DNA of 49,903 nt, taken from contig CAYIPG010000003.1 of NCBI GenBank assembly GCA_964365305.1, positions 1-49,903 of the forward strand. Reading direction: 5' to 3'. How positions within the stretch are numbered: position 1 is the first letter of the stretch; each line of letters begins with the position of its first letter. Under the pieces are notes generated by a model. The model ran no database searches, had not been told where the DNA came from, and saw only the letters and a program-made list of their open reading frames with translations. Source of the stretch: an uncultured Candidatus Saccharibacteria bacterium (GTDB lineage: Bacteria > Patescibacteriota > Minisyncoccia > JACQLN01). The position numbers and the translations under genes are program-made. Below are positions 1-49,903 of this stretch, in pieces.

Positions 1-244
1 ACATGGCCCAAAAATCATCATGCTCGCCATCGGTTTTATCTAAAAATCGCGCGATAGGCAGTTGCACCAGCGACTTAACAATCCAAAAAAAGGCCACGCT
101 AAAACCCACCACCTTAGCCGAGCCGTTGCCGACGCCGCCCACAATAAAAATGGCGAAGACCGGCCCGAAAGAAGCAAAGGCGGAGTTATAAAAAAAATCG
201 GCGACTACCAGCGTGCGAACAACTTTGTTGATATTCTTGAACAT
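1..244 (-). CDS. MFS transporter, N-terminal part (runs off window edge)
   Basis: Manual minus-strand translation from ATG at 244: MFKNINKVVRTLVVADFFYNSAFASFGPVFAIFIVGG...LPIARFLDKTDGEHDDFWAM; hydrophobic helices and an MFS motif-A-like segment; missing from the ORF track because it is truncated. Confidence 0.75.
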   Translation of the reverse strand, partial: MFKNINKVVRTLVVADFFYNSAFASFGPVFAIFIVGGVGNGSAKVVGFSVAFFWIVKSLVQLPIARFLDKTDGEHDDFWAM

Positions 245-261
245 TACTAAGAATTATAACA

Positions 262-293
262 AAATCCCTCAACTGATGACAGATGAGGGATTT
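262..293. terminator. Hairpin downstream of the S8 peptidase gene
   Basis: AAATCCCTCA...TGAGGGATTT inverted repeat. Confidence 0.55.
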
Positions 294-322
294 AACTTTT
301 TATGATTTATAAATTATTCTGA

Positions 323-1642
323 TTACTTAATTTCTTTTTCTACAACCTGATCGCTCGCTGGCTGGAAAGAAACCGACTCTACACTCGCGGGCTCATTGGA
401 AATAACCCCTTGCGCTTGCGGCAAACCAAAACCCGTGGCCGTGTCATCACCCCATAAACCGACATCTTGGGCTGATCTTTGGAGTAAGGCGCGAGTGCTG
501 GTGGCCGAACCATTCCATAGTTTAGCCGATAAACCGGCCACATGCGCCGCCGCCGCGGAAGCGCCCGAAATAAATCTATAGCCGCCATCGCTCCAAGCGG
601 ATTCAATATTAACCCCCGGCGCGGCAAACTCAACCTCGCGGGCTTCAGCCGCATAGTCGCCATCATTAACACCTCGGCTAGACCAATCCGGAACTAAATC
701 CTCTTCGTCTAAAGCGCCCACAGCCACCACTTCGGCATACGCAGCCGGCCAATTAATTGAGCCCTTAAGCGGTCCGTTGTTGCCGGCTGATCCAACTACT
801 AAAACATTTTTTTTGACGGCCTCGCCCACGGCGTCTTTCATTAGAAAAATATCATCACCGCCGCCCAAACCCAAAGAAATAATATTGGCCTTGGCCTGGG
901 TGGCGTATATTAAACCAGCCGCCACATCGTCGGCCCAACAAGTGCCGTCGTTGCGGCAGACCTTGTATATTAAAAGATTGGCTTCGCTAGCCACACCCCA
1001 CACACCTTTGCCATCAAAGCCGCCATCGGCCGCGATTATTCCGGCCATATGCGTGCCATGGCCATTTTGATCCTGACAGGTGGAACGGGCTGTCGCGCCG
1101 CGAGTAAAGTCCTTGCAATCAGCCAGACGATTAACTAAATCAATATGTTCCGTATTTATACCGGTATCCAAAACAGCTACCCTTACATCTTTGCCTCCAG
1201 CGGTTGATTTTAATTTTTCATCGCCATAAATTTTCTTTAGGCCCCAAGGCGCGGTGGTCTTGGGAGTAAAGTTTCTGATTTTTTTGATAGTTTCTTTTTC
1301 TTGAATCAAACTAATCGCTTCCGCGACCGCATCGCTCACTACCGAGGCCGAGCCAACCGATGAAGCGGTGATTTTATACAAAGGTACCGGTATAACTTCG
1401 GCCTTAAAAATCTTGCCCAAAGTCCAAACCTCGCCACTGGTAAGATCCGCCGTAAAACCGCCCTTAAATTCGTGCTGAACGCCAAATAACGCTTTAACAA
1501 AAGCGTTCTGGGAAGCAATAAAATAACGGCCGCCACTGGTTGCCTTGGCTGCCTGCGCCGAAGCGCTAAAAGCCAAAGAAACAGCGACAAAAGCCGCTAA
1601 AACGAGAAAAAACCTTAATTGTGGTTTTCTATACATTATCAA
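323..1642 (-). CDS. Secreted S8 (subtilisin-like) serine peptidase
   Basis: Signal peptide; VAVLDTG (Asp), NGHGTHMAG (His), AGNNG (oxyanion Asn), SGASAAAAHVAG (Ser motif). Confidence 0.9.
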   Translation of the reverse strand: MIMYRKPQLRFFLVLAAFVAVSLAFSASAQAAKATSGGRYFIASQNAFVKALFGVQHEFKGGFTADLTSGEVWTLGKIFKAEVIPVPLYKITASSVGSASVVSDAVAEAISLIQEKETIKKIRNFTPKTTAPWGLKKIYGDEKLKSTAGGKDVRVAVLDTGINTEHIDLVNRLADCKDFTRGATARSTCQDQNGHGTHMAGIIAADGGFDGKGVWGVASEANLLIYKVCRNDGTCWADDVAAGLIYATQAKANIISLGLGGGDDIFLMKDAVGEAVKKNVLVVGSAGNNGPLKGSINWPAAYAEVVAVGALDEEDLVPDWSSRGVNDGDYAAEAREVEFAAPGVNIESAWSDGGYRFISGASAAAAHVAGLSAKLWNGSATSTRALLQRSAQDVGLWGDDTATGFGLPQAQGVISNEPASVESVSFQPASDQVVEKEIK

Positions 1643-1696
1643 TTAAATTGTCCCCCCAGTATACACCCTTTAAGGGGGTCAAGTCAACCGAGTGTG

Positions 1697-1832
1697 CCCA
1701 GTCAAGACAACTTTGATAGTTGCTTTGTTATCAAACTTTTATAACTCATTACTTCAAAGAAACACTCACTTTTTAGAAGCTTGGGCTACCAATAACGCAA
1801 CTGGTTTGATTAATCAAAGTTGTCTTACTGGG
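1697..1832. repeat. Long imperfect hairpin / MITE-like element or ncRNA
   Basis: CCCAGT(C)AAGACAACTTTGAT 1697-1717 pairs with ATCAAAGTTGTCTTACTGGG 1813-1832; inner AGTTGC/GCAACT and GTTAT/ATAAC also pair. Confidence 0.6.
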
Positions 1833-1841
1833 TGTGGATAA

Positions 1842-2507
1842 TTAAAAGAGTCGCTCTTGAGGAACCGCCTGGGGCAGATTTTGGCTTAGACCGGTGTTGT
1901 TTTCGACAATTTTGGGTTGATTCAAGGACTCCGCCTTAGCGATAATGGCTGGCAGTTTTTTAAAACTATCTTCTAGTTGATTTAAGACATTGGTAGCGCG
2001 CAAAGCCGCCGCCGGGTGAAAAAGCGGCACTATAAATCTGAAACCCCCTTCTCCCATTTTATCCCCTTTCTCCCATTTGAACACTTTGCCCTGGTCGCGG
2101 CTAATTTTGGCGGCGGGTAAAAAATAATTCATGGAAAACCGTCCCAATGTGGCTACAACCTTGGGACTGATGATTTCTAGTTGACGGGTTAAATAGGGCT
2201 TATAGGCCTCTATTTCTTCTGGCAAAGGATCGCGGTTTTCGGGCGGGCGGCGCTTAACGATGTTAGTGATATAAACATCCTCGCGCCGCCAGCCGATTTT
2301 TTTTATAAGTTTATCCAGCAACTGGCCGCTTCGGCCCACAAACGGCCGTTTTAGTTCGTCTTCCCGTTGGCCGGGCGCCTCACCAATAAAAACAATATCG
2401 GAGTTTATATTGCCCTCGCCAAAAACCAAATTGGCCTCACGAAGAGGTAAAGAAGTATCTTTTATAAGTTCTTCCTCAAGTTTTTTTAGTTGGCTAAGTT
2501 TATCCAT
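1842..2507 (-). CDS. Uracil-DNA glycosylase, family 4
   Basis: FIGEAPG, PFVGRSG, RPPENRDP and HPAA motifs. Confidence 0.92.
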   Translation of the reverse strand: MDKLSQLKKLEEELIKDTSLPLREANLVFGEGNINSDIVFIGEAPGQREDELKRPFVGRSGQLLDKLIKKIGWRREDVYITNIVKRRPPENRDPLPEEIEAYKPYLTRQLEIISPKVVATLGRFSMNYFLPAAKISRDQGKVFKWEKGDKMGEGGFRFIVPLFHPAAALRATNVLNQLEDSFKKLPAIIAKAESLNQPKIVENNTGLSQNLPQAVPQERLF

Positions 2508-2516
2508 GACAGAAAA

Positions 2517-3647
2517 TTAGAAATAATACATAACCTCATAAACAATACCTGCCAAAAATACTAGCGCCAAAGTTAGTTGGAGGCCGGTTCCTAGTTTAAG
2601 CGAATACTCTGGCGTTTGAGTGCTCCGTCGGCGCGCTTGGCGCCAAATCAAAATCAAGAGTATTCCTTCCAAGCCGCCCAAAATCGCCCCCGAAAAAGAA
2701 AGTATGTTTATAAAATTTTTAAACCCCGAAAAAAATAATATCAAAGGCGCTCCGGCCGTAAGCAAAAAACTTAAAGCCCGCGGGAACTTAAAATCAAAAA
2801 ATAAAGAATTTTTGATATTGAGTCCAACGGTAAAAAACGAAGTTATAACAGCCAAAAATCCTATCAAGGCGGCGTATTTAACGAGTATTGGGCCGAAATA
2901 AGGCAACAGCCCCTTAACGGCCTCGGTTGAAGTAGCCGGCCCGCTTACCCCTAAAACCACGCTTATGAAAATGGCATAAACCATCACGGGAATAAATGTT
3001 CCGATTATAATAGCCCATTTTAAGTAATTTTTTCGGCCAGTTCTAAAAAACCCCTTTATCTCGGGTATGGCTGATCCGCCGGCTAAAGCAAAAAGGATCA
3101 AGCCGTAGGGCAAAAAAATGTCGCTTGATTTTAAGTTCCAATTAGCCGGGTCAATTGATTTTAGGGAAAAAATTGAAAGCCCCACGATTAAAATTATCAG
3201 CGCTGAAGTCATAAAAAATTCAAAAGCGCCGGTTAGTTTTAAACCCTTAAAAACAACCCCGAAGCCGAGGCCGGCCAAAATTAAAGCTCCTGTGGTCGCC
3301 GAAAAATTAAACCAGCCCGAGAAGATAATGCTCAAAAATTCTCCGCCGATCAAAAGATAAGCCAAAAGAGCCAAATATAAAGTCGTAAAAAATATAAAAG
3401 TGGCCAGGGTTTTACCCAACGATCCGAGATAAATTTGAGCGTAGCCGGGCAAGCGATGTTTTTCTTTGGTTCTTAAAACAATTTCGCCATAAATTAAATG
3501 GACCACAGTGACAATGATACCCAAAAGAAAAAGATAAATTAAAGTTAATTTGAATCCGGCTTGAGAGGCGGCGTAAGGCAAGCCAAACATGCCCACGCCG
3601 ATTATTGTGCCGATTAAAGTGGCCGCGGCCAAAATAAAATTGATCAT
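2517..3647 (-). CDS. Aromatic amino acid (Trp/Tyr) permease family transporter
   Basis: GTIIGVGMFGLPY N-terminal motif; about 11 TM helices. Confidence 0.8.
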   Translation of the reverse strand: MINFILAAATLIGTIIGVGMFGLPYAASQAGFKLTLIYLFLLGIIVTVVHLIYGEIVLRTKEKHRLPGYAQIYLGSLGKTLATFIFFTTLYLALLAYLLIGGEFLSIIFSGWFNFSATTGALILAGLGFGVVFKGLKLTGAFEFFMTSALIILIVGLSIFSLKSIDPANWNLKSSDIFLPYGLILFALAGGSAIPEIKGFFRTGRKNYLKWAIIIGTFIPVMVYAIFISVVLGVSGPATSTEAVKGLLPYFGPILVKYAALIGFLAVITSFFTVGLNIKNSLFFDFKFPRALSFLLTAGAPLILFFSGFKNFINILSFSGAILGGLEGILLILIWRQARRRSTQTPEYSLKLGTGLQLTLALVFLAGIVYEVMYYF

Positions 3648-3733
3648 TACTTAGAGACTCGGTCTCTAAACAGAGACCGAGTCTCGATATTGATAAAATC
3701 GTCTTCCGCTAACACTATTTTTTGTGCATTCAT
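3647..3733 (-). pseudogene. Truncated response-regulator receiver N-terminus (28 aa), ending in a palindromic repeat
   Basis: MNAQKIVLAEDDFINIETRSLFRDRVSK*; KIVLAEDD matches receiver beta1 plus the acidic pair; TATAAT 6 nt before the ATG. Confidence 0.5.
3654..3685. repeat. REP-like palindrome doublet
   Basis: GAGACTCGGTCTCT-AAAC-AGAGACCGAGTCTC: perfect 14-bp inverted repeat whose arms are themselves GAGAC-n3-GTCTC hairpins. Confidence 0.7.
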
Positions 3734-3865
3734 AAGTTAATTATACCCTACTTAGATTGAAGCTAGAATTTTTTTGATCTTTACTTCTTTCATAATGATA
3801 GATTGCCGCAATAGTGGGGGATGTTGAGTTAACCATATAGAGTGACGAAGGTTAACTAAACAATT

Positions 3866-4081
3866 TTATACGGGCATCCCGATAGGAATCTGAAAATTCA
3901 AGTAATTCATATTTTGGGGTTTTATTCTCTTGCTCGCGTCCAGTATTTCAATCCCAAGAATTTTATTTCCTTTTCCAATATCTAAAATTATGCCTTCTTC
4001 AACTTCTTTATTGCGCACGAAAACTCCTTCTTGAAAATGAAGGTATAACGCATCTACTGTATTATCATAAGTAATTTTCAT
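3866..4081 (-). CDS. DUF2283-family putative antitoxin
   Basis: MKITYD..VDALYL...GIILD....ILGIEILDAS signature; follows the DUF4258 gene. Confidence 0.85.
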   Translation of the reverse strand: MKITYDNTVDALYLHFQEGVFVRNKEVEEGIILDIGKGNKILGIEILDASKRIKPQNMNYLNFQIPIGMPV

Positions 4082-4085
4082 ATTT

Positions 4086-4313
4086 TTAATTCTTATTTAT
4101 TATCTCCCAAATCACAGAAACAATCACTTCAGAACTTTTTTTCTTTATAAAAACAATCTTTATTGTTCCTTTCCCAAACTTTTTAAATACCAAATTTCGA
4201 CCCTGATAACCAATATCAATCCTATCGGGCTTTAGTAAGGCATTTTTTACCATTTCTTCTGTAATACCTCTCAAAATCATCCTTTCTTTCGCATGCCCCG
4301 TATAATAAATCAT
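4086..4313 (-). CDS. DUF4258-family putative toxin (RelE/BrnT-like)
   Basis: YTGHAKERMILRGIT motif; 75 aa; paired with DUF2283. Confidence 0.8.
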   Translation of the reverse strand: MIYYTGHAKERMILRGITEEMVKNALLKPDRIDIGYQGRNLVFKKFGKGTIKIVFIKKKSSEVIVSVIWEIINKN

Positions 4314-4407
4314 CTTATAAAGTTACTATAGCAATACTGCTAAAAATATCTGTATCGTGTATTGATAATAACACACTCTGTTTTATTAAGAAAGTGGCTG
4401 ATGATCC

Positions 4408-4478
4408 ACCCCGTTAGAAATCCGCCCTGCCGAAGGCACGGCGTCAGCCGTTTTGGGGCGGCTTATTTCTAACGGGGT
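4408..4478. repeat. Palindromic insertion in the 3' end of the kinase gene
   Basis: ACCCCGTTAGAAAT 4408-4421 / ATTTCTAACGGGGT 4465-4478, perfect 14-bp IR; GGTGGA repeated at both junctions on the minus strand. Confidence 0.8.
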
Positions 4479-6777
4479 CCACCAACCCCTTTTCTCCCAC
4501 GCGAACTTGCGACACGAGAGGAAGTTCAACATAAAAAGTAGAACCCTTGCCTTCTTCGGACTCAAACCATATCTTACCACCCAAAAGTTTAGCTGATTCG
4601 GCCACGATATAAAGCCCCAGGCCGGAGCCGTCGGGTTTCGCCGCCACAGCATTGGGCGCTCTAAAAAACTTTTCAAAAATTCGTTTGTCCAGTTCTTTGG
4701 GTATGCCAATGCCGGTATCCCGAACCGCAAAAATTGCGGAGTTTTCCTTTGCCTCTAAACTAACTTCAATTTTTCCCCCGATCGGGGTGTACTCTATCGC
4801 ATTTCCCAAAAGATTTTGAACTATATAACCCAAGAGGTCTTTATCGCTGGTTGCCGCAAGTTTTTTAGGGTGTTTCTCAAAGACAAGAACCAACTGTTTC
4901 TTGTCACATAGCATCTGGTATTCGCGCGCGTAACCGTTTATCAATTCCACCAGATCCAGGAGTTTGGGCGTAACTCCGACACGCCCTGATTCAATCCGCG
5001 AAACATTGAGCAAAAGTTTTACCAAATTACTCAACCGTTTGGCCGAAAAATGAATATCGTCTAAATACTTTTTTCCATCTTCGGTAAGTTTTTCTTTTTT
5101 GGAAAAAAGTTCAATCGTCCACTCTATGCCCGTCAGCGGCGTGCGAAGTTGATGCGAAGCCAGCGACACAAATTCCGTTTTAGCCCGATCAATCTCCCGC
5201 TCATGGGTAACATCCCGGAACACGACCACACAGCCAATAATCTCGCCTTTGCCGTCTTTGACCGGGGCGGCGGAGTCGGCTACCGGAATTTTTTGGCCGT
5301 CTTTGGTAATCAGTAACGTATGATTGGCCATTTTGGTTTGCTGGCCAATTTTGATGGCGTCACTGATAAAATCATTGCCCGGTTTTCCGTCGCTCTCTTT
5401 AATAAATTTAAGGAACCGGTCGTAATGTTGCCCGATGACCTCTTGGATAGAAAAACCGGTCAGGGCGCAAGCCACGCCGTTAAACAGCATTACCCGTCCG
5501 TCTTTATCGCAGGCCATCACCGCGTCGCCGATGGAAGATAAAATCGCTTCGTCTTTGGCTTTGGCCTGTTCAAGCTGGTTTTTGGCAAGATCCAAATCTC
5601 CGAGGATATTGGACATTGCCAACCAACTCATTTCTTCTTCTTTGACTTTCTGCTGTAAGCCGACGCTGGACTTTTGGATGCTTTCTGCCATCTGGTTAAA
5701 GATCCCGCTTAATTGGCCGAATTCATCGCGCGTTATCAATTTGGCCCGGGCTGTAAAATCACCCTTGCCGATTTTTTGAGCGGCTTGGGATAATTCCTGA
5801 AGCGGAGAAGTAATGCCAAGGATAAACAGATACATGACAAAAAGAATCAGCAAAAAGATGGCGCCGGCGGAAAGCAGGTTTTGCTGTAGATAATCATCTA
5901 ACGCCCCCAGCACTTCGGCCTCATCAATCTCGGCCAGCAATGTCCAGCCATTTCCAAAACACATGGAGGCGCCAAAGACGGGAATGCCCCGATAATCAGG
6001 ATACTTTCCGGACATCTCCTCGTAGTGTTTGCACAAGTGAACAGGGACGGTGTCCGCCTTCTGTTTCAGGGGCGCGTTGACGATAAATTTTGATTCGGTG
6101 ATCATGAGGCCGTCCCCGTTGACCAGATACATTTCCAGGGTTTTTTTCCTGGTCCAGGTGGAAAGAGCGCCGGATGCTGTTTGGGCTTTACCGGTCAAGA
6201 TATCATTTAAGCCCTGGGTTTTAAAAAACAGCATAATGACCCCCAAATTCTCACTCCTTTCCTGATCGCCCGCGCTCTCAAACCGGTCATGATCAATAAT
6301 AGGCGCGGTGGCAAGTATGGCAATATTTTCCTCTCCGAAATGAACAGCTTCGGCAATGTCAGACAGGTAGGCGGTGGCGGCGCGGGAACCCCTGGCTTGA
6401 AGAAAAACTTCATCCATGGCCATATCTTCCCCGCCCACCTCGCTCCCGCGACTGGAAGCCACGACTTTGCCGTTTAGGTCCATAACATGGATGCCGAAAA
6501 TCATCGGATCAACTGGCAGTTTATTTTCTAAAAGATGGCGGTTAAGGTCATTGACTGCCTGCTTGTCGCCGGAGAGAATCATTTTCAAACTGTTATTAAT
6601 TAAACCATCCGAGGCAAAATTAACGGTTCTGCCTTTGATATCCTCCATCCAACCCAAAACCTGGCCTTCCTGCATATCAGCCATGAGAACTAGATTTTCC
6701 AATGTTTGGGCTTTGAGGTGGTTTTGCGACAGGCGAAAATCAATCAGGCCGTTGACGACAATCGCGACGAGTGTCAA
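4444..6777 (-). CDS. Membrane sensor histidine kinase (Cache-like periplasmic, HAMP, PAS, HisKA, HATPase); 5' end may be frameshifted
   Basis: FVSLASHQLRTPLT H-box, NLLGNAIEY N-box, DTGIGIP and GSGLGLYI G-boxes; HAMP DEFGQLSGIFNQM. Confidence 0.92.
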   Translation of the reverse strand: MTLVAIVVNGLIDFRLSQNHLKAQTLENLVLMADMQEGQVLGWMEDIKGRTVNFASDGLINNSLKMILSGDKQAVNDLNRHLLENKLPVDPMIFGIHVMDLNGKVVASSRGSEVGGEDMAMDEVFLQARGSRAATAYLSDIAEAVHFGEENIAILATAPIIDHDRFESAGDQERSENLGVIMLFFKTQGLNDILTGKAQTASGALSTWTRKKTLEMYLVNGDGLMITESKFIVNAPLKQKADTVPVHLCKHYEEMSGKYPDYRGIPVFGASMCFGNGWTLLAEIDEAEVLGALDDYLQQNLLSAGAIFLLILFVMYLFILGITSPLQELSQAAQKIGKGDFTARAKLITRDEFGQLSGIFNQMAESIQKSSVGLQQKVKEEEMSWLAMSNILGDLDLAKNQLEQAKAKDEAILSSIGDAVMACDKDGRVMLFNGVACALTGFSIQEVIGQHYDRFLKFIKESDGKPGNDFISDAIKIGQQTKMANHTLLITKDGQKIPVADSAAPVKDGKGEIIGCVVVFRDVTHEREIDRAKTEFVSLASHQLRTPLTGIEWTIELFSKKEKLTEDGKKYLDDIHFSAKRLSNLVKLLLNVSRIESGRVGVTPKLLDLVELINGYAREYQMLCDKKQLVLVFEKHPKKLAATSDKDLLGYIVQNLLGNAIEYTPIGGKIEVSLEAKENSAIFAVRDTGIGIPKELDKRIFEKFFRAPNAVAAKPDGSGLGLYIVAESAKLLGGKIWFESEEGKGSTFYVELPLVSQVRVGEKGLVDPVRNKPPQNG

Positions 6778-7167
6778 CCCGACGATAAAGAAAAGCCGGG
6801 CGCGGATGGAAAAAGAAGAAAAAAGAATTTCGGTAATGTCTTTTCGAAGCCATATGCATTAACCGACCCTACAGCCCGTAGGAACCCCTGTACTGAAAGC
6901 TACATATAATGTTCGGAGTAGTGTGTGGCTGGGGGAATAAAAAAGAAACAAAGGAAGCAATAACACGCCTCCTTTGTTGTTTCTTGACAACAGATTTTTA
7001 ACTTTGCCACTTTTGAAAATCTTTTTTCGCCTTCATACTAAAAAATATTGTAAAGAGAACACCATCTGGAGGTCATTCTTTTGGATAGATTTATACTTTT
7101 CTTCGGACAAATAAAAACATTCTACATATGTGTTTAGGCAGTAGTAGCATATATCTTAAGTATAAAG

Positions 7168-7211
7168 TATAAAAAAGAAAGCCGCCAAATGGCAATATAT
7201 AAATGCGTGAG
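7168..7211 (+). repeat. Direct repeat copy 1, downstream of hicBA pair 1
   Basis: TATAAAAAAGAAAGCCGCCAAATGGCAATATATAAATGCGTGAG, similar to 7831-7874. Confidence 0.6.
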
Positions 7212-7256
7212 AAATGCTACCTCTCCATTATAGAAAGATCTAGGTAGAACCCGTCT

Positions 7257-7487
7257 TCAGAGTTTTGAAATAATATTCAAAAATTCTTCCCTGGAAATAC
7301 CGAGAATCCGCAAATTATTATGAATAACAAAAGCCGGTAGTCTCGGGTCGCGAGGTATAACTACCGGCCGTTTTAATCCCTGTTTCCAGTAAATTCTATG
7401 GTCTCCTTTCTCTCGTTTAAATTCACATCCGACTTTCAAAAGAAACTTCTCAAACTTTTTCCAATGAATTGAGTCAACTTTACCCAT
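7257..7487 (-). CDS. hicA: HicA-family mRNA interferase toxin
   Basis: REKGDHRIY..GLKRPVVIP motif; 76 aa. Confidence 0.85.
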   Translation of the reverse strand: MGKVDSIHWKKFEKFLLKVGCEFKREKGDHRIYWKQGLKRPVVIPRDPRLPAFVIHNNLRILGISREEFLNIISKL

Positions 7488-7493
7488 ATCATT

Positions 7494-7781
7494 TTAAGCC
7501 GCGACTGGCATCCGCACACCCACTGCTTCTTGAGAAATTATCTTCGGCGGCGACCATCGCTTTTGGGCCTGTCTCCAGCCCAATTCCCGCAAAACATCAT
7601 GAAGCGTTCCCGCTTTGTCCAATTCCTCAATCAGCAAAAGCGATGCTTCTTCAAAACGCTTTTTGGCCTCTTTTCCCGTCCGGCCCGAAGTAGATAAATC
7701 TAGCGCGGGAGAATACACAATATAACGACTATCCTGCTTTAAGATACTGACTGTTAATTTAATTTGAGCAAACTTTTTCAT
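7494..7781 (-). CDS. hicB: HicB-like antitoxin
   Basis: YIVYSPALDLSTSGRTGKEAKKRFEEA HicB fold; upstream of hicA. Confidence 0.75.
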   Translation of the reverse strand: MKKFAQIKLTVSILKQDSRYIVYSPALDLSTSGRTGKEAKKRFEEASLLLIEELDKAGTLHDVLRELGWRQAQKRWSPPKIISQEAVGVRMPVAA

Positions 7782-7830
7782 GTGATTTTATTATATCCTA
7801 TTGTAGCGAATTTTACAAATTTATATAATA

Positions 7831-7874
7831 TATAAAAAGAAAACCGCCAAATGATAATGTCTAAAATATGTGAG
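7831..7874 (+). repeat. Direct repeat copy 2, downstream of hicBA pair 2
   Basis: TATAAAAAGAAAACCGCCAAATGATAATGTCTAAAATATGTGAG. Confidence 0.6.
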
Positions 7875-7880
7875 GTGTTT

Positions 7881-8108
7881 TTATAACCACTTTAAGAATT
7901 CGCCCACCGTCATCCCGGATTGAGCAATAATGGATTTCAAGGTCTTGGGTGTCATATTTCTCCGGTGAAAAGGGACGGTAACTCGTAACCCCGTCTTATA
8001 GGGATGACGAAGTTGAATATGACTACCCGATTGATGAAATTCATAAAAATGAGCTCGTTTAAGAGCTCGAATCACAAGAGACGAAGGTATGCGCGGAAGT
8101 TTCGGCAT
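7881..8108 (-). CDS. hicA: HicA-family toxin
   Basis: MPKLP...HQSGSHIQL...RVTVPFH...TLKSIIAQ. Confidence 0.9.
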   Translation of the reverse strand: MPKLPRIPSSLVIRALKRAHFYEFHQSGSHIQLRHPYKTGLRVTVPFHRRNMTPKTLKSIIAQSGMTVGEFLKWL

Positions 8109-8113
8109 AAAAT

Positions 8114-8353
8114 TTACACCGATACCTTAAGCCGTTCTTTGTGGATACCGGATTTAGAAAAAGACAACGCCTTTTCTTTAAGAAGCGCTCCCAGGTAGCA
8201 CCGAATAGCGTCTTTTGCCATTTCTCGAGCTTCTTTTAAGTTATCTCCTTCAGTAACTAAACCAGGAAGATTTGGGACAATAACAGTGTAACCAGCTCCA
8301 TTGGGATCAAAAACTGCTTCATATTGATAGATGGTTTCTTTATGTTTTTTCAT
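8114..8353 (-). CDS. hicB: HicB-family antitoxin
   Basis: GYTVIVPNLPGLVTEGDNLKEAREMAKDAI. Confidence 0.9.
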   Translation of the reverse strand: MKKHKETIYQYEAVFDPNGAGYTVIVPNLPGLVTEGDNLKEAREMAKDAIRCYLGALLKEKALSFSKSGIHKERLKVSV

Positions 8354-8450
8354 ATTTCTATTTTAACTCCCAAGATATCCTCCGTCAATTCTTTACTATA
8401 TTCTTTAACGACCAAAAAAATCTTTGAGCATACCCTTTATCTGATCAGAT

Positions 8451-9812
8451 CTAATTCAATTCAAAAACCTCCCCCGCTTGCGGAACTCCTGCTTCCATCC
8501 CTAGATCGTTTTTAATCTTTCCGGCTAATACCGCGGCCGGTTTTTCTTCGCCTTGAACCACAAAAACCTTTTTAACATTTTTAATATGCCCGACCCATTC
8601 TAAGAGTCCGGCCTGATCGGCGTGGGCCGAATAGCCGCCAATGGCTTTTATCTGGGCCCGCACCGGAATGTTTTCTCTAAACATTTTAATTTCCTGCGCG
8701 CCGTCCAAAAGCCGCCGGCCCAGCGTGCCGCTAACTTGATAGCCAATAACCAACAGAGTTGATTTGGGATCGGGCAAATACCTGCGTTCATGATGCAAAA
8801 TTCGCCCCCCCTCCGACATGCCGCTGCCAGCCATGATTATTTTGGGCGGCGGCACATTGTTGATGGCCTTGGATGATTCGGTGGTTAAAGAAAATTCCAG
8901 TCCGGGAAAATTAAACAAATCGTCGCCGGATTTTATCAAGTAGGCCGCTTCCTTATTAAAATAATCTGGATATTTTTGATAAATCGCCGTGGCCTTGATA
9001 GCCAAAGGGCTGTCTATAAACACAGGAATTTTGGGAATTCGGCCCGATTCCGCCAGATTATTAAGTTCAAACAATAATTCCTGGGTGCGTTCCAAAGCAA
9101 AGGCCGGAATCATTAAAGCGCCGCCGTTGATAATGGTGTTTTCTATAACTTTCTTCAGTTTTTCTTGGCGTTGGCTCTTGTCTTCGTGCAAACGGTCGCC
9201 GTAAGCCGATTCCATCACAACAAAATCGGCCTCGCTTATAAATTCAGTCGGCCTTAACAACGGCGTGGGCGGGTTGCCTAGATCGCCCGAAAAAACAACT
9301 TTAATTTCTCTTGATTCTTCTTTCAAAAAAACTTCTATAATGGACGAGCCCAGAATATGGCCGGCATCGTTGAATTTGATTCTTATGTTTGGCGTAACTA
9401 TTATTTCTTCGTGATACTTTTTGCCGTGCGTTAATTTCCAAAGATTGATAATATCTTCTTCGGTGTATAATGGTTGTTCTTTTAAATCCTCGGCTTCGTC
9501 TTTTAGAATACGGACGCTATCGTCCAAAGAAATTCGAGCCAAATCTAGAGTGGGGTGAGTGGCAAAAACATCGCCCCGAAAACCGTCTTTATATAATTTA
9601 GGCAAACGGCCGATATGATCAATGTGGGCGTGGGTAATAAAAACGGCTTTAATTTCGGCGGGATTATAAGCAAAGGGTTTATAGTTTCCCCGCTCGGCAA
9701 AGCGGCCGCCCTGCGCCAAACCGCAGTCCACCATTATTTTAGCGCCGGCGCATTCTATAACATAATTGGCGCCGGTAACCTCGCCGGCCCCGCCGTAGAA
9801 AGTTAACTTCAT
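8451..9812 (-). CDS. MBL-fold beta-CASP ribonuclease
   Basis: THAHIDHIG, DAGHILGS, FSGDLG, MESAYGDR and YSAHAD motifs. Confidence 0.92.
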   Translation of the reverse strand: MKLTFYGGAGEVTGANYVIECAGAKIMVDCGLAQGGRFAERGNYKPFAYNPAEIKAVFITHAHIDHIGRLPKLYKDGFRGDVFATHPTLDLARISLDDSVRILKDEAEDLKEQPLYTEEDIINLWKLTHGKKYHEEIIVTPNIRIKFNDAGHILGSSIIEVFLKEESREIKVVFSGDLGNPPTPLLRPTEFISEADFVVMESAYGDRLHEDKSQRQEKLKKVIENTIINGGALMIPAFALERTQELLFELNNLAESGRIPKIPVFIDSPLAIKATAIYQKYPDYFNKEAAYLIKSGDDLFNFPGLEFSLTTESSKAINNVPPPKIIMAGSGMSEGGRILHHERRYLPDPKSTLLVIGYQVSGTLGRRLLDGAQEIKMFRENIPVRAQIKAIGGYSAHADQAGLLEWVGHIKNVKKVFVVQGEEKPAAVLAGKIKNDLGMEAGVPQAGEVFELN

Positions 9813-10432
9813 ATAAAATTATTTAATGTCGCCCATTTTTTTCTGACTATGCCCGGCCATTTTTTGTTTGATTTTTTCCAATCCGACAACCACGCGATTG
9901 TCTTCGGGTCTGACGGGTAGCCCGAGCCGAAATCGCCATATTTCTTTTTTAAAATTTTAACATATTTTTCCCGTTCTGTTTTAGCTAAAATGGAAGCCGC
10001 CGCCACTAAAACATTATGGCTATCCATTTTATTAGCGCCGGTTAATCTGGGTGAGTTGAAGCATAAAGCCGCGACAGAGTTGCAATAATTTTTTATACCC
10101 CGGCCACTGGCCGGCACATCTATATAAACGCGGTGAGGCAAGAATTGATTGATGAGTTGAGCCGAGAATTTAATTTCCAAATCATTGATAGAATATTTAT
10201 CTATGGCTGAAGGACCGACCTTCAGAATTTTGTAACTATGGGCGATTTTTTTAATATCTTTGGCTAATTGATCTCGTTTAGCCGAAAGAAGTAATTTGGA
10301 ATCATTAACTCCGATATCGTTTAATTGATCTATCAAGTGCTCTTCCTCCGGTATTAAAAAACCCGCCAAAAAAAGCGGGCCAATCACGCAACCCCGCCCG
10401 GCTTCGTCTATTCCAAGAACCAGATCAGCCAT
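9809..10432 (-). CDS. rnhB: Ribonuclease HII (archaeal/eukaryote-like C-terminus)
   Basis: GIDEAGRG, DSKLL, VAAASILAK, FGSGYPSDPKT; start placed at MADLVLG. Confidence 0.9.
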   Translation of the reverse strand: MADLVLGIDEAGRGCVIGPLFLAGFLIPEEEHLIDQLNDIGVNDSKLLLSAKRDQLAKDIKKIAHSYKILKVGPSAIDKYSINDLEIKFSAQLINQFLPHRVYIDVPASGRGIKNYCNSVAALCFNSPRLTGANKMDSHNVLVAAASILAKTEREKYVKILKKKYGDFGSGYPSDPKTIAWLSDWKKSNKKWPGIVRKKWATLNNFI

Positions 10433-10559
10433 ATCAGTATTATATATCATGAAAACAAGTTTTAGTTTTCACCAGCGAGGATTGTTTGAGTCCCGAGTTT
10501 ACGAGGGCGAGTTCCGGAGCCAGAAAACTAAAACTTGCCGTAATATATCAAAAATAAAA

Positions 10560-10785
10560 AATCCCCGAAGCGGTTTTCGCTTCGGGGATGCTCGGTTTAG
10601 GGCCGTGAGCTGGGCATTTATAAATAACTTTTACATTGTTGGAACATTCCTATAATCAGGGTTGCGGTTGAGGGGAGTTATCTCCTTCTCTGAATCCATC
10701 ATTTTTGCGTAAATACGCCTTTGATCTGCGTACTTCGCAGCAATGTCTGGACTCGGAAAAAGAGAGGATTGATTCAGTGTATGTT
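10560..10785 (-). ncRNA. Candidate ~225-nt structured small RNA (or sORF transcript)
   Basis: TTGACA-16-TATAAT promoter (10817-10790); hairpins CTGCG/CGCAG, GCGTA/TACGC, CTGAATC/GATTCAG; terminator ATCCCCGAAGCG..CGCTTCGGGGAT plus U-tract; no long minus-strand ORF. Confidence 0.45.
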
Positions 10786-10876
10786 ATCCATTATACACTA
10801 TCTATATATCTTGTCAAGTACTTGCCCCAAAATACCCCCAAAACCACTAAAAAATGGCGTAAATACGCTATTTTTG

Positions 10877-11064
10877 TGCCCTCGAGAGGACTCGAACCTC
10901 TACCACCTCCTTCGGAGGGAGGCGTGGCACTTGCCCCGTATAAATTTGTCTATTGTGTCTCCGGCGCGACTCGAACGCGCAACCTTCAGCTTCGGAGGCT
11001 GACGCTCTGTCCAATTGAGCTACGGAGACAAATTTTATTCGGGGTCCAGTTCAACTACGAGGGC
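10877..11064 (-). tRNA. Interrupted outer tRNA-Arg(CCG): 5' part 11064-11045, 3' part ~10926-10877
   Basis: 5' GCCCTCG-TA-GTTGAACTGGA; 3' CCTCC-CTCCGAA-GGAGG-TGGT-AGAGG-TTCGAGT-CCTCT-CGAGGGC-A; acceptor strands GCCCTCG/CGAGGGC pair perfectly across a ~120-nt insert. Confidence 0.7.
10956..11029 (-). tRNA. tRNA-Arg(CCG), intact, nested inside the outer tRNA
   Basis: GTCTCCG TA GCTC AATTGGACA GAGC G TCAGC CTCCGAA GCTGA AGGTT GCGCG TTCGAGT CGCGC CGGAGAC A: full cloverleaf, CCA not encoded. Confidence 0.95.
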
Positions 11065-11534
11065 TATGTGTGTCTATCGGCGACGACAAAAGCCCCAAAA
11101 CTAAAGGGCTTGATTTTAACCTCATAGCCGTTGCCGCGCACCATGCCGGTAACTTCTTTGATCATAGCCCGAGTGTCGCCGTTCTCGCCCACATCCACAT
11201 GAATTTCAAAATTAAATTTATTTTTTTCCAAGGCCTTATAAAGTTGGCCCGAAAAAGCCCCAGCCACCTCCAATGATTTTAATGTCTCGGTATAAATGCG
11301 ATCGCGTAACGACTTAAAATTATCGCGCTGATCGCGCGTCCAAAAATAACGGCCTCCGGCGCCCACTCGATGCACCACAATGGCGGTTATAAAATCGGTG
11401 CGGGTATAAACCTGCGAATCAGTGCCGATAACTATGTTGTAACTTCTTTTGAAGTCAGCGCGGACATAATCTTTAATATCGGCGATAACTTCGTCGGCGC
11501 TCATTCGGCCTTTGGTTGGACTGTTAAAATTCAT
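11064..11534 (-). CDS. YkuK/DUF458 family RNase H-like protein
   Basis: IVIGTDSQ, TAIVVHRVGAGGRYFW, EIHVDVGENG, AFVVADRH; start moved to MNFNSPTKG. Confidence 0.85.
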   Translation of the reverse strand: MNFNSPTKGRMSADEVIADIKDYVRADFKRSYNIVIGTDSQVYTRTDFITAIVVHRVGAGGRYFWTRDQRDNFKSLRDRIYTETLKSLEVAGAFSGQLYKALEKNKFNFEIHVDVGENGDTRAMIKEVTGMVRGNGYEVKIKPFSFGAFVVADRHT

Positions 11535-11670
11535 GCCAATTTTATTTATCTGCCTGACTGTCGTCAAGCAGACGAAGTGAGTAATTATAAAATTGAGCAC
11601 CCCGCAATATGCGGGGTAAGGTTTTCTAGACAAAATTTGTTCACTTCGTTCCAAATTTTGTAGAAAGCCC

Positions 11671-12492
11671 TTAAAACAATGTTGGTCGCTGATGATTAGA
11701 ACCAATCACCTTAGCGTCTAAAATTCGGTATAACTTAAAATGTCGCATGTCTTGGCGGGTGTGGCAATAGGCCTCTATGGTATCGCCTTTTATGGAATAT
11801 ATCTCTATATTGCGAACTTTTCGGGCATCCTCGCCATCTTCTGGTTTGGTGGAAACATAATCAATCTGAACAACCTGCTTATTTTGAAAGGCCTGGCTTA
11901 AAACCGCGCGAATACTGCCAACCCCGACGGCGCCGTCGGGGCCAACCGATTCTAAAGCGCCCCAACTAGCCGGCACCGCTTTTAAGCCGTCGTTTCTGGT
12001 CGCCACCATCAACGAACCATGCCGAAGACCATACTCATAAAGATCACGGGTTAGTTTTACATCCTGCAGACAATACTTTTTTATTTCTTCTATTTTGCCT
12101 TCGCGAAACCATTGCAACGCCTCCAAACCATGCGAGGTTTTTTGCTCGCCCAAAGTGCTTTGGCCCAAAGAGTCCAAACCAATTCTAAAACCCAAAACCT
12201 TTTCCAACTCGGCCATAATATCCAAAGTGGGCAGACCGGCCAAATCAATTTTCTTAAAATAGGGCTGTAAAACCGGGTAATCAAAATGTTTGATGTTAAA
12301 ACCGATAACCAATTCGGCTTTCGCCATTAGATCTTCCAGTTGGCTCAACTCGCTTTCTTCAAAAGCGTAGAATTTATCTTGAGCGTAATCATAAGCGCCC
12401 GCGATAGACACGCCCAGCATGTGGATGTTGCGGTAGCCGCCCACTTCGGCAAATTCTTTTTTGGTTTCAACATCAAAAACAAGTTTGTTCAT
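11671..12492 (-). CDS. RNase H-like (YprB/DnaQ-type) 3'-5' exonuclease with C-terminal WYL domain
   Basis: VFDVET, IGFNIKHFDYP, YCLQDV exonuclease motifs; IEAYCHTRQDMRHFKLYRI WYL motif. Confidence 0.8.
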   Translation of the reverse strand: MNKLVFDVETKKEFAEVGGYRNIHMLGVSIAGAYDYAQDKFYAFEESELSQLEDLMAKAELVIGFNIKHFDYPVLQPYFKKIDLAGLPTLDIMAELEKVLGFRIGLDSLGQSTLGEQKTSHGLEALQWFREGKIEEIKKYCLQDVKLTRDLYEYGLRHGSLMVATRNDGLKAVPASWGALESVGPDGAVGVGSIRAVLSQAFQNKQVVQIDYVSTKPEDGEDARKVRNIEIYSIKGDTIEAYCHTRQDMRHFKLYRILDAKVIGSNHQRPTLF

Positions 12493-12604
12493 TTGAAAAT
12501 AGAATACCAGTTTGAAATCACAAACTCAAGAAAAAATCAAAAAACAAACTGCCGCCGAGCGACTTCGGGTACGCGAGAAAAACTTATTTTGAGCGAACTC
12601 AAGA

Positions 12605-12696
12605 GCATAAAAATCCTGGCCTGCGATTTCTGGGAGAAGACATTTATATATTAAAAATAAGAGGCTCACAGTAGGAGCAGGCCAGGATTTTTATGC
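12605..12696. repeat. Perfect 20-bp inverted repeat with a 52-bp spacer
   Basis: GCATAAAAATCCTGGCCTGC / GCAGGCCAGGATTTTTATGC. Confidence 0.75.
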
Positions 12697-12707
12697 GAGT
12701 AAAGTTT

Positions 12708-13262
12708 CTATTGTTTGGACGAGAATTTTTTGTAACCCAAAAAAATGAGTAGCGCTAAGGCAAAACCCAAAACAGCAAATCTCAAATAGTCGTTCATATC
12801 CGACCAATAGCGAATTGTGCCGACAATTAGCGATAATAACCCGCCGCCCAAAAAACCGTTGGCCACCGCGCCCACATCAATAACCAAAAATCCCAAAGCC
12901 AAGGCGACCAAGCCGGCCACAATAAGAATTATAAAAACATTTCTGTTGTAGACGGATTTGACGCTGTCATAGCTCTCGCGGCATTTGGCCGTGGCATCGC
13001 ACCAGCCCTTTTGATCTGTCTGGGGCTCAATTGGAATCGGAACCTCACCCCGATAATATTTAGGGCTTTCACTATTTTCAAACCACCGGCCGCCCACGGC
13101 TTCACACGAGTTTTTATCGGCATAGGATTTTTGATTTAATTCCACCGGACAAAACTTTTCGTAATCGGGCGATTTGTAAAAAGTGGAAACGCCGTAATTA
13201 AAAAACAAATTCAACACCACCACAATCGCCAGCGCCAAAATTATTTCTTTGATTCGCGACAT
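12708..13262 (-). CDS. Hypothetical membrane protein (4 TM, Cys-containing loop)
   Basis: Hydropathy pattern; 184-aa ORF in operon with murE. Confidence 0.7.
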   Translation of the reverse strand: MSRIKEIILALAIVVVLNLFFNYGVSTFYKSPDYEKFCPVELNQKSYADKNSCEAVGGRWFENSESPKYYRGEVPIPIEPQTDQKGWCDATAKCRESYDSVKSVYNRNVFIILIVAGLVALALGFLVIDVGAVANGFLGGGLLSLIVGTIRYWSDMNDYLRFAVLGFALALLIFLGYKKFSSKQ

Positions 13263-13275
13263 AATTTTTATTTTA

Positions 13276-14583
13276 TCATTTTTTACTTAATTTAGCCAAT
13301 TCCTCCAGCACCACGGCGCGTTCGTCCCAATCCATGGGGCCAAAGCGGGTCATCATGGTTTTTTCGGCGCCTTTGCCGGTGATTAATACTGCGTCGCCAG
13401 CGCGAGCTGACTGCAAGGCCTCACGAATGGCCAAGCGCCGATCCATGATGATTTTATAGGGTTTGTCTTTAATACCGCGGCTGATGTCTTTAATAATATG
13501 TTCCGGATCTTCGGCATAAGGATCTTCGTCGGTTAAAAAAATCTGGTCGCAAAATCGTTCGGCAATCTCACCCATCTGCGGCCGTTTCCATTTATCGCGG
13601 CCGCCGCCGGCCGCGCCCAAAACGCCAATCAACTTGTGGTCATAGCCAACCCAAAAAGAACGAGCTACTCGATAGACGCTCTCCAAAGCGTCGGGCGTGT
13701 GGGCGTAATCAATCGCCGCCAAAAACGGCTCAACCTGCAAAACCTCCAACCGCCCCGGCGCGCCCTTAAAATTAGCCAGTGAGTCCTTAATCACTTTGGC
13801 TGGAATCTCAAAAGCCCTGGCCACAGCTATCGCCGCCAAAACATTGTACAAATTAAAATCACCCAAAAGCGGACTGGCGTATTCTTCGCCTTCCAAAATA
13901 AAGCCCACTCCGTTCTTTGAAAATTTGATATCTTGAGGAATAAAATTATTTTTAACTTCCGGCCGATGGTTTTCCTGAAATAAGCCGTAGCCAATTTTTT
14001 CGTCAGCCCAGTAACGAGTGTAGTAAAAAGCCGAGGGATCATCCAGATTAACCACACTAATTTTATTAGACCCGCTTTTTTTCCAAGACCGCAATTTCTT
14101 AAACAAAATTTCTTTGGCGGCGCGGTATTTTTCAAAAGAACCATGACTCTCAATATGTTCCGGTCGAACATTGGTTAACACCGCGCAATCAAAATTTATA
14201 AAATCGGCGCGGTGCTGTTTCAAGCCCTCCGAAGTTACTTCTAAAATAGCGTACTGACAACCCGCCCCGGCGGCCTCGCGCAAAAACTTTTGCAAAGCCA
14301 AACGGCCCGGCATGGTCATTTTAAGTTTATTATCAACAACTTTATCCTTGATACGAAACCTGATGGTGGAAGTTGAGGCCACATTCAAACCGAAGTTCTG
14401 AAAAATATCGTGCAATAATTGCACCACGGTGGATTTGCCGTTGGTGCCGGTTACTCCAATCACAATTAAATCCCGCGAAGGAAATTTATATTTTACCGCT
14501 CCCGCGAGAGCAACCAGCCAATGTGACGCGTTCCAAATCCGCCTTGGGATAATTTTTTTGATTAAATTCTTGATTAAATTCAT
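13276..14583 (-). CDS. murE: UDP-MurNAc-tripeptide ligase MurE
   Basis: GVTGTNGKST, LEVTSEG, IDYAHTPDAL, GGGRDKWKRP, LITGKG. Confidence 0.9.
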   Translation of the reverse strand: MNLIKNLIKKIIPRRIWNASHWLVALAGAVKYKFPSRDLIVIGVTGTNGKSTVVQLLHDIFQNFGLNVASTSTIRFRIKDKVVDNKLKMTMPGRLALQKFLREAAGAGCQYAILEVTSEGLKQHRADFINFDCAVLTNVRPEHIESHGSFEKYRAAKEILFKKLRSWKKSGSNKISVVNLDDPSAFYYTRYWADEKIGYGLFQENHRPEVKNNFIPQDIKFSKNGVGFILEGEEYASPLLGDFNLYNVLAAIAVARAFEIPAKVIKDSLANFKGAPGRLEVLQVEPFLAAIDYAHTPDALESVYRVARSFWVGYDHKLIGVLGAAGGGRDKWKRPQMGEIAERFCDQIFLTDEDPYAEDPEHIIKDISRGIKDKPYKIIMDRRLAIREALQSARAGDAVLITGKGAEKTMMTRFGPMDWDERAVVLEELAKLSKK

Positions 14584-15473
14584 TTTTTAACTAAGCGATA
14601 AAGCCGATACCACCATGGTTTTAGAATTTTAACATAAGCCCCGGGATATTTTTTAACCTCTCCGCCAAAACCCATTTTGAAACGGGTAATTCCAGGCCAT
14701 TTTTCTTTATCTATGCCCCAAAAATCATAGTAGCCGCAACCAATTGATTTGAACAATTTTATCGCCCCCCAATGCAACAAATGCGGCCCCATTAAAGCGC
14801 GATGTTGATAATCCGAACCACCGTGAAGATAAGTGGCGGTTGAGCCAAAAGTATAAAAGACCCCGGCGGCAACTAAGCGCGTATCCTTAAAAACACCCAA
14901 AAACTTTAGGTGTGATTTATTTATTGTTTGTTCTAATTTAACAAAGTATTCCTTGGGATAAGTTCTAAATTTTTGCCGATGCGCGGTCGCGGATAACAAT
15001 TTATAAAACTCATCCGCGTTAATTTCTGAAAACATTAGATCGCTTTTTAATCCGATTCTAATGCTGTAGCGGGTCTTGGAATGCATAGCGGCCAGCAGTT
15101 CTTCTTCTGATTCAGAAAGATTTAGGATGGCTGTTTGAATTGGCTGTTTGGCCTGGCGGACATCAAACGCGATCCCGGGAACAAATTGAGTCGGTTCCAA
15201 AGAACAAAAAACTACATTTGGGGGTAATAATTCTATGATTTTATTTACCAACTCTGCCGGTTTTATATCAAAAAAAATCGGCCCTCGGGGAATATACGCT
15301 TTAGCAAGCCCAAATGGAATCCTGGAAACAACAATCTGACCCAATCCTAACTCTTTATCAAAAAAACGAATCACTTGGCGCCCCAGCGATTCCTGAAACT
15401 CGCCCCACTCCCAACTCTGCAAAAATTCCCCGTTATGTTTTTCTACTAAATTATCCCAATGTTCTTTGATCAT
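14580..15473 (-). CDS. FemAB/FemX family peptidoglycan bridge aminoacyltransferase
   Basis: FLQSWEWGEFQ, YIPRGP, KTRYSIR, YDFWGI, GITRFKMGFGG. Confidence 0.9.
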   Translation of the reverse strand: MIKEHWDNLVEKHNGEFLQSWEWGEFQESLGRQVIRFFDKELGLGQIVVSRIPFGLAKAYIPRGPIFFDIKPAELVNKIIELLPPNVVFCSLEPTQFVPGIAFDVRQAKQPIQTAILNLSESEEELLAAMHSKTRYSIRIGLKSDLMFSEINADEFYKLLSATAHRQKFRTYPKEYFVKLEQTINKSHLKFLGVFKDTRLVAAGVFYTFGSTATYLHGGSDYQHRALMGPHLLHWGAIKLFKSIGCGYYDFWGIDKEKWPGITRFKMGFGGEVKKYPGAYVKILKPWWYRLYRLVKK

Positions 15474-15501
15474 AAGTTAATCAGTGTGTATAAGTGCTCG
15501 C

Positions 15502-15531
15502 TTGACAAGCTAACAAGCCGCTTGTTACAAT
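15502..15531 (+). promoter_or_regulatory. Sigma70-type promoter with an overlapping palindromic operator
   Basis: TTGACA-18-TACAAT; TAACAAGC-C-GCTTGTTA palindrome at 15511-15527. Confidence 0.6.
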
Positions 15532-15537
15532 CTATTT

Positions 15538-15636
15538 ACAAAGACCTGCATTCTGAACTGTCACCGGACGGTGGCGTGGCTGGGACAACCAGCATAGGAA
15601 CCGTGGTCGGAAATAGCCCCTTTGGGGCTATTTTTT
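15538..15636 (+). ncRNA. Candidate DUF3800-associated small RNA, convergent with the DUF3800 gene
   Basis: Own promoter; hairpins CACCG/CGGTG and GCTGG/CCAGC, closing GACC/GGTC; terminator AAATAGCCCC-TTT-GGGGCTATTTTTT. Confidence 0.6.
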
Positions 15637-15637
15637 G

Positions 15638-16264
15638 TTATCTGAACGGCCACTCGTTTTCAATATGATTATTAACAATATTTCTATATAATTTAGAGTC
15701 GTCTTTACTCTTATCATAAGACCTCCTGATACTACCCGCCACCATGTCCGCCATTTGAATCAAAACATTCCCACCGGAATCAACTAACTTGCAGTTTTTA
15801 ATTACTTTTTTCTGCGTGGAATTAAGCTCTCTTCTTAAATAACCCAAAAAGCTCTTTCTAAAAATCCTATCTCCGCTTCCATCTATCCTTATTTTCGCAT
15901 TAAGTATGGAGTTATTACTATGTTTAAGGACTAACTTAATGGCATAACTGTAAAAAGAATTTTTGTTACTCTTTAGTTCATTGCTTCTTAAAATAGTTTT
16001 GTCCATAACTAAACATCTAATTTTGAACTTAAACGGTGCGATAGTTTTCAAAAACTTTTCCCGAACATTTCGTGAGGACTTAAAAAATCTAAATTCCACA
16101 TCGTCCGGAAAACCTAAAGAACGTCTTAAATTTTTTATGGCAACGGCAGTTTTCTCCGCTTCTAATTCATCATCAAAAATAACCAATGAAATCACAAAAA
16201 ATATACTTGAACCCTTATCAAGTTTGAATCCCGGATCTCCTGAATCATCAACAAAAACAAGCAT
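15638..16264 (-). CDS. DUF3800 family protein (RNase H-like fold)
   Basis: MLVFVDDSGDPG N-terminus; IQMADMVAGSI C-terminal motif. Confidence 0.85.
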   Translation of the reverse strand: MLVFVDDSGDPGFKLDKGSSIFFVISLVIFDDELEAEKTAVAIKNLRRSLGFPDDVEFRFFKSSRNVREKFLKTIAPFKFKIRCLVMDKTILRSNELKSNKNSFYSYAIKLVLKHSNNSILNAKIRIDGSGDRIFRKSFLGYLRRELNSTQKKVIKNCKLVDSGGNVLIQMADMVAGSIRRSYDKSKDDSKLYRNIVNNHIENEWPFR

Positions 16265-16270
16265 AATAAA

Positions 16271-19003
16271 TTATTTTTTGTTCTCAATAATCTCAATTTC
16301 CTCCTCCGTTAAGCCGTAAAGATTATAAACCTCCTCGTCTATTTTTCTATCAGTTTTTTCTATTTCGGATTTTATGGCATTCCATCTTTCAGAATTTTCA
16401 GGAGTTTTAAATAAAGTATCGTAATTGTCATGTAATTTTCTAGCTAAATTTATCAACACTTTTTTAGTCTCAATTTTGCCATTTTTATCAAAATCAAAAA
16501 TTGGTATTTGTTTTATCTGGTCTGCATTAAACGCTAAATATCCACCAGCTAAATGTTTATTTTGAAATTTAGAAATGTAGTAAAAGCTTATTAGCTTACT
16601 ATTTAGAAATGCTAAAAGTAAACTATTATCAATTTTAGATTTAATAATTGCGTAAGTTCCTACACCTAGAGCACACCCCTCATTATCGAGTCCAGCAACT
16701 ACTTTTTTAGACATGCCCCTAATGACTATTTTGTTTTTATCCTTATATAAATTTTTTCTTCCCTCAGTGACTATTGCGTTTTCAACGTCGAAATATGGAG
16801 TAGAAAACTTTCTCTTTAAATAATTAATCGTTTTACCCCAGTTTATGGAGTATGGCTCAACATTTCTCGTAATGATAAATTTTATAAATCCTTTACTCTT
16901 TGATTGAGAAATTAACTTCCCATAATTAGTATAATCAAAACCCGTAGTTCCCGAATTTACCGTGGCCAAACTGCCGATATTTATAGATTTTTTGTTAATC
17001 TTATCAATAATACCCTCATTGCTATTTTGTTCGCTGAAAGTTATTATTTTATCTTTATTCGATAACCAACTGTTTTGCGAATAATCACTATATTTAGTAC
17101 TATAATTTTCATCGACTAGTCCCACTGCAACTATGTGATTTGATTTTGGCGATTGTTTTTGTACTACGATGACTATTGGATAAACTCCGACTGTTTTAAA
17201 AATGGGGAGATTTGAAAAATTTATCAATTGTAAAATCGAATAATTCAACAAAATATTTCTTATCTCAATTCCGTAATTATTGACTAAAAACTTATTAGGC
17301 ACTATGAATGATAAATTTCCTTCATTCTTAATAAGAGATAGAGACCGCTCTAAAAATAATACATACAGATCAAAATTTCCTATCGCAGATTTAAAATTAT
17401 TTTTCAGAAAATCTTTTTCTAAAACAGATAAACTGTTAGATAGCTCTAAACTACTCACATACGGCGGATTGCCGATTATTACATCAAACCCACCCTGTTT
17501 AAAAACCTCTGGAAATTCTTCTTGCCAGTTAAGCGGTTTTTTGTCTCTAAAGTTTTTGCCAAAATATTTTTTAAGTTCCTCGTCAGTGCCGGATATTAAA
17601 GAATTGCCGTTTTTGATGTTATCAAGAAAGGGTAATTTTTCTCTTCTGTCCAAAGCGCTTATAAGTAAATTCAGCCGAGTAATTTCAATCGCTTGTTTGT
17701 CCAAATCAACTCCGTAAATATTATCCAGTAGGATTTGCCGTTTTATCGTTGATTTAATTGTTGAATTCTCAACTACTCCAAATTCTTTGTATTTTTCGTA
17801 TATTATTTCCAAAGCTTTAATCAAAAACGAACCGGAACCACAAGCTGGATCAAGAACTTTTATTTTTTTTAAATCGTTGACACTTTGACATTTGTCCAAA
17901 ACCGGGCCAAGGGCATTTTTTACTATATAATCAACAATAAAAACGGGGGTATAATATATTCCCTGTTCTTTGCGTTTTTTAGCATCCTTGGATACAGAAA
18001 CTCCTTTTTTTAACTTTTTTAAACGATACCCTAAATAATTTTCGTAGACACCGCCAAGTATATCCGCAGGAATAAACTTAAAGTCATACTCGTTATAGCC
18101 CTTTTTACCACTTAATATATCTATAGATTCTTCTGTAGCGCCATTATCTTCATTCCAGTTTTCAAAAGGATGTTCAGAAAACAAATCAGAATTATACACA
18201 TCATCAAGTTCTCTAAATCTTGTTACCATTGCCTGAAAAACATTGCTCTGCAATTTTTCTCTTTGGCTACTTAAATCTCTAGAAAGTTCTTTTAATGTTG
18301 TTTTCTCTATACCTCTATCCTCAGCTACTCTAAGAAAAACCAACCTATCTAAAAGTTTCTGGACACCTTCGTCTATCAAATCTGGCGTTAAATTATCGTT
18401 GTATATCCTAAAACTTTCTATAAGAAGTTCTCGGCATTCTTGTATATCTTTGTAGAGTTTATCTCCAACCGAAACTTTCTTAAGTTTTTTACCGTATTTA
18501 TCCGCATATTTATCCAATAATTTTTCTGCAAAAGATTGTTTGGACAATAACCACAACCGATCAAAATCCTCCAAATAATCCTTATAATTGATTTCAAAAA
18601 TCAATCTATCTACCAGCGAACCCTCAATCAACTGCGCGTTAAATACTTTCAATCCTTCAAAATCGGTTAAAACAGCATAATCAACACCTTTATTCCAAGA
18701 ATATGCAATCGCTTGACGAGCGTATTCTTCTTTGTCTAAGTAAGCCCTAAGCGGTTTGGCTTCTAAGTAAAAAACAGGCCGGCCATTCAAATAAAAACCG
18801 TAATCAACCCTGCCTCCAGATTTTTGGCTTTCTTCTGCCGACACATCACTTTTAGTGGTTATATCCCAACCTAAAATCTCAAAGAAGGGCATTATAAAAT
18901 CTTTCTTAGTTTGCTCTTCGCTATAATCTCTAACTCCTCCAGAGTTAACAACCTCTTCATATCTTGTGACTAAAGATTTTATTTTATTTTTTGATTCGTC
19001 CAT
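16271..19003 (-). CDS. Type IIG restriction-modification enzyme (nuclease + N6-adenine MTase + TRD)
   Basis: RVDY...LEAK PD-(D/E)xK; GIYYTP, VLDPACGSGSFL, IIGNPPY; TaqI-C-like TRD; AT-rich. Confidence 0.92.
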   Translation of the reverse strand: MDESKNKIKSLVTRYEEVVNSGGVRDYSEEQTKKDFIMPFFEILGWDITTKSDVSAEESQKSGGRVDYGFYLNGRPVFYLEAKPLRAYLDKEEYARQAIAYSWNKGVDYAVLTDFEGLKVFNAQLIEGSLVDRLIFEINYKDYLEDFDRLWLLSKQSFAEKLLDKYADKYGKKLKKVSVGDKLYKDIQECRELLIESFRIYNDNLTPDLIDEGVQKLLDRLVFLRVAEDRGIEKTTLKELSRDLSSQREKLQSNVFQAMVTRFRELDDVYNSDLFSEHPFENWNEDNGATEESIDILSGKKGYNEYDFKFIPADILGGVYENYLGYRLKKLKKGVSVSKDAKKRKEQGIYYTPVFIVDYIVKNALGPVLDKCQSVNDLKKIKVLDPACGSGSFLIKALEIIYEKYKEFGVVENSTIKSTIKRQILLDNIYGVDLDKQAIEITRLNLLISALDRREKLPFLDNIKNGNSLISGTDEELKKYFGKNFRDKKPLNWQEEFPEVFKQGGFDVIIGNPPYVSSLELSNSLSVLEKDFLKNNFKSAIGNFDLYVLFLERSLSLIKNEGNLSFIVPNKFLVNNYGIEIRNILLNYSILQLINFSNLPIFKTVGVYPIVIVVQKQSPKSNHIVAVGLVDENYSTKYSDYSQNSWLSNKDKIITFSEQNSNEGIIDKINKKSINIGSLATVNSGTTGFDYTNYGKLISQSKSKGFIKFIITRNVEPYSINWGKTINYLKRKFSTPYFDVENAIVTEGRKNLYKDKNKIVIRGMSKKVVAGLDNEGCALGVGTYAIIKSKIDNSLLLAFLNSKLISFYYISKFQNKHLAGGYLAFNADQIKQIPIFDFDKNGKIETKKVLINLARKLHDNYDTLFKTPENSERWNAIKSEIEKTDRKIDEEVYNLYGLTEEEIEIIENKK

Positions 19004-19007
19004 AGAA

Positions 19008-19589
19008 TTATTTAGCCAAAAGTTTAAGCGCTTCTTCTATTCTTCTTTCCACGCCCGTGATATCCCTCGGTATTTGGCGCAAGGCCTCGCGGGCCTGATA
19101 AGCCGAGTAGCCCAAATTTTTTAGCGCTTCCAAAATATCGCTGTCTTCGGTTAAGTTGGCCGAGACACCGCTTGAAGGATTATACAGCGCCAAAATATTT
19201 TTCTTAAGATCAATGATTATTTTCTGCGCGATTTTTTGGCCCACGCCCGGCACCCGCCGCAAAATATTTTCCTCGCCGCGGGCGATGGAAGCCACTAAAA
19301 CATCAAAAGGCACTTCGTCGGTTAAAAGAAGAGCGCTTTTGGGCCCCACGCCCGAAACAGTTATCAACATTTCAAAAAGTTCCAATTCTTCGGGCGATAA
19401 AAAACCATAAAGTTCCTGGGTGTTTTCGCGCAAATAAGGATAGGTAAAAATCTTGGCGGACTCGTTATTTTCGCCGATTTTGCTAAGCGCGTTATTGCCG
19501 ATAAAAACGCGGTAGCCCAAAGCGCCGCACCTTAAAATGCACCGCCGATCGTATTTTTTAATAATCTCGCCTTCCAAATAGCCGATCAT
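19008..19589 (-). CDS. ruvA: Holliday junction branch migration protein RuvA
   Basis: MIGYLEG, ELYGF, VSGVGPKSA, VPGVGQKIA, ALKNLGY. Confidence 0.95.
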   Translation of the reverse strand: MIGYLEGEIIKKYDRRCILRCGALGYRVFIGNNALSKIGENNESAKIFTYPYLRENTQELYGFLSPEELELFEMLITVSGVGPKSALLLTDEVPFDVLVASIARGEENILRRVPGVGQKIAQKIIIDLKKNILALYNPSSGVSANLTEDSDILEALKNLGYSAYQAREALRQIPRDITGVERRIEEALKLLAK

Positions 19590-19642
19590 ATGATTACTTT
19601 TAGATTAGCACATCCGCACAAAAATAAGTTAGTGTAAATTAA

Positions 19643-21568
19643 ATGCCTAAATTCAAACTAAAAAGCCCATTTACGCCTACCGGTGACCAACCAGAAGCAA
19701 TCCGACAACTTACTGCCGGTTTAAATTCGGGCGCGCGGCACCAGACCTTGCTCGGCGTGACCGGCTCGGGCAAAACATTTACTCTGGCCAATGTGATCAA
19801 TAATATCCAAAAACCAACACTGGTGATTTCGCATAATAAAACCCTGGCTTGGCAGTTGTATCAGGAATTTAAGGATTTTTTTCCGGAAAACGAAGTCCAC
19901 TATTTTGTATCCTATTACGATTACTATCAACCCGAGGCCTATCTGCCCCAAACCGATACTTACATCGAAAAGGACGCCAAAATAAACGAGGTGATTGATA
20001 AGTTGCGGCACGCCGCCACTCAAGCCATACTGACCCGACCGGACACTATTATTGTGGCCTCGGTTTCTTGCATCTATAATATCGGCGATCCTAACGAGTA
20101 TCAAAAAATTGCTGTTGATTTGACGGTTGATTCCACACTGACGCGGCGGGATTTGATGAGGCGACTGACGCTGATGCAATTTTCCCGAAACGAATACTCA
20201 CAAATGGCCGGAACATTCCGAATGAAAGGCGAGACCGTGGAAATAAATTTGCCCACCGGCGAAGAAATAATTCGTGTAACTTTTTCGGGTTCAGTGATAG
20301 AAAAAATATGGAGTTCTAAAAATGGCGGCATGAGTTCGCTAACCTTGTTTCCGGCCAAACATTTTATTACCGAGGAAGCAAAATTAAAATTGGCGTTAGC
20401 CAATATAGAATCCGAACTCAAAGACCGTCTGACGGTCTTAAAAAAAGAAAATAAAATTTTGGAAGCGGCCCGGCTGGAACAGCGCACGAAATACGATTTG
20501 GAAATGCTTTTGGAAACGGGCTATTGTTCGGGCATAGAAAATTACTCGCGGCAGTTATCTTTTAAGGAACCGGGCGATTCGCCGTTTTCTTTGATTGATT
20601 TTTTTCAACAAGGCCACAAAGAGTTTTTAACCATCGTGGACGAATCGCATATGACTTTGCCGCAAATTAGAGGCATGTATAATGGCGATCGCGCCCGCAA
20701 AACAACCTTGGTGGAACACGGTTTTCGCCTGCCTTCGGCTTTGGATAACCGACCGTTAAAATTTGAGGAGTGGGAAGAAAAAATATCACAGGTGATATTT
20801 TCTTCGGCCACGCCGAACGATTACGAAATACTGCATTCCCGCGATAGGCACAAAACATTCCTAGCCGAACAGTTGATCCGTCCCACTCATATTTTGGATC
20901 CGATGGTAGAAGTGCGGCCGACGGAACATCAAATCCATAATGCTATCAAAGAGATAAATGACCGTATAAAAACCGGCCAGAGGGTATTGATAACCGTGGT
21001 GACCAAGCGCCTCGCCGAGGACTTGGCCGAGCACTTGGCCGGCGCCGGCATCAAAGCGGCTTATCTTCACTCCGAAATTAAGACCCTAAATCGGCCCGAA
21101 ATTTTAAACGACCTGCGGAGCGGCCAGATTGACGCCCTGGTGGGCGTAAATTTGTTGCGAGAAGGGCTGGATTTGCCCGAGGTCTCGCTAATTTTGATTT
21201 TTGACGCCGACAAAGAAGGTTTTTTGCGAAACGAAACCACCATGGTGCAAACCATCGGCCGCGCGGCGCGGCACATAGACGGGCAGGTGATAATGTATGC
21301 CGATAAAATAACCGGCTCCATGCGCGCGGCCATTCGCGAGACCGAGCGGCGCCGAAATTACCAAGCCGAGTTTAATCGTAAAAATAATCTGACGCCCAAA
21401 TCAATTCAAAAAGAAATAAAAATTAAAGAAGTCGTGCCCGAACCCGAAAAAATCTGGCTGCAGGCCAAAACCAAAAAAGAGCTGGAACGCGAATTAAAAT
21501 ACGCCATCGCCGAATGGGATTTTGAAAAAGCGATTTTGTTAAGGGATTATTTGAAAATCATCAAATAA
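19643..21568 (+). CDS. uvrB: Excinuclease ABC subunit UvrB
   Basis: PTGDQPEAI, GVTGSGKT, YYDYYQPEAY, DESH, QTIGRAAR; UVR coiled-coil tail. Confidence 0.98.
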   Translation: MPKFKLKSPFTPTGDQPEAIRQLTAGLNSGARHQTLLGVTGSGKTFTLANVINNIQKPTLVISHNKTLAWQLYQEFKDFFPENEVHYFVSYYDYYQPEAYLPQTDTYIEKDAKINEVIDKLRHAATQAILTRPDTIIVASVSCIYNIGDPNEYQKIAVDLTVDSTLTRRDLMRRLTLMQFSRNEYSQMAGTFRMKGETVEINLPTGEEIIRVTFSGSVIEKIWSSKNGGMSSLTLFPAKHFITEEAKLKLALANIESELKDRLTVLKKENKILEAARLEQRTKYDLEMLLETGYCSGIENYSRQLSFKEPGDSPFSLIDFFQQGHKEFLTIVDESHMTLPQIRGMYNGDRARKTTLVEHGFRLPSALDNRPLKFEEWEEKISQVIFSSATPNDYEILHSRDRHKTFLAEQLIRPTHILDPMVEVRPTEHQIHNAIKEINDRIKTGQRVLITVVTKRLAEDLAEHLAGAGIKAAYLHSEIKTLNRPEILNDLRSGQIDALVGVNLLREGLDLPEVSLILIFDADKEGFLRNETTMVQTIGRAARHIDGQVIMYADKITGSMRAAIRETERRRNYQAEFNRKNNLTPKSIQKEIKIKEVVPEPEKIWLQAKTKKELERELKYAIAEWDFEKAILLRDYLKIIK

Positions 21569-22391
21569 AGGCCTTCAATTTTTCCGTATTTCCGTGTTTC
21601 AAAAGACCGAGATAAGAATTTAATATGGCCGGTTCCCTATTTTCTTTGATTCTATTTATCATCCGCCGCTTGGTCGTGGTCCTCAAAACTCTATGATCCC
21701 AAAAATGCACCCAACCCAGAAAATTCATACCCGAAGCTACGGTTTTGATAAAGATTTTGTCGGGATGGAGCGTGAGCTTCAGATTTTTATCAAGAAAATC
21801 ATGTACTTGTGAAATAAGATTCTCCAGCCATTCTTTGTCATCTGACAAAATCACAAAATCATCAGCGTACCTGATGTAATACTCTGTCTTGAGTTTGTGT
21901 TTCATGAATTGATCAAACTCGTTCATATAGATATTCACTAAAAGCTGGGAAGTTAAGTTACCCAAAGGCAAGCCGGTGTTGGGCTTGGTTTCGAAGCTGG
22001 ATATGACCTGGTTTAATAACCACAAAATATTCTGGTCGGGTATGTATTCAGCTAATATGTTTAGCAAAACAGCATGATCAACATTGGCAAAAAATTTTCT
22101 AATATCGCATTTCAAAATCCAACAGGTTTTAGTATCGTTGCAGCTGACTTGGTGGGCCAAGGCACGGAATCTGTTTAGGGCTTTGTGGGTTCCTTTACTC
22201 AACCGGCAAGAAAAAGAATCGGCGATAAAGGTTTTATCAAAAAAAGGATAAAGGATCCGGTAAATGGCATGATGCAGTAACCTATCACGAACACTGGCCT
22301 TGTGAATGTTCCTTGGTTTAGGGTCGGAAATGTTAAACGCTTGATAGCCGCCGTGTTGGTATGTAAAACTAGATGTACTTAAATTCTTTCT
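21561..22391 (-). pseudogene. DGR-type reverse transcriptase, N-terminally truncated
   Basis: GLPLGNLTSQ (SQ typical of DGR RTs) and YIRYADDF; frame extends upstream as FTYQHGGYQAFNISDPKPRNIHKASVRDRLLHHAI to ~22370, then meets a stop at 22394-22392 with no plausible start. Confidence 0.85.
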
Positions 22392-22533
22392 TCAGATATC
22401 TTGGGAATTGAAAGTATTGAATAATAAAAATTACATAATCCTATCGGAAAAACTAGACGAGATCGGCAAGATGCTCGGCGGTTGGATTAAAGGCATACAA
22501 AAAGAAACTCCCCTCAAATACTTTCGGGATTGA
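22366..22533 (+). pseudogene. avd: Avd-like four-helix-bundle protein, C-terminal fragment
   Basis: KLDVLKFFLQISWELKVLNNKNYIILSEKLDEIGKMLGGWIKGIQK...*; EIGKMLGGW is the Avd signature; in-frame stop just upstream. Confidence 0.8.
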
Positions 22534-22731
22534 ATCTAATTTGGGGCCTAAAAGCCCGCCAATATCTTGCACCAAATAGCTTTGTTTTTTAGGAAACTGA
22601 CAAATGGCGCTGAAAAAAGGCGTACCCGTTTTCACTCTGCATTTGCTAGTCCCGGAATTCGGCCGTCCAAAGCCGTAGCCGTGAACATATTAGCCTAATA
22701 TCTAAAAGTATTCTATCAGAAAAAAGAAAAG

Positions 22732-22758
22732 CCCCGCAAGAACAAAGTTCTTGCGGGG
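22732..22758 (-). terminator. Hairpin downstream of the DGR target gene
   Basis: CCCCGCAAGAAC-AAA-GTTCTTGCGGGG followed by a U-rich tract on the minus strand. Confidence 0.7.
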
Positions 22759-22820
22759 ATTAAGGATCAAAGGAACCAAGGGTTAGGGATTTCAAGGGCC
22801 CAAGGTTCCCAGTGTTAAAG

Positions 22821-23429
22821 CTATTTGAGAACAGCCAGGAACCGATAGTAACCGTCCCACCCGTCGTCAAAGTAGTGCAGGTCGAGGAAGCGCCCGATGG
22901 AGGAGCCCCAGAGTGCGGGCACAGAGCGATAGCCACGGCGGTTCTGCCAGACAGCACCCAAGGCAATTATGGGAAACTGCCGCTGGATGTCGGGGTACTT
23001 GGCCCCGAAGGCCAGAAGTTCGGCCAGTGTCGCGGGTCGGAGACCGTCTTTGTCCAGTTCCTTGAGAACATCATCGGACTCCATGACGCGGTCGAAGTGA
23101 ACCAGTTCCAGCTTTACTTCAACCGTACCTTCGCCGCTCACCGGAAAATGATCGGCGGTGATGTCGTCGTTGACCGAGTCATAGTGGCCGGCCGAGATCA
23201 TGTCGGAGAGGGTGCGGGTGTAGTCAACCGTGACGGGGAAAACATTCTTCTCCTGCTCAATCGGAATCGGCATCAGCGCCTCTCGCAAAACACGCTGGAG
23301 TGAGGACTGATTCTCAATCCATCCTTGGACGGTTGTCGAGTCAAGGTCGCGGGGCAACTGGCGAATGACCACCGATGCAAACTCCGCGAACTGACCGGCA
23401 TCCAACGAGGCAGTACCATGCTTTTCCAT
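22821..23429 (-). CDS. Putative DGR target (variable) protein with CLec-like C-terminal variable region
   Basis: RPATLAELLAF...RSVPALWGSSIGRFLDLHYFDDGWDGYYRFLAV; NNY codons at putative variable sites; AGGAGG RBS; next to RT and avd. Confidence 0.7.
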   Translation of the reverse strand: MEKHGTASLDAGQFAEFASVVIRQLPRDLDSTTVQGWIENQSSLQRVLREALMPIPIEQEKNVFPVTVDYTRTLSDMISAGHYDSVNDDITADHFPVSGEGTVEVKLELVHFDRVMESDDVLKELDKDGLRPATLAELLAFGAKYPDIQRQFPIIALGAVWQNRRGYRSVPALWGSSIGRFLDLHYFDDGWDGYYRFLAVLK

Positions 23430-23491
23430 GGCTTTTCCTCCTAACAAATTAAGTTTTGAGGTACAATTTGGCTCTATTTGAGCTTGTTTTA

Positions 23492-23520
23492 AGTATATAT
23501 TATTATATATATCCTGTCAA
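23492..23520 (-). promoter_or_regulatory. Promoter of the DGR target gene
   Basis: TTGACA-17-TATACT. Confidence 0.7.
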
Positions 23521-23599
23521 TAGCATGTGGTAATGTACACATATATTGCAAAAATAGGTAGATTTTAAGCCATAATCCAAAACTTATATCTCAAATAAC

Positions 23600-23666
23600 C
23601 GCCATCGCCGAATGGGATTTTGAGAAAGCGATTTTGGTGAGGGATTATTTGAAAACGCTAAAATAA
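23600..23666 (+). repeat. Second copy of the uvrB 3' end (att-like direct repeat)
   Basis: Encodes AIAEWDFEKAILVRDYLKTLK* versus AIAEWDFEKAILLRDYLKIIK* in uvrB. Confidence 0.9.
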
Positions 23667-23896
23667 ACCTTATCTTATCAAGCTTACACGATCGTTGTAT
23701 ATTGATAAGATAAAATATTGAAATAATTATGTGCAAAGTCAAGTTTTGCGCATTTGAGAATAAAACTTAAAAGTATAACAATAAAGCGATCGCATAATTG
23801 TTATACTTTTTATGATAAAAATAAAAGTAGAGCAACCTTGCCAAAAATAACTTATTTTGCTATGTTTATGGCTTAAATTAAATACTAAATATCAAA

Positions 23897-24160
23897 ATGC
23901 CCATAAAAAAATCCGCCGAAAAGGCGTTAAGACAAACCAAAAAGAGAACCGCCAAAAACCAGTCGGTTAAAATTGGCGTTAAAAAAACCGTTAAAGAACT
24001 AGAAAGAAAAATAGCGGCCAAAGATAAAAAGGCCGTTATGGAACTTATGCCCAAAGTAGCCCAGGTTTTGGATAAAGCCGCCAAGGTTAAGGTGCTGAAT
24101 AAAAACACCGCCGCTCGGCAAAAATCACGCCTCCAAAAAGCTGTAAACAAAATCCTCTAA
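23897..24160 (+). CDS. rpsT: 30S ribosomal protein S20
   Basis: MPIKKSAEKALRQ...DKAAK...KNTAARQKSRL. Confidence 0.95.
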   Translation: MPIKKSAEKALRQTKKRTAKNQSVKIGVKKTVKELERKIAAKDKKAVMELMPKVAQVLDKAAKVKVLNKNTAARQKSRLQKAVNKIL

Positions 24161-25093
24161 GGCCTCGCGGCCGTCTTTCTGGCCGGTTTTAATAGCAAGA
24201 TCTGCCTCGGCTAATTTTTGATAGATACTTTTTAGTTTGGCCATGGAAAAATTTTTAACGGTTCTGATATTTTTTTCCGCTAACCACGGCTTTGTTCCTA
24301 ATTTCTGGGCAATGATTTCTTTAGGTAATTTTTGAGATATTAAATCCGCGGTTTTAATTAAATTTCTGAACTGCCACACCAGCATATTTAGAATCATCAA
24401 CGGATCTTCGTTGTTGCGCCAATGCTCTCCCAGACATTTAAGGGCTAATGCAATATTTTTTTGAGCCAAAGCATCGGTGGTTCTAAAAACACTGGCTTCC
24501 ACTTCCTTTTCAACTAAAATATCAAGGTCTGACCTTGATATTTCTTGTTGATTCTTAAACAAAGCCAACTTTTTAAGTTCGTTACTGATTCGGTAACAAT
24601 CCAAGCCGGCGCTATCAATTAAATAAGCCAGGTTGGTTGTATTTATTTTTAATCCGATTTTCTCGGCTTCCTGTATCGCCCACTTAATCATTCCCATGCG
24701 ACCATAATTTTTAAATTCTTCCACCTTGCCGTTCTTTTTAAAGAAGTCCTTTATTTTTTTAATTTGTTCGGGTGATTTTTTATCTGAAGAAAAAAAATCA
24801 TAGAAAACCAAAATAACCTCTTGGTCATTTTTTACTTTTGATCTAACTAATATTTTTTCAATCCCATCCCATTCGTTGGAGTTAATAGAGAAAGCTCCCC
24901 GCAAAAAAGCCAGTTTCTTTTCAGCGAACATGGATTGCGCTGCCACAATATTTTCCAGTTGATCAAACCCTTCTTCCAAATCCACTTTCCAAAAATTAAG
25001 GCCGCTGGCAAACTTGGCCGAATATCTGGCCTTTAATTCGGCTAGTTTCTCTTGCAACATAAATGAATTTTCACCGTAAAAAAGATAAATCAT
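24125..25093 (-). CDS. holA: DNA polymerase III delta subunit
   Basis: MIYLFYGEN start, NELKKLALF, ADLAIKTG; start moved from 25177. Confidence 0.88.
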   Translation of the reverse strand: MIYLFYGENSFMLQEKLAELKARYSAKFASGLNFWKVDLEEGFDQLENIVAAQSMFAEKKLAFLRGAFSINSNEWDGIEKILVRSKVKNDQEVILVFYDFFSSDKKSPEQIKKIKDFFKKNGKVEEFKNYGRMGMIKWAIQEAEKIGLKINTTNLAYLIDSAGLDCYRISNELKKLALFKNQQEISRSDLDILVEKEVEASVFRTTDALAQKNIALALKCLGEHWRNNEDPLMILNMLVWQFRNLIKTADLISQKLPKEIIAQKLGTKPWLAEKNIRTVKNFSMAKLKSIYQKLAEADLAIKTGQKDGREALEDFVYSFLEA

Positions 25094-25920
25094 TGATATA
25101 ACTTTTGGCAATCGGGGCAAAAGTGAGCCGTACGAGAACCAATTTTGACAGTTGATATGGTGCCGCCACAGACACATTGTGAGCCCTTGCGTGCGTAGAC
25201 CAAACGGTGGTTAAAGTAATCGCCCTTTTGACCGGAAACATCGCGATAATCCCGCCGAGTAGTGCCGCGTAACTTTATTGATTTTTTGAGCACCCAGATC
25301 AATTTTCGAAAAAGCAAATGTAGTTTATCTGGGGGAATTTTTTCGGCCTGGCTTAATGGATGAATTTTAGCCAAGTACAACGCCTCGTCGGAATAGATAT
25401 TGCCCACACCCGCCAAAAATTCCTGATTCATTAATAAGGTTTTGATGCGGCCGCGCCGGCGCGATATTTCTTTTAAAAATTCCGCCGTTGTTATTTCCAA
25501 CGGATTGGGTCCCAATGATTTTATTTCCGGCCGATTCAACACCCATTCGCTTTTACCCGCCAAGATTCGGCCAAACTTGCACACATCCGAAAAATATAGT
25601 TTTGATTTCTTATTACCCTTCTGGATGTCTAAAATTAAATGAACAAAACTCGGTCTTTCGGGTTGATTAAACAGAAAATGCCCGGTCATTTTTAGATGAA
25701 CCGCCATAATAACATTGTCTGACAAATAAAAAAGAATGTTTTTACCCCTTCTTTCTATCTTTGAAATCGTTTTACCTACTAGAATCTTTTTACACTTACC
25801 AGCACCACCGCTGGTTGAGAAATATTTCGGCCAATCAGTCCAAAACCCGACTATTTTTGAGCCGGTAATTTTATTTTTCAGATCTTGAGTTATGGTTTCA
25901 ACCTCCGGCAATTCTGGCAT
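25090..25920 (-). CDS. mutM: Formamidopyrimidine-DNA glycosylase
   Basis: MPELPEVET, HLKMTG, GVGNIYSDE, C-terminal Zn finger. Confidence 0.96.
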   Translation of the reverse strand: MPELPEVETITQDLKNKITGSKIVGFWTDWPKYFSTSGGAGKCKKILVGKTISKIERRGKNILFYLSDNVIMAVHLKMTGHFLFNQPERPSFVHLILDIQKGNKKSKLYFSDVCKFGRILAGKSEWVLNRPEIKSLGPNPLEITTAEFLKEISRRRGRIKTLLMNQEFLAGVGNIYSDEALYLAKIHPLSQAEKIPPDKLHLLFRKLIWVLKKSIKLRGTTRRDYRDVSGQKGDYFNHRLVYARKGSQCVCGGTISTVKIGSRTAHFCPDCQKLYQ

Positions 25921-25927
25921 GGCGATG

Positions 25928-28138
25928 TTATGTCAATTTCCTCATTTCGCCCCAATTAGGCCCGGCCTCCATTTCCACCACCAACGGCACGGGCAAATCA
26001 ATAATATTTTCCATTATTTTTTTAATAATCGGCGCGTATTTGTTAACCGACTCCTTTTTAACTTCAAAAACAATTTCATCATGCACCTGCAAAATCATGG
26101 CGATATCGTCTGCCTTCGAAAACTCAATGTCTAGCTCTACCATAGCGGCTTTAACAACATCCCCCGTGGCCGTGCCTTGCACCGGCATGTTAATGGCCAT
26201 TCTTTCGGCGCTGGCCCGCAACATCGGATTGGGCGATTTAAGATCGTCTAAATAACGCCGCCGACCCCACAAGGTCTCCACGAAACCGCGGCTGCGGCCG
26301 AGGCGTTTCATATCTTCCATAAACTGAATCAGTTCTGGAAAATTATCCCTATATTTCTGAAAAAAGCTTTTGGCTTCAGCTAGTCCTAAGCCGGTTGATT
26401 GAGCAAAGGATTTAGGGCCCATGCCGTATAAAATTCCAAAATTAAGCGCTTTGGCTTCGCGGCGCATTTCTTTGGTAACTTCGGCGGGCTCAATATTAAA
26501 AACCTCGGCGGCGGTGCGAGTGTGAATATCCTCGCCGCGCCTAAATGTTTCTATCATTTTTTCATCGCCCGACATGGCCGCTGCCACCCGCAGTTCTATT
26601 TGAGAATAATCCACGGCCAAAATTAAAAACCCCGGCGGAGCGATAAAGGACTTTCTAATTTCCGTGCCGTACTCGCCCTTGGTGGGAATATTTTGCAAAT
26701 TGGGATTTTCCGAAGCCAGCCGGCCCGTAACCGCGCCCAGTTGCTTAAACGAGGTGTGAATCCGTCCATCTTTAAGGCTGACCAATCGAGGCAGGGCTTC
26801 CACATAGGTGGATTGCAGTTTAGAAAGCTCGCGCCAACGCAACATTAGCGGAATTATCGGATGAGCGTTCTTTAATTTTTCCAACTCCTCAAAAGCCGTG
26901 GAAAACGCGCCTTTTTTGGTTTTTTTAATTCGGGCGCCCATGCCTAAATTTAATTTTTCGAAAATGATTCGGCCTAGTTCCTGGGTGGAATTTAAATTAA
27001 AATCCTCGCCGGATAGTTCTTTTACTTTTATTTTTATTTGAATCAATTCTTGGGCTATTTTCTGGCTTAAATTTTTTAGCACGCCAACATCAATCAAAAA
27101 ACCGCGCTGTTCTATTTTTCTTAAAACCGGCGTTAACTTTTTTTCCAATTCATAAATTTTTTGGGAAAATATCTTTCTGTCTAAATAATCTTTTAAGTCG
27201 TCCTCGGTATTACTAATCAACTGACCCTGGATCTCTGGAGCTGACTGGCCTGCGCCTAAAATACCCTCCAGCCGGTTAATCAAACTCCGAAAGCCAAACC
27301 GGTTAAAAACATTTTTAACTTTTTCCGCGTCTATAACTAACTTTGAGACCTCAAGATCAAACTCCACCGGCGCGTCGCGGCTAATAGTCGCTAATTGCCG
27401 GCTTAAAAAGGCCTGATCTTTAAACTTAATCAACTTTTCTTTTAAGAGCGGTTTTATTTTTTTATCTTTGTTTAAATTTTGATAAAGATCTTCCAAATTT
27501 TTATAATTTTGAAGCAACGCAATTGCGGTTTTCTCCCCCACACCCGGCACACCCGGAATATTATCGGACGGATCGCCCTTTAGGCCTTTGTAATCAATCA
27601 CTTGACCGGGTACCAAACCCTCAAATCTTGCTTTAACCGAGGCCCCATCATAAATAACCGTGTCGGTCACGCCCTTGCGCAAGGTATAAACCTTGATGGT
27701 GTCGTTGTCTATCAACTGCAAGGTATCCATATCGCCGGTTACAATAATTTTTTCTAGATCTTTTTTGTTTTTAAATTTTTCCACCACCGTGCCCACGATA
27801 TCATCGGCTTCAAAACCGGTTTTGGCCAAAACCGGAATGCCGAAAGCCGTTACAATTTCTTTAACCAGATCAAACTGATTGACCAAGTCAATATCCACGG
27901 CGGGACGGTTGGCTTTATAATCCGTAAATTCTTTATGCCGGAAAGTCGGCCCAGCCGAATCAAAAGCCGCCAGCACGAAATCGGGCTTTAGTTCTTTAAT
28001 CACCCGCATCAAAATACTGGCAAAACCGTAAACCGCGCCCACATTCTCGCCCTGGGGCGAAGTCAACGGCGGCACGGCATGATAAGCGCGGTGGATTAAA
28101 GCGTGGCTGTCTAAAATAACCAGTTTTTCTTTTTTCAT
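25928..28138 (-). CDS. polA: DNA polymerase I (5'-3' exonuclease + polymerase; proofreading domain absent)
   Basis: EADD, GDPSDNIPGVPGVG, NPNLQNIP, DYSQIELR, QVHDE; only 736 aa. Confidence 0.95.
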   Translation of the reverse strand: MKKEKLVILDSHALIHRAYHAVPPLTSPQGENVGAVYGFASILMRVIKELKPDFVLAAFDSAGPTFRHKEFTDYKANRPAVDIDLVNQFDLVKEIVTAFGIPVLAKTGFEADDIVGTVVEKFKNKKDLEKIIVTGDMDTLQLIDNDTIKVYTLRKGVTDTVIYDGASVKARFEGLVPGQVIDYKGLKGDPSDNIPGVPGVGEKTAIALLQNYKNLEDLYQNLNKDKKIKPLLKEKLIKFKDQAFLSRQLATISRDAPVEFDLEVSKLVIDAEKVKNVFNRFGFRSLINRLEGILGAGQSAPEIQGQLISNTEDDLKDYLDRKIFSQKIYELEKKLTPVLRKIEQRGFLIDVGVLKNLSQKIAQELIQIKIKVKELSGEDFNLNSTQELGRIIFEKLNLGMGARIKKTKKGAFSTAFEELEKLKNAHPIIPLMLRWRELSKLQSTYVEALPRLVSLKDGRIHTSFKQLGAVTGRLASENPNLQNIPTKGEYGTEIRKSFIAPPGFLILAVDYSQIELRVAAAMSGDEKMIETFRRGEDIHTRTAAEVFNIEPAEVTKEMRREAKALNFGILYGMGPKSFAQSTGLGLAEAKSFFQKYRDNFPELIQFMEDMKRLGRSRGFVETLWGRRRYLDDLKSPNPMLRASAERMAINMPVQGTATGDVVKAAMVELDIEFSKADDIAMILQVHDEIVFEVKKESVNKYAPIIKKIMENIIDLPVPLVVEMEAGPNWGEMRKLT

Positions 28139-28614
28139 GTGATAGTTATTTTTCTTTGTGTGACTCCAACTGTTTCAAAGTAAATTTTTTTAGCATTTTT
28201 GGGCAGATATTTTTCTATTTTTTCCGGCCATTCGATTAAAATTATATTTTTTTTATCTTTCAAAATATCCCGAAGGCCCAAGGCCAATAAGTCCTTAGCT
28301 GATTTTAGGCGATAAGTATCTATATGAACCAAAAACTTTTTATTTGTGTGTTTATTCGTATCATTCGCATACATTCGTGGATTGGCATCGTATATCTCAA
28401 AGGTTTTCATTATTACAAAAGTTGGACTCAATATTTTTTCTTTGATTCCCAAGGCCTTGGCAAAAAATTGAACAAAAGTTGTTTTACCCGCGCCTAAATC
28501 ACCGTATAACGCAATCACCGAAGGACCGCCCTTCGCTGATATTTCCTTGACTAGTTTTTTGGACAGTTTTTGGGTGTCTTTAAGATTTTTAGCCACAAAT
28601 TCCATTGCCATCAT
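28135..28614 (-). CDS. tsaE: tRNA t6A biosynthesis ATPase TsaE, with in-frame repeat insert
   Basis: GDLGAGKTTF, SPTF, HIDTYRL, IEWP. Confidence 0.95.
   Translation of the reverse strand: MMAMEFVAKNLKDTQKLSKKLVKEISAKGGPSVIALYGDLGAGKTTFVQFFAKALGIKEKILSPTFVIMKTFEIYDANPRMYANDTNKHTNKKFLVHIDTYRLKSAKDLLALGLRDILKDKKNIILIEWPEKIEKYLPKNAKKIYFETVGVTQRKITIT
28353..28392. repeat. GxxExxY-type repeat, single arm, in frame within tsaE
   Basis: TATTCGTATCATTCGCATACATTCGTGGATTGGCATCGTA, encoding YDANPRMYANDTN on the minus strand. Confidence 0.85.
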
Positions 28615-28695
28615 AGTAGCAATTCTATCTGACTAAAAAAAGGAGCGTTCGTTTGAACGCTCCTTTCGCAATCTGAAGGACTGGCCTTCAGGAAT

Positions 28696-29328
28696 TTATT
28701 TTCTGGTGGCGGCGCGGATTGTCCGGCGCAGTAGGTCGTTGATGTTAAGTCGGACGGTGAAATTGTTGCCATTCCCATACTGGTTTGGGTAAATCTGCGG
28801 CAAGTAAGCCACATAGTTCACATACCGCCAGGAATGCTGGCCGGTATAGGTGTAGTAGTTATACTTATACCCCAACGGTGATCGCGGCAAAATCAGATAG
28901 GTGGTGTTGATGTCCAACACCACCCCATCAAAGCCCTCCGAAATCACCAAGACAGTGTAGTCGTTCCCGGGCAAGAAGAAACCCGCCAGTTTCTCGCCCG
29001 CCGGCGCGCCGTATTGTTCTAGCGCCGGGCCGACTTGAAAGTAACCGATCGGGTCCACATTTAGTTTGGCCATGCCGTCATAGCCATAGACCAGCAACTG
29101 GTCACGACTGTAGTACCCTTGGAAAATCAAGCACTTCTGCCACACTCCCACTGTTCTGTTAACAAAAAGCGCCGTGGAGATATGGGTTTCGGGAACTTTC
29201 TTGAGCGGCTGGATCGGAAGATTCTCCAAATCCTTCTTCTCCTCTTTTGATGGAGGATTTAATCGGATCTGGTAAGCGCAGCCGGAAAGAATCACAGCTG
29301 CCATTAGCATCAGAAGCTTTCTAGCCAT
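28696..29328 (-). CDS. Hypothetical lipoprotein
   Basis: Lipobox ILSGC; AAGGAG RBS; upstream TTGACA promoter; downstream terminator ~28638-28666. Confidence 0.7.
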   Translation of the reverse strand: MARKLLMLMAAVILSGCAYQIRLNPPSKEEKKDLENLPIQPLKKVPETHISTALFVNRTVGVWQKCLIFQGYYSRDQLLVYGYDGMAKLNVDPIGYFQVGPALEQYGAPAGEKLAGFFLPGNDYTVLVISEGFDGVVLDINTTYLILPRSPLGYKYNYYTYTGQHSWRYVNYVAYLPQIYPNQYGNGNNFTVRLNINDLLRRTIRAATRK

Positions 29329-29471
29329 CTCAATCTCCTTGTCTTTCCAAGGCTTAGCCTTGGATGGATTAAGTTGCCAAAGAACTGGCCTTTTTATATC
29401 TCTTCTATAATATCAAATAAAATATATTTGTCAATAGGTGGGGAAAATGAGAAATATAATACAATAAAGTC

Positions 29472-31181
29472 ATGCCTACACTAGAAGAAACTCGTGAGGA
29501 AAAATTAGAAGATGTGCGCCGGCAAGAAGAAGAACAGCGCGCCGAGGCCTTGGCCGAAAAAACCGGTGCCCATTATATTAACTTGGCCAAGGTGCCGGTT
29601 CAACGCGATTCGCTTCATTTTATTCCCCAAGCCGAAGCCGAGCGCGCCGGTGTTATTGTAATTCAGCAATCCGGACAAGTATTAAAAGTGGGCGCGCTGG
29701 ATCCGGCCAATAAAGAAACTCTTCAAATTTTAGAACGGCTTAAAGCCCAGGGATTTAAAGTTGATGTTTTTTTAATTTCGCGCTCGTCTTTTAAAAAGGC
29801 GCTGGGCGAATTTAAATTTATTCCAACCCAAATCAAGGGCGCGGCCACATCGGGGCAGGTTTCATTAGAACAGATTGAATCGTTAAAAAAAGAAATCACC
29901 AGTTTCGCGGCCTTAAAAGAAAAGTTGGAAAAAATTTCCGCCGGCGAAACCAGTATTCTTTTGGAACTATTTTTAAGCAGCGCTCTAAATTTAGACGCTT
30001 CCGATATTCATGTGGAACCGCAACAAAACCAGGTGCAAATTCGTTTTCGTTTGGACGGCGTTCTGCAAGACGCTGGCGCAATTTCGGCTATAACTTATCA
30101 ATCCGCGCTGTCGCGCATAAAATTGCTCTCGGGTTTGCAATTAAATGTTCAAAACATTCCTCAAGACGGCCGGTTCACGATAAAACAAGGGGGCGAAATG
30201 GGAGAAAAGGGTAAAATGGGGCAGGTGGGTGAGAAGGGAGAAATGGGAATGGAGGTTGAGATTAGAACTTCGATTTTACCAGGCGCGTACGGCGAATATA
30301 TTGTTTTAAGAATTCTAAATCCCAACGCCATTAAACTAGAAACCAAGGACCTGGGCTTGCGTGATTACTTATGGCAACCCTTAGAAAAAGAAATTAAAAA
30401 AACCAGCGGCATAATTTTGGTGACTGGTCCCACGGGTTCGGGCAAAACCACCACGCTTTACGCTTTTTTAAAATATCTAAATAAGCCCGGCGTGAAAATA
30501 ATTACTTTGGAAGATCCCATAGAATATCATCTGCAGGGCGTGAATCAATCACAGATAGAACCGGAGAAGGGTTATACTTTTGCGCAAGGGTTAAGATCGG
30601 TTTTGCGGCAGGATCCCAATGTTATTTTAGTGGGCGAAATCCGAGACGAAGAAACCGCTGATGTGGCTTTGCACGCGGCTTTAACCGGCCACTTGGTTTT
30701 TTCCACTCTACATACCAACGATGCTGTGGGCGCTATTCCCCGATTTTTGGATTTGAACGCCAAGCCGCAAATTTTGGCCTCGGCACTAAATGCGGCCGTG
30801 GCCCAACGGCTGGTGCGAAAACTTTGTCAGACCTGCAAGAAAATAATATCGGACCCAACTTTGATTGAAAAAATTAAAAAAGATCTTATTGATGTAAAAG
30901 ATGAAATAAAATCTTGGCCAGCCGAAATTAAAATATATGAAGCGGCGGGTTGTGATAAGTGCGGCCATACCGGCTACAAGGGGCGAATTGGCGTCTTTGA
31001 AATGCTATTCGTGAACGAAGGTCTGGAAAAATTAATCGGCCAGAATCCCTCGCATCAACAAATTTTGGAAGAAGCCAAAAAACAGGGTTTTATAACCATG
31101 TATCAGGATGGCTTGATGAGAGTGCTGGCGGGAGAAACAACTCTGGACGAAGTTAGCCGAGTGACCAGCCAAGAAACTTAA
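29472..31181 (+). CDS. GspE/PilB family type IV pilus assembly ATPase
   Basis: ASDIHVEP, PQDGRF, GPTGSGKTT, EDPIEY, LRQDPN, TGHLVFSTLHTN, CxxC motifs. Confidence 0.95.
   Translation: MPTLEETREEKLEDVRRQEEEQRAEALAEKTGAHYINLAKVPVQRDSLHFIPQAEAERAGVIVIQQSGQVLKVGALDPANKETLQILERLKAQGFKVDVFLISRSSFKKALGEFKFIPTQIKGAATSGQVSLEQIESLKKEITSFAALKEKLEKISAGETSILLELFLSSALNLDASDIHVEPQQNQVQIRFRLDGVLQDAGAISAITYQSALSRIKLLSGLQLNVQNIPQDGRFTIKQGGEMGEKGKMGQVGEKGEMGMEVEIRTSILPGAYGEYIVLRILNPNAIKLETKDLGLRDYLWQPLEKEIKKTSGIILVTGPTGSGKTTTLYAFLKYLNKPGVKIITLEDPIEYHLQGVNQSQIEPEKGYTFAQGLRSVLRQDPNVILVGEIRDEETADVALHAALTGHLVFSTLHTNDAVGAIPRFLDLNAKPQILASALNAAVAQRLVRKLCQTCKKIISDPTLIEKIKKDLIDVKDEIKSWPAEIKIYEAAGCDKCGHTGYKGRIGVFEMLFVNEGLEKLIGQNPSHQQILEEAKKQGFITMYQDGLMRVLAGETTLDEVSRVTSQET
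30195..30248 (+). repeat. Six 9-bp tandem units inserted in frame in the PilB-like gene
   Basis: GAAATGGGA GAAAAGGGT AAAATGGGG CAGGTGGGT GAGAAGGGA GAAATGGGA. Confidence 0.8.
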
Positions 31182-31185
31182 TCTT

Positions 31186-31370
31186 TTTGGCGAAAAGATC
31201 TGCAGGCAAACCCCCGGAGGGGTAACCCCCGAATCTTGGGAAACACAGGGAAAGCGACCTACCGAGGAGAGGTTCAGCCAAAATGCCGAAGCAAGCCAAC
31301 CAAACCATCCTAAAATCTAGATAAGACGCCCTTTGCCTACAGGTCTCTTAGTCAAATTTAAATAACTCTA
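31186..31370 (-). ncRNA. Candidate 6S-like RNA (~185 nt)
   Basis: TTGACT-17-TAAAAT promoter (31404-31376); ~25-bp closing stem 31186-31210 / 31332-31356; GC-rich intergenic region without an ORF. Confidence 0.5.
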
Positions 31371-31500
31371 ACTCCATTTTATCGCCTAAAAAACAACAAG
31401 TCAAGGGATGATATGTCAAATAATGTGTCTAATACATGGAAAAACTGTGTAAAAATTGTACATAAGTTATTGAAAAGAGGTAAGATAAGCTGAATATAAA

Positions 31501-32508
31501 GTGATGATAACTCAACAACAAACCACGCCCGAAGACCAGGTCTTGGATCAAACCTTAAGACCCGATAATCTGAATGAATATATCGGCCAAAATCAAACTA
31601 AAGAAAATCTTAAAATACTTTTAAGCGCTGCCCAAAAAAGAAAAGAACCGGTGGAGCATATTCTTTTGCACGGCCCAGCCGGTTTGGGCAAAACCACTCT
31701 GGCCCATATTATCGCCCGTGAACTCGAGCGAGGTATTAGGGTTACTTCCGGCCCGGCTCTAGAAAAAGCCGGCGACCTGGGCGCCATACTCACCAACCTT
31801 AAGGACGGTGATATTTTATTTATAGACGAAGTCCATCGTTTGAATAAAGTGGTGGAAGAAATGCTTTACCCCGCCATGGAGGATTTTGTTTTTGATATTG
31901 TTATCGGTAAAGGGCCCTCGGCCCGAACCATCCAGCTCAACCTGCCTCATTTTACTTTGATCGGCGCCACCACCAACATCGGCAGTTTGGGCTCGCCCTT
32001 CCGCAGCCGTTTCGGCGCGACTTATCGTTTGGAATTTTATAAAAATGAAGATATAGAAAAAATCTTGCGGCGCTCGGCCCGAATACTAAAAGTAAAATCA
32101 GACGCCGCCGGCCTGAATCTGGTGGCTTCACGCAGTCGCCAAACGCCGCGTGTGGCCAATCGGTTGTTAAAAAGAGTGCGGGATTACACCCAAGTAAAAG
32201 CCGACGGCGTTATAACTTCGGCCTTGGCCCATAAGGCCTTAGACATGCTGACGGTGGATCATTTGGGTTTGGAAAATGTGGATAGAAAAATATTGGAAAC
32301 GATTATGAAAAAATTTCGGGGCGGACCGGTGGGCTTACAGGCCTTAGCCGCCTCCATTGGCGAAGAGGAAAATACTATTTTAGAGGTCTACGAACCCTAC
32401 TTGATGCAACTCGGGTTTATCAACCGTACACCCCGCGGCCGCGAAGCCACCGCGGCGGCTTATGAACATCTAAACATTCCAGCGCCCAAGACCTCTGCGC
32501 TGATATAG
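31501..32508 (+). CDS. ruvB: Holliday junction helicase RuvB
   Basis: [35 protein letters not shown]. Confidence 0.97.
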
Positions 32509-32558
32509 ATCCCACACCTTTTAGATGAATAAATAATAAACATAAAAAGGTGCGGGAT

Positions 32559-32592
32559 AAAAAAGCCGCCTCTCGACTATGCGAGAGGCGGG
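32559..32592. terminator. Intrinsic terminator hairpin
   Basis: CCGCCTCTCG-ACTATG-CGAGAGGCGG with an A-tract on the left (U-tract on minus). Confidence 0.65.
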
Positions 32593-32600
32593 AATAAAAG

Positions 32601-32857
32601 TTACTTGCCGAATTTTTCGGCAAAGAAAAAGAAATCGATAAGATCAATCACGCCGTCTTGATTGAGATCAAACTTCGGATCAAAGCCGACCCGCCTGGGC
32701 CAGTAGCGCCACCCAGATTAACGATCTGAATAGATGATTGGTTGTTATCAACAGCAGTGTAAGCCACTCGTCCTTTGACGGTCTGGGCCTGAATACTAAC
32801 CGCCGCAATAAACAGCATCACCCCGACAATACCTAAAAAGAAACTAAACCGTTTCAT
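32601..32857 (-). pseudogene. Degenerate secreted protein: signal peptide plus frameshifted dockerin/EF-hand tail
   Basis: MKRFSFFLG...QAQ signal; alternative frames give GFDPKFDLNQDGVIDLIDFF and FAEKFGK*. Confidence 0.55.
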
Positions 32858-33048
32858 GACGCAACCTCCTTTTAGATTTGTGAACTACTGATTGATTTTT
32901 TACTTTTTAAGGAACACTAAAGAACGCCCATAATTTAACATATTAAGTAGGATATATGTAAAGGGGGGTAAGAATAGACAAATAATTTCGGTTTTATAAC
33001 CTCCAATGTGTATGGTAAACACTTTATCGCTTCAAAGTAAGAAAGTGT

Positions 33049-35235
33049 TTAAGGATTGGGGGTGGTTGGAGTGATTGGTGGAGTTAAAAGTTGTTTGGGA
33101 GCAATCGGGACGGTAGCGCCGAACCAGGCGCGCACGGCTGACTCCCAATTATTAAACATGGGGTCGTTGGCGGGGTTGGCCGGCGGCGGTCCAGTGGGAT
33201 CATCGCGGTTAATATAATACAAAGTGGAATGAATGGCGCCGTTAATAATATATTCGCCGTTTAGAATGGGTTTGGCGATTGTTTTCTTTTCCGGCGGAGT
33301 AAAACTTTCCGGTGGCAGATTTAATTTCTCAAAGGCCTGCTGCAAAAAGGCGCGCCAAATAGGCGCGGCCACATAAACGCCTGGCTCCTGTTTTATGGGC
33401 GTGTTGTCGTTGTTGCCAGTCCAGACCCCTACCACCAATGAGGGCGTATAACCGATGGTCCAACCATCGCGAAATTCGTTGGTGGTTCCGGTTTTTGCCG
33501 CTACCGGCCTATCGGAAAAGTAAAGCGCGCTGCGCGCGCCAAAAACCGGCGAGCGAGCGACATTATCAGAAAGTATATCCGAGACCAAACGAGTTACTTC
33601 TGAATCCAAAACAGAAACCGGCTCATCTATAAATTCTTCCAGGACCTTGCCTTTGCTATCTTCTATTCTCAAAATAGGCGCGGGCGCGTGCTTTACGCCT
33701 TCGGTGGCAAAAATCCCAAAAGCCGAAGTCATTTCTAAAAGTTTGACTTCACCGCCGCCTAAAACCAAAGACAACCCAAAACGGGAACGATCTTTAAGCG
33801 TGGAGAGACCCATATCTTCGGCGGTGTTTATGGAATCATCCACACCGGCTAGATAAAGCATTTGGACCGAAGGAATGTTTAAGGAATTAGACAGGGCCTG
33901 ACGAACCGTAACCGGACCGCGGTATTTTAAATCAAAGTCGCGCGGCGAATAACATTGTGATCCCTGGTAAACCGGAACTCCCGCGGCGTTGCAACCGGTG
34001 TCAAACTGGGTAGGTATATCAAACAACATGGTTTTATCGGTAAAACCCTTCTTAAAAGCGGTGGCGTAGACAAAAGGTTTGAAGGCCGAACCGGGCTGGC
34101 GGCTGCGCGTGGCCACATTAACATTGCCCTCAAATTTACAATTGACTCCCGGATCACAGCCCTGGGGCAAAGGATCTTTCCAATAATCGCGCGAACCAAC
34201 CATAACCAATATTTGGCCTGTCTTAGGATCAATAGCCATCAGCGCGGAGTTATAAGCGCCCAACGCCTCGTTTCTTTTAGCCCCTTCAGCCACTACATTT
34301 TCGGCGATTTGTTGAAGATCCCAGTCCAAGGTAGTTATTATTTTTAATCCGGCTTTGGCAATATAATCCTCGCCATACTTTTGCTCCAATAGATCTCTAA
34401 TATAAAAGACAAAATGAGGCGCTTTGATGCTGGCGCGCGTTTTTGAAAAATTAATATTTTGCCCTTGGGCTTTCTTAAAATCGCTTTCTGAAATATAGCC
34501 CAGTTCCGACATTTTATTTAAAATATCTTTCTGCCGCGCCATGAGTTCGGGTAAATGCTCGCCGTAGGGCGAATAATAACTGGGCGCCCGCGGCAAGGCC
34601 GCCAACAGGGCCGCTTCGGCCAAAGTCAAATCAACAGCGTGCTTGGAAAAAAAGGTTAAAGCCGCCGCCTCAATGCCATAAGCGTTAGAACCATAGGGAA
34701 TCTGGTTTAAATAAAAATTAAGAATTTCATCTTTGGAATAACGCCGTTCCAATTCTAAGGCCAAAATGGCTTCTTTTATTTTACGGGTAAAAGTGCGTTC
34801 ATCAGACAAAATGGATTTTTTAATAAACTGCTGGGTGATAGTGGAACCGCCTTGTAAATTTTCTCCGCGAAGATCGGCCCAGCCGGCTCTTAATATAGCC
34901 ATGAAATCAAGCCCGCCATGGGTGTAAAAATTGCGGTCCTCGGACACCACAGTGGCGGCCTTAACCACTTGGGGAATTTCCGAAAAAGGTACGACAGTGC
35001 GCCTTTCTTCGGCATGAATATCATATAAAATAACTTTGCCGGTGCGGTCATAGATTTTTGTGGATTCGGTTATGGTACGGTCTTCCAAATTAGACGGATC
35101 GGGCAGATTTCTGCCAAAAATAATAAAAACCGCAAAAACACCGGCCAAACCCAAAACAACCACCACCAAAATCAAACCGATGGTAAATTTTAACGCTCTA
35201 AAACCTTTTTTTCTGTGAAATTCTCTACTGGGCAT
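33049..35235 (-). CDS. Class A penicillin-binding protein (PBP1A family)
   Basis: EDRNFYTHGG, GGSTITQQ, RKIKE, PGSAFKP, SLN, KTGTT. Confidence 0.95.
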   Translation of the reverse strand: MPSREFHRKKGFRALKFTIGLILVVVVLGLAGVFAVFIIFGRNLPDPSNLEDRTITESTKIYDRTGKVILYDIHAEERRTVVPFSEIPQVVKAATVVSEDRNFYTHGGLDFMAILRAGWADLRGENLQGGSTITQQFIKKSILSDERTFTRKIKEAILALELERRYSKDEILNFYLNQIPYGSNAYGIEAAALTFFSKHAVDLTLAEAALLAALPRAPSYYSPYGEHLPELMARQKDILNKMSELGYISESDFKKAQGQNINFSKTRASIKAPHFVFYIRDLLEQKYGEDYIAKAGLKIITTLDWDLQQIAENVVAEGAKRNEALGAYNSALMAIDPKTGQILVMVGSRDYWKDPLPQGCDPGVNCKFEGNVNVATRSRQPGSAFKPFVYATAFKKGFTDKTMLFDIPTQFDTGCNAAGVPVYQGSQCYSPRDFDLKYRGPVTVRQALSNSLNIPSVQMLYLAGVDDSINTAEDMGLSTLKDRSRFGLSLVLGGGEVKLLEMTSAFGIFATEGVKHAPAPILRIEDSKGKVLEEFIDEPVSVLDSEVTRLVSDILSDNVARSPVFGARSALYFSDRPVAAKTGTTNEFRDGWTIGYTPSLVVGVWTGNNDNTPIKQEPGVYVAAPIWRAFLQQAFEKLNLPPESFTPPEKKTIAKPILNGEYIINGAIHSTLYYINRDDPTGPPPANPANDPMFNNWESAVRAWFGATVPIAPKQLLTPPITPTTPNP

Positions 35236-35287
35236 ATGACCTATCTTTGATTATATACGCATTTATCTGTTATTGTAATATAAATGT

Positions 35288-36496
35288 ATGTCTAAAGTAG
35301 ATATTGATTCCTCAAAAATAAACGACTTTCTGGAAAGAGGCGTAAAAGAAGTAACCGTCAAAGAGAGTGTGTTGCGCAAACTCTCTTCGGGCCGGGTGTT
35401 GCGTATTAAACACGGCGTGGACCCTTCCGGTCAAGACCTGCACTTGGGCCATGCTGCGGTCTACTTAAAACTCCGAGATCTGCAGGATATGGGGCATAAG
35501 ATTGTTTTTTTGATCGGCGGCTTTACCGGCCGCTTTGGCGATCCCACCGAAAAAATGACTTCCCGCGCCTTAAAATCAAAAGAAGAAGCCGAAGCCAACG
35601 CCCGCGACTATGTTAATCAGATTTCAAAAATATTAAATGTAAAAGAACTGGAACTGCGCACCAACAGCGAGTGGTACGATAAAATGTCGGCCGAGGACTT
35701 TATAAAACTACTGGCTTATTTTACAGTAGATCAGGTTTTGGCGCGCGATATGTTCCAAGAACGAAAAAATAAAAAACTGCCCATCCGTTTGCACGAAACG
35801 GTCTATCCTATTTTGCAGGGTTACGATTCAGTTATGCTGAAAAGCGATCTAACGGTGATAGGCACCGACCAGGTCTTTAACGAAAATTTCGGGCGGGAAC
35901 TTCAAAAAAAATATAATCAAGAACCTCAAGACATCGTGGCGATTGAGATTTTGGTGGGTTTGGATGGCGCCAAAAAAATGGGCAAGAGCTTAAACAACTA
36001 TATTTCCATAAGCTCCGGCGCTCGCGAACAATTCGGACAAATAATGTCTCTGCCCGACAGCGCCATTATTGATTATTTTACCCTGACCACTCGGGTTGAT
36101 TTGAAAGAAATAAAAGAAATAGCGGTGTCGCTTAAAAATGACACTGTGAATCCTCGGGACTTGAAACTTCGGCTAGCTCAAGAAATAGTGGGATTTTATC
36201 ATTCTCCCCCAGAAGCCGCGAAAGAAGCCGAGAATTTCATTAAGACCTTTTCAAAAAAAGCGTTGCCGGAAGAAATAACTGAAATAGTTGTTAATGCGAA
36301 AGAATTGAAGTTGTTGGATATGATTATGGAGTCGGGTTTGTCCGGTTCCAAAAGCGAAGCCCGCCGCTTGATAGAAGACGGCGCGGTTGATATTGATGGC
36401 GCAACCATAAATTATCCCGATAAAATTATAAACATCGGCGGCGGTGTTGTTATCAAAATAGGTAAACATCGTTTTGCCAAAATAAAGGCCAAATAA
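35288..36496 (+). CDS. tyrS: Tyrosine-tRNA ligase
   Basis: DLHLGH, YPILQGYDS, GTDQ, KMGKS, S4-like C-terminal domain. Confidence 0.95.
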   Translation: MSKVDIDSSKINDFLERGVKEVTVKESVLRKLSSGRVLRIKHGVDPSGQDLHLGHAAVYLKLRDLQDMGHKIVFLIGGFTGRFGDPTEKMTSRALKSKEEAEANARDYVNQISKILNVKELELRTNSEWYDKMSAEDFIKLLAYFTVDQVLARDMFQERKNKKLPIRLHETVYPILQGYDSVMLKSDLTVIGTDQVFNENFGRELQKKYNQEPQDIVAIEILVGLDGAKKMGKSLNNYISISSGAREQFGQIMSLPDSAIIDYFTLTTRVDLKEIKEIAVSLKNDTVNPRDLKLRLAQEIVGFYHSPPEAAKEAENFIKTFSKKALPEEITEIVVNAKELKLLDMIMESGLSGSKSEARRLIEDGAVDIDGATINYPDKIINIGGGVVIKIGKHRFAKIKAK

Positions 36497-36497
36497 C

Positions 36498-36529
36498 AAA
36501 ACCCCCCGACGGTGCCGTCGGGGGGTTTT
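36498..36529. terminator. Bidirectional intrinsic terminator
   Basis: AAAACCCCCCGACGG-TG-CCGTCGGGGGGTTTT between convergent genes. Confidence 0.85.
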
Positions 36530-36535
36530 GATTTT

Positions 36536-36700
36536 TTATTCTAAATCCTCGTCGTCGTCACTATCGTCATCGCAATCTTCATCTTCATCCTCCCCATCTT
36601 CTTCCTCTTCTTCCACATCCTTCTCTTTCTCCACATCATCACCATCTGAATAAATATCATCACTTATAATACCGTCTGTGTTTTTGCGCTTATTTAACAT
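36536..36700 (-). CDS. Small, highly acidic protein (54 aa)
   Basis: MLNKRKNTDGIISDDIYSDGDDVEKEKDVEEEEEDGEDEDEDCDDDSDDDEDLE; TTGACC-17-TATTCT promoter at 36759-36731. Confidence 0.65.
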   Translation of the reverse strand: MLNKRKNTDGIISDDIYSDGDDVEKEKDVEEEEEDGEDEDEDCDDDSDDDEDLE

Positions 36701-36780
36701 ATTGTTTTATTTTTATAAAAACTTTATATAAGAATACACACAACTCCAAAACGGGTCAATATAGTGTTGTCCCCATAATG

Positions 36781-37260
36781 TTAAGATTGAAAATCGGCGG
36801 TATGGGCGCAACAAATAGCTATAGCCAGGGCGTCGGCAGCATCATTGGGTTGGGGATCTTTTTTTAAGCCCAAAATCAAACGCACCATCTTTTGAACTTG
36901 TTTTTTCTCGGCCCGGCCGTAACCGGAAACCGCCTGTTTAACCTGCAAAGGCGTAAATTCTTTTATTTTTAATTTATTTTGGGCGGCCGCCAGAATTATC
37001 ACTCCACGGGCTTCGCTAACTTGAATTACGGTTTTATTGTTCTTAAAAAAGAAAAGTTTTTCAACAGCCGCAATATCAACCGACCATTTTTTAATAAGAG
37101 CGTCTATTTTTTGATAGAGTTGGGCTAAATGAGAATAACCTTCCTTATCTGATACCAAATTAATACAACCATAATCAAGAAAGATTGTTTCTTTATTTTC
37201 AATTCGTAATAACCCATAACCGATCATATTTGTTCCAGGGTCAATACCTAAAATAGTCAT
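36781..37260 (-). CDS. ruvC: Crossover junction endodeoxyribonuclease RuvC
   Basis: ILGIDPG, AVEKLFF, QVKQAVSGYGRAEK, DAADALAIA. Confidence 0.96.
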   Translation of the reverse strand: MTILGIDPGTNMIGYGLLRIENKETIFLDYGCINLVSDKEGYSHLAQLYQKIDALIKKWSVDIAAVEKLFFFKNNKTVIQVSEARGVIILAAAQNKLKIKEFTPLQVKQAVSGYGRAEKKQVQKMVRLILGLKKDPQPNDAADALAIAICCAHTADFQS

Positions 37261-37261
37261 A

Positions 37262-37810
37262 TTATTCGCTATTAGTAAAAACCTCCGAGACATCTTCGTC
37301 TTCATCTAATTCTTCCATTAAGACCTCCAGTTTCTTTTCATCGTCGGGGCTAAGTTTTATCGTTTGTTTGGACAACCATTTTAATTCGCCGTTCTCTATT
37401 TTTCTTTCAAACATCCACCTCACACCGCCACTGCCCGATAAACCAGCCCCATTTTTAGACAAAATATGCTTTATTTCAGCCACTGTTCTGTTTTTGTTGG
37501 AAGTTATCGCCTCTATCATAATCGCCACACCACCCGGGCCATAGGCCTCATAAACAACTTCTTCTAAATTACTGCCTTCTTTATCCAACCCACCTCCTTT
37601 TTTAATAGCCCGCTCTATATTTATAGCCGGCATATTCACCGCCTTAGCGCTATCAATAACGGTCTTTAAAGATATGTTTATCTTAATATCTGTGCCTTTT
37701 TTAGCCGCTACTTCTATAAGTTTAGCCAACTTAGAAAAAACTCGGCCCTTTTTAGCGTCGGTTATTTCTTTCTTTCTTTTTATTTGAGACCACTTGCTAT
37801 GACCAGACAT
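37262..37810 (-). CDS. yebC: YebC/PmpR family protein (short form)
   Basis: MSGHSKWSQIKRKK, YEAYGPGG, NKNRT. Confidence 0.93.
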   Translation of the reverse strand: MSGHSKWSQIKRKKEITDAKKGRVFSKLAKLIEVAAKKGTDIKINISLKTVIDSAKAVNMPAINIERAIKKGGGLDKEGSNLEEVVYEAYGPGGVAIMIEAITSNKNRTVAEIKHILSKNGAGLSGSGGVRWMFERKIENGELKWLSKQTIKLSPDDEKKLEVLMEELDEDEDVSEVFTNSE

Positions 37811-37814
37811 AATG

Positions 37815-37921
37815 CGATGCTAATCTACGAATGACATGCGAATTATACTAATAGATACACAAATGCATTTTTATTCTTATAATTATTCGTGTCATTCGCA
37901 TAAATTTGTATATTGGCATCG
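37815..37921. repeat. GxxExxY-type inverted-repeat element between dnaN and yebC
   Basis: CGATGCTAATCTACGAATGACATGCGAATTATACTAATA...TATTCGTGTCATTCGCATAAATTTGTATATTGGCATCG. Confidence 0.9.
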
Positions 37922-37923
37922 GT

Positions 37924-39039
37924 TTAAGACCTTATCGGCATCACCAAATAAATAAAATTCTTATCGGAATCAGATTTAATCAAACAGGGTTTGGTGTTGT
38001 CAATAAAATTAAGTTCTATTTTATCAGAAGAGATAACAGTCAAACCATCTAAGAAATATTTCCAATTAAACTTAATTTCCAAATCCGCCCCCGACATATC
38101 CATAGCCATCTCGGAACTATTTTCTCCCAAGTCGGCATCGGTGGCAAAGACCTTAACTTGCGGGGTTTTGGTTTTATTAAAGGACAATAAAATATCACTT
38201 AGTCGGCCGGAAAAAACACTAACAAGTTTAATCAATTTAATAAACTCCTCTCTACTGATAATAATTTTAGTATTAAAGTCCGTTGGTATTAGTTTTTTAT
38301 AATCAGGGTAAGTCCCCTCAATTAACCGTGAAACAATTTCTGTTTTATTTGATTCAAAATATATCTGATTTTTTTCTATAACTATACTTAAAATATCATT
38401 AAAGTTGGAAAAAATTCTAATAACCTCAACTACTGTTTTTGACGGAACTATTACCGAAAAATTAACATCTTGAAACTCCTCCCTGGTTTTAATTTTATTT
38501 TCACCCAAACGAAAACTGTCAGTTCCCACTATTTTTATAAAATTATCTTCTTTATCTTTGGTTATAAGAACACCGGTTATTTCTGGCCTGGTCTCTGAAT
38601 TTGAAACAAAACCAACAACTTTATTTAATGATCTGCAAAATTCAGCCGCCTCAATTCTAATAATTAAATTTTTATTTAAGACCGGTATTATTGGAAAATC
38701 CTTAGCATTTTCCCCTTTTAATTCAGCTTTATAGTTTTCGGAGGATATTTCTAAAGCATTATTCTTTTTTAGTTCCAAAAAAACCTTATCGGCCGCCAAA
38801 CCGGAAATTATACTTGAAAAAATTTTAGCCGGCACTGTTATTTCACCAATATCCTCTACTTTACAAGGAAACCATGAAGAAATTCCTATTTCTAAATTAG
38901 TTGAGTTTATTTTTAAACCATTTTTTTCGGTTTTTAAGTGAATATTGTTTAAAATTGGCAAAGTTAAATGACGGGTTATAATTCTTTCAGTAAAAGTAAC
39001 CGATTCTTTAAGTTTTTGGGTTGAACAAATTATTTTCAT
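37924..39039 (-). CDS. dnaN: DNA polymerase III beta sliding clamp
   Basis: LPILNN, STNLEI, TDSFRL, SRLIEGTYPDY, LVMPIR; follows dnaA. Confidence 0.96.
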   Translation of the reverse strand: MKIICSTQKLKESVTFTERIITRHLTLPILNNIHLKTEKNGLKINSTNLEIGISSWFPCKVEDIGEITVPAKIFSSIISGLAADKVFLELKKNNALEISSENYKAELKGENAKDFPIIPVLNKNLIIRIEAAEFCRSLNKVVGFVSNSETRPEITGVLITKDKEDNFIKIVGTDSFRLGENKIKTREEFQDVNFSVIVPSKTVVEVIRIFSNFNDILSIVIEKNQIYFESNKTEIVSRLIEGTYPDYKKLIPTDFNTKIIISREEFIKLIKLVSVFSGRLSDILLSFNKTKTPQVKVFATDADLGENSSEMAMDMSGADLEIKFNWKYFLDGLTVISSDKIELNFIDNTKPCLIKSDSDKNFIYLVMPIRS

Positions 39040-39289
39040 TTAGTAGTTAATATATTTATACAAATTATTATTATTTACTATTATCCGTCCACAATGTTAA
39101 TATTTTAATTTTCCCCAGGAATTAATTAATCTTTGTTAAATAAAGTGTTAATTGTTTTGGGTACATCTTAGTATTACTTTGGGGATAGTTTTGAATATAT
39201 ATTTAATGACGCGATTTATCCAATATTTATTAACATAATTTCCTCAAACTAATTCAGTATTTATACACATTTTTTATTAGGGTGATTAA
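39040..39289. other. Probable replication origin (oriC) region
   Basis: AT-rich dnaA-dnaN gap; TTATACACA at 39261-39269 and degenerate DnaA boxes; more boxes upstream of dnaA (~40852-40882). Confidence 0.6.
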
Positions 39290-40669
39290 TCAAGATTGGT
39301 AAATTCTATTTTTAATTATATTAAGTTCTTCAATCATGGTTTCGTTGGACTGTATTTCTCGGTTTATTTTATCACAAGCGTGCATGACGGTGGTGTGATC
39401 CCGTCCGCCGAATTTTTCACCAATAAAAGGATAGGAATTTTTTAATTCTTCGCGCATTAAATACATGCAAATTTGGCGAGGCAGGACTATTTCTCTTTTT
39501 CTAGATTGAGTCATTAAATCCTCCTCTTTCAGATCGTAGAAATCAGCCACGGCTTTAATTATGGCCTTAGGTGTTGTTTTAGTGGTGTTGTTGTGGTTGG
39601 TTGAGGCCAATATTATTTTGGTTTTTTCAATACTGGGAATTAGCCCCTCAACTTTACAAGTCATCACCACTCTATTTAAGGCCCCCTCCAATTCTCTTAT
39701 ATTCTTAGTTATAGTGTTGGCTATATACGCTAAAATATCATCATTTAACTCGCCTAAGTCCTTTTCTATTAGTTTTGTTTTTAATATAGCGATTCTAGTC
39801 TCGTAGTCCGGCGGGGTGATATCGGCTATCATACCTCCTTCAAACCTAGACCTTAAACGATCTTCCAGGGTGGCGATGGCTTTGGGCGGGCGGTCTGAAG
39901 ATAGCACTATTTGGTTGTTTTTGCCGTAGAGTTCGTTAAAAATATGGAACAATTCTTCTTGGGTTTTCTCTTTTCCGGATAAAAATTGGACATCGTCTAA
40001 AATGAGCAGGTTTATTTTTTTGTATTCTTCCTTAAACTTATCAACTGTTTTATTTTTTATGGAAGTTATAAGGTCGCCCGAGAATTTTTCGGTTGATAGA
40101 TATTTTATTTTGCTTTTAGGGTTATTTTTTAAGACCTCATTGCCGATGGACTGGAGTAGGTGCGTTTTGCCCAAACCCACGCCGCCATAAATAAACAGCG
40201 GGTTGTAAATAGTTCCGGGATTTTTACTTACAGCCACTGCGGCGGCATGCGCCAATTGGTTGGCGGAACCCACTACAAACGAATCAAAAGTATATCTAGA
40301 GTTAAGATTGGTTTCTTTATCTGGAATAACTGTTTCCGAAAGGTTTAGTTGGATATCTGAAGCAAAAGATAAAGCATGTTCTTTTTTTCTGCTTTGGCTT
40401 AAATGTTTTTCGGCTTCAATGGCCTGGGTCTTGATAATAAACCGGATTTCTTTGGTGTCCGGGGCCATATTTCTTAAAATTTTAAGTATTAACAGGTTAT
40501 ATTTTGTTTCCAACCACTCTTTATTGAAAGCGTTGGGAGTAGATAAAAGCACTACCCCATCTTTTTTAGATATTATGGAAGTATTCCTAAACCAAGTTAC
40601 AAAATTGGCTTTGGATAGCGAAAGTTCTACTTCCGCTAAAGCTGATTGCCACAATTCGTCTTTGTCCAT
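39290..40669 (-). CDS. dnaA: Chromosomal replication initiator DnaA
   Basis: YTFDSFVVG, YNPLFIYGGVGLGKTHL, DDVQF, RELEGAL, GGRDHTTVMHA; start at 40669 or 40693. Confidence 0.98.
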   Translation of the reverse strand: MDKDELWQSALAEVELSLSKANFVTWFRNTSIISKKDGVVLLSTPNAFNKEWLETKYNLLILKILRNMAPDTKEIRFIIKTQAIEAEKHLSQSRKKEHALSFASDIQLNLSETVIPDKETNLNSRYTFDSFVVGSANQLAHAAAVAVSKNPGTIYNPLFIYGGVGLGKTHLLQSIGNEVLKNNPKSKIKYLSTEKFSGDLITSIKNKTVDKFKEEYKKINLLILDDVQFLSGKEKTQEELFHIFNELYGKNNQIVLSSDRPPKAIATLEDRLRSRFEGGMIADITPPDYETRIAILKTKLIEKDLGELNDDILAYIANTITKNIRELEGALNRVVMTCKVEGLIPSIEKTKIILASTNHNNTTKTTPKAIIKAVADFYDLKEEDLMTQSRKREIVLPRQICMYLMREELKNSYPFIGEKFGGRDHTTVMHACDKINREIQSNETMIEELNIIKNRIYQS

Positions 40670-40910
40670 GTTTTTATTTAGTCCAACCGCCAAATAAAAA
40701 ATATTTTTAAAAGATAACTTCCAAAAAATCAGGTTACTTTTTATATTCGCGTCTCGTAGCTTAAAATCAAAGCGTCGTGAGAGAAAAATCTTCGTTGGGA
40801 ATTATATCACAAGGCCTAACAAATAAAAATTTGCTCCAAAAGACGGTTTATTGTGGAAAAGATGTTGATGTAATGTGGATTACTAAAATTATAGAATTAA
40901 GATTAATAAT

Positions 40911-40939
40911 TTGTCTAATTTAGTTGTGGCTGTTAAACT
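40911..40939 (+). promoter_or_regulatory. Promoter of the rpmH operon
   Basis: TTGTCT-17-TAAACT immediately before the repeat element. Confidence 0.5.
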
Positions 40940-40944
40940 GGTAG

Positions 40945-41038
40945 ACGATGCTAATCAACGAATGACATGCGAATCTACAAATAAGATATTCGAATCTTTT
41001 ATTAGTATCATTCGCATAAATTAGTATATTGGCATCGT
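40945..41038. repeat. GxxExxY-type inverted-repeat element upstream of rpmH
   Basis: ACGATGCTAATCAACGAATGACATGCGAATC...TAGTATCATTCGCATAAATTAGTATATTGGCATCGT. Confidence 0.9.
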
Positions 41039-41042
41039 GTCT

Positions 41043-41180
41043 ATGAAAATAACAAAATACAGGCCCAAGAATAGAAAAAGGAAAAAGACCCACGGTTTTT
41101 TTACTAGGATGTCAACCTTAGCCGGCCGAAATACTTTAAAAAGAAGACGGCTCAAAAAGAGACGCAAACTTACTGTTTAG
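41043..41180 (+). CDS. rpmH: 50S ribosomal protein L34
   Basis: [45 protein letters not shown]; below the ORF-track length cutoff. Confidence 0.95.
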
Positions 41181-41187
41181 ACGGTTT

Positions 41188-41478
41188 ATGAAAATAGCTG
41201 GTCATTGGACCGATATTTACTTAACTAAACCAGAGTCCACTCACCAGCCCTTTAGGCGCGCGGTGGTGAGTTCTAAAATTTCTAAGAAGGCCGTAGTTAG
41301 AAATCTTCTTAAAAGGCGGTTGCGCCAAATTTTAAAAGAGGTTTTAAAAAAAGAGACCTATTTGGCCTCTTTGAATATCGCTGTAGTCGCTAAACTTGGA
41401 ATTTCGGCCGCTAGTTTTCAGGAATTAAAAAAAGATGTTATCAAACTTTTTGAAAAAATTAGGCAGTCGGCTAGTTAG
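41188..41478 (+). CDS. rnpA: Ribonuclease P protein component (short)
   Basis: VVSSKISKKAVVRNLLKRRLR RNR motif; synteny. Confidence 0.88.
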   Translation: MKIAGHWTDIYLTKPESTHQPFRRAVVSSKISKKAVVRNLLKRRLRQILKEVLKKETYLASLNIAVVAKLGISAASFQELKKDVIKLFEKIRQSAS

Positions 41479-41695
41479 AATTATTTTTATTTACCCTGTG
41501 GTAATCTACCAAAAATTATTGTCGCCTTATTTAGGCCTGGTTTTTAGTTCGCCGGTGTTTAGTTTGATCCCGGGAATAAAATCGGGCTGCCGGTTGAAGC
41601 CGACTTGTTCCCATTATTATCTACAAGTTGTTTCGGATCACGGCTTATCTAAGGGTTTAGGGTTGTTTTTAAAACGGCTCTATCGGTGTCGGTAG
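41435..41695 (+). CDS. yidD: Membrane protein insertion efficiency factor
   Basis: YQKLLSP, CRLKPTCSHY, RLYRC; synteny. Confidence 0.85.
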   Translation: MLSNFLKKLGSRLVRIIFIYPVVIYQKLLSPYLGLVFSSPVFSLIPGIKSGCRLKPTCSHYYLQVVSDHGLSKGLGLFLKRLYRCR

Positions 41696-41704
41696 CTTAA
41701 ATAA

Positions 41705-42427
41705 ATGCTTTATTTATATAACGAGTTTTTATATCGCCCTCTTTTTAACCTGTTGGTGTTTTTTTATAATACTATCGCCTTTTCGGATATTGGTATCGCC
41801 ATTGTTCTGCTGACTGTGTTCACCCGGTTAATTTTCTTGCCTCTATCCCAGAAATCCATAAAATCTCAAAAGGTTTTGCAGGAACTACAGCCCCAGATTA
41901 AAGCCCTGCAGGAAAAATATAAAGATAATAAAGAAGAACAGGGCCGTCAGGTGATGGCTTTTTATAAAAACAACAAAATCAACCCACTGTCCGGCTGTTT
42001 ACCTTTGTTGATTCAACTACCTATTTTAATTGCTTTATATCAAGTGTTTCTTAAGGGTTTTGACGAGAGTAGTTTGAATTTTTTATACAGTTTTATCGCC
42101 AATCCCGGGAAAATAAATCCGATTTCTTTGGGTTGGTTGAATTTGGCGGCGCCCAACATATTTTTCGCTATTTTAGCCGGTCTGGCCCAGTTTTGGCAGG
42201 CCAAAATGATCACACCTAAAAATAAACTCCCAAGCGCTCCCAAAACATCCGACGAATTTATGGCCCAGGCGATTTCCAAACAGACCCTCTATTTTTTGCC
42301 GGTGTTAACGGTGGTTATTTCTTGGCGGTTGCCTTCGGGCTTGGCGCTTTATTGGCTGATTACCACCATATTTACGGTGCTCCAACAATATGTTATTATC
42401 CGTCCCGCACCCTCTATTAAAAAGTAA
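41705..42427 (+). CDS. yidC: YidC/Oxa1 membrane protein insertase
   Basis: INPLSGCLPLLIQLPILIALY, PSGLALYW. Confidence 0.95.
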   Translation: MLYLYNEFLYRPLFNLLVFFYNTIAFSDIGIAIVLLTVFTRLIFLPLSQKSIKSQKVLQELQPQIKALQEKYKDNKEEQGRQVMAFYKNNKINPLSGCLPLLIQLPILIALYQVFLKGFDESSLNFLYSFIANPGKINPISLGWLNLAAPNIFFAILAGLAQFWQAKMITPKNKLPSAPKTSDEFMAQAISKQTLYFLPVLTVVISWRLPSGLALYWLITTIFTVLQQYVIIRPAPSIKK

Positions 42428-42433
42428 AGGGGT

Positions 42434-42922
42434 TTGGATATGGATAAAGAAAAGGTTATACGAGATTTAATAACTCGATTCTTGGAACTTATCGGCGCTG
42501 ATGTTATTGGTCTGGAAATCAAGCAAGACTTGGAAAATACTAAGGTTAGCGCTACTGTGGGCGAGGCCGGTTTTTTGATCGGCCACGATGGCGAAAATTT
42601 ACGAGCCATTCAGTATATTTTAGCGCTGATGGTGGCGAGGCAGACCCAAGAAATTTTTAAACCCAGCGCTTTTACCATAGATATAAATAATTATCGCCAG
42701 GAAAAAGAAAATTATTTAACGGCTCTGGCCAAAAATTCGGCGGCCGAGGTTTTAGAAACAAAAAAATCGGTGGAACTGGAACCCATGCCGGCCTATGAGC
42801 GAAGAATCGTTCATATAACTCTGGAAAAGATAGAAGGAATTAAAAGCGAGAGTGTGGGCGAAGGAGAAGAAAGGAGGATTGTTATCAAACCAGAGCATAA
42901 TGCGATGCCAATCAGCGAATGA
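42434..42922 (+). CDS. Jag/KhpB-like KH-R3H RNA-binding protein
   Basis: LIGHDGENLRAIQ KH, PMPAYERRIVH R3H; C-terminus extended by the repeat element. Confidence 0.9.
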   Translation: MDMDKEKVIRDLITRFLELIGADVIGLEIKQDLENTKVSATVGEAGFLIGHDGENLRAIQYILALMVARQTQEIFKPSAFTIDINNYRQEKENYLTALAKNSAAEVLETKKSVELEPMPAYERRIVHITLEKIEGIKSESVGEGEERRIVIKPEHNAMPISE

Positions 42923-42998
42923 CATGCGAATTATACAAATATATTTACGAGTTCGTTTTCTATTCGTATCATTCGCATAAATTAGTATATTAACATCG
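42903..42998. repeat. GxxExxY-type inverted-repeat element after jag
   Basis: CGATGCCAATCAGCGAATGACATGCGAATTATACAAAT...TATTCGTATCATTCGCATAAATTAGTATATTAACATCG. Confidence 0.9.
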
Positions 42999-43000
42999 TG

Positions 43001-44110
43001 TTAGAGCGTTAAGCGATACAGTCGGCCGTCTATTTTATTTATAAAGAAAAGATAGGCCTCGTTGGCCGAGAGCAACAAGTCGGTAGCGTCGGTTGGAATT
43101 TTAATAATATCTTTTTGCTCGCCGGTTTCAATATTTATTTTAACAATTGTTTCAGCGCCGGGCCTTAATTTGCCTTTATAGTAATCATCAGGCATCATAA
43201 ATTCGTTGTCGGTTTCAAAGCGGGAGCAGAATAAAGAACGGTTGTCTTGCACCCAAAGGCATTTTTCGGGCAACGAGAACAAGTCCATCCTTTTTTCCGT
43301 TTTTTTAATTAGATCTAAGACCTTTATTTCTAGGTTAAGGCCATTTTCGTCGGTCTTAGAAACCAAAACCTTGTCGCCCACCGGTGAGAACAACGCCGTT
43401 AAACCATAGGTATTGCCGATAATGCGGTTGATTTTTTTGGTCTTTATATCAACCAAATACAACAAACCGTAGGCCAAACCCGAGGGTCGGGTTGTTAGCG
43501 CGATGGTGTTACTGGTGGGCCAAACCAGCATCAAATCGGGAATTTTAATTGAAGCAATTGTGGTGGTTTTGGCTTGATCATCAACCACAACCAATTGCCG
43601 CAGGCCTTTATCTAACAACGCCATAGCTATTTTGGAGCCGCGGGGTTCAAAGGCCGAGGCCTCCATGTTTTGTGGCAAGGCCTTAATGGTTTTGTTTTCT
43701 AAATCAAAAATTAAATAGCGGTTTTGGCCCGAGGGCAGGGTCTGGCGCAATGATATTTTTTTACCATCGTCCGAGAACTCCACTCGGCTTATTTTTTCGC
43801 TGGCCACCGTGCCGAGTTTGGTTTTGCTTTGGCCGTCTTGGTCTATTTGGTTGATGGCGCCGTCCCAGGCCACATAGTTTATTTTACCGTCTGGATTCAA
43901 ACCAGCGCCCAAGACCGATTCTTCGGTTAAAGCTATCAGCCGTTCTTTGGTTTCGGGAACGAGCTCGGAAATTTCTGGAATTTCGCCCGGGCTGGGCGGA
44001 GGAGTTACGGGTCGTTTCTTAAAGAAAAGATTATAAATCACCAAAATAACAAAAACAATAACTAGAATTACAGCGGTTATGATCAATATTTTTTTTATTC
44101 GGTGGCTCAT
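43001..44110 (-). CDS. Membrane-anchored beta-propeller-like hypothetical protein
   Basis: N-terminal TM anchor, Pro linker, WD/TolB-like strands (FSDDGKK, FSPVGDK). Confidence 0.7.
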   Translation of the reverse strand: MSHRIKKILIITAVILVIVFVILVIYNLFFKKRPVTPPPSPGEIPEISELVPETKERLIALTEESVLGAGLNPDGKINYVAWDGAINQIDQDGQSKTKLGTVASEKISRVEFSDDGKKISLRQTLPSGQNRYLIFDLENKTIKALPQNMEASAFEPRGSKIAMALLDKGLRQLVVVDDQAKTTTIASIKIPDLMLVWPTSNTIALTTRPSGLAYGLLYLVDIKTKKINRIIGNTYGLTALFSPVGDKVLVSKTDENGLNLEIKVLDLIKKTEKRMDLFSLPEKCLWVQDNRSLFCSRFETDNEFMMPDDYYKGKLRPGAETIVKINIETGEQKDIIKIPTDATDLLLSANEAYLFFINKIDGRLYRLTL

Positions 44111-44113
44111 ATT

Positions 44114-44791
44114 TTATTGTTGTGGCGTTTGAATGCCCGCTGGTCGTGTTCCGCCAGTGGGTGGGTTTGCTACTGGATTGGCCGGTAATGACTCACTGGA
44201 TTGAGGCGGCAGTTGTAATTGCGTCCCTATACAATATCCAACTTTTTTTGAATCGGCGCCCGAACAAACAGTTCCTTCTATGCAATCAAAATTAACCTTG
44301 CACATACCCCCGCGGGCACTTTTTTGGCAAACACTTTTGTCGCACACACTAGATAGGCAAACAGAATAGTTATTGCACGAACCACCAGCGCCTTTAAGTC
44401 CTAGAGCAACATAAGGATCGCCTTGAATGTAAAAACTAACATCGGGATTGCGGAAATTAACAAGGTCGGGATTGATGGTGTTAAGAACAATATAAGAACC
44501 CAAGAGTATTAACAGGCCGATGATGGCTTTTTTTATTCTTTCGCGGGCCGCCGAGACCTTGCTGCTATTTTCGCCGGCTAACATCCATTCTATGCCGGCG
44601 CGGGTGAAGGCGTAGATCAAACCCAAACCCACTATACCCAAGGCAAAAACAAAAATATAGTTGATCCATTGAGCCGGGCCAAAAGTGTCCTGGGGTTTAA
44701 TGCCGCCAAACGCCGGAAAATCAACTTCCAAAGCCAACACTACTGTTGGCACGAGCGTTATTATCGCCAAAATAACGATTATAAACTTCAT
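44114..44791 (-). CDS. VirB2/TrbC-like pilin with Cys-rich C-terminal domain
   Basis: AGIEWMLAG...SAARERIKKAIIGLLILLGSYIVLNTINPDL pilin motif; start moved to MKFII. Confidence 0.7.
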   Translation of the reverse strand: MKFIIVILAIITLVPTVVLALEVDFPAFGGIKPQDTFGPAQWINYIFVFALGIVGLGLIYAFTRAGIEWMLAGENSSKVSAARERIKKAIIGLLILLGSYIVLNTINPDLVNFRNPDVSFYIQGDPYVALGLKGAGGSCNNYSVCLSSVCDKSVCQKSARGGMCKVNFDCIEGTVCSGADSKKVGYCIGTQLQLPPQSSESLPANPVANPPTGGTRPAGIQTPQQ

Positions 44792-44800
44792 TCGTTTTTT

Positions 44801-44838
44801 TATTAGTATCATTCGCATGAATTCGTAGATTAGCATCG
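44801..44838. repeat. GxxExxY-type repeat, single arm
   Basis: TATTAGTATCATTCGCATGAATTCGTAGATTAGCATCG. Confidence 0.85.
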
Positions 44839-44843
44839 CAAAT

Positions 44844-45602
44844 TTATCTTATATACAAAGTAATTCTACCCTCGGCTCTTTGATTGATATCGTTCCTTAA
44901 TTTTTTATGAGTGGCCAGTAGTTTTAAGTTGGTCTGCGTGCCCAAACGGGTTCGTGGTGTTATATTTATCGGCAAAACCATCGGGTCGGCGCTGGTGTTT
45001 TCTTGCGGTTGACCGTCTAAAAACCATTTCAAATCCAAATCATTTTCATTCAAAGCGTTGAAACTAAATATCTTAGCCATTAAAGCGCTGTCCTGGCCGG
45101 GCGGCGTGTCCCACAGAGTAGGCGCGGGATTATTGTAATTATCATTATTTTTTAGATAAAAATCTATTTCCGGCCGAACCGTATTTATTTTTAGAGCCGC
45201 CGAGGCGCTTTTGCCGGTGGCTTCATCGGTGGCGGTGACTCGCAGTTCGTGGGTGAATTCCGGAATTTGATAAGTTATTAGCAAAAACGAATCTTTGCCT
45301 TTACCGGTCTGATCCGGCCCTTCGCGGTTGCTGGAAGCGTCGTCCACTATCCAGGTGTAAGTTAAATTTTGGGGATTAGGCACATTAGCCAAGGCGTAAA
45401 TTGTCACCCCCGAGAGTGTGCTGGGCAAGGCCTTGCCTGGATAATCATAGGGCGTTAGGGTATTGGCTTTCCATACTAAATCCAACTGAAAATCACCGCC
45501 GGCTGATATGGTTGTACTTTGCGCCAGAGACGCGCACGGCGCCGCCAGCAAGGCGACGGAAATAGCGAGAGGTATAAATATTTTTCTTGTTATAATTCTC
45601 AT
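44844..45602 (-). CDS. Secreted Ig/PKD-like hypothetical protein
   Basis: Signal peptide; two beta-rich domains (LTYTWIVD, LKWFLDG). Confidence 0.65.
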   Translation of the reverse strand: MRIITRKIFIPLAISVALLAAPCASLAQSTTISAGGDFQLDLVWKANTLTPYDYPGKALPSTLSGVTIYALANVPNPQNLTYTWIVDDASSNREGPDQTGKGKDSFLLITYQIPEFTHELRVTATDEATGKSASAALKINTVRPEIDFYLKNNDNYNNPAPTLWDTPPGQDSALMAKIFSFNALNENDLDLKWFLDGQPQENTSADPMVLPINITPRTRLGTQTNLKLLATHKKLRNDINQRAEGRITLYIR

Positions 45603-45630
45603 TTTGTTTCTTTACCAACCCAAGCCTGGC

Positions 45631-46050
45631 TTAGGCGATTTTGGGTTTGCCTTGGGCGAATGACTCTATAAAACTTAAAACCTTATCTACTTGTTCGTAC
45701 TCTTTTAAGTGGGCTCTGACCACAAAAATGGCGTTTTGGGGTATCAAGTTTATAAAAGGAATAAATTCTAATATCATGGTAAAAATATATTTTCTATAAA
45801 TCCATTTTTGCACATAACCTATTTTTTTCCTCATGTATAAAAACATAATCGGGGTTATTATAATGTTGGCAATTACTCCCAAAATAATTCCGCCATCCAA
45901 CCAATCAATTATATCTTTGGTCAGCGCCAACAGAAAAATTAAAAAAGGAAAATCAGGCGATTCCGGTTTTTCAATTCTGGCTTGTTCAACATCTTCTTCT
46001 TCTACACCCTCCAATTTTAAGTTTTCCAGTTCTTCATTATAGTTGGCCAT
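45631..46050 (-). CDS. Hypothetical membrane protein
   Basis: Hydrophobic segments, EFIPFINLIP; coupled to the VirB4 gene. Confidence 0.65.
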   Translation of the reverse strand: MANYNEELENLKLEGVEEEDVEQARIEKPESPDFPFLIFLLALTKDIIDWLDGGIILGVIANIIITPIMFLYMRKKIGYVQKWIYRKYIFTMILEFIPFINLIPQNAIFVVRAHLKEYEQVDKVLSFIESFAQGKPKIA

Positions 46051-47849
46051 TATTGCTGTTGCGCCAATTCTTTTTTAGCCGCTTCTATTTCTAACAACTG
46101 CGCCGGATCAGAAGTAATAACTTGATCTTCGGTGTATGACGCCACCACTTTTATGGCCGCTCGTTTTAAGCCGGCGATAAAAATACCCTCGCCCACATTG
46201 GACTCCAACAGCAAAAATTTTTCTTCATCGGTTAAATTAAATGTCTGCGTTACCACATCTATAGCCGCCGGCGACTGCTTTAGCAGAATTTGCATGGAGG
46301 AGTTGGTGACAATCGGTTTGCCGTATTGCGACTTCATAAAATCCTCCACATCTTGGGTAATAGTGGTTAAGCCCAAATAGTATTTACGGCACCTTTTGGC
46401 GATGCTGAACAAAAAAGCCGCCGCTTCGGGATGTTGCATCATCCACCAGGCCTCGTCCACCACCATTATTCGTTTTTTCTGTTGATAGCGGATTAAATTC
46501 CACACAAAATGCAGCAAAATATACATGGCAATGGGGCGGAGTTCCGGTTCCAGATCTCTTATGGAAAACACCACCAGGTTATTGTTTAGCGCCACATTGG
46601 TGGGCTGGTTTAAAAAGCCCGAAAAAGAACCTTTCACAAATTTTTCCAGCCGCACCGCCAGTTTTTCGGCGCCCTGCATGTTTTGCAGCACGGTGTAAAG
46701 ATCGCCCATCAATGGCGCGGGCTTGCCTCTCCAATCGGTGTTGATGGTGATGTCGCGCGAGGCGTAGGTTTCGGTAACGGCGCGATCCATGATGGCGTCT
46801 TCCTCGGGCGTTAACTGCCCCAGCATCACTTTTAACAAACCAGTTAGTTGAATGATATTGCTTTTTAACGATTCGGCCGGGCTTTCGTTTTTAGTCGGTT
46901 CGGTCAGATCAAAAGGATTAATATGGTGAGGCGAAGTTAGAGAAATGTTTATAAAAGTTCCGCCCACCACATCATTTAGATATTTATATTCGCTTTCAGG
47001 ATCAATAATAATCACATCCGTGCCCAACATTAGCGATCGCAACACTTCCAGTTTCACGGTGTAGCTTTTGCCCGAACCGGATTTAGCAAAAACCACCGAG
47101 TTGGCATTTTCCAAAGAAAAACGGTCAAATAAAATCAAACTATTATTATGGCGGTTGATGCCGTAGAGCACGCCTTTGTTGGATGTTAAATCGGCCGAAA
47201 CAAAAGGAAACATAGAAGAAATCGGGCCGGTGTTTAAGCTGGTGTAGACGCCCAATTTATCCAGGTTTATGGGCAGAGTGGTGGCAAAGCCCTTTTCTTG
47301 CTGAAAAACAGCCGTTTTGGTGTACACTAATTTAGATTCCATGAGCGTGGTGATTTGTTTTTCTATTTCATCCAGTTCTTGCAATGATTTGCCGTAGAAA
47401 GTTATATAGAGTCCGACTCTAAAAAATTTCTCGGTGCCTTGTTGGAGTTTATCCCGCAGTGATTCTAAATCCTGATAGGCCGTTTCCAGCATGGGATCAC
47501 GAATAAAGCCGCCTTCTTCTTTTTCGGAGATTTGGGCGCCGATTTGCGCCGTTTTCTTGCCAAGTTTTTTTAGCACCGGGCCGGTTTGGGTGGGCTGAAC
47601 CACCATGGCAATATCAAAAATCTTATCCATATTTATTATCGGAGAAAACCAGCTCACGCTTAAAAATCTGGGATAAGTGGCCACAAAAATAGTTCGGGCA
47701 AATTTTTCGCCTATTTGAAGATAAGTCGGATTTATTTGCATCGCCGAGGGCGCCAAAAGATCTTGTAATCCTTGACCCTCGGCTTTAATTTGCGCCGTTC
47801 CTGGTTTAGTTGGCGCCAACTTGGATTTTAGGTCTTGTAATATGCTCAT
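46050..47849 (-). CDS. VirB4-like ATPase
   Basis: FAKSGSGKS Walker A, IIDPESEY, INPFD, VVDEAW, RKY...TQD. Confidence 0.92.
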   Translation of the reverse strand: MSILQDLKSKLAPTKPGTAQIKAEGQGLQDLLAPSAMQINPTYLQIGEKFARTIFVATYPRFLSVSWFSPIINMDKIFDIAMVVQPTQTGPVLKKLGKKTAQIGAQISEKEEGGFIRDPMLETAYQDLESLRDKLQQGTEKFFRVGLYITFYGKSLQELDEIEKQITTLMESKLVYTKTAVFQQEKGFATTLPINLDKLGVYTSLNTGPISSMFPFVSADLTSNKGVLYGINRHNNSLILFDRFSLENANSVVFAKSGSGKSYTVKLEVLRSLMLGTDVIIIDPESEYKYLNDVVGGTFINISLTSPHHINPFDLTEPTKNESPAESLKSNIIQLTGLLKVMLGQLTPEEDAIMDRAVTETYASRDITINTDWRGKPAPLMGDLYTVLQNMQGAEKLAVRLEKFVKGSFSGFLNQPTNVALNNNLVVFSIRDLEPELRPIAMYILLHFVWNLIRYQQKKRIMVVDEAWWMMQHPEAAAFLFSIAKRCRKYYLGLTTITQDVEDFMKSQYGKPIVTNSSMQILLKQSPAAIDVVTQTFNLTDEEKFLLLESNVGEGIFIAGLKRAAIKVVASYTEDQVITSDPAQLLEIEAAKKELAQQQ

Positions 47850-47854
47850 AAATG

Positions 47855-47946
47855 CGATGCTAATCTACGAATTCATACGAATTATACTAATTTAATATTC
47901 GAATATCTTATTTGTTTCATTCGCATAAATTTGTATATTGGCGTCG
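47855..47946. repeat. GxxExxY-type inverted-repeat element
   Basis: CGATGCTAATCTACGAATTCATACGAATTATACTAAT...TTTCATTCGCATAAATTTGTATATTGGCGTCG. Confidence 0.9.
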
Positions 47947-47948
47947 TG

Positions 47949-48620
47949 TCATTCAACTTTTTTGGCTTCGTCTCCGGTGGCGATTAGTTGTTCCAGATTT
48001 TTTTGTTTTAATACCACTCCGGGGTTATAACTGGTGTAGAGCAGTTCTATCAGTTCTTCTCGTTCCAACAGAATGGTTTTAAGTCCCAGAGCGCCCAAAA
48101 GCGTCTGCACCTGGTTGACTCTTTGCAGTAATTGATTTTTTTTGGCTTCAAAATCCAAGTCCCGTTGGTTTGTTTGATCAGCCGATGATTTAGAAAAAAG
48201 TTTTCCAAAAAAACCACCGCCGCTTGTTAGATCTATCATAGCAACGCCCAACGGCACCACCACATAAAAATACTTGGACATGATGTTGGAAAGTTTAATC
48301 AGTTCTTCTATAAAGCCGGCGTATTCGCTGGTTTGTATTTTTAGGAGTTCGTTGGTTTGTTTTTCGGCTTGATCTTTCAGGAAAGATATATATTCGGAAA
48401 TATCCAATTGCCGCGATTGCATGACAATCTGCGCGGTATAATCCAGCGAATTTATAAAATCCTGAAAACGGTTTATAACGGCCTGCTGTTCGTCTTCCGA
48501 TTTTAAGGCGAAATTAATGGAAGACACCATTAAAACCATTCTTAAACTACCGCCTTTTAACACGGCGATATTTTCTTTGATGTCCTGAATATCTATTAAT
48601 TGATGGGTTGATCCTTCCAT
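47949..48620 (-). CDS. VirB4-associated conserved protein
   Basis: SINFALKSEDEQ, QIVMQSRQLDI, YFYVVVP; lies between prgI-like and virB4-like genes. Confidence 0.75.
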   Translation of the reverse strand: MEGSTHQLIDIQDIKENIAVLKGGSLRMVLMVSSINFALKSEDEQQAVINRFQDFINSLDYTAQIVMQSRQLDISEYISFLKDQAEKQTNELLKIQTSEYAGFIEELIKLSNIMSKYFYVVVPLGVAMIDLTSGGGFFGKLFSKSSADQTNQRDLDFEAKKNQLLQRVNQVQTLLGALGLKTILLEREELIELLYTSYNPGVVLKQKNLEQLIATGDEAKKVE

Positions 48621-48626
48621 ATAACA

Positions 48627-48718
48627 CGATGCTAATATACGAATTTGTACGAATGATACGAATAATTTATTCGAACTTTAATTAGTATCATTCGCATGTC
48701 ATTTGTTGATTGGCATCG
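48627..48718. repeat. GxxExxY-type inverted-repeat element
   Basis: CGATGCTAATATACGAATTTGTACGAATGATACGAAT...ATTAGTATCATTCGCATGTCATTTGTTGATTGGCATCG. Confidence 0.9.
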
Positions 48719-48721
48719 CAC

Positions 48722-49000
48722 TTACTTTTTCTTCCACAAATACAATTGCGGTCTCATGGCAAAGCCGATCATATTCACGATATATTTGGGCGCGGGTGTA
48801 TCTTTTATTTTTCCAAAAGCCAAAAACAGGGTTAGAGTTAATACCGGCACTGAAACCATTATAGCGAACGCTGTGGTTAAGAGCGAGAAAGAAATAAAAG
48901 CGATCACTCCGCCCGCGGCTACATAACCGAACTGTTTCAATGTTAACGGGCCGACTATTTTATCTTCGCTCTCTATGAATTGTGGAACTTGGAATTGCAT
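48722..49000 (-). CDS. PrgI family protein
   Basis: MQFQVPQFIESEDKIVGPLTLKQF plus 2 TM. Confidence 0.9.
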   Translation of the reverse strand: MQFQVPQFIESEDKIVGPLTLKQFGYVAAGGVIAFISFSLLTTAFAIMVSVPVLTLTLFLAFGKIKDTPAPKYIVNMIGFAMRPQLYLWKKK

Positions 49001-49002
49001 AG

Positions 49003-49197
49003 ACGATGCTAATTTACGAATTTATGCGAATAATACGAATGGGTTTCAAATATTTATTTCTGAAATTTACCAATAAACCAAGTTTCATATCCGTATCCTA
49101 AAAAGTATACCAGTTATTTTGTAGGAAAGTTCTTTGTGAATTATTTTATTCGTATCTTTATTTGTTTCATTCGTATTCATTTGTATATTAGCATCGT
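49003..49197 (-). mobile_element. Long copy of the inverted-repeat element containing an internally deleted GxxExxY nuclease gene (49180-49014)
   Basis: Minus strand reads MNTNETNKDTNKIIHKELSYKITGILF, then in another frame TDMKLGLLVNFRNKYLKPIRIIRINS*; these match the N- and C-termini of GxxExxY proteins; start and stop codons lie inside the IR arms. Confidence 0.75.
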
Positions 49198-49205
49198 GTT
49201 TATGT

Positions 49206-49903
49206 TTATGCGCTAAAAAATCCATTATAACCATTTTTTTTCTTGGTATTTCTTAAATCAACCACATTTTTATTGGGAATATGCCAATTGGCCGGACGAG
49301 CGGGGGGCGGGCTTTGATTCTGGGGCGGCGATATTGGCCGGGGCGCTTGATACGAATCGTTTCTAGGGCGATTGTTTTCCTGGGCTTTCAATTTCTCCAG
49401 CAATTCCCTTCTCTTTCTTTCAGCATCATTGTTTTGAGTATTGGAAATTGCCGGCCCACCGTAATCTTGATGAAGGCGGGGGGTTTGATTGGTGTTTGGT
49501 ACTTGGTAATTTGTATTTTGTTTTGCGGCATTTTGATTCGCATTTATATTCGTATCATTCGCGCTCATTCGTTGATTGGCATCGTGTTTAAGTCCGTGCA
49601 CCTGCATCAAACTTTCTTTGACCGGCTGAAAAATCGCTTGGTTAATATCTTGAGCAATCATTTGCGCCGTTTGCAAATCAATCTTTAGTTCATTTCGCAA
49701 AGACAAAATAAAATTATTTATTGGTAACTCGCCCAGAAATATCAACCCGATTATTCGGGCGGTTGCGCTGATACTGGCTTCTGGTAGATGATATTCCTCT
49801 TTGATCAAATTCCAAATACTTCCGGCGGTCTCTTCAGCCAACATGGACTCTTGCAAGTCCGCCGGCAGTTGATAGAAAACGGTAAATCTCCGCCGCACCA
49901 GCG
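49206..49903 (-). CDS. Hypothetical protein (5' end beyond the window) with a repeat-derived low-complexity linker
   Basis: Helical domain (IAQDINQAIFQPVKESL), then HDANQRMSANDTN and other repeat-encoded peptides; NVVDLR tail. Confidence 0.7.
   Translation of the reverse strand, partial: LVRRRFTVFYQLPADLQESMLAEETAGSIWNLIKEEYHLPEASISATARIIGLIFLGELPINNFILSLRNELKIDLQTAQMIAQDINQAIFQPVKESLMQVHGLKHDANQRMSANDTNINANQNAAKQNTNYQVPNTNQTPRLHQDYGGPAISNTQNNDAERKRRELLEKLKAQENNRPRNDSYQAPRPISPPQNQSPPPARPANWHIPNKNVVDLRNTKKKNGYNGFFSA
49547..49586. repeat. GxxExxY-type repeat, single arm, in frame in the CDS
   Basis: TATTCGTATCATTCGCGCTCATTCGTTGATTGGCATCGTG, encoding HDANQRMSANDTN. Confidence 0.85.

Follow-up and report, generated by a model that had tools for sequence, protein, structure and literature searches.

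A complete tRNA-Arg(CCG) gene within the D arm of a second tRNA-Arg(CCG) gene in a Candidatus Saccharibacteria genome: a probable mobile replacement cassette

On the minus strand of a contig from an uncultured Candidatus Saccharibacteria bacterium, of which we analysed a stretch of 49,903 nucleotides (nt) as a whole (the window), a complete tRNA-Arg(CCG) lies between two pairing arms in the D arm of a second, different tRNA-Arg(CCG), at positions 11064-10877. This arrangement is most probably due to a recent insertion, in which a 119-nt mobile cassette without an open reading frame (ORF), made up of the arms, a tRNA-Arg(CCG) of a different type and an 8-nt tail, entered the D arm of the resident tRNA-Arg(CCG) gene and replaced its bases TACA. 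Filled and empty forms of the locus both exist in nature: the empty form is a canonical tRNA gene, and in the filled form the outer gene is split and four bases short. Since the cassette carries no ORF and, by its arm pattern, is single-copy in the genome that holds the window (G000), its mobility is something that we infer, from the polymorphism and from comparison with related sequences, rather than observe. Window positions are used throughout.

RESULTS

Layout of the nested tRNA-Arg(CCG) genes

The features of the locus and its immediate surroundings, all on the minus strand, are as follows.

11067..11705 (-): upstream gene, PF04308 RNaseH_like, used as syntenic anchor; the same gene end precedes tRNA-Arg(CCG) in G005, G006, G017, G301, G376, and G117
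11045..11064 (-): 5' piece of the outer tRNA-Arg(CCG), tRNA positions 1 to ~20; 20 nt, read directly
10926..11044 (-): whole insert (left arm, inner tRNA, spacer, right arm, and 8-nt tail); 119 nt, exactly those skipped by a contig of run X5
11030..11044 (-): left arm (leader) of type CCC-N5-AAATTT; 15 nt, abutting the inner tRNA and identical at 15/15 positions in G006
10956..11029 (-): inner complete tRNA-Arg(CCG); 74 nt, called by ARAGORN and matched by Rfam RF00005 (70.4 bits, model positions 1-71)
10934..10955 (-): spacer and right arm (trailer) of type AAATTT-N5-GGG; 22 nt, base-paired to the left arm and to the inner tRNA's first 4 nt
10926..10933 (-): 8-nt tail CAAGTGCC, part of the insert because it falls within the skipped 119 nt
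10877..10925 (-): 3' part of the outer tRNA-Arg(CCG); 49 nt, a partial Rfam tRNA match of 26.6 bits, below the gathering score of 29
10850..10875 (-): palindrome with 12-nt arms, then a T run, just 3' of the outer tRNA; outside the criteria of the terminator scan

A preliminary description of this DNA had placed one tRNA-Arg(CCG) inside another on the minus strand, with the inner gene at 11029-10956, and both ARAGORN and Rfam bear this out. The 5' piece of the outer gene comprises the acceptor strand GCCCTCG, positions 8-9, the D-stem strand GTTG, and the D loop up to GGA, and it is the same as the start of the unbroken syntenic tRNA-Arg(CCG) found in other families (L040, L006, L031). The 3' part holds the last two D-stem bases, position 26, the anticodon arm (CCG), the T arm, the acceptor strand CGAGGGC, and the discriminator A. 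As described earlier, the outer acceptor strands pair at 7/7 positions, which can be read directly from the letters. Across the whole window ARAGORN called the inner gene alone, and neither tRNA encodes CCA. The tail CAAGTGCC is kept as CARGYGCC in the D-arm tRNA-Arg cassettes of eight other loci (L173, L140, L156, L181, L185, L187, L189, and L171).

No ORF was found within the 119-nt insert, nor were direct repeats at its ends or an integrase within it. The downstream neighbor of the locus is an RNase HII gene. Between the PF04308 gene and the tRNA we found no promoter-like site, which makes cotranscription likely. The first base of the outer 5' piece is also the last base of the stop codon of the upstream gene.

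G000 comprises 663 kb in 55 contigs, is 97% complete, and contains 34 tRNA genes and a tmRNA. The inner gene is the sole tRNA-Arg(CCG) isoacceptor found in it, and its remaining arginine tRNAs have the anticodons GCG, CCT, TCT, and TCG. An RNase P RNA match in G000 scored 91.4 bits, below the Rfam gathering score of 100.

Arms of the insert and predicted RNA fold

The arms contain a perfect 10-nt inverted repeat that enters the inner acceptor stem by 4 nt, and their pairing runs on to CCCCG/CGGGG with one A.A mismatch and one bulge. More specifically, the junctions consist of a 5-bp CCCCG/CGGGG helix, the A.A mismatch, and then the longer helix. The inverted repeat of ~18 bp in the preliminary description holds as to its 4-nt entry into the inner tRNA, with the amendment that 10 nt are perfect and the mismatch and bulge are needed to reach ~19 nt. 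In having terminal inverted repeats the insert agrees with what is expected of a miniature inverted-repeat or other palindromic element. The 188-nt RNA is predicted to fold at -76.7 kcal/mol (z = -4.0; 0/200 shuffles fold as well), in a structure that contains the outer acceptor stem and the arm helix together.

Comparison among cassettes (described below) indicated that the pairing of the arms is maintained. Counted from the CCC/GGG end, arm positions 4-9 form canonical pairs at a fraction of 0.81, versus 0.49 when partners are shuffled among cassettes; 0/2000 such shuffles reached the observed pairing, and several pair types occur per position. Because the sequences are related and most were retrieved via the arm motif itself, these values speak for maintained pairing and nothing more. 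Counts of G.T and C.A in the arms, compared with a view to separating selection on the RNA from selection on the DNA, are about equal, and the comparison is blurred by register shifts. Conserved and covarying arms could stem from a function at the RNA level instead of from mobility.

Filled and empty alleles in metagenome contigs

DNA runs of three studies contain the stretch, and we aligned the contigs of four runs to positions 10600-11400. In run X1, contigs covering 10873-11002 and 10979-11151 showed zero differences from the window, confirming both junctions of the nested form, and in run X6, from a second study, contigs covering 10950-11047 and 11018-11400 supported the 5' junction. The nested arrangement is real and not an assembly artefact.

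Run X5, from the same second study as X6, yielded a 461-nt contig (depth 11) that differs from the window at two letters over 10600-10925 and joins 10925 to 11045, so that 119 nt are skipped and four other letters (TACA on the minus strand) stand between. This empty allele is represented by one contig in one run, with 30 letters beyond the joint. When the empty form was rebuilt by script, the 20-nt 5' piece, TACA, and the 49-nt 3' part together gave a canonical tRNA-Arg(CCG), which ARAGORN draws with a 4-bp GTTG/CAAC D stem. The insert replaces four target bases and leaves no target-site duplication. The preliminary description had spoken of a D-loop insertion; the D arm is correct, but the insert spans 11044-10926, 119 nt including the tail, and since four target nucleotides are replaced the disruption enters the 3' strand of the D stem and is not a clean insertion into the D loop.

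Filled and empty alleles in close relatives are a criterion for homing, and here the X5 allele is empty and the alleles of X1, X6, and the window are filled. Within the outer halves the empty X5 contig has no listed differences from the window, and this suggests that the event is recent. Identical outer halves fit a recent insertion; a shell kept by selection would also fit (we use shell for the broken outer tRNA gene). The decay of shells in relatives and the occurrence of shells within shells, both described below, argue against their being kept by selection. A further run, X9, contains a joint from 10878 to 10955, i.e., a resolved form, in one contig of depth 4.5 from a more divergent relative, and this offers a weak hint of a resolved allele.

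The same locus in related genomes

The preliminary description had named an uninterrupted GCCCTCG-type tRNA-Arg as something to look for in relatives. Such a gene is present: in G376, G301, and G017, all from other families of the class, an unbroken outer-type tRNA-Arg(CCG) follows the same PF04308 gene end. At that syntenic place G005 (same family as G000) and G117 have the inner-type tRNA alone. The first 20 nt of the G005 tRNA look like the 5' piece of the shell, as would be expected if the shell piece had recombined with the cargo.

G006, also of the same family and syntenic, has kept a 5' piece, a left arm identical to that of G000, and the inner tRNA, and the right arm and the 3' shell are gone. 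The 111-nt segment that these three kept parts make up matches G000 at 95.5% identity (arm, 15/15), and the flanking genes are less similar than the cassette (68-71% identity). Elsewhere, the shell of L184 is resolved on its 5' side, and the 3' shells of G040 and G052 are degenerate. By sequence comparison, then, the locus shows all stages: empty, filled, half-decayed, and resolved. The same comparison shows that shells later decay or are resolved by recombination, leaving the imported tRNA alone at the locus.

A wider class of arm-bounded tRNA cassettes

A BLAST search with a 221-nt region against 401 genomes of the class recovered the same nested tRNA-Arg layout in G125, G112, G139, G052, and G040, in which the cargo anticodon is CCG or GCG. 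CARG follows the arm in 6/7 of the cases retrieved in this way (G000, G125, G112, G139, G040, and G052; the exception is G050). A strict arm pattern matched 23/401 class genomes (28 places), versus 0/401 for a reversed control. In G000 itself, one match to the arm pattern adjoins a tRNA and two lie at other places with no adjoining tRNA.

We then searched public genomes with a pattern in which the right arm is tied to a T loop, and obtained at least 116 loci. At 66 of these at least 116 loci the match begins inside a tRNA called by ARAGORN; some of the 66 are chance matches in other phyla, where the next gene is merely another tRNA, and the rest belong to Patescibacteria. The Patescibacteria loci hold complete tRNAs, for nine amino acids in all, enclosed by CCC-N5-AAATTT / AAATTT-N5-GGG arms with CARG after the right arm. 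After removal of duplicates the fetched loci contained at least 30 distinct cassettes, among whose listed members the cargo is Arg in 10, Val in 5, Ser and Gly in 3 each, Ala, Phe, Leu, and Met in 2 each, and Ile in 1. Wherever examples were read (Val, Gly, Met, Ser, Phe, and Arg), the shell is a broken tRNA of the cargo's own amino acid. Cassettes with cargo other than arginine are mostly inserted in the anticodon loop. Three loci (L148, L149, and L108) are nested three deep.

A second pattern, built for the arginine D-arm type, found eight further records labelled Patescibacteria and one labelled Bdellovibrionales, in all of which the tail CARGYGCC is kept before the anticodon stem. Among named public records, almost all that contain such cassettes are Patescibacteria (CPR). 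By its arms and by a shell of the cargo's own amino acid, the cassette of G000 is, on this sequence evidence, a member of a class of arm-bounded tRNAs nested in cognate tRNA genes.

Two ideas were dropped on the way. Arm pairs that lie far apart, considered as possible bounds of ORFs, turned out to be separate cassettes or Russian dolls in rRNA spacers, and in the fetched loci no nuclease ORF lies between widely spaced matching arms. The long outer parts of G112 and G139 were considered as RNase P RNA, tmRNA, or another large RNA, and this was rejected; in the window and five related loci, no Rfam family was found on the arms or, beyond the subthreshold tRNA match, on the outer parts. In G000 the RNase P RNA match sits elsewhere and the tmRNA is on contig C29.

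Single-domain GIY-YIG proteins near tRNA genes

G000 contains three GIY-YIG matches: one long UvrC-like ORF and two single-domain ORFs (on C4 and C29). The 81-aa single-domain ORF lies 52 nt from tRNA-Gln, and the 91-aa one lies 90 nt after the tmRNA. A sequence search of the PDB matched these small ORFs to the UPF0213 proteins 1zg2 and 1ywl. HNH nucleases (PF01844, PF13392) had no matches in G000.

The small GIY-YIG family is present in 95/121 sampled genomes of the class; a genome may have as many as 15 copies, and some copies contain internal stops. At 30 fetched loci, 15/32 copies have a tRNA or tmRNA gene within 200 nt, and partial tRNA copies occur in 5/30 of these loci. More specifically, L015 has the order tRNA-Arg(CCG) 5' copy, GC hairpin, GIY-YIG ORF, and complete tRNA-Arg(CCG), and L108 has two GIY-YIG ORFs among whole and partial tRNA-Asp genes, adjoining a three-level tRNA-Met cassette. 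In L140 a GIY-YIG ORF ends 10 nt before a D-arm Arg cassette, the one locus of that type with a GIY-YIG gene nearby. These neighborhoods make the multicopy single-domain family a reasonable candidate for the mobilising enzyme.

DISCUSSION

Alternative explanations for the nested arrangement

The preliminary description had left two readings open, namely, an intron-like insert carrying a tRNA, excised to give two tRNAs, and a palindromic element that disrupted the resident tRNA and supplied an isoacceptor. Under the former, a single transcript would yield the excised inner tRNA and a religated outer tRNA-Arg(CCG), both working, and some features of the locus lend themselves to it: the outer halves are intact with fully paired acceptor strands, and the arm helix draws them together. 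In addition, ARAGORN, which finds the inner gene when the insert is present, called a tRNA-Arg(CCG) for ~211/352 artificial deletions of the insert (a number estimated from 422 output lines, two per tRNA called), so that structure alone leaves a spliced product possible; the program is permissive, and we give this result little weight. Against splicing, EndA (PF01974) and RtcB (PF01139) had no matches in the 97% complete G000; the same searches matched control genomes. The junction helices have no bulge-helix-bulge, i.e., no paired 3-nt bulges around 4 bp. A cmscan search over 10000-12000, with E values up to 10, gave tRNA matches and chance hits only and thus no Rfam ribozyme, and a group I intron would not fit into 119 nt. 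Moreover, TACA is present in the empty allele and absent from the filled one, and for this reason no excision restores the canonical GTTG/CAAC D stem; the best D stem that any excision leaves has 3/4 pairs. The shells, in turn, decay in relatives and are stacked three deep elsewhere. An RNA-level intron is thus improbable, and given the missing RtcB and EndA matches together with bases that excision cannot restore, we read the insert as a mobile replacement cassette and not as a spliced intron. The second reading of the preliminary description is supported by the empty allele, the syntenic orthologues, the decayed and resolved shells, and the same arms at other loci.

Slightly less credible than the intron is an old, vertically inherited RNA architecture without mobility, in which the inner tRNA would rely on the shell and arms as a scaffold for its processing or folding. 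Arm ends that are conserved around a covarying middle, and a layout found in many families of the class, are compatible with such a scaffold; a near-identical strain that lacks the insert and has a normal tRNA, a plain tRNA-Arg(CCG) at the locus in most class genomes, a strict arm pattern in so few of the 401 genomes, and the loss of shells where the inner tRNA stays are not. Genes for tRNAs often serve as integration sites, and a partial tRNA copy beside a full tRNA is the usual scar, which brings to mind the leftovers of an integrase att duplication, or a tandem duplication followed by deletions. Either is very unlikely here: outer and inner tRNA differ in their acceptor, D, anticodon, and T stems, as the preliminary description had already argued from their different stems, the short insert has neither an integrase nor direct repeats at its ends, and the two outer pieces are complementary and jointly make up one tRNA. 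Repeated tRNA genes can confuse metagenome assemblers, and a chimeric assembly was one of the outcomes that the preliminary description had named as fatal to its claim. We did not find it, and a chimera of two tRNA-Arg genes is the least plausible of these explanations, since the X1 contigs cross both junctions without a difference, the X6 contigs of another study cross the 5' junction, and independently assembled genomes have the same architecture.

Proposed origin and spread of the cassette

We favor a mobile cassette that brings its own tRNA. Since a near-identical strain keeps the gene unbroken, the cassette has the look of a selfish element, one that destroys a gene and supplies its substitute. 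The outer gene would be dead, and transcription of the locus probably starts upstream and takes in the RNaseH-like gene as well. From that transcript the inner tRNA, the only CCG isoacceptor of G000, would be freed by RNase P, trimming at the 3' end, and addition of CCA. The arm helix (~14-19 bp) may keep the inner tRNA folding apart from the look-alike shell, or may be a DNA site for mobilisation.

Spread could resemble intronless homing, a part of the proposal that we put forward more tentatively. A site-specific nuclease might cut unbroken cognate tRNA genes, and repair might copy the cassette from a filled allele, with the shell halves as homology; the cargo might be spared from cutting by its different D arm. 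Cargo and target are always cognate, which favors homology-dependent repair, as in intronless homing, and a transposase is less likely as the spreading agent. The class's multicopy single-domain GIY-YIG family might supply the nuclease, and it is conceivable, if rather doubtful, that a small GIY-YIG nuclease drives the spread of the cassettes. Just as speculative is a specific form of this proposal, in which the arms would be the recognition hairpin of the single-domain GIY-YIG nucleases encoded next to tRNA and tmRNA genes, and nucleases acting in trans together with ORF-less cassettes would make up an undescribed two-part mobile system that overwrites tRNA genes with imported cognates. Were it true, tRNA genes would be horizontally exchangeable modules across Patescibacteria, and Russian-doll scars would record successive invasions.

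The usual view of tRNA genes is that they are stable and passed on vertically, and that spliced introns are all that ever interrupts them. The cassette suggests that selfish DNA can live in an essential RNA gene by bringing a working replacement, without splicing out, and the insertion has been caught as a polymorphism in a natural groundwater population. If the class is general, it would account for tRNA pseudo-halves and odd tRNA-finder results in Patescibacteria genomes, would open a way for minimal-genome organisms to have their tRNA genes replaced horizontally, and would point to a partnership of short hairpin repeats with small GIY-YIG nucleases that can be tested. For annotation, outer halves of this kind should not be called intron-containing tRNAs.

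Comparison with known systems

Miniature inverted-repeat transposable elements (MITEs) and the palindromic elements of Rickettsia are short, ORF-less, and bounded by inverted repeats, and they occur inside functional genes. The cassette is likewise short and ORF-less, has inverted repeats at its ends, and lies within a gene. Unlike MITEs, it is single-copy in G000, made no target-site duplication, and carries a functional gene of the target's own kind.

Among interruptions of tRNA genes, the introns of archaeal and eukaryal tRNAs and the split and permuted tRNAs are similar to the cassette in a noncanonical site (the D arm) and a helix formed by the flanks, judging from the parts of PMC4090602 and PMC3978253 that were consulted. 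They differ in that the insert described here has no bulge-helix-bulge, occurs in a genome with no EndA or RtcB match, contains a whole tRNA, and would restore nothing upon removal. Group I introns occur in the anticodon loops of bacterial tRNAs and can be mobile, according to the consulted part of PMC3984707, and to that extent they, too, are possibly mobile intervening sequences in a tRNA gene. They are ~200 nt or more in length, whereas the insert has 119 nt, no ribozyme core, a position in the D arm, and a tRNA inside.

The candidate nucleases have a possible counterpart in Ssn (cd10448), single-domain GIY-YIG proteins that cut single-stranded DNA at semipalindromes with conserved flanking bases, as described in the part of PMC11893778 that was searched. 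As with Ssn and the NTS/dRS3 repeats, we find a single GIY-YIG domain of ~90 aa, and hairpin repeats with conserved bases outside them, including a C right after. In contrast, the repeat sequences differ, the repeats of Ssn are not reported with tRNAs in that text, in which the word tRNA has 0 occurrences, and the G000 ORFs match UPF0213 in the PDB search.

The literature searched, which comprised main texts only, yielded no account of a bacterial tRNA gene that lies inside a cognate one. In the tRNA gene cluster of phage T4, the free-standing homing endonuclease SegB brings about intronless homing, in which a segment spreads into a homologous tRNA-gene region that lacks it, with no intron and no splicing (PMC2330249, in the portion consulted). 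The present case is alike in these respects, and a GIY-YIG nuclease acts in T4, as a GIY-YIG family is the candidate here. Unlike the T4 segment, the cassette of G000 has no nuclease gene, lies inside a tRNA gene and not between genes, is bounded by arms, and carries a full replacement. A nuclease gene within the mobile segment is a further criterion for homing; the insert of G000 contains none, the small GIY-YIG genes of that genome lie elsewhere, and related cassettes that bear such an ORF occur in L015 and L108.

The rRNA genes of CPR bacteria hold insertion sequences, some of which encode LAGLIDADG or GIY-YIG proteins (PMC11270868, whose main text has 0 occurrences of the word tRNA). These insertions share with the cassette the group of organisms and a location in essential structural RNA genes, and some are ORF-less and of no known intron type. 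They are thought to be removed from the RNA or tolerated in it, whereas here the cargo copy replaces the host gene. Within the texts searched, T4 SegB homing (PMC2330249) and the insertions in CPR rRNA genes (PMC11270868) are the published cases nearest to the bacterial cassettes in which a tRNA lies within a cognate tRNA gene.

Surroundings of the tRNA-Arg(CCG) locus

The tRNA lies within a run of nucleic-acid enzyme genes on the minus strand (window positions 8454-12492), whose members encode an RNase_H/exonuclease protein with a WYL domain, an RNaseH-like protein (PF04308), RNase HII and a beta-CASP metallo-beta-lactamase RNase. We found that the interval between the tRNA and the RNase HII gene is non-coding DNA in the genome of the window (G000), whereas in its same-family relative G006 it holds two ORFs of 126 and 81 aa (locus L002:1733-2359). 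Downstream of the tRNA, two signals were located:

10817-10790, minus strand: promoter, a perfect TTGACA-16-TATAAT
10589-10561, minus strand: strong terminator

Together they bracket ~200 nt (window 10561-10817, minus strand), in which we detected neither an ORF of at least 50 aa on the minus strand nor an Rfam match; a short block just past the promoter is common to G000 and G005, another relative of the same family. The bracketed stretch may encode a small RNA or short peptide.

GIY-YIG ORFs and arm-like hairpins elsewhere

Outside the window, G000 carries two ORFs consisting of a single GIY-YIG domain:

Contig C4:42902-43147, plus strand: 81 aa, 52 nt from tRNA-Gln(TTG)
Contig C29:2002-2277, plus strand: 91 aa, 90 nt downstream of tmRNA

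This single-domain family is multi-copy across the class, being present in 95 of the 121 genomes sampled, with as many as 15 copies in one genome. Of the 32 copies examined, 15 have a tRNA or tmRNA neighbour at a distance of 200 nt or less.

On C29, the gap separating the 3' end of the tmRNA from the ORF contains a ~19-bp hairpin (C29:1911-1950), which has no T run after it and whose ends (CCCCG/CGGGG) resemble the arms bounding the tRNA-Arg(CCG) cassette. In other genomes, hairpins lacking a tRNA interrupt outer tRNA shells in either the anticodon loop or the D loop (L024:1637-1720, L034:1375-1460, L140:460-560 and L108:225-290); their ends (CCCC...GGGG) likewise resemble cassette arms, and CAAG follows in some of them. 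A trailer-like motif, AAATTT-N-GGGCAAG, was noted near position 3229 of G000 contig C38 (minus strand), where it adjoins the 5' end of the oppositely oriented 16S rRNA gene, and may be due to chance.

Nested shells elsewhere

At locus L094:1-925 (minus strand of the locus), from a record labelled Doudnabacteria, tRNA-Ile fragments and palindromes surround the tRNA-Ile(GAT) of the 16S-23S spacer in several layers.

A contig from the DNA run X1, with a loose end at window position 11038, matched the inner tRNA and the left arm of the cassette and then ran into a different outer 5' piece; thus, a second member of this community seems to carry a similar cassette within another shell.

What the first reader, a model, noticed from the sequence alone, without database searches (positions are those of the whole stretch)
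28353..49586. Dispersed inverted-repeat family that appears to derive from the ends of a GxxExxY nuclease gene: candidate nuclease-driven mobile repeat system
Seen in sequence: nine related copies of a ~38-40-bp arm, consensus CGATGCYAATMTACGAATnnn(n)TGCGAATnATACKAAT, which contains four RCKAAT submotifs. Six are two-armed hairpin elements (37815-37921, 40945-41038, 42903-42998, 47855-47946, 48627-48718, 49003-49197). Three are single arms (28353, 44801, 49547). The two-armed copies sit within a few nt of start or stop codons and mostly fill the whole intergenic gap. The longest copy holds remnants of a GxxExxY gene. Established: GxxExxY proteins are small PD-(D/E)XK-fold proteins of unclear function. 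Inference: the intact unit is IR-GxxExxY-IR and the short copies are non-autonomous derivatives, analogous to REP/RAYT or MITE/transposase pairs but with a different enzyme. No target-site duplication is evident.
Basis: partly seen in the sequence, partly recalled or inferred. Interest (0 to 1): 0.9.

Follow-up and report, generated by a model that had tools for sequence, protein, structure and literature searches.

The report
Hairpin relics of a mobile nuclease cassette
The repeats are gene-less hairpin leftovers of a small selfish DNA cassette that carries a GxxExxY nuclease gene between inverted arms and that, in related tiny-genome bacteria, sits exactly between genes or even in frame inside essential genes such as lepA and recG.

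Summary
The window holds 15 arms: 6 two-armed elements and 3 single arms. The whole 663-kb genome holds 73 arms: 31 hairpins and 11 single arms. The longest copy (49003-49197) contains the N- and C-terminal remnants of a GxxExxY (PF13366, PD-(D/E)XK) gene.

- At the orthologous orfX-prgI junction, one genome has an intact 128-aa GxxExxY gene between the same arms. Two, including this one, have deleted remnants. Two are empty (stop, 1 nt, ATG).
- In 70 of 78 further GxxExxY loci the gene is bracketed by inverted arms built of tandem short units.
- The unit type follows the protein clade.

Unexpectedly, 23 of 122 GxxExxY copies in the class are open, in-frame insertions in host genes: lepA at one site in 11 genomes and recG at one site in 6. 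The lepA inserts are more alike than their host LepA in 43 of 55 pairs, which suggests horizontal, homing-like spread.

The two arms of a hairpin show no compensatory changes, so they behave as protein-binding ends rather than RNA structure.

Still open: nuclease-driven mobility is untested, this assembly has no intact gene, and repeat number does not track gene presence. I found no published description.

The parts
28354..28391 (-). Single 5'-type arm lying in frame inside tsaE (28135-28614). It is translated as an 18-residue loop insert (DANPRMYANDTNKHTNKK).
   Evidence: nhmmer E 6.4e-12; in-frame translation. TsaE family match covers 159 aa against a 135-position profile. The same loop carries a like peptide in G008 and G004 and is short in G010, G006, G001 and G005.
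37814..37921 (-). Two-armed hairpin element (108 nt) filling the gap between the dnaN stop (37924) and the yebC ATG (37810). It is 99% identical to a copy on contig C2 (9537-9645).
40945..41038 (-). Two-armed hairpin element in the dnaA-rpmH divergent spacer, ending 4 nt before the rpmH ATG (41043, + strand). By arm type it lies in the opposite polarity to rpmH.
42901..43000 (-). Two-armed hairpin element between convergent genes. Its 5' arm abuts the stop of the TolB-like gene (43001-44110, -). Its 3' arm overlaps the stop of jag/KhpB (42434-42922, +).
44802..44839 (-). Single arm filling the gap between the stop of orf 44844-45602 and the probable true start (ATG at 44791) of the T4SS pilin-like gene.
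   Evidence: Choice of the start codon is my inference.
47854..47947 (-). Two-armed hairpin element between the virB4 N-part ORF (47949-48620) and the virB4 C-part ORF (46050-47849). There are 99 nt between stop and ATG, with three stops in that frame. The N/C split itself is native to the family.
48625..48720 (+). Two-armed hairpin element between the prgI stop (48722) and the virB4 N-part ATG (48620). It is one of two clear cases in the genome whose arm polarity opposes the flanking genes.
   Evidence: The orthologous junction is empty (TAA, 1 nt, ATG) in G004, G001 and G008.
49003..49197 (-). Long copy: 5' arm, internally deleted and frame-shifted GxxExxY gene remnant (N-terminus 49094-49186, C-terminus 49041-49097), 3' arm. 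It lies between the orfX stop (49206) and the prgI ATG (49000).
   Evidence: The orthologous junction holds an intact 128-aa GxxExxY gene in G008 and a 140-nt remnant in G005, and is empty in G004 and G001.
49548..49585 (-). Single arm in frame inside orfX (49206-49898), read as DANQRMSANDTN in a low-complexity linker. G005 has a like peptide at the same place.

Best explanation
The window's repeats are the ORF-less, MITE-like descendants of a small selfish cassette, one of them still carrying a gene stump.

Build of the intact cassette: 5' arm, GxxExxY nuclease ORF (about 115-aa PD-(D/E)XK core, PF13366/TIGR04256), 3' arm. The arms are inverted. Each is a row of 4-5 tandem 8-10-nt units ending in YRAAT. 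The ORF starts inside the 5' arm and its stop codon lies inside the 3' arm, which explains the fixed differences between the two arms.

Placement: the cassette has no room for a promoter and lies co-oriented in host operons, exactly between a stop codon and the next ATG, so it rides on host transcripts. A sister clade instead sits as an open in-frame insert in surface loops of conserved proteins.

Shown here:
- the anatomy;
- derivation of the short copies from the gene cassette;
- empty, remnant and intact states at one orthologous site;
- many near-identical copies at different junctions;
- arm type following protein clade;
- catalytic residues (E, D, ExK) kept even in in-frame copies;
- a horizontal-transfer signature at the lepA site;
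- absence of compensatory pairing between arms.

Inferred:
- The nuclease binds the repeated arm units as a multi-site end-recognition signal and makes the DNA breaks.
- Host recombination or repair then copies the element: homing-type gene conversion at conserved sites for the in-frame clade, and an unknown integration step for the junction clade.
- The gene-less hairpins, which keep only the arms, are moved in trans.
- Survival only at stop/start junctions and permissive loops reflects purifying selection in a very compact genome.
For: Family size and context:
- 73 arms on 16 of 55 contigs, forming 31 hairpins of 90-109 nt (one of 195 nt) and 11 single arms.
- Arm-defined polarity agrees with gene direction in 25 cases, disagrees in 2 and is ambiguous in 4.
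- In the arm-defined orientation, 16 of 31 have both an upstream ORF (80 aa or more) stopping 0-4 nt before the 5' arm and a downstream ORF (80 aa or more) whose ATG lies 1-6 nt after the 3' arm.

Derivation from the gene:
- Gene stump in 49003-49197.
- In G008 the intact gene lies between the same arm family at the same junction, and the junction is empty (stop, 1 nt, ATG) in G004 and G001.

Generality:
- In 70 of 78 evaluable loci of 80 fetched, the flanking inverted-repeat score exceeds the maximum of 100 shuffles. The arms are nearly always rows of ...YRAAT units.

Amplification as short elements:
- 28 short copies fall into subfamilies that share the same centre. One cluster of 10 is at least 85% identical and one pair is 99% identical.
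- Five arm copies lie at contig ends.
- Element bins show 10-20 times the flank depth in four DNA runs.

Arms act as sequence, not as pairing:
- 711 identical positions between partner arms against 733 +/- 4.6 in 2000 permutations, all of which reached or exceeded the observed value.
- The sense strand folds no better than the antisense strand: it is the more stable in 7 of 28.

Enzyme:
- PF13366 E 3.3e-18.
- E40, D71, E81 and K83 are invariant in 21 sequences, including 6 in-frame copies.
- AF2 model pLDDT 92.6.

Co-variation:
- Clade A arms carry YGCRGA units (mean 5.8 against 0.65 CNAAT).
- Clade B arms carry CNAAT units (7.1 against 0.4).

Mobility between lineages:
- 23 of 122 copies in 301 genomes lie in open frames of 500 aa or more.
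- lepA is occupied at one site in 11 genomes and recG at one site in 6.
- lepA insert identity exceeds host LepA identity in 43 of 55 pairs (for example 82% against 48%), with Spearman -0.04.
- The lepA loop is empty in 24 of 37 readable genomes.
Against: - No intact GxxExxY gene is in this assembly (0 matches; only the stump), although it has the largest repeat load. Completeness is estimated at 97%, but repeats break the assembly.
- In the 11 genomes of the family, arm-pattern counts (G000 19, G002 7, G009 2, G003 1, G005 1, six genomes 0) do not follow presence of an intact gene. G008 has the gene and 0 hits.
- No target-site duplication.
- A PD-(D/E)XK nuclease alone is not known to join DNA, so the integration step has no precedent.
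- Cassettes of identical build carry an unrelated four-helix-bundle ORF (PF05635) at the same junction in G002, G009 and G007, and twice in this genome. ORF-less hairpins of several other families occupy the same junctions and the same lepA loop. Site recurrence could therefore reflect permissive sites rather than nuclease specificity.
- The strong polarity of ORF-less copies is not what random MITE insertion predicts.
- Foldseek gave no PDB hit at E of 0.001 or better.
- The arm-unit classes were defined after seeing the data and amount to roughly one evolutionary split.
Confidence: 0.65

Rival explanations
1. The hairpin (arm pair) is the mobile or selected unit. It is moved by some other, unidentified host or element function, as is assumed for rRNA intervening sequences. 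GxxExxY and 23S_rRNA_IVP ORFs are interchangeable passengers, for example addiction, defence or nucleic-acid-binding cargo, not the engine.
For: - Two unrelated small proteins occupy cassettes of the same build at the same junction.
- G009's J2 ORF-less hairpin shares arms with its J1 four-helix-bundle cassette.
- The largest hairpin burst (G000) has no intact nuclease gene in the assembly.
- Several ORF-less hairpin families fill the same junctions and the same lepA loop.
Against: - Arm unit type follows GxxExxY clade.
- Catalytic residues are invariant even in in-frame copies, which argues for selection on nuclease activity.
- The ORF is physically interlocked with both arms: its start lies in the 5' arm and its stop in the 3' arm.
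- No other candidate mobility gene was seen next to the cassettes in the loci read.
Confidence: 0.2
2. There is no trans-mobilisation. Each short copy is an independent full-length cassette insertion that later lost its ORF in place, so the hairpins are graveyards rather than MITE-like non-autonomous elements.
For: - In-place decay is directly seen at the orfX-prgI junction: intact in G008, 205-nt and 140-nt stumps in G000 and G005.
- In-place decay is also seen in the lepA loop: full cassettes, 59-79-aa hairpin remnants and a 5-codon footprint.
- Inherited polarity would explain the 25:2 co-orientation with genes.
Against: - Twenty-eight short copies share the same 5+5-unit architecture and fall into subfamilies with identical centres (for example ATTCGAAT), with a cluster of 10 at 85% identity or more and a pair at 99%. 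Independent deletions of a 400-nt gene would not converge like that.
- Only 1 of 31 two-armed copies keeps any gene remnant.
Confidence: 0.1
3. The hairpins are host-beneficial RNA elements kept for their fold, such as RNase III processing sites, mRNA stabilisers, terminators or devices that keep stop and start codons adjacent for translational coupling.
For: - Strict placement between stop and start codons and co-orientation with genes.
- Fold energies well below shuffles, z -2.7 to -7.2.
- Empty junctions are stop, 1 nt, ATG, so coupling matters in these operons.
Against: - No compensatory changes between arms; partner arms are less alike than random partners.
- The antisense strand folds better in 21 of 28.
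- No Rfam match on any element, and no U-tract.
- The same arms occur translated inside tsaE and orfX.
- Orthologous junctions work without the element in close relatives.
- Other genomes fill the same junctions with unrelated hairpin sequences.
Confidence: 0.04

Closest known systems
MITE / autonomous transposon pairs
   Same: Terminal inverted arms; short ORF-less multi-copy derivatives in subfamilies; a longer gene-bearing partner with the same arms; filled and empty sites among relatives.
   Different: No target-site duplication. The encoded protein is a 115-aa PD-(D/E)XK nuclease, not a DDE, HUH or Ser/Tyr enzyme. The arms are rows of tandem units and double as coding sequence for the ORF's ends. 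Orientation relative to host genes is strict. The partner gene was not found in this genome's own assembly.
REP / RAYT (REPIN) systems (recalled from general knowledge; no paper read here)
   Same: A single small gene flanked by inverted copies of the repeat that is dispersed through the genome as doublet hairpins between genes.
   Different: RAYTs are HUH Y1 transposase relatives, whereas this enzyme is PF13366. REPs are individually palindromic, whereas these arms are tandem direct units. RAYTs are usually single-copy, vertically kept genes. Here the gene is patchy (68 of 301 genomes) and shows horizontal spread.
Rickettsia palindromic elements (RPE)
   Same: Palindromic repeats inserted in frame in unrelated protein-coding genes and translated as part of the protein. 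For RPEs this comes from passages of the review PMC10969869. Here it is seen for arms in tsaE and orfX and for short hairpins in lepA of G003, G006, G028 and G023.
   Different: In the passages read, RPEs have no associated enzyme gene. Here the full-length form encodes a nuclease, and most copies in this genome lie at gene junctions rather than inside genes.
Homing endonuclease genes / inteins
   Same: This applies to the sister clade in relatives. Inserts are in frame at fixed sites in conserved regions of conserved proteins: LepA G domain, RecG between helicase motifs, and RadA-like and GatB-like proteins by motif. Distribution is sporadic. Inserts are more conserved than the host gene across families.
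   Different: No intein or Hint domain was found at E of 0.001 or better, so the nuclease apparently stays in the mature host protein. The insert is flanked by inverted repeat arms. The nuclease family (GxxExxY) did not appear as a homing enzyme in the literature searches run.
23S rRNA intervening sequences carrying a 23S_rRNA_IVP (PF05635) ORF
   Same: A hairpin-forming element whose stem is made by its ends, with or without a small ORF. PF05635 ORFs sit in cassettes of the same build at the same junction in G002, G009 and G007. PF05635 ORFs are reported inside rRNA insertions of CPR bacteria (passage of PMC11270868).
   Different: These copies lie between or inside protein genes, not in rRNA. 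This family's ORF is a nuclease. RNase III excision of IVSs is recalled knowledge and was not tested here.

Membership tests
GxxExxY / PDDEXK_3 (TIGR04256, PF13366) | Significant match to the family profile | tested here: inconclusive
   The window's stump gives no profile match: 0 matches at E of 0.001 or better in the own genome. It does match relatives' GxxExxY proteins by tblastn, with E 8e-7 for the N-terminus and E 0.003 for the C-terminus. The orthologous intact gene of G008 matches PF13366 at E 3.3e-18 and TIGR04256 over its cut-off.
GxxExxY / PDDEXK_3 (TIGR04256, PF13366) | Conserved E of GxxExxY plus the D...ExK catalytic core | tested here: not met
   This region is deleted in the window's copy, which keeps only about 30 N-terminal and about 19 C-terminal residues; it is a pseudogene. 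In relatives E40, D71, E81 and K83 are invariant in 21 of 21 sequences.
MITE | Terminal inverted repeats; small, ORF-less, multi-copy | tested here: met
   31 two-armed elements of 90-109 nt (one of 195 nt) with 38-nt arms, falling into subfamilies.
MITE | Target-site duplication | tested here: not met
   3-nt flanks identical in 0 of 30. 2-nt flanks identical in 10 of 30, but both sides are mostly CA.
MITE | Autonomous partner with the same ends | tested here: inconclusive
   Found in relative G008 and in 70 of 78 loci of the protein subclade. Not found in this genome's own assembly, where contigs break in the repeat.
MITE | Insertion polymorphism at orthologous sites | tested here: met
   Junctions J1-J3 of the T4SS cluster are empty, short-filled or gene-filled across 9 genomes.
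REP/RAYT | HUH (Y1) transposase-like gene flanked by the repeats | tested here: not met
   The flanked gene is PF13366, a PD-(D/E)XK nuclease.
REP/RAYT | Repeat unit is itself a short palindrome | tested here: not met
   Each arm is a row of tandem direct units; only the arm pair is inverted.
Intein / homing endonuclease element | In-frame insert at a fixed conserved site of a conserved protein, with patchy distribution | tested here: met
   Met for the sister clade in relatives: lepA in 11 genomes and recG in 6. 24 of 37 lepA loops are empty. Not met for the full cassette in this window, where only arm relics lie in frame.
Intein / homing endonuclease element | Protein-splicing (Hint) domain | tested here: not met
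   Pfam on G009 LepA and G139 RecG shows host domains plus PDDEXK_3 only, with no intein family at E of 0.001 or better.
Intein / homing endonuclease element | Enzyme cuts the empty allele at the insertion site | not testable with these tools
   Needs biochemistry.
23S rRNA intervening sequence | Located in 23S rRNA and excised from the transcript by RNase III | not tested
   All copies read here lie between or inside protein genes. The rRNA genes of this genome were not examined and no RNA data were available.
Rickettsia palindromic elements | Palindromic repeat translated in frame within host proteins | tested here: met
   Arms lie in frame in tsaE and orfX. Short hairpins lie in frame in lepA of four relatives. 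Sequence relatedness to RPEs was not tested.

The most novel reading that the evidence does not exclude
GxxExxY cassettes are a previously undescribed class of nuclease-driven mobile element with two lifestyles.

1. They insert precisely at stop/start junctions of operons and spawn gene-less hairpin progeny.

2. They home, intein-like, into fixed sites of conserved essential genes (lepA, recG and others) without any splicing. The active nuclease then persists as an extra domain inside the host protein, and its inverted arms are read as linker peptides.

Together with the like-built 23S_rRNA_IVP cassettes, they would form one superfamily of 'intervening-sequence' elements. That would explain where rRNA IVSs and many unexplained loop insertions in Patescibacteria proteins come from.
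Probability: 0.4. Interest if true: 0.9.

Novelty: new variant of a known kind. Interest (0 to 1): 0.8.

Why it matters
GxxExxY/PDDEXK_3 is a large family of unknown function. The one survey passage I read lists its function as 'Unknown' (PMC3424549).

This analysis gives the family a concrete, testable role: the gene of a selfish cassette with cognate inverted ends. It also gives defined substrates (the arm units) for biochemistry.

It would add an enzyme class to the short list of proteins that drive DNA mobility.

It would explain a substantial part of the 'intergenic' DNA and of odd protein insertions in ultra-small Patescibacteria genomes. These are relevant to gene calling, because arms are read as peptides and start codons get mis-set, and to MAG assembly, because contigs break in the repeats.

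It offers a natural example of a nuclease domain tolerated inside essential proteins such as LepA and RecG.

Tried and rejected
Ideas tested and dropped:
1. The hairpin at 47854-47947 split virB4. Rejected: all 9 relatives with the gene have the same separate ~222-aa N-part ORF, with or without a hairpin.
2. The element displaces a Shine-Dalgarno site. Rejected: this genome shows no SD signal at all. 32 of 475 ORF starts (6.7%) carry one against 7.9% at internal ATGs.
3. A three-frame stop in the 3' arm acts as a designed re-initiation device. Not pursued. The arm asymmetry is more simply explained because the GCT/GCC difference supplies the nuclease ORF's own stop codon.
4. Target-site duplication: none.
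5. RNA structure is conserved by covariation. Rejected.
6. Known RNA family: Rfam gave nothing on any element.
7. MAG chimerism as the cause of the uneven spread. No support: GC is 42.8% on contigs with arms against 41.7% without. The clustering stays unexplained (C1 has 0 loci against 4.4 expected, P 0.0125).

Tools that gave little:
- Sequence search of PDB: no relative.
- Foldseek against PDB: no hit at E of 0.001 or better. The best weak hits were tRNA-splicing endonuclease 3iey (2.9e-3), lambda exonuclease, Cas4 SSO0001 and Hjc. This is consistent with a generic PD-(D/E)XK fold only.
- Complex prediction on two copies of the nuclease core: no verdict (score 0.08).
- The look-up of sequencing runs: no RNA holder listed.
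- Read laying: contigs only. One contig in run X7 joins 47851 to 47958 with 34 other letters in place of the hairpin, at depth 5.7. At 88% likeness this may be another organism, so I do not count it.
- My gap-free inverted-repeat scan of the genome missed this family because of a 1-nt indel between the arms. It is not a census of other hairpin families.
- Paper supplements were not consulted. Those of PMC11270868 (its Table S4) may list ORF families in CPR rRNA insertions that bear on the IVS comparison.

Literature:
- Searches for GxxExxY, PDDEXK_3 and PF13366, for 'intervening sequence protein' plus 'inverted repeat', and for CPR plus in-frame, insertion and homing endonuclease found no description of these cassettes.
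- I read passages only of PMC8934634, PMC3424549, PMC10969869 and PMC11270868.
- The curated free-text descriptions of TIGR04256 and PF13366 were not available to me and might mention flanking repeats.
- Host-gene names other than those confirmed by Pfam or NCBIfam rest on motifs that I recognised: gatB, asnB-like, radA-like and glycosyltransferase.

Full report
**What is in the window**

The window is contig C3 of a 662,764-bp, 55-contig genome. Its estimated completeness is 97% and its GC content 42%. Genome-wide there are 73 arms on 16 contigs. They pair into 31 hairpin elements of 90-109 nt, the only longer one being the window's 195-nt copy, plus 11 single arms. Five arm copies lie at contig ends, so the repeat breaks the assembly.

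Genes flanking the window's copies:
- tsaE, dnaN, yebC and dnaA;
- rpmH;
- rnpA and yidC;
- jag/KhpB;
- a TolB-like protein;
- a T4SS pilin-like protein and PrgI;
- a VirB4-like ATPase in two ORFs.

**Anatomy**

The two arms are not equivalent. The arm that follows the upstream stop codon and the arm that precedes the downstream ATG differ at 8 fixed positions and by a 1-nt indel. With orientation defined by arm type, 25 elements are co-oriented with their flanking genes, 2 are opposed and 4 are ambiguous. In addition, 40945-41038 sits 4 nt upstream of the rpmH start in the opposite sense.

In the arm-defined orientation, 16 of 31 have both a long upstream ORF stopping 0-4 nt before the 5' arm and a long downstream ORF starting 1-6 nt after the 3' arm.

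There is no target-site duplication. The conserved ends are ...CA|CGATGC and GCATCG|CA....

The three single arms are not extragenic debris:
- 28354-28391 lies in frame inside tsaE.
- 49548-49585 lies in frame inside orfX. Both are read as DANxRMxANDTN.
- 44802-44839 fills the gap before the pilin-like gene.

**The long copy**

On the minus strand, 49003-49197 reads a typical GxxExxY N-terminus. After a frame shift and a large internal deletion it reads a typical C-terminus that runs into the 3' arm. tblastn with relatives' proteins gives E 8e-7 and E 0.003 for the two pieces.

These are the only GxxExxY traces in the whole assembly. The TIGR04256 profile finds nothing in the genome.

**Relatives: the intact unit**

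TIGR04256 matches 23 places in 15 of 41 related genomes. Reading 16 of these loci showed an intact ORF between inverted arms made of 3-6 tandem short units in nearly all. This was judged by eye; L004 shows units clearly only on its 3' side.

A scan of one genome per species with an alignment of the subclade closest to this window's stump found 489 relatives. The best 80, mostly records titled as Patescibacteria/Parcubacteria-type MAGs, were fetched. In 70 of the 78 with enough flank, the inverted-repeat score between the two flanks exceeds the maximum of 100 shuffles. The arms are almost always rows of ...YRAAT units, very like the window's.

The ORF begins inside the 5' arm and ends inside the 3' arm. 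In the window's arm family, the T that distinguishes GCTAAT (3' arm) from GCCAAT (5' arm) creates the TAG that would end the nuclease frame. The arm asymmetry is therefore inherited from the coding cassette.

**Orthologous sites**

The cluster orfX-J1-prgI-J2-virB4N-J3-virB4C was recovered from 9 genomes of the family. Empty junctions read stop, 1 nt, ATG.

| Junction | State | Genomes |
|---|---|---|
| J1 | empty | G004, G001 |
| J1 | intact 128-aa GxxExxY gene with this arm family | G008 |
| J1 | deleted stump, 205 nt | G000 |
| J1 | deleted stump, 140 nt | G005 |
| J1 | PF05635 (23S_rRNA_IVP) ORF between its own inverted arms | G002, G009, G007 |
| J2 | empty | G004, G001, G008 |
| J2 | hairpin of the window's family | G000 |
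| J2 | 53-nt remnant of that family | G005 |
| J2 | hairpins of other families | G002, G009, G007, G006 |

At J2, G009's hairpin shares arms with its own J1 cassette. J3 behaves likewise. The virB4 N/C split is native to the family and is not caused by the element.

**Are the short copies amplified as such?**

The 28 short copies compared share one 5+5-unit architecture. They fall into subfamilies with identical centres: a cluster of 10 at 85% identity or more, a pair at 99% on different contigs, and a median pairwise identity of 74%. Element bins have 10-20 times the depth of their flanks in contigs of four DNA runs from two studies.

This fits MITE-like amplification better than 30 independent deletions. 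In-place decay does also occur, as J1 and the lepA loop show. The strict polarity of ORF-less copies remains unexplained by a simple MITE model.

**Sequence or structure?**

Folded as RNA, the elements are more stable than shuffles (z -2.7 to -7.2). The sense strand is the more stable in only 7 of 28.

Partner arms show no compensatory change. In the 25 elements with complete arms (6 of 31 were dropped for gaps), 711 positions are identical, against 733 +/- 4.6 when partners are permuted, and all 2000 permutations reached or exceeded the observed value. Several positions are almost never the same in the two arms.

The arms are therefore conserved as oriented sequence, like protein-binding transposon ends, and not as a helix. 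Rfam has no match.

**The enzyme**

The G008 protein matches PF13366 (E 3.3e-18). In 21 aligned sequences E40, D71, E81, K83, Q95, Y99 and F113 are invariant, including in six in-frame copies.

The AF2 model is confident (pLDDT 92.6). It has no close solved relative. There is no Foldseek hit at E of 0.001 or better, and the best weak hits are other PD-(D/E)XK proteins: tRNA-splicing endonuclease, lambda exonuclease, Cas4 and Hjc.

**The in-frame lifestyle (outside the window)**

In 301 genomes of the class, 68 have GxxExxY matches at 122 places. At 23 of these the match lies in an open frame of 500 aa or more. Host genes of the 23:
- lepA at one site, between the GITIK...VRM strand and LNLIDTPGH, in 11 genomes of at least 10 taxonomic families;
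- recG between DEQHRFGV and SATPIPRTL in 6 genomes;
- single cases in a helicase after its P-loop, and in gatB-like, asnB-like, glycosyltransferase-like, membrane and P-loop proteins.

Three more in-frame cases come from the species scan (L102, L107, L119). Pfam confirms GTP_EFTU split by PDDEXK_3 in G009 LepA and DEAD-PDDEXK_3-Helicase_C in G139 RecG, with no intein domain. The arms are read through as linker peptides and the nuclease ORF lacks its stop.

In a tree of 47 cores, context is strongly clustered: 10 changes against 23.0 for shuffled labels, with 0 of 200 shuffles as low. Clade A has 23 rows (21 in-frame, 2 intergenic). Clade B has 24 rows (19 intergenic, 5 in-frame).

Arm units follow the clades. 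Clade A arms average 5.8 YGCRGA units against 0.65 CNAAT, and clade B arms average 7.1 CNAAT against 0.4 YGCRGA. The pattern fits 24 of 24 B rows and 20 of 23 A rows. The motif classes were chosen after seeing the data.

**Horizontal spread**

For the 11 lepA inserts, identity between inserts exceeds identity between the 300 LepA residues following the site in 43 of 55 pairs. An example is 82% against 48%. The two measures are uncorrelated (Spearman -0.04).

States of the lepA loop, with 37 of 41 genomes readable:

| Length between GITIK and DTPGH | Genomes | Reading |
|---|---|---|
| 26-30 aa | 24 | empty |
| 31 aa | 1 (G000) | probable footprint |
| 35-48 aa | 5 | intermediate |
| 59-79 aa | 4 | ORF-less in-frame hairpin relics of other families |
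| 173-209 aa | 3 | full cassettes |

This genome's lepA carries five extra codons whose DNA (CGTGAATCCGCGT) equals the last 3'-arm unit of G002's cassette. I read this as a probable footprint.

This invasion, decay and loss pattern, together with the insert-against-host contrast, is what homing elements show. However, occupation of the same loop by unrelated hairpin families means that permissiveness of the site also plays a part.

**Points against, and limits**

- The genome with the biggest burst has no intact gene in its assembly.
- In the 11 genomes of the family, arm-pattern counts (19, 7, 2, 1, 1 and six zeros) do not track gene presence.
- No enzyme activity is shown, and a lone PD-(D/E)XK nuclease offers no known joining chemistry.
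- PF05635 cassettes of the same build suggest either a second arm-binding protein or a shared, unidentified engine.
- The elements are clustered on some contigs: none on the 69-kb C1, where 4.4 loci are expected. There is no compositional sign of chimerism.

**Verdict**

The claim that the nuclease itself drives mobility is the best-supported mechanism but remains an inference. In five literature searches I found no description of these cassettes.

Noticed in passing
G000 contig C6, about 25,050-25,080 (loci L143/L144), outside the window: This genome's lepA has five extra codons (..PSRESAY..) at the exact loop where relatives carry a full GxxExxY cassette. The DNA CGTGAATCCGCGT equals the last 3'-arm unit of G002's cassette. 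Probably a footprint of a lost insert.
   Followed up: partly
G000 C18:7019-7336 and C11:16020-16241 (L044, L045); also L036, L040 and L041 at junction J1: 23S_rRNA_IVP / four-helix-bundle ORFs (PF05635, TIGR02436) lie between their own inverted arms built of other tandem units (TTTTCAAT; CCCATT; TAAATCCGAAAC). The build is the same as the GxxExxY cassette and in three relatives the junction is the same.
   Followed up: partly
whole genome G000: No Shine-Dalgarno signal: GGAG/GAGG/AGGA upstream of 6.7% of 475 long-ORF starts against 7.9% at internal ATGs. The upstream region is A/T-rich. Many gene pairs are spaced stop, 1 nt, ATG.
   Followed up: partly
window 46050-48620 and loci L035-L042: The VirB4-like ATPase is encoded as two consecutive ORFs (about 222 aa and about 500-600 aa) in all 9 relatives in which the N-part was found, with or without a hairpin between them.
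   Followed up: yes
window 36781-37810: yebC is short (182 aa, matching profile positions 1-137 of 245) and overlaps the start of ruvC (36781-37305) by 44 nt.
   Followed up: partly
G000 contigs C1 (69 kb), C4 (50 kb), C7 (30 kb) and window 1-28,000: The repeat family is absent from large stretches and clustered elsewhere (C2, C3, C6, C10, C28). GC is similar on both sets of contigs (42.8 against 41.7%). The cause is unexplained.
   Followed up: partly
G000 C6:17614-17680, C6:26719-26774, C39:986-1047: A second, small family of about 55-65-nt near-perfect palindromes centred on CGATCG (..TATATTACTAT..).
   Followed up: no
loci L174-L176, L178 (lepA of G006, G003, G023, G028): ORF-less hairpin elements of another family lie in frame in the lepA loop, read as ..TRNPKSEIxNKSQI.. 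/ ..LEFxxSxLEF... This is an RPE-like situation in four genomes of three taxonomic families.
   Followed up: partly
window 36491-36536: A G+C-rich 22-nt inverted repeat (91% complementary, 2-nt loop) followed by a T run, after the gene ending at 36496. It looks like an ordinary terminator and is unrelated to the repeat family.
   Followed up: no
window 40109-40189: A sub-threshold Rfam match to AsdA (antisense RNA of dnaA mRNA) inside dnaA: 35.7 bits against a gathering score of 52, E 4.9e-4.
   Followed up: no

Follow-up and report, generated by a model that had tools for sequence, protein, structure and literature searches.

A probable internally deleted GxxExxY (PDDEXK_3) cassette, with terminal codons inside its inverted repeats, at a variable intercistronic site of a Candidatus Saccharibacteria genome

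Introduction

Is the palindromic sequence that fills the gap between two neighboring genes of an uncultured Candidatus Saccharibacteria bacterium what remains of a gene-bearing cassette and, if so, does it connect such cassettes to the many shorter palindromic elements of the same genome? An earlier note, written by a model from the letters of the DNA, had answered yes to both, describing 49003-49197 as a "missing link", i.e., an internally deleted GxxExxY gene intermediate between a full cassette and empty elements of ~95 bp.

The stretch analyzed here (the window) is an entire contig of 49,903 bp (C3; CAYIPG010000003.1, positions 1-49,903) of assembly GCA_964365305.1, referred to below as G000, a genome of 0.66 Mb in 55 contigs. 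Window DNA occurs in groundwater metagenome runs, and GxxExxY homologs carry Patescibacteria-group labels in public records. The available text of a PD-(D/E)XK survey gives the function of PDDEXK_3 as "Unknown" (PMC3424549).

Results

Anatomy of the element

The element is intergenic and spans 193-195 bp, with the stop codon of a 230-aa gene on one side and a PrgI-family ATG on the other. Its parts and neighbors, listed from high to low coordinates, are:

49206..49898, minus strand: upstream host gene, 230 aa, running to the contig end (ORF list)
49160..49197, minus strand: A arm, the gene-proximal 5' inverted repeat, with ATG 49180-49178 (repeat search, arm alignment)
49100..49180, minus strand: probable N-terminal relic of 27 codons, matching residues 3-28 of the intact ortholog (BLASTP)
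49086..49100, minus strand: probable deletion junction with frame shift, after a T5 run (split local alignments to the G008 cassette)
49017..49097, minus strand: probable C-terminal relic of 27 codons, in a second frame and matching ortholog residues 102-128 (BLASTP)
49003..49040, minus strand: B arm, the 3' inverted repeat, with TAA 49016-49014 (repeat search)
48722..49000, minus strand: downstream host gene, PrgI family, 92 aa, used as synteny anchor (Pfam PF12666, E 1.1e-10)
48627..48718, minus strand: 92-bp arm-only element that follows the PrgI stop codon and precedes the next ATG
47855..47946, minus strand: 92-bp arm-only element that follows the stop codon of a 223-aa gene and precedes the ATG of a 599-aa one, which we take by eye to be VirB4-like

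The two inverted arms (inverted-repeat search) are 38 nt long, 79% complementary and separated by 119 nt; a gap of 8-9 nt lies between the upstream stop codon and the A arm, and 3 nt between the end of the B arm and the PrgI-family ATG. The A arm is composed of ACGAAT/ACAAAT units at ~8-12 nt spacing and aligns with the arms of 30 short elements and three cassettes. As the earlier note had written, the coding pieces come from two minus-strand ORFs: MNTNETNKDTNKIIHKELSYKITGILF opens at ATG 49180-49178 within ORF 49085-49234, while MKLGLLVNFRNKYLKPIRIIRINS, preceded by DTD in frame, belongs to ORF 49014-49088 and ends at TAA 49016-49014. Both the ATG and the TAA fall within the 38-nt arms, which encode the first and last residues, again as claimed.

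No frame can be read through the element with 40 aa or more on both sides, i.e., it is not an in-frame insertion of the Rickettsia type. A solo arm at 49532-49593 (repeat family D1; spanning-frame test) does lie in frame inside the upstream 230-aa gene, and only two solo arms in the window are in frame. Folded as RNA, the element is predicted to form a long imperfect arm-arm hairpin with paired termini (-37.3 kcal/mol, z -3.5); the fold of a 92-bp element is likewise a hairpin (z -3.8). Rfam places no family on any of the elements, and its sole match with E<0.01, an AsdA-like one, lies inside dnaA.

Homology to GxxExxY proteins

The two peptides were compared with P0001, the intact 128-aa GxxExxY protein of G008, a genome of the same family as G000 and of another genus (PF13366, 66.6 bits vs a cut-off of 22). 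By pairwise BLASTP, the N-peptide is identical to residues 3-28 at 21 of 27 positions (E 5e-11), and the C-peptide to residues 102-128, likewise at 21 of 27 (E 1e-13), which bears out their recognition as the two ends of a GxxExxY protein. Of the homology and profile matches that the earlier note expected, those to the intact homolog were obtained for both peptides, whereas curated profiles stayed below threshold on the fragments alone: the C-peptide reaches 14.2 bits against TIGR04256 (cut-off 35, E 0.043, model positions 95-115 of 116), the N-peptide has no TIGR04256 match, and neither has a Pfam match. A profile built from 25 relatives was also run over the genome, cut into 25,709 stop-to-stop fragments in six frames; the fragment with the C-peptide is its top match (E 0.0023) and that with the N-peptide ranks sixth (E 3.3, over just 12 profile positions), and no further GxxExxY remnant was found among these fragments. 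The assembly has no PF13366 or TIGR04256 match and no intact GxxExxY gene; a "full cassette", in the earlier note's term, is accordingly missing from the assembly, by profile searches as by the genome-wide scan. TIGR04256 was matched in 18 of 61 related genomes, and one GxxExxY subfamily member has 428 relatives at E<=1e-10.

Seven residues (E40, D71, E81, K83, Q95, Y99 and F113) are invariant in the alignment of the 25 relatives, and the missing span, residues 29-101, takes in all of them save F113. Deletion of the catalytic core, as originally proposed, is thus confirmed, and since residues 29-101, and with them the GxxExxY helix and the E...D...ExK residues E40, D71, E81 and K83, are absent, the element would be the relic of a family member rather than a working one; as its frames read, it cannot encode the nuclease. 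Compared with the G008 cassette, about 212-215 bp are lost, which is not a multiple of three and hence changes the frame. Split local alignments were used for this comparison, global MAFFT having misaligned the relic's 5' half. Taken together, sequence comparison makes it very probable that 49003-49197 is an internally deleted, dead GxxExxY cassette (PDDEXK_3, PD-(D/E)XK fold), originally of ~0.4 kb, with its terminal codons in the arms.

As to the intact protein, a PDB sequence search with P0001 gave nothing meaningful, and a PDB profile search matched only T7 endonuclease I, which resolves four-way junctions, and did so weakly along the D...ExK block (E 0.026 and 0.067). A likewise weak match to Pfam Phage_endo_I (E 0.052) is not independent of these, and an Atlas search returned PDDEXK_3 clusters only.

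Reality and position of the junction

Logan contigs of four runs were compared with window positions 44000-49903. Two of them, from two separate studies, cross the whole relic with no gap and one difference each (X3, 720 nt, 49002-49721; X5, 615 nt, 49002-49616), and the junction is therefore not an assembly artifact, the outcome that the earlier note had named as fatal to its reading. A short form created by misassembly or misbinning, through collapse across repeated arms, would fit the repetition of the arms (31 pairs), the peaks of depth in arm-bearing bins and the tendency of contigs to break at arms; given the gapless contigs across relic and junction, and a comparable deletion in a sister genome (G005, see below), it is barely credible. 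A minority full-length allele may nonetheless exist at this site alongside the contigs.

A contig of a related strain (X7, 8 differences in 280 nt) lacks exactly 49086-49098, which indicates that the junction is variable in the population; these 13 nt could be either filler or what is left of the gene. The breakpoint is localized to 49086-49100, just past the T5 run, a span within which it has no single-base placement. The sequence GGATA-C-GGATA, which the earlier note offered as possible microhomology, is present on the minus strand at ~49088-49098; its 12 nt align at 7 of 12 positions with ortholog codons (hand count), decisive neither way, and a role in the deletion is unsupported. As a separate observation, a contig of run X7 also joins 49147 to 49548, two direct arm copies, a join that is maybe repeat-induced.

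The same site in related genomes

PrgI orthologs are present in 9 of 11 genomes of the family, and the site upstream was compared in those nine. Window positions 42538-49901 are collinear with G008:C6 6225-14240 (tblastx), and G005 shares a genus with G008. The states of the site are:

G008: intact cassette, 407 bp arm to arm, between the same two host genes
G000: 193-195-bp probable relic
G005: 138-bp probable relic with a deeper deletion
G004 and G001: empty (TAA, one base, ATG)
G007 and G009: four-helix-bundle ORF, with arms of another family
G006: arms of the G007/G009 family without an ORF
G002: third ORF-and-arm type (four-helix-bundle cassette)

The intact gene that the earlier note suggested seeking at this locus thus exists in a sister genome (P0001 of G008). 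The ORFs of G007, G009 and G002 are presumably of the PF05635 type, as recognized by eye. Between them, the nine genomes show this site, a hot spot, as intact, decayed, replaced and empty.

The G005 relic retains the N-terminal part up to the same T-run and then just the final codons, with a right breakpoint that differs from that of G000. As G005 and G008 are congeneric and G008 is intact, the G000 and G005 deletions were probably independent. Deletion does gut such cassettes, as the relic and the G005 copy indicate. P0005, a database protein with 80% identity to P0001, has a called N-terminus that extends into the end of the upstream gene and matches the G005 relic; this match suggests that P0005 is an intact copy at the same site in yet another lineage.

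The retained parts of the relic are 74-86% identical to G008, and the flanking genes 68-75%, the segments compared being short (38-55 nt). Such low divergence is odd for an old pseudogene. In addition, the relic termini fit the genome-wide consensus CGATGC...GCATCG, while those of G008 and G005 have drifted. Since the site is a hot spot with several cassette types, G000 and G008 may have been invaded separately, and the G000 copy may have come already deleted. Most simply, however, the relic would have decayed in place.

Gene and arms as one unit

Inverted repeats flanking GxxExxY genes exceed shuffled flanks (z>5) at 20 of 27 loci of the relatives and at 19 of 30 loci of a phylum-wide even sample, in which the family is found in 38 of 301 genomes (80 matches, up to 6 copies per genome). 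The G008 ortholog falls short in this shuffle test (z 1.7) because its termini have drifted; its arms still align to the family. Arms are runs of a 6-8-nt unit at ~8-12 nt spacing, and the unit varies by lineage (ACGAAT, GCGGAT, GCTAAT, CCGAAT and others), with the ORF always central, between the innermost arm units. Read in frame, ACG-AAT and GCG-AAT units give TN and AN repeats. The earlier note's derivation of low-complexity TN/AN N-termini from the arms is thereby supported: such N-termini are present in at least 21 of 24 fetched homologs, and many C-termini read ...KPIRIIRI(D/N)S. In relatives, full cassettes also lie in frame inside host genes, including lepA and recG. G000 itself has three PF05635 matches, with arm families of their own.

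The co-variation of arms and gene, the codons inside the arms, the presence of up to six paralogs and the weak similarity to T7 endonuclease I lead us to infer that the intact GxxExxY enzyme would act on its own arms. Several observations stand against the nuclease as mobilizer: at the same site, arms of an analogous kind enclose four-helix-bundle ORFs, which are not nucleases; in G000, 30 short elements, some of them recent-looking copies, coexist with no intact gene; G008 has an intact gene and yet few arm matches; no target-site duplication is seen; and the T7 endonuclease I similarity is not significant.

Short arm-only elements

Searching G000 for the arm motif with up to 2 mismatches gave 80 matches, 62 of which form 31 convergent pairs, all 31 intergenic. 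Thirty pairs span 88-107 bp and the relic pair alone 193 bp, with nothing between 107 and 193. A same-strand ATG lies 3-9 nt past the B arm in 24 of the 31 pairs, and a same-strand stop codon 3-12 nt ahead of the A arm in 19. In the arm alignment, four units on the left and three to four on the right are common to short elements and cassettes. The arm subfamily of most short elements is not that of the relic, whose diagnostic arm variants occur in a minor subfamily (C28:2991, C28:4280 and C6:6647). The 193-bp form is single-copy in G000, in contrast to a MITE, which is multi-copy.

Some pairs of short elements at unrelated loci are 97-99% identical, with unrelated flanks; together with the tight size class, this implies that short elements spread as short elements. 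At the junctions of 47855-47946 and 48627-48718, G008 has stop and start codons 1-2 nt apart and no element, which argues that both were inserted as short forms rather than decayed in place. The second junction, downstream of PrgI, is empty in three of nine genomes (G008, G004 and G001) and has palindromic inserts in the other six; judged by eye, ACGAAT-type arms are confined to G000 and G005, and the remaining four look like four different arm types. No target-site duplication is visible between filled and empty sites, the AT-rich flanks there measuring just 1-9 nt. G008 has 19 arm matches vs 10 in a reversed-pattern control, and over ten family genomes no tie was seen between arm copy number and the presence of an intact GxxExxY gene, a weak comparison given that the pattern was tuned to the G000 consensus. 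The short elements would thus appear to be a separate self-propagating form and not products of the relic's decay; at the least, they need not be end points of decay of this type.

Discussion

Origin of the relic and of the short elements

The history most consistent with these observations would be that a cassette once sat at the stop/start junction and lost its core in place, through a slippage-type deletion starting in the T5A3 run, at which G005 may have lost more. What remains would be, in the operon transcript, a hairpin of roughly 195 nt between two cistrons, with no nuclease made. The relic would belong to a wider class of palindromic mini-cassettes that fit precisely into the gap from a stop codon to the following ATG and are co-oriented with the host genes, holding either a GxxExxY nuclease or a four-helix-bundle ORF, with arm-only forms as well. 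As a working mechanism, the nuclease may recognize its own lineage-specific arms, as palindrome or extruded cruciform, and promote copying or excision of the cassette. More speculatively, a resolvase-like cut at the cruciform base could give precise excision without target duplication, a result that would fit the TAA-N-ATG empty sites.

Extended to CPR-type bacteria at large, this would mean a previously undescribed class of selfish one-ORF cassettes of ~0.4 kb, coding for a GxxExxY nuclease or a four-helix-bundle protein, with start and stop codons in iterated arms, driven by the nuclease and with arm-only forms that multiply by themselves, inserting and excising precisely, without target duplication, at stop/start junctions and, in frame, within such essential genes as lepA and recG. 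We hold this generalization only tentatively. If true, the 195-bp copy would be direct evidence that arms and ORF form a unit that decays from the inside.

Whether the relic is also an evolutionary intermediate, the ~95-bp arm-only elements being end products of stepwise internal deletion, is a matter on which the earlier note went further than the data. A graded series does exist at one orthologous site (407, 193-195 and 138 bp), a contig from one strain lacks 13 nt at the junction, the short element equals a cassette minus its ORF in the arm alignment, the minor subfamily has the relic's arm variants, and G006 has arms only where G007 and G009 are ORF-filled. Random deletion, however, should give a spread of lengths in place of a cluster at 88-107 bp with none at 107-193; the 97-99% identical pairs with unrelated flanks imply that the short form copies itself; most short elements have the other arm subfamily; and both window short elements stand at sites empty in G008. 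We therefore regard such a decay series as possible and rather doubtful. "Missing link to the 95-bp elements" is apt as a description of structure, and as a pathway is unproven and to be given limited credence.

The palindromes could alternatively be the targets of a homing process, in which a GxxExxY enzyme cuts the center of an empty palindrome of its own type, the gene is copied in by repair, and the relic marks the degenerate stage that such genes usually pass through after invading and becoming fixed, and before they are lost. A dimeric PD-(D/E)XK enzyme would be well served by a symmetric target, and small PD-(D/E)XK homing endonucleases exist, e.g., I-Ssp6803I. The central position of the ORF, the co-variation of arms with gene lineage, and the intact, decayed and absent states at one site all agree with this explanation, the position of the ORF fitting it and a mobilizing nuclease equally well. 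It would leave unexplained how palindromes spread to new stop/start junctions and why arms of this kind also enclose four-helix-bundle ORFs; introns and inteins play no part, cleavage is hypothetical, and the absent state at the relic site is also without the palindrome. It too has less in its favor than against it. A host function, whether as an intercistronic RNA hairpin (in processing, stability or translational coupling) or through two micro-ORFs, with the coding past irrelevant, is unlikely, even if it accords with the strict position and orientation (in 24 of 31 elements a same-strand ATG follows after 3-9 nt), the stable fold, the consensus termini of the relic as opposed to the drifted ones of G008 and G005, and retained parts no more diverged than the neighboring genes. 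At the same junctions, sister genomes manage with just 1-2 nt from stop to start and no element, and in other genomes unrelated palindrome families are found there; no Rfam family matches the relic, and the orientation bias may equally stem from replication direction.

Significance

Taken alone, the relic would be an ordinary pseudogene, and its value lies in tying abundant palindromic repeats to a gene family without known role. Together with its intact ortholog, it indicates that the gene and its iterated inverted repeats form one unit, which is gained, gutted and lost at a fixed intercistronic site. The large GxxExxY/PDDEXK_3 family thereby gains a testable role, as the putative enzyme of a palindromic mobile cassette. 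Two annotation oddities would also be explained, namely the TN/AN-rich N-termini with IRIIRI C-termini, and gene calls that run into arms. More broadly, palindromic elements appear to form a dynamic layer of very small genomes, occupying stop/start junctions and also, in relatives, the interior of conserved proteins.

Comparison with known systems

In the literature searched, outside which most subscription journals lie, no description of small ORFs in lineage-specific iterated inverted repeats was found, and none of five systems compared has a PDDEXK_3 gene with start and stop codons in such repeats. The relic resembles MITEs in its terminal inverted repeats, gutted ORF and small size, in the many short copies that share its ends, and in having an intact partner, in this case in a sister genome, whose ends are homologous. 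Unlike in MITEs, its family's gene is a 128-aa PD-(D/E)XK nuclease and no known transposase, the start and stop codons lie inside the repeats, insertion is precise between stop and ATG with no target-site duplication seen, and the deleted copy is single.

REPIN-RAYT systems, as far as the available source text describes them, are alike in having short lineage-specific palindromes across a small genome, tied to a small repeat-flanked gene. RAYTs are HUH tyrosine transposases in that text, whereas the partner here is PDDEXK_3 and not of the HUH (Y1) type; also unlike what that text describes, the repeats overlap coding sequence, GxxExxY occurs in up to 6 copies per genome, and the G000 partner is dead.

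We know of no enzyme partner of the Rickettsia palindromic elements, which likewise are palindromic repeats in a reduced genome, and in the available text of one source none is reported (PMC10969869). As described there, those elements insert in frame in genes and can be translated (PMC10969869), whereas the relic is intergenic.

The intervening sequences of 23S rRNA (PF05635) share with these cassettes stem-forming inverted flanks around a small ORF, and differ in that the PF05635-type copies here lie outside rRNA; 23S rRNA intervening sequences are excised by RNase III. Free-standing homing endonuclease genes, to which the PD-(D/E)XK fold is not foreign (I-Ssp6803I), differ from the cassette in that the latter is without intron or intein and is flanked by long iterated inverted repeats; they are alike in combining a small nuclease ORF with a polymorphism of presence, decay and absence at one site.

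Small-ORF families in the palindromes

The relic, an internally deleted GxxExxY nuclease gene between inverted arms (window 49003-49197, minus strand), lies 5' of the PrgI-family gene prgI. At the site 5' of the prgI ATG, three related genomes, G007 (L031), G009 (L036) and G002 (L037), have four-helix-bundle ORFs (23S-rRNA-IVS-protein-like; ORF type assigned by eye), surrounded by arm families other than that of the relic, and a fourth, G006 (L032), has the arm-only form. As these four-helix-bundle ORFs occupy the intergenic site of the relic, palindromes of the same kind carry small ORFs of two unrelated families. The genome under study itself has three matches to PF05635 (four-helix bundle), two of the three above the cut-off:

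C18:7043-7333, PF05635 match flanked by iterated-unit arms of its own
C11:16020-16253, PF05635 match flanked by iterated-unit arms of its own
C12:11209-11355, PF05635 match

The arm types flanking the C18 and C11 copies are TTTTCAAT-type and CCCATT-type.

Cassettes in frame within conserved genes

Conserved genes of relatives are interrupted in frame by entire GxxExxY cassettes, arms included:

L019, L001 and L006, in-frame GxxExxY cassette inside lepA
L027, in-frame GxxExxY cassette inside recG
L004, in-frame GxxExxY cassette inside an asparagine synthase gene
L007, in-frame GxxExxY cassette inside a glycosyltransferase gene

By Pfam, PDDEXK_3 is nested inside the GTP_EFTU domain of LepA, at an insertion site identical in three genomes, and in RecG it separates the DEAD domain from the Helicase_C domain; the catalytic residues of the nuclease are retained in the cassettes inserted within host genes. 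The lepA of the genome under study (C6:24873-26483) is uninterrupted at the loop where that of the relatives holds the cassette. Phylum-wide, in-frame cassettes are rare, with an open frame of >300 aa in 2 of 80 GxxExxY matches.

Probable recent copying and possible strain variation

Arm-only elements at unrelated loci of the genome under study are 98-99% identical, in the following pairs:

C2:9538 and C3:37815, near-identical arm-only pair
C12:18438 and C27:375, near-identical arm-only pair
C2:19139 and C5:29840, near-identical arm-only pair

An intact GxxExxY gene was not found in the assembly of this genome, and such identity without one points to recent copying via something else, via a lost gene or via an unassembled gene. 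Near the relic, a metagenomic contig (run X7) of a related strain is missing 13 nt at the deletion junction (window 49085-49099) and connects 49147 with 49548 across two directly repeated arm copies; this may reflect either a genuine deletion or a join induced by the repeats.

Solo arms and ORF calls

Two solo arms lie in frame in coding sequence in the window:

28338-28399, solo arm within ORF 28135-28614 (159 aa), by eye presumably TsaE-like; contributes ...DANPRMYANDTNKHTNKK... to the product
49532-49593, solo arm within ORF 49206-49898 (230 aa); contributes ...DANQRMSANDTNINANQ... to the product; absent at the matching place in G008

Called ORFs also extend into arms: ORF 44114-44836 (MLIYEFMRMILIKK...) has its listed start within the arm at 44786-44847. 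The called N-terminus of P0005, a database protein 80% identical to the intact G008 orthologue of the relic gene, runs into the 3' end of the gene upstream. Close to arm-bearing elements, N-termini as annotated are suspect.

The window also holds a sub-threshold Rfam match:

40109-40189, plus strand, AsdA-like (E 0.00021; 35.7 bits, where the gathering score is 52)

AsdA is an antisense RNA of the dnaA mRNA, and the match lies opposite ORF 39290-40693 (467 aa), which by eye we take to be dnaA.

The junction 3' of prgI

The junction between the prgI stop and the next ATG (window 48621-48721) was compared with its counterparts in L030-L037, covering nine family genomes. It is empty in three of the nine, with a stop-start gap of 1 nt, and palindromic inserts of 53-121 nt are present in the remaining six. 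By eye, ACGAAT-type arms occur here only in the genome under study and G005, the other four inserts each resembling a different arm type. Palindromic elements appear to share stop/start junctions as a niche.
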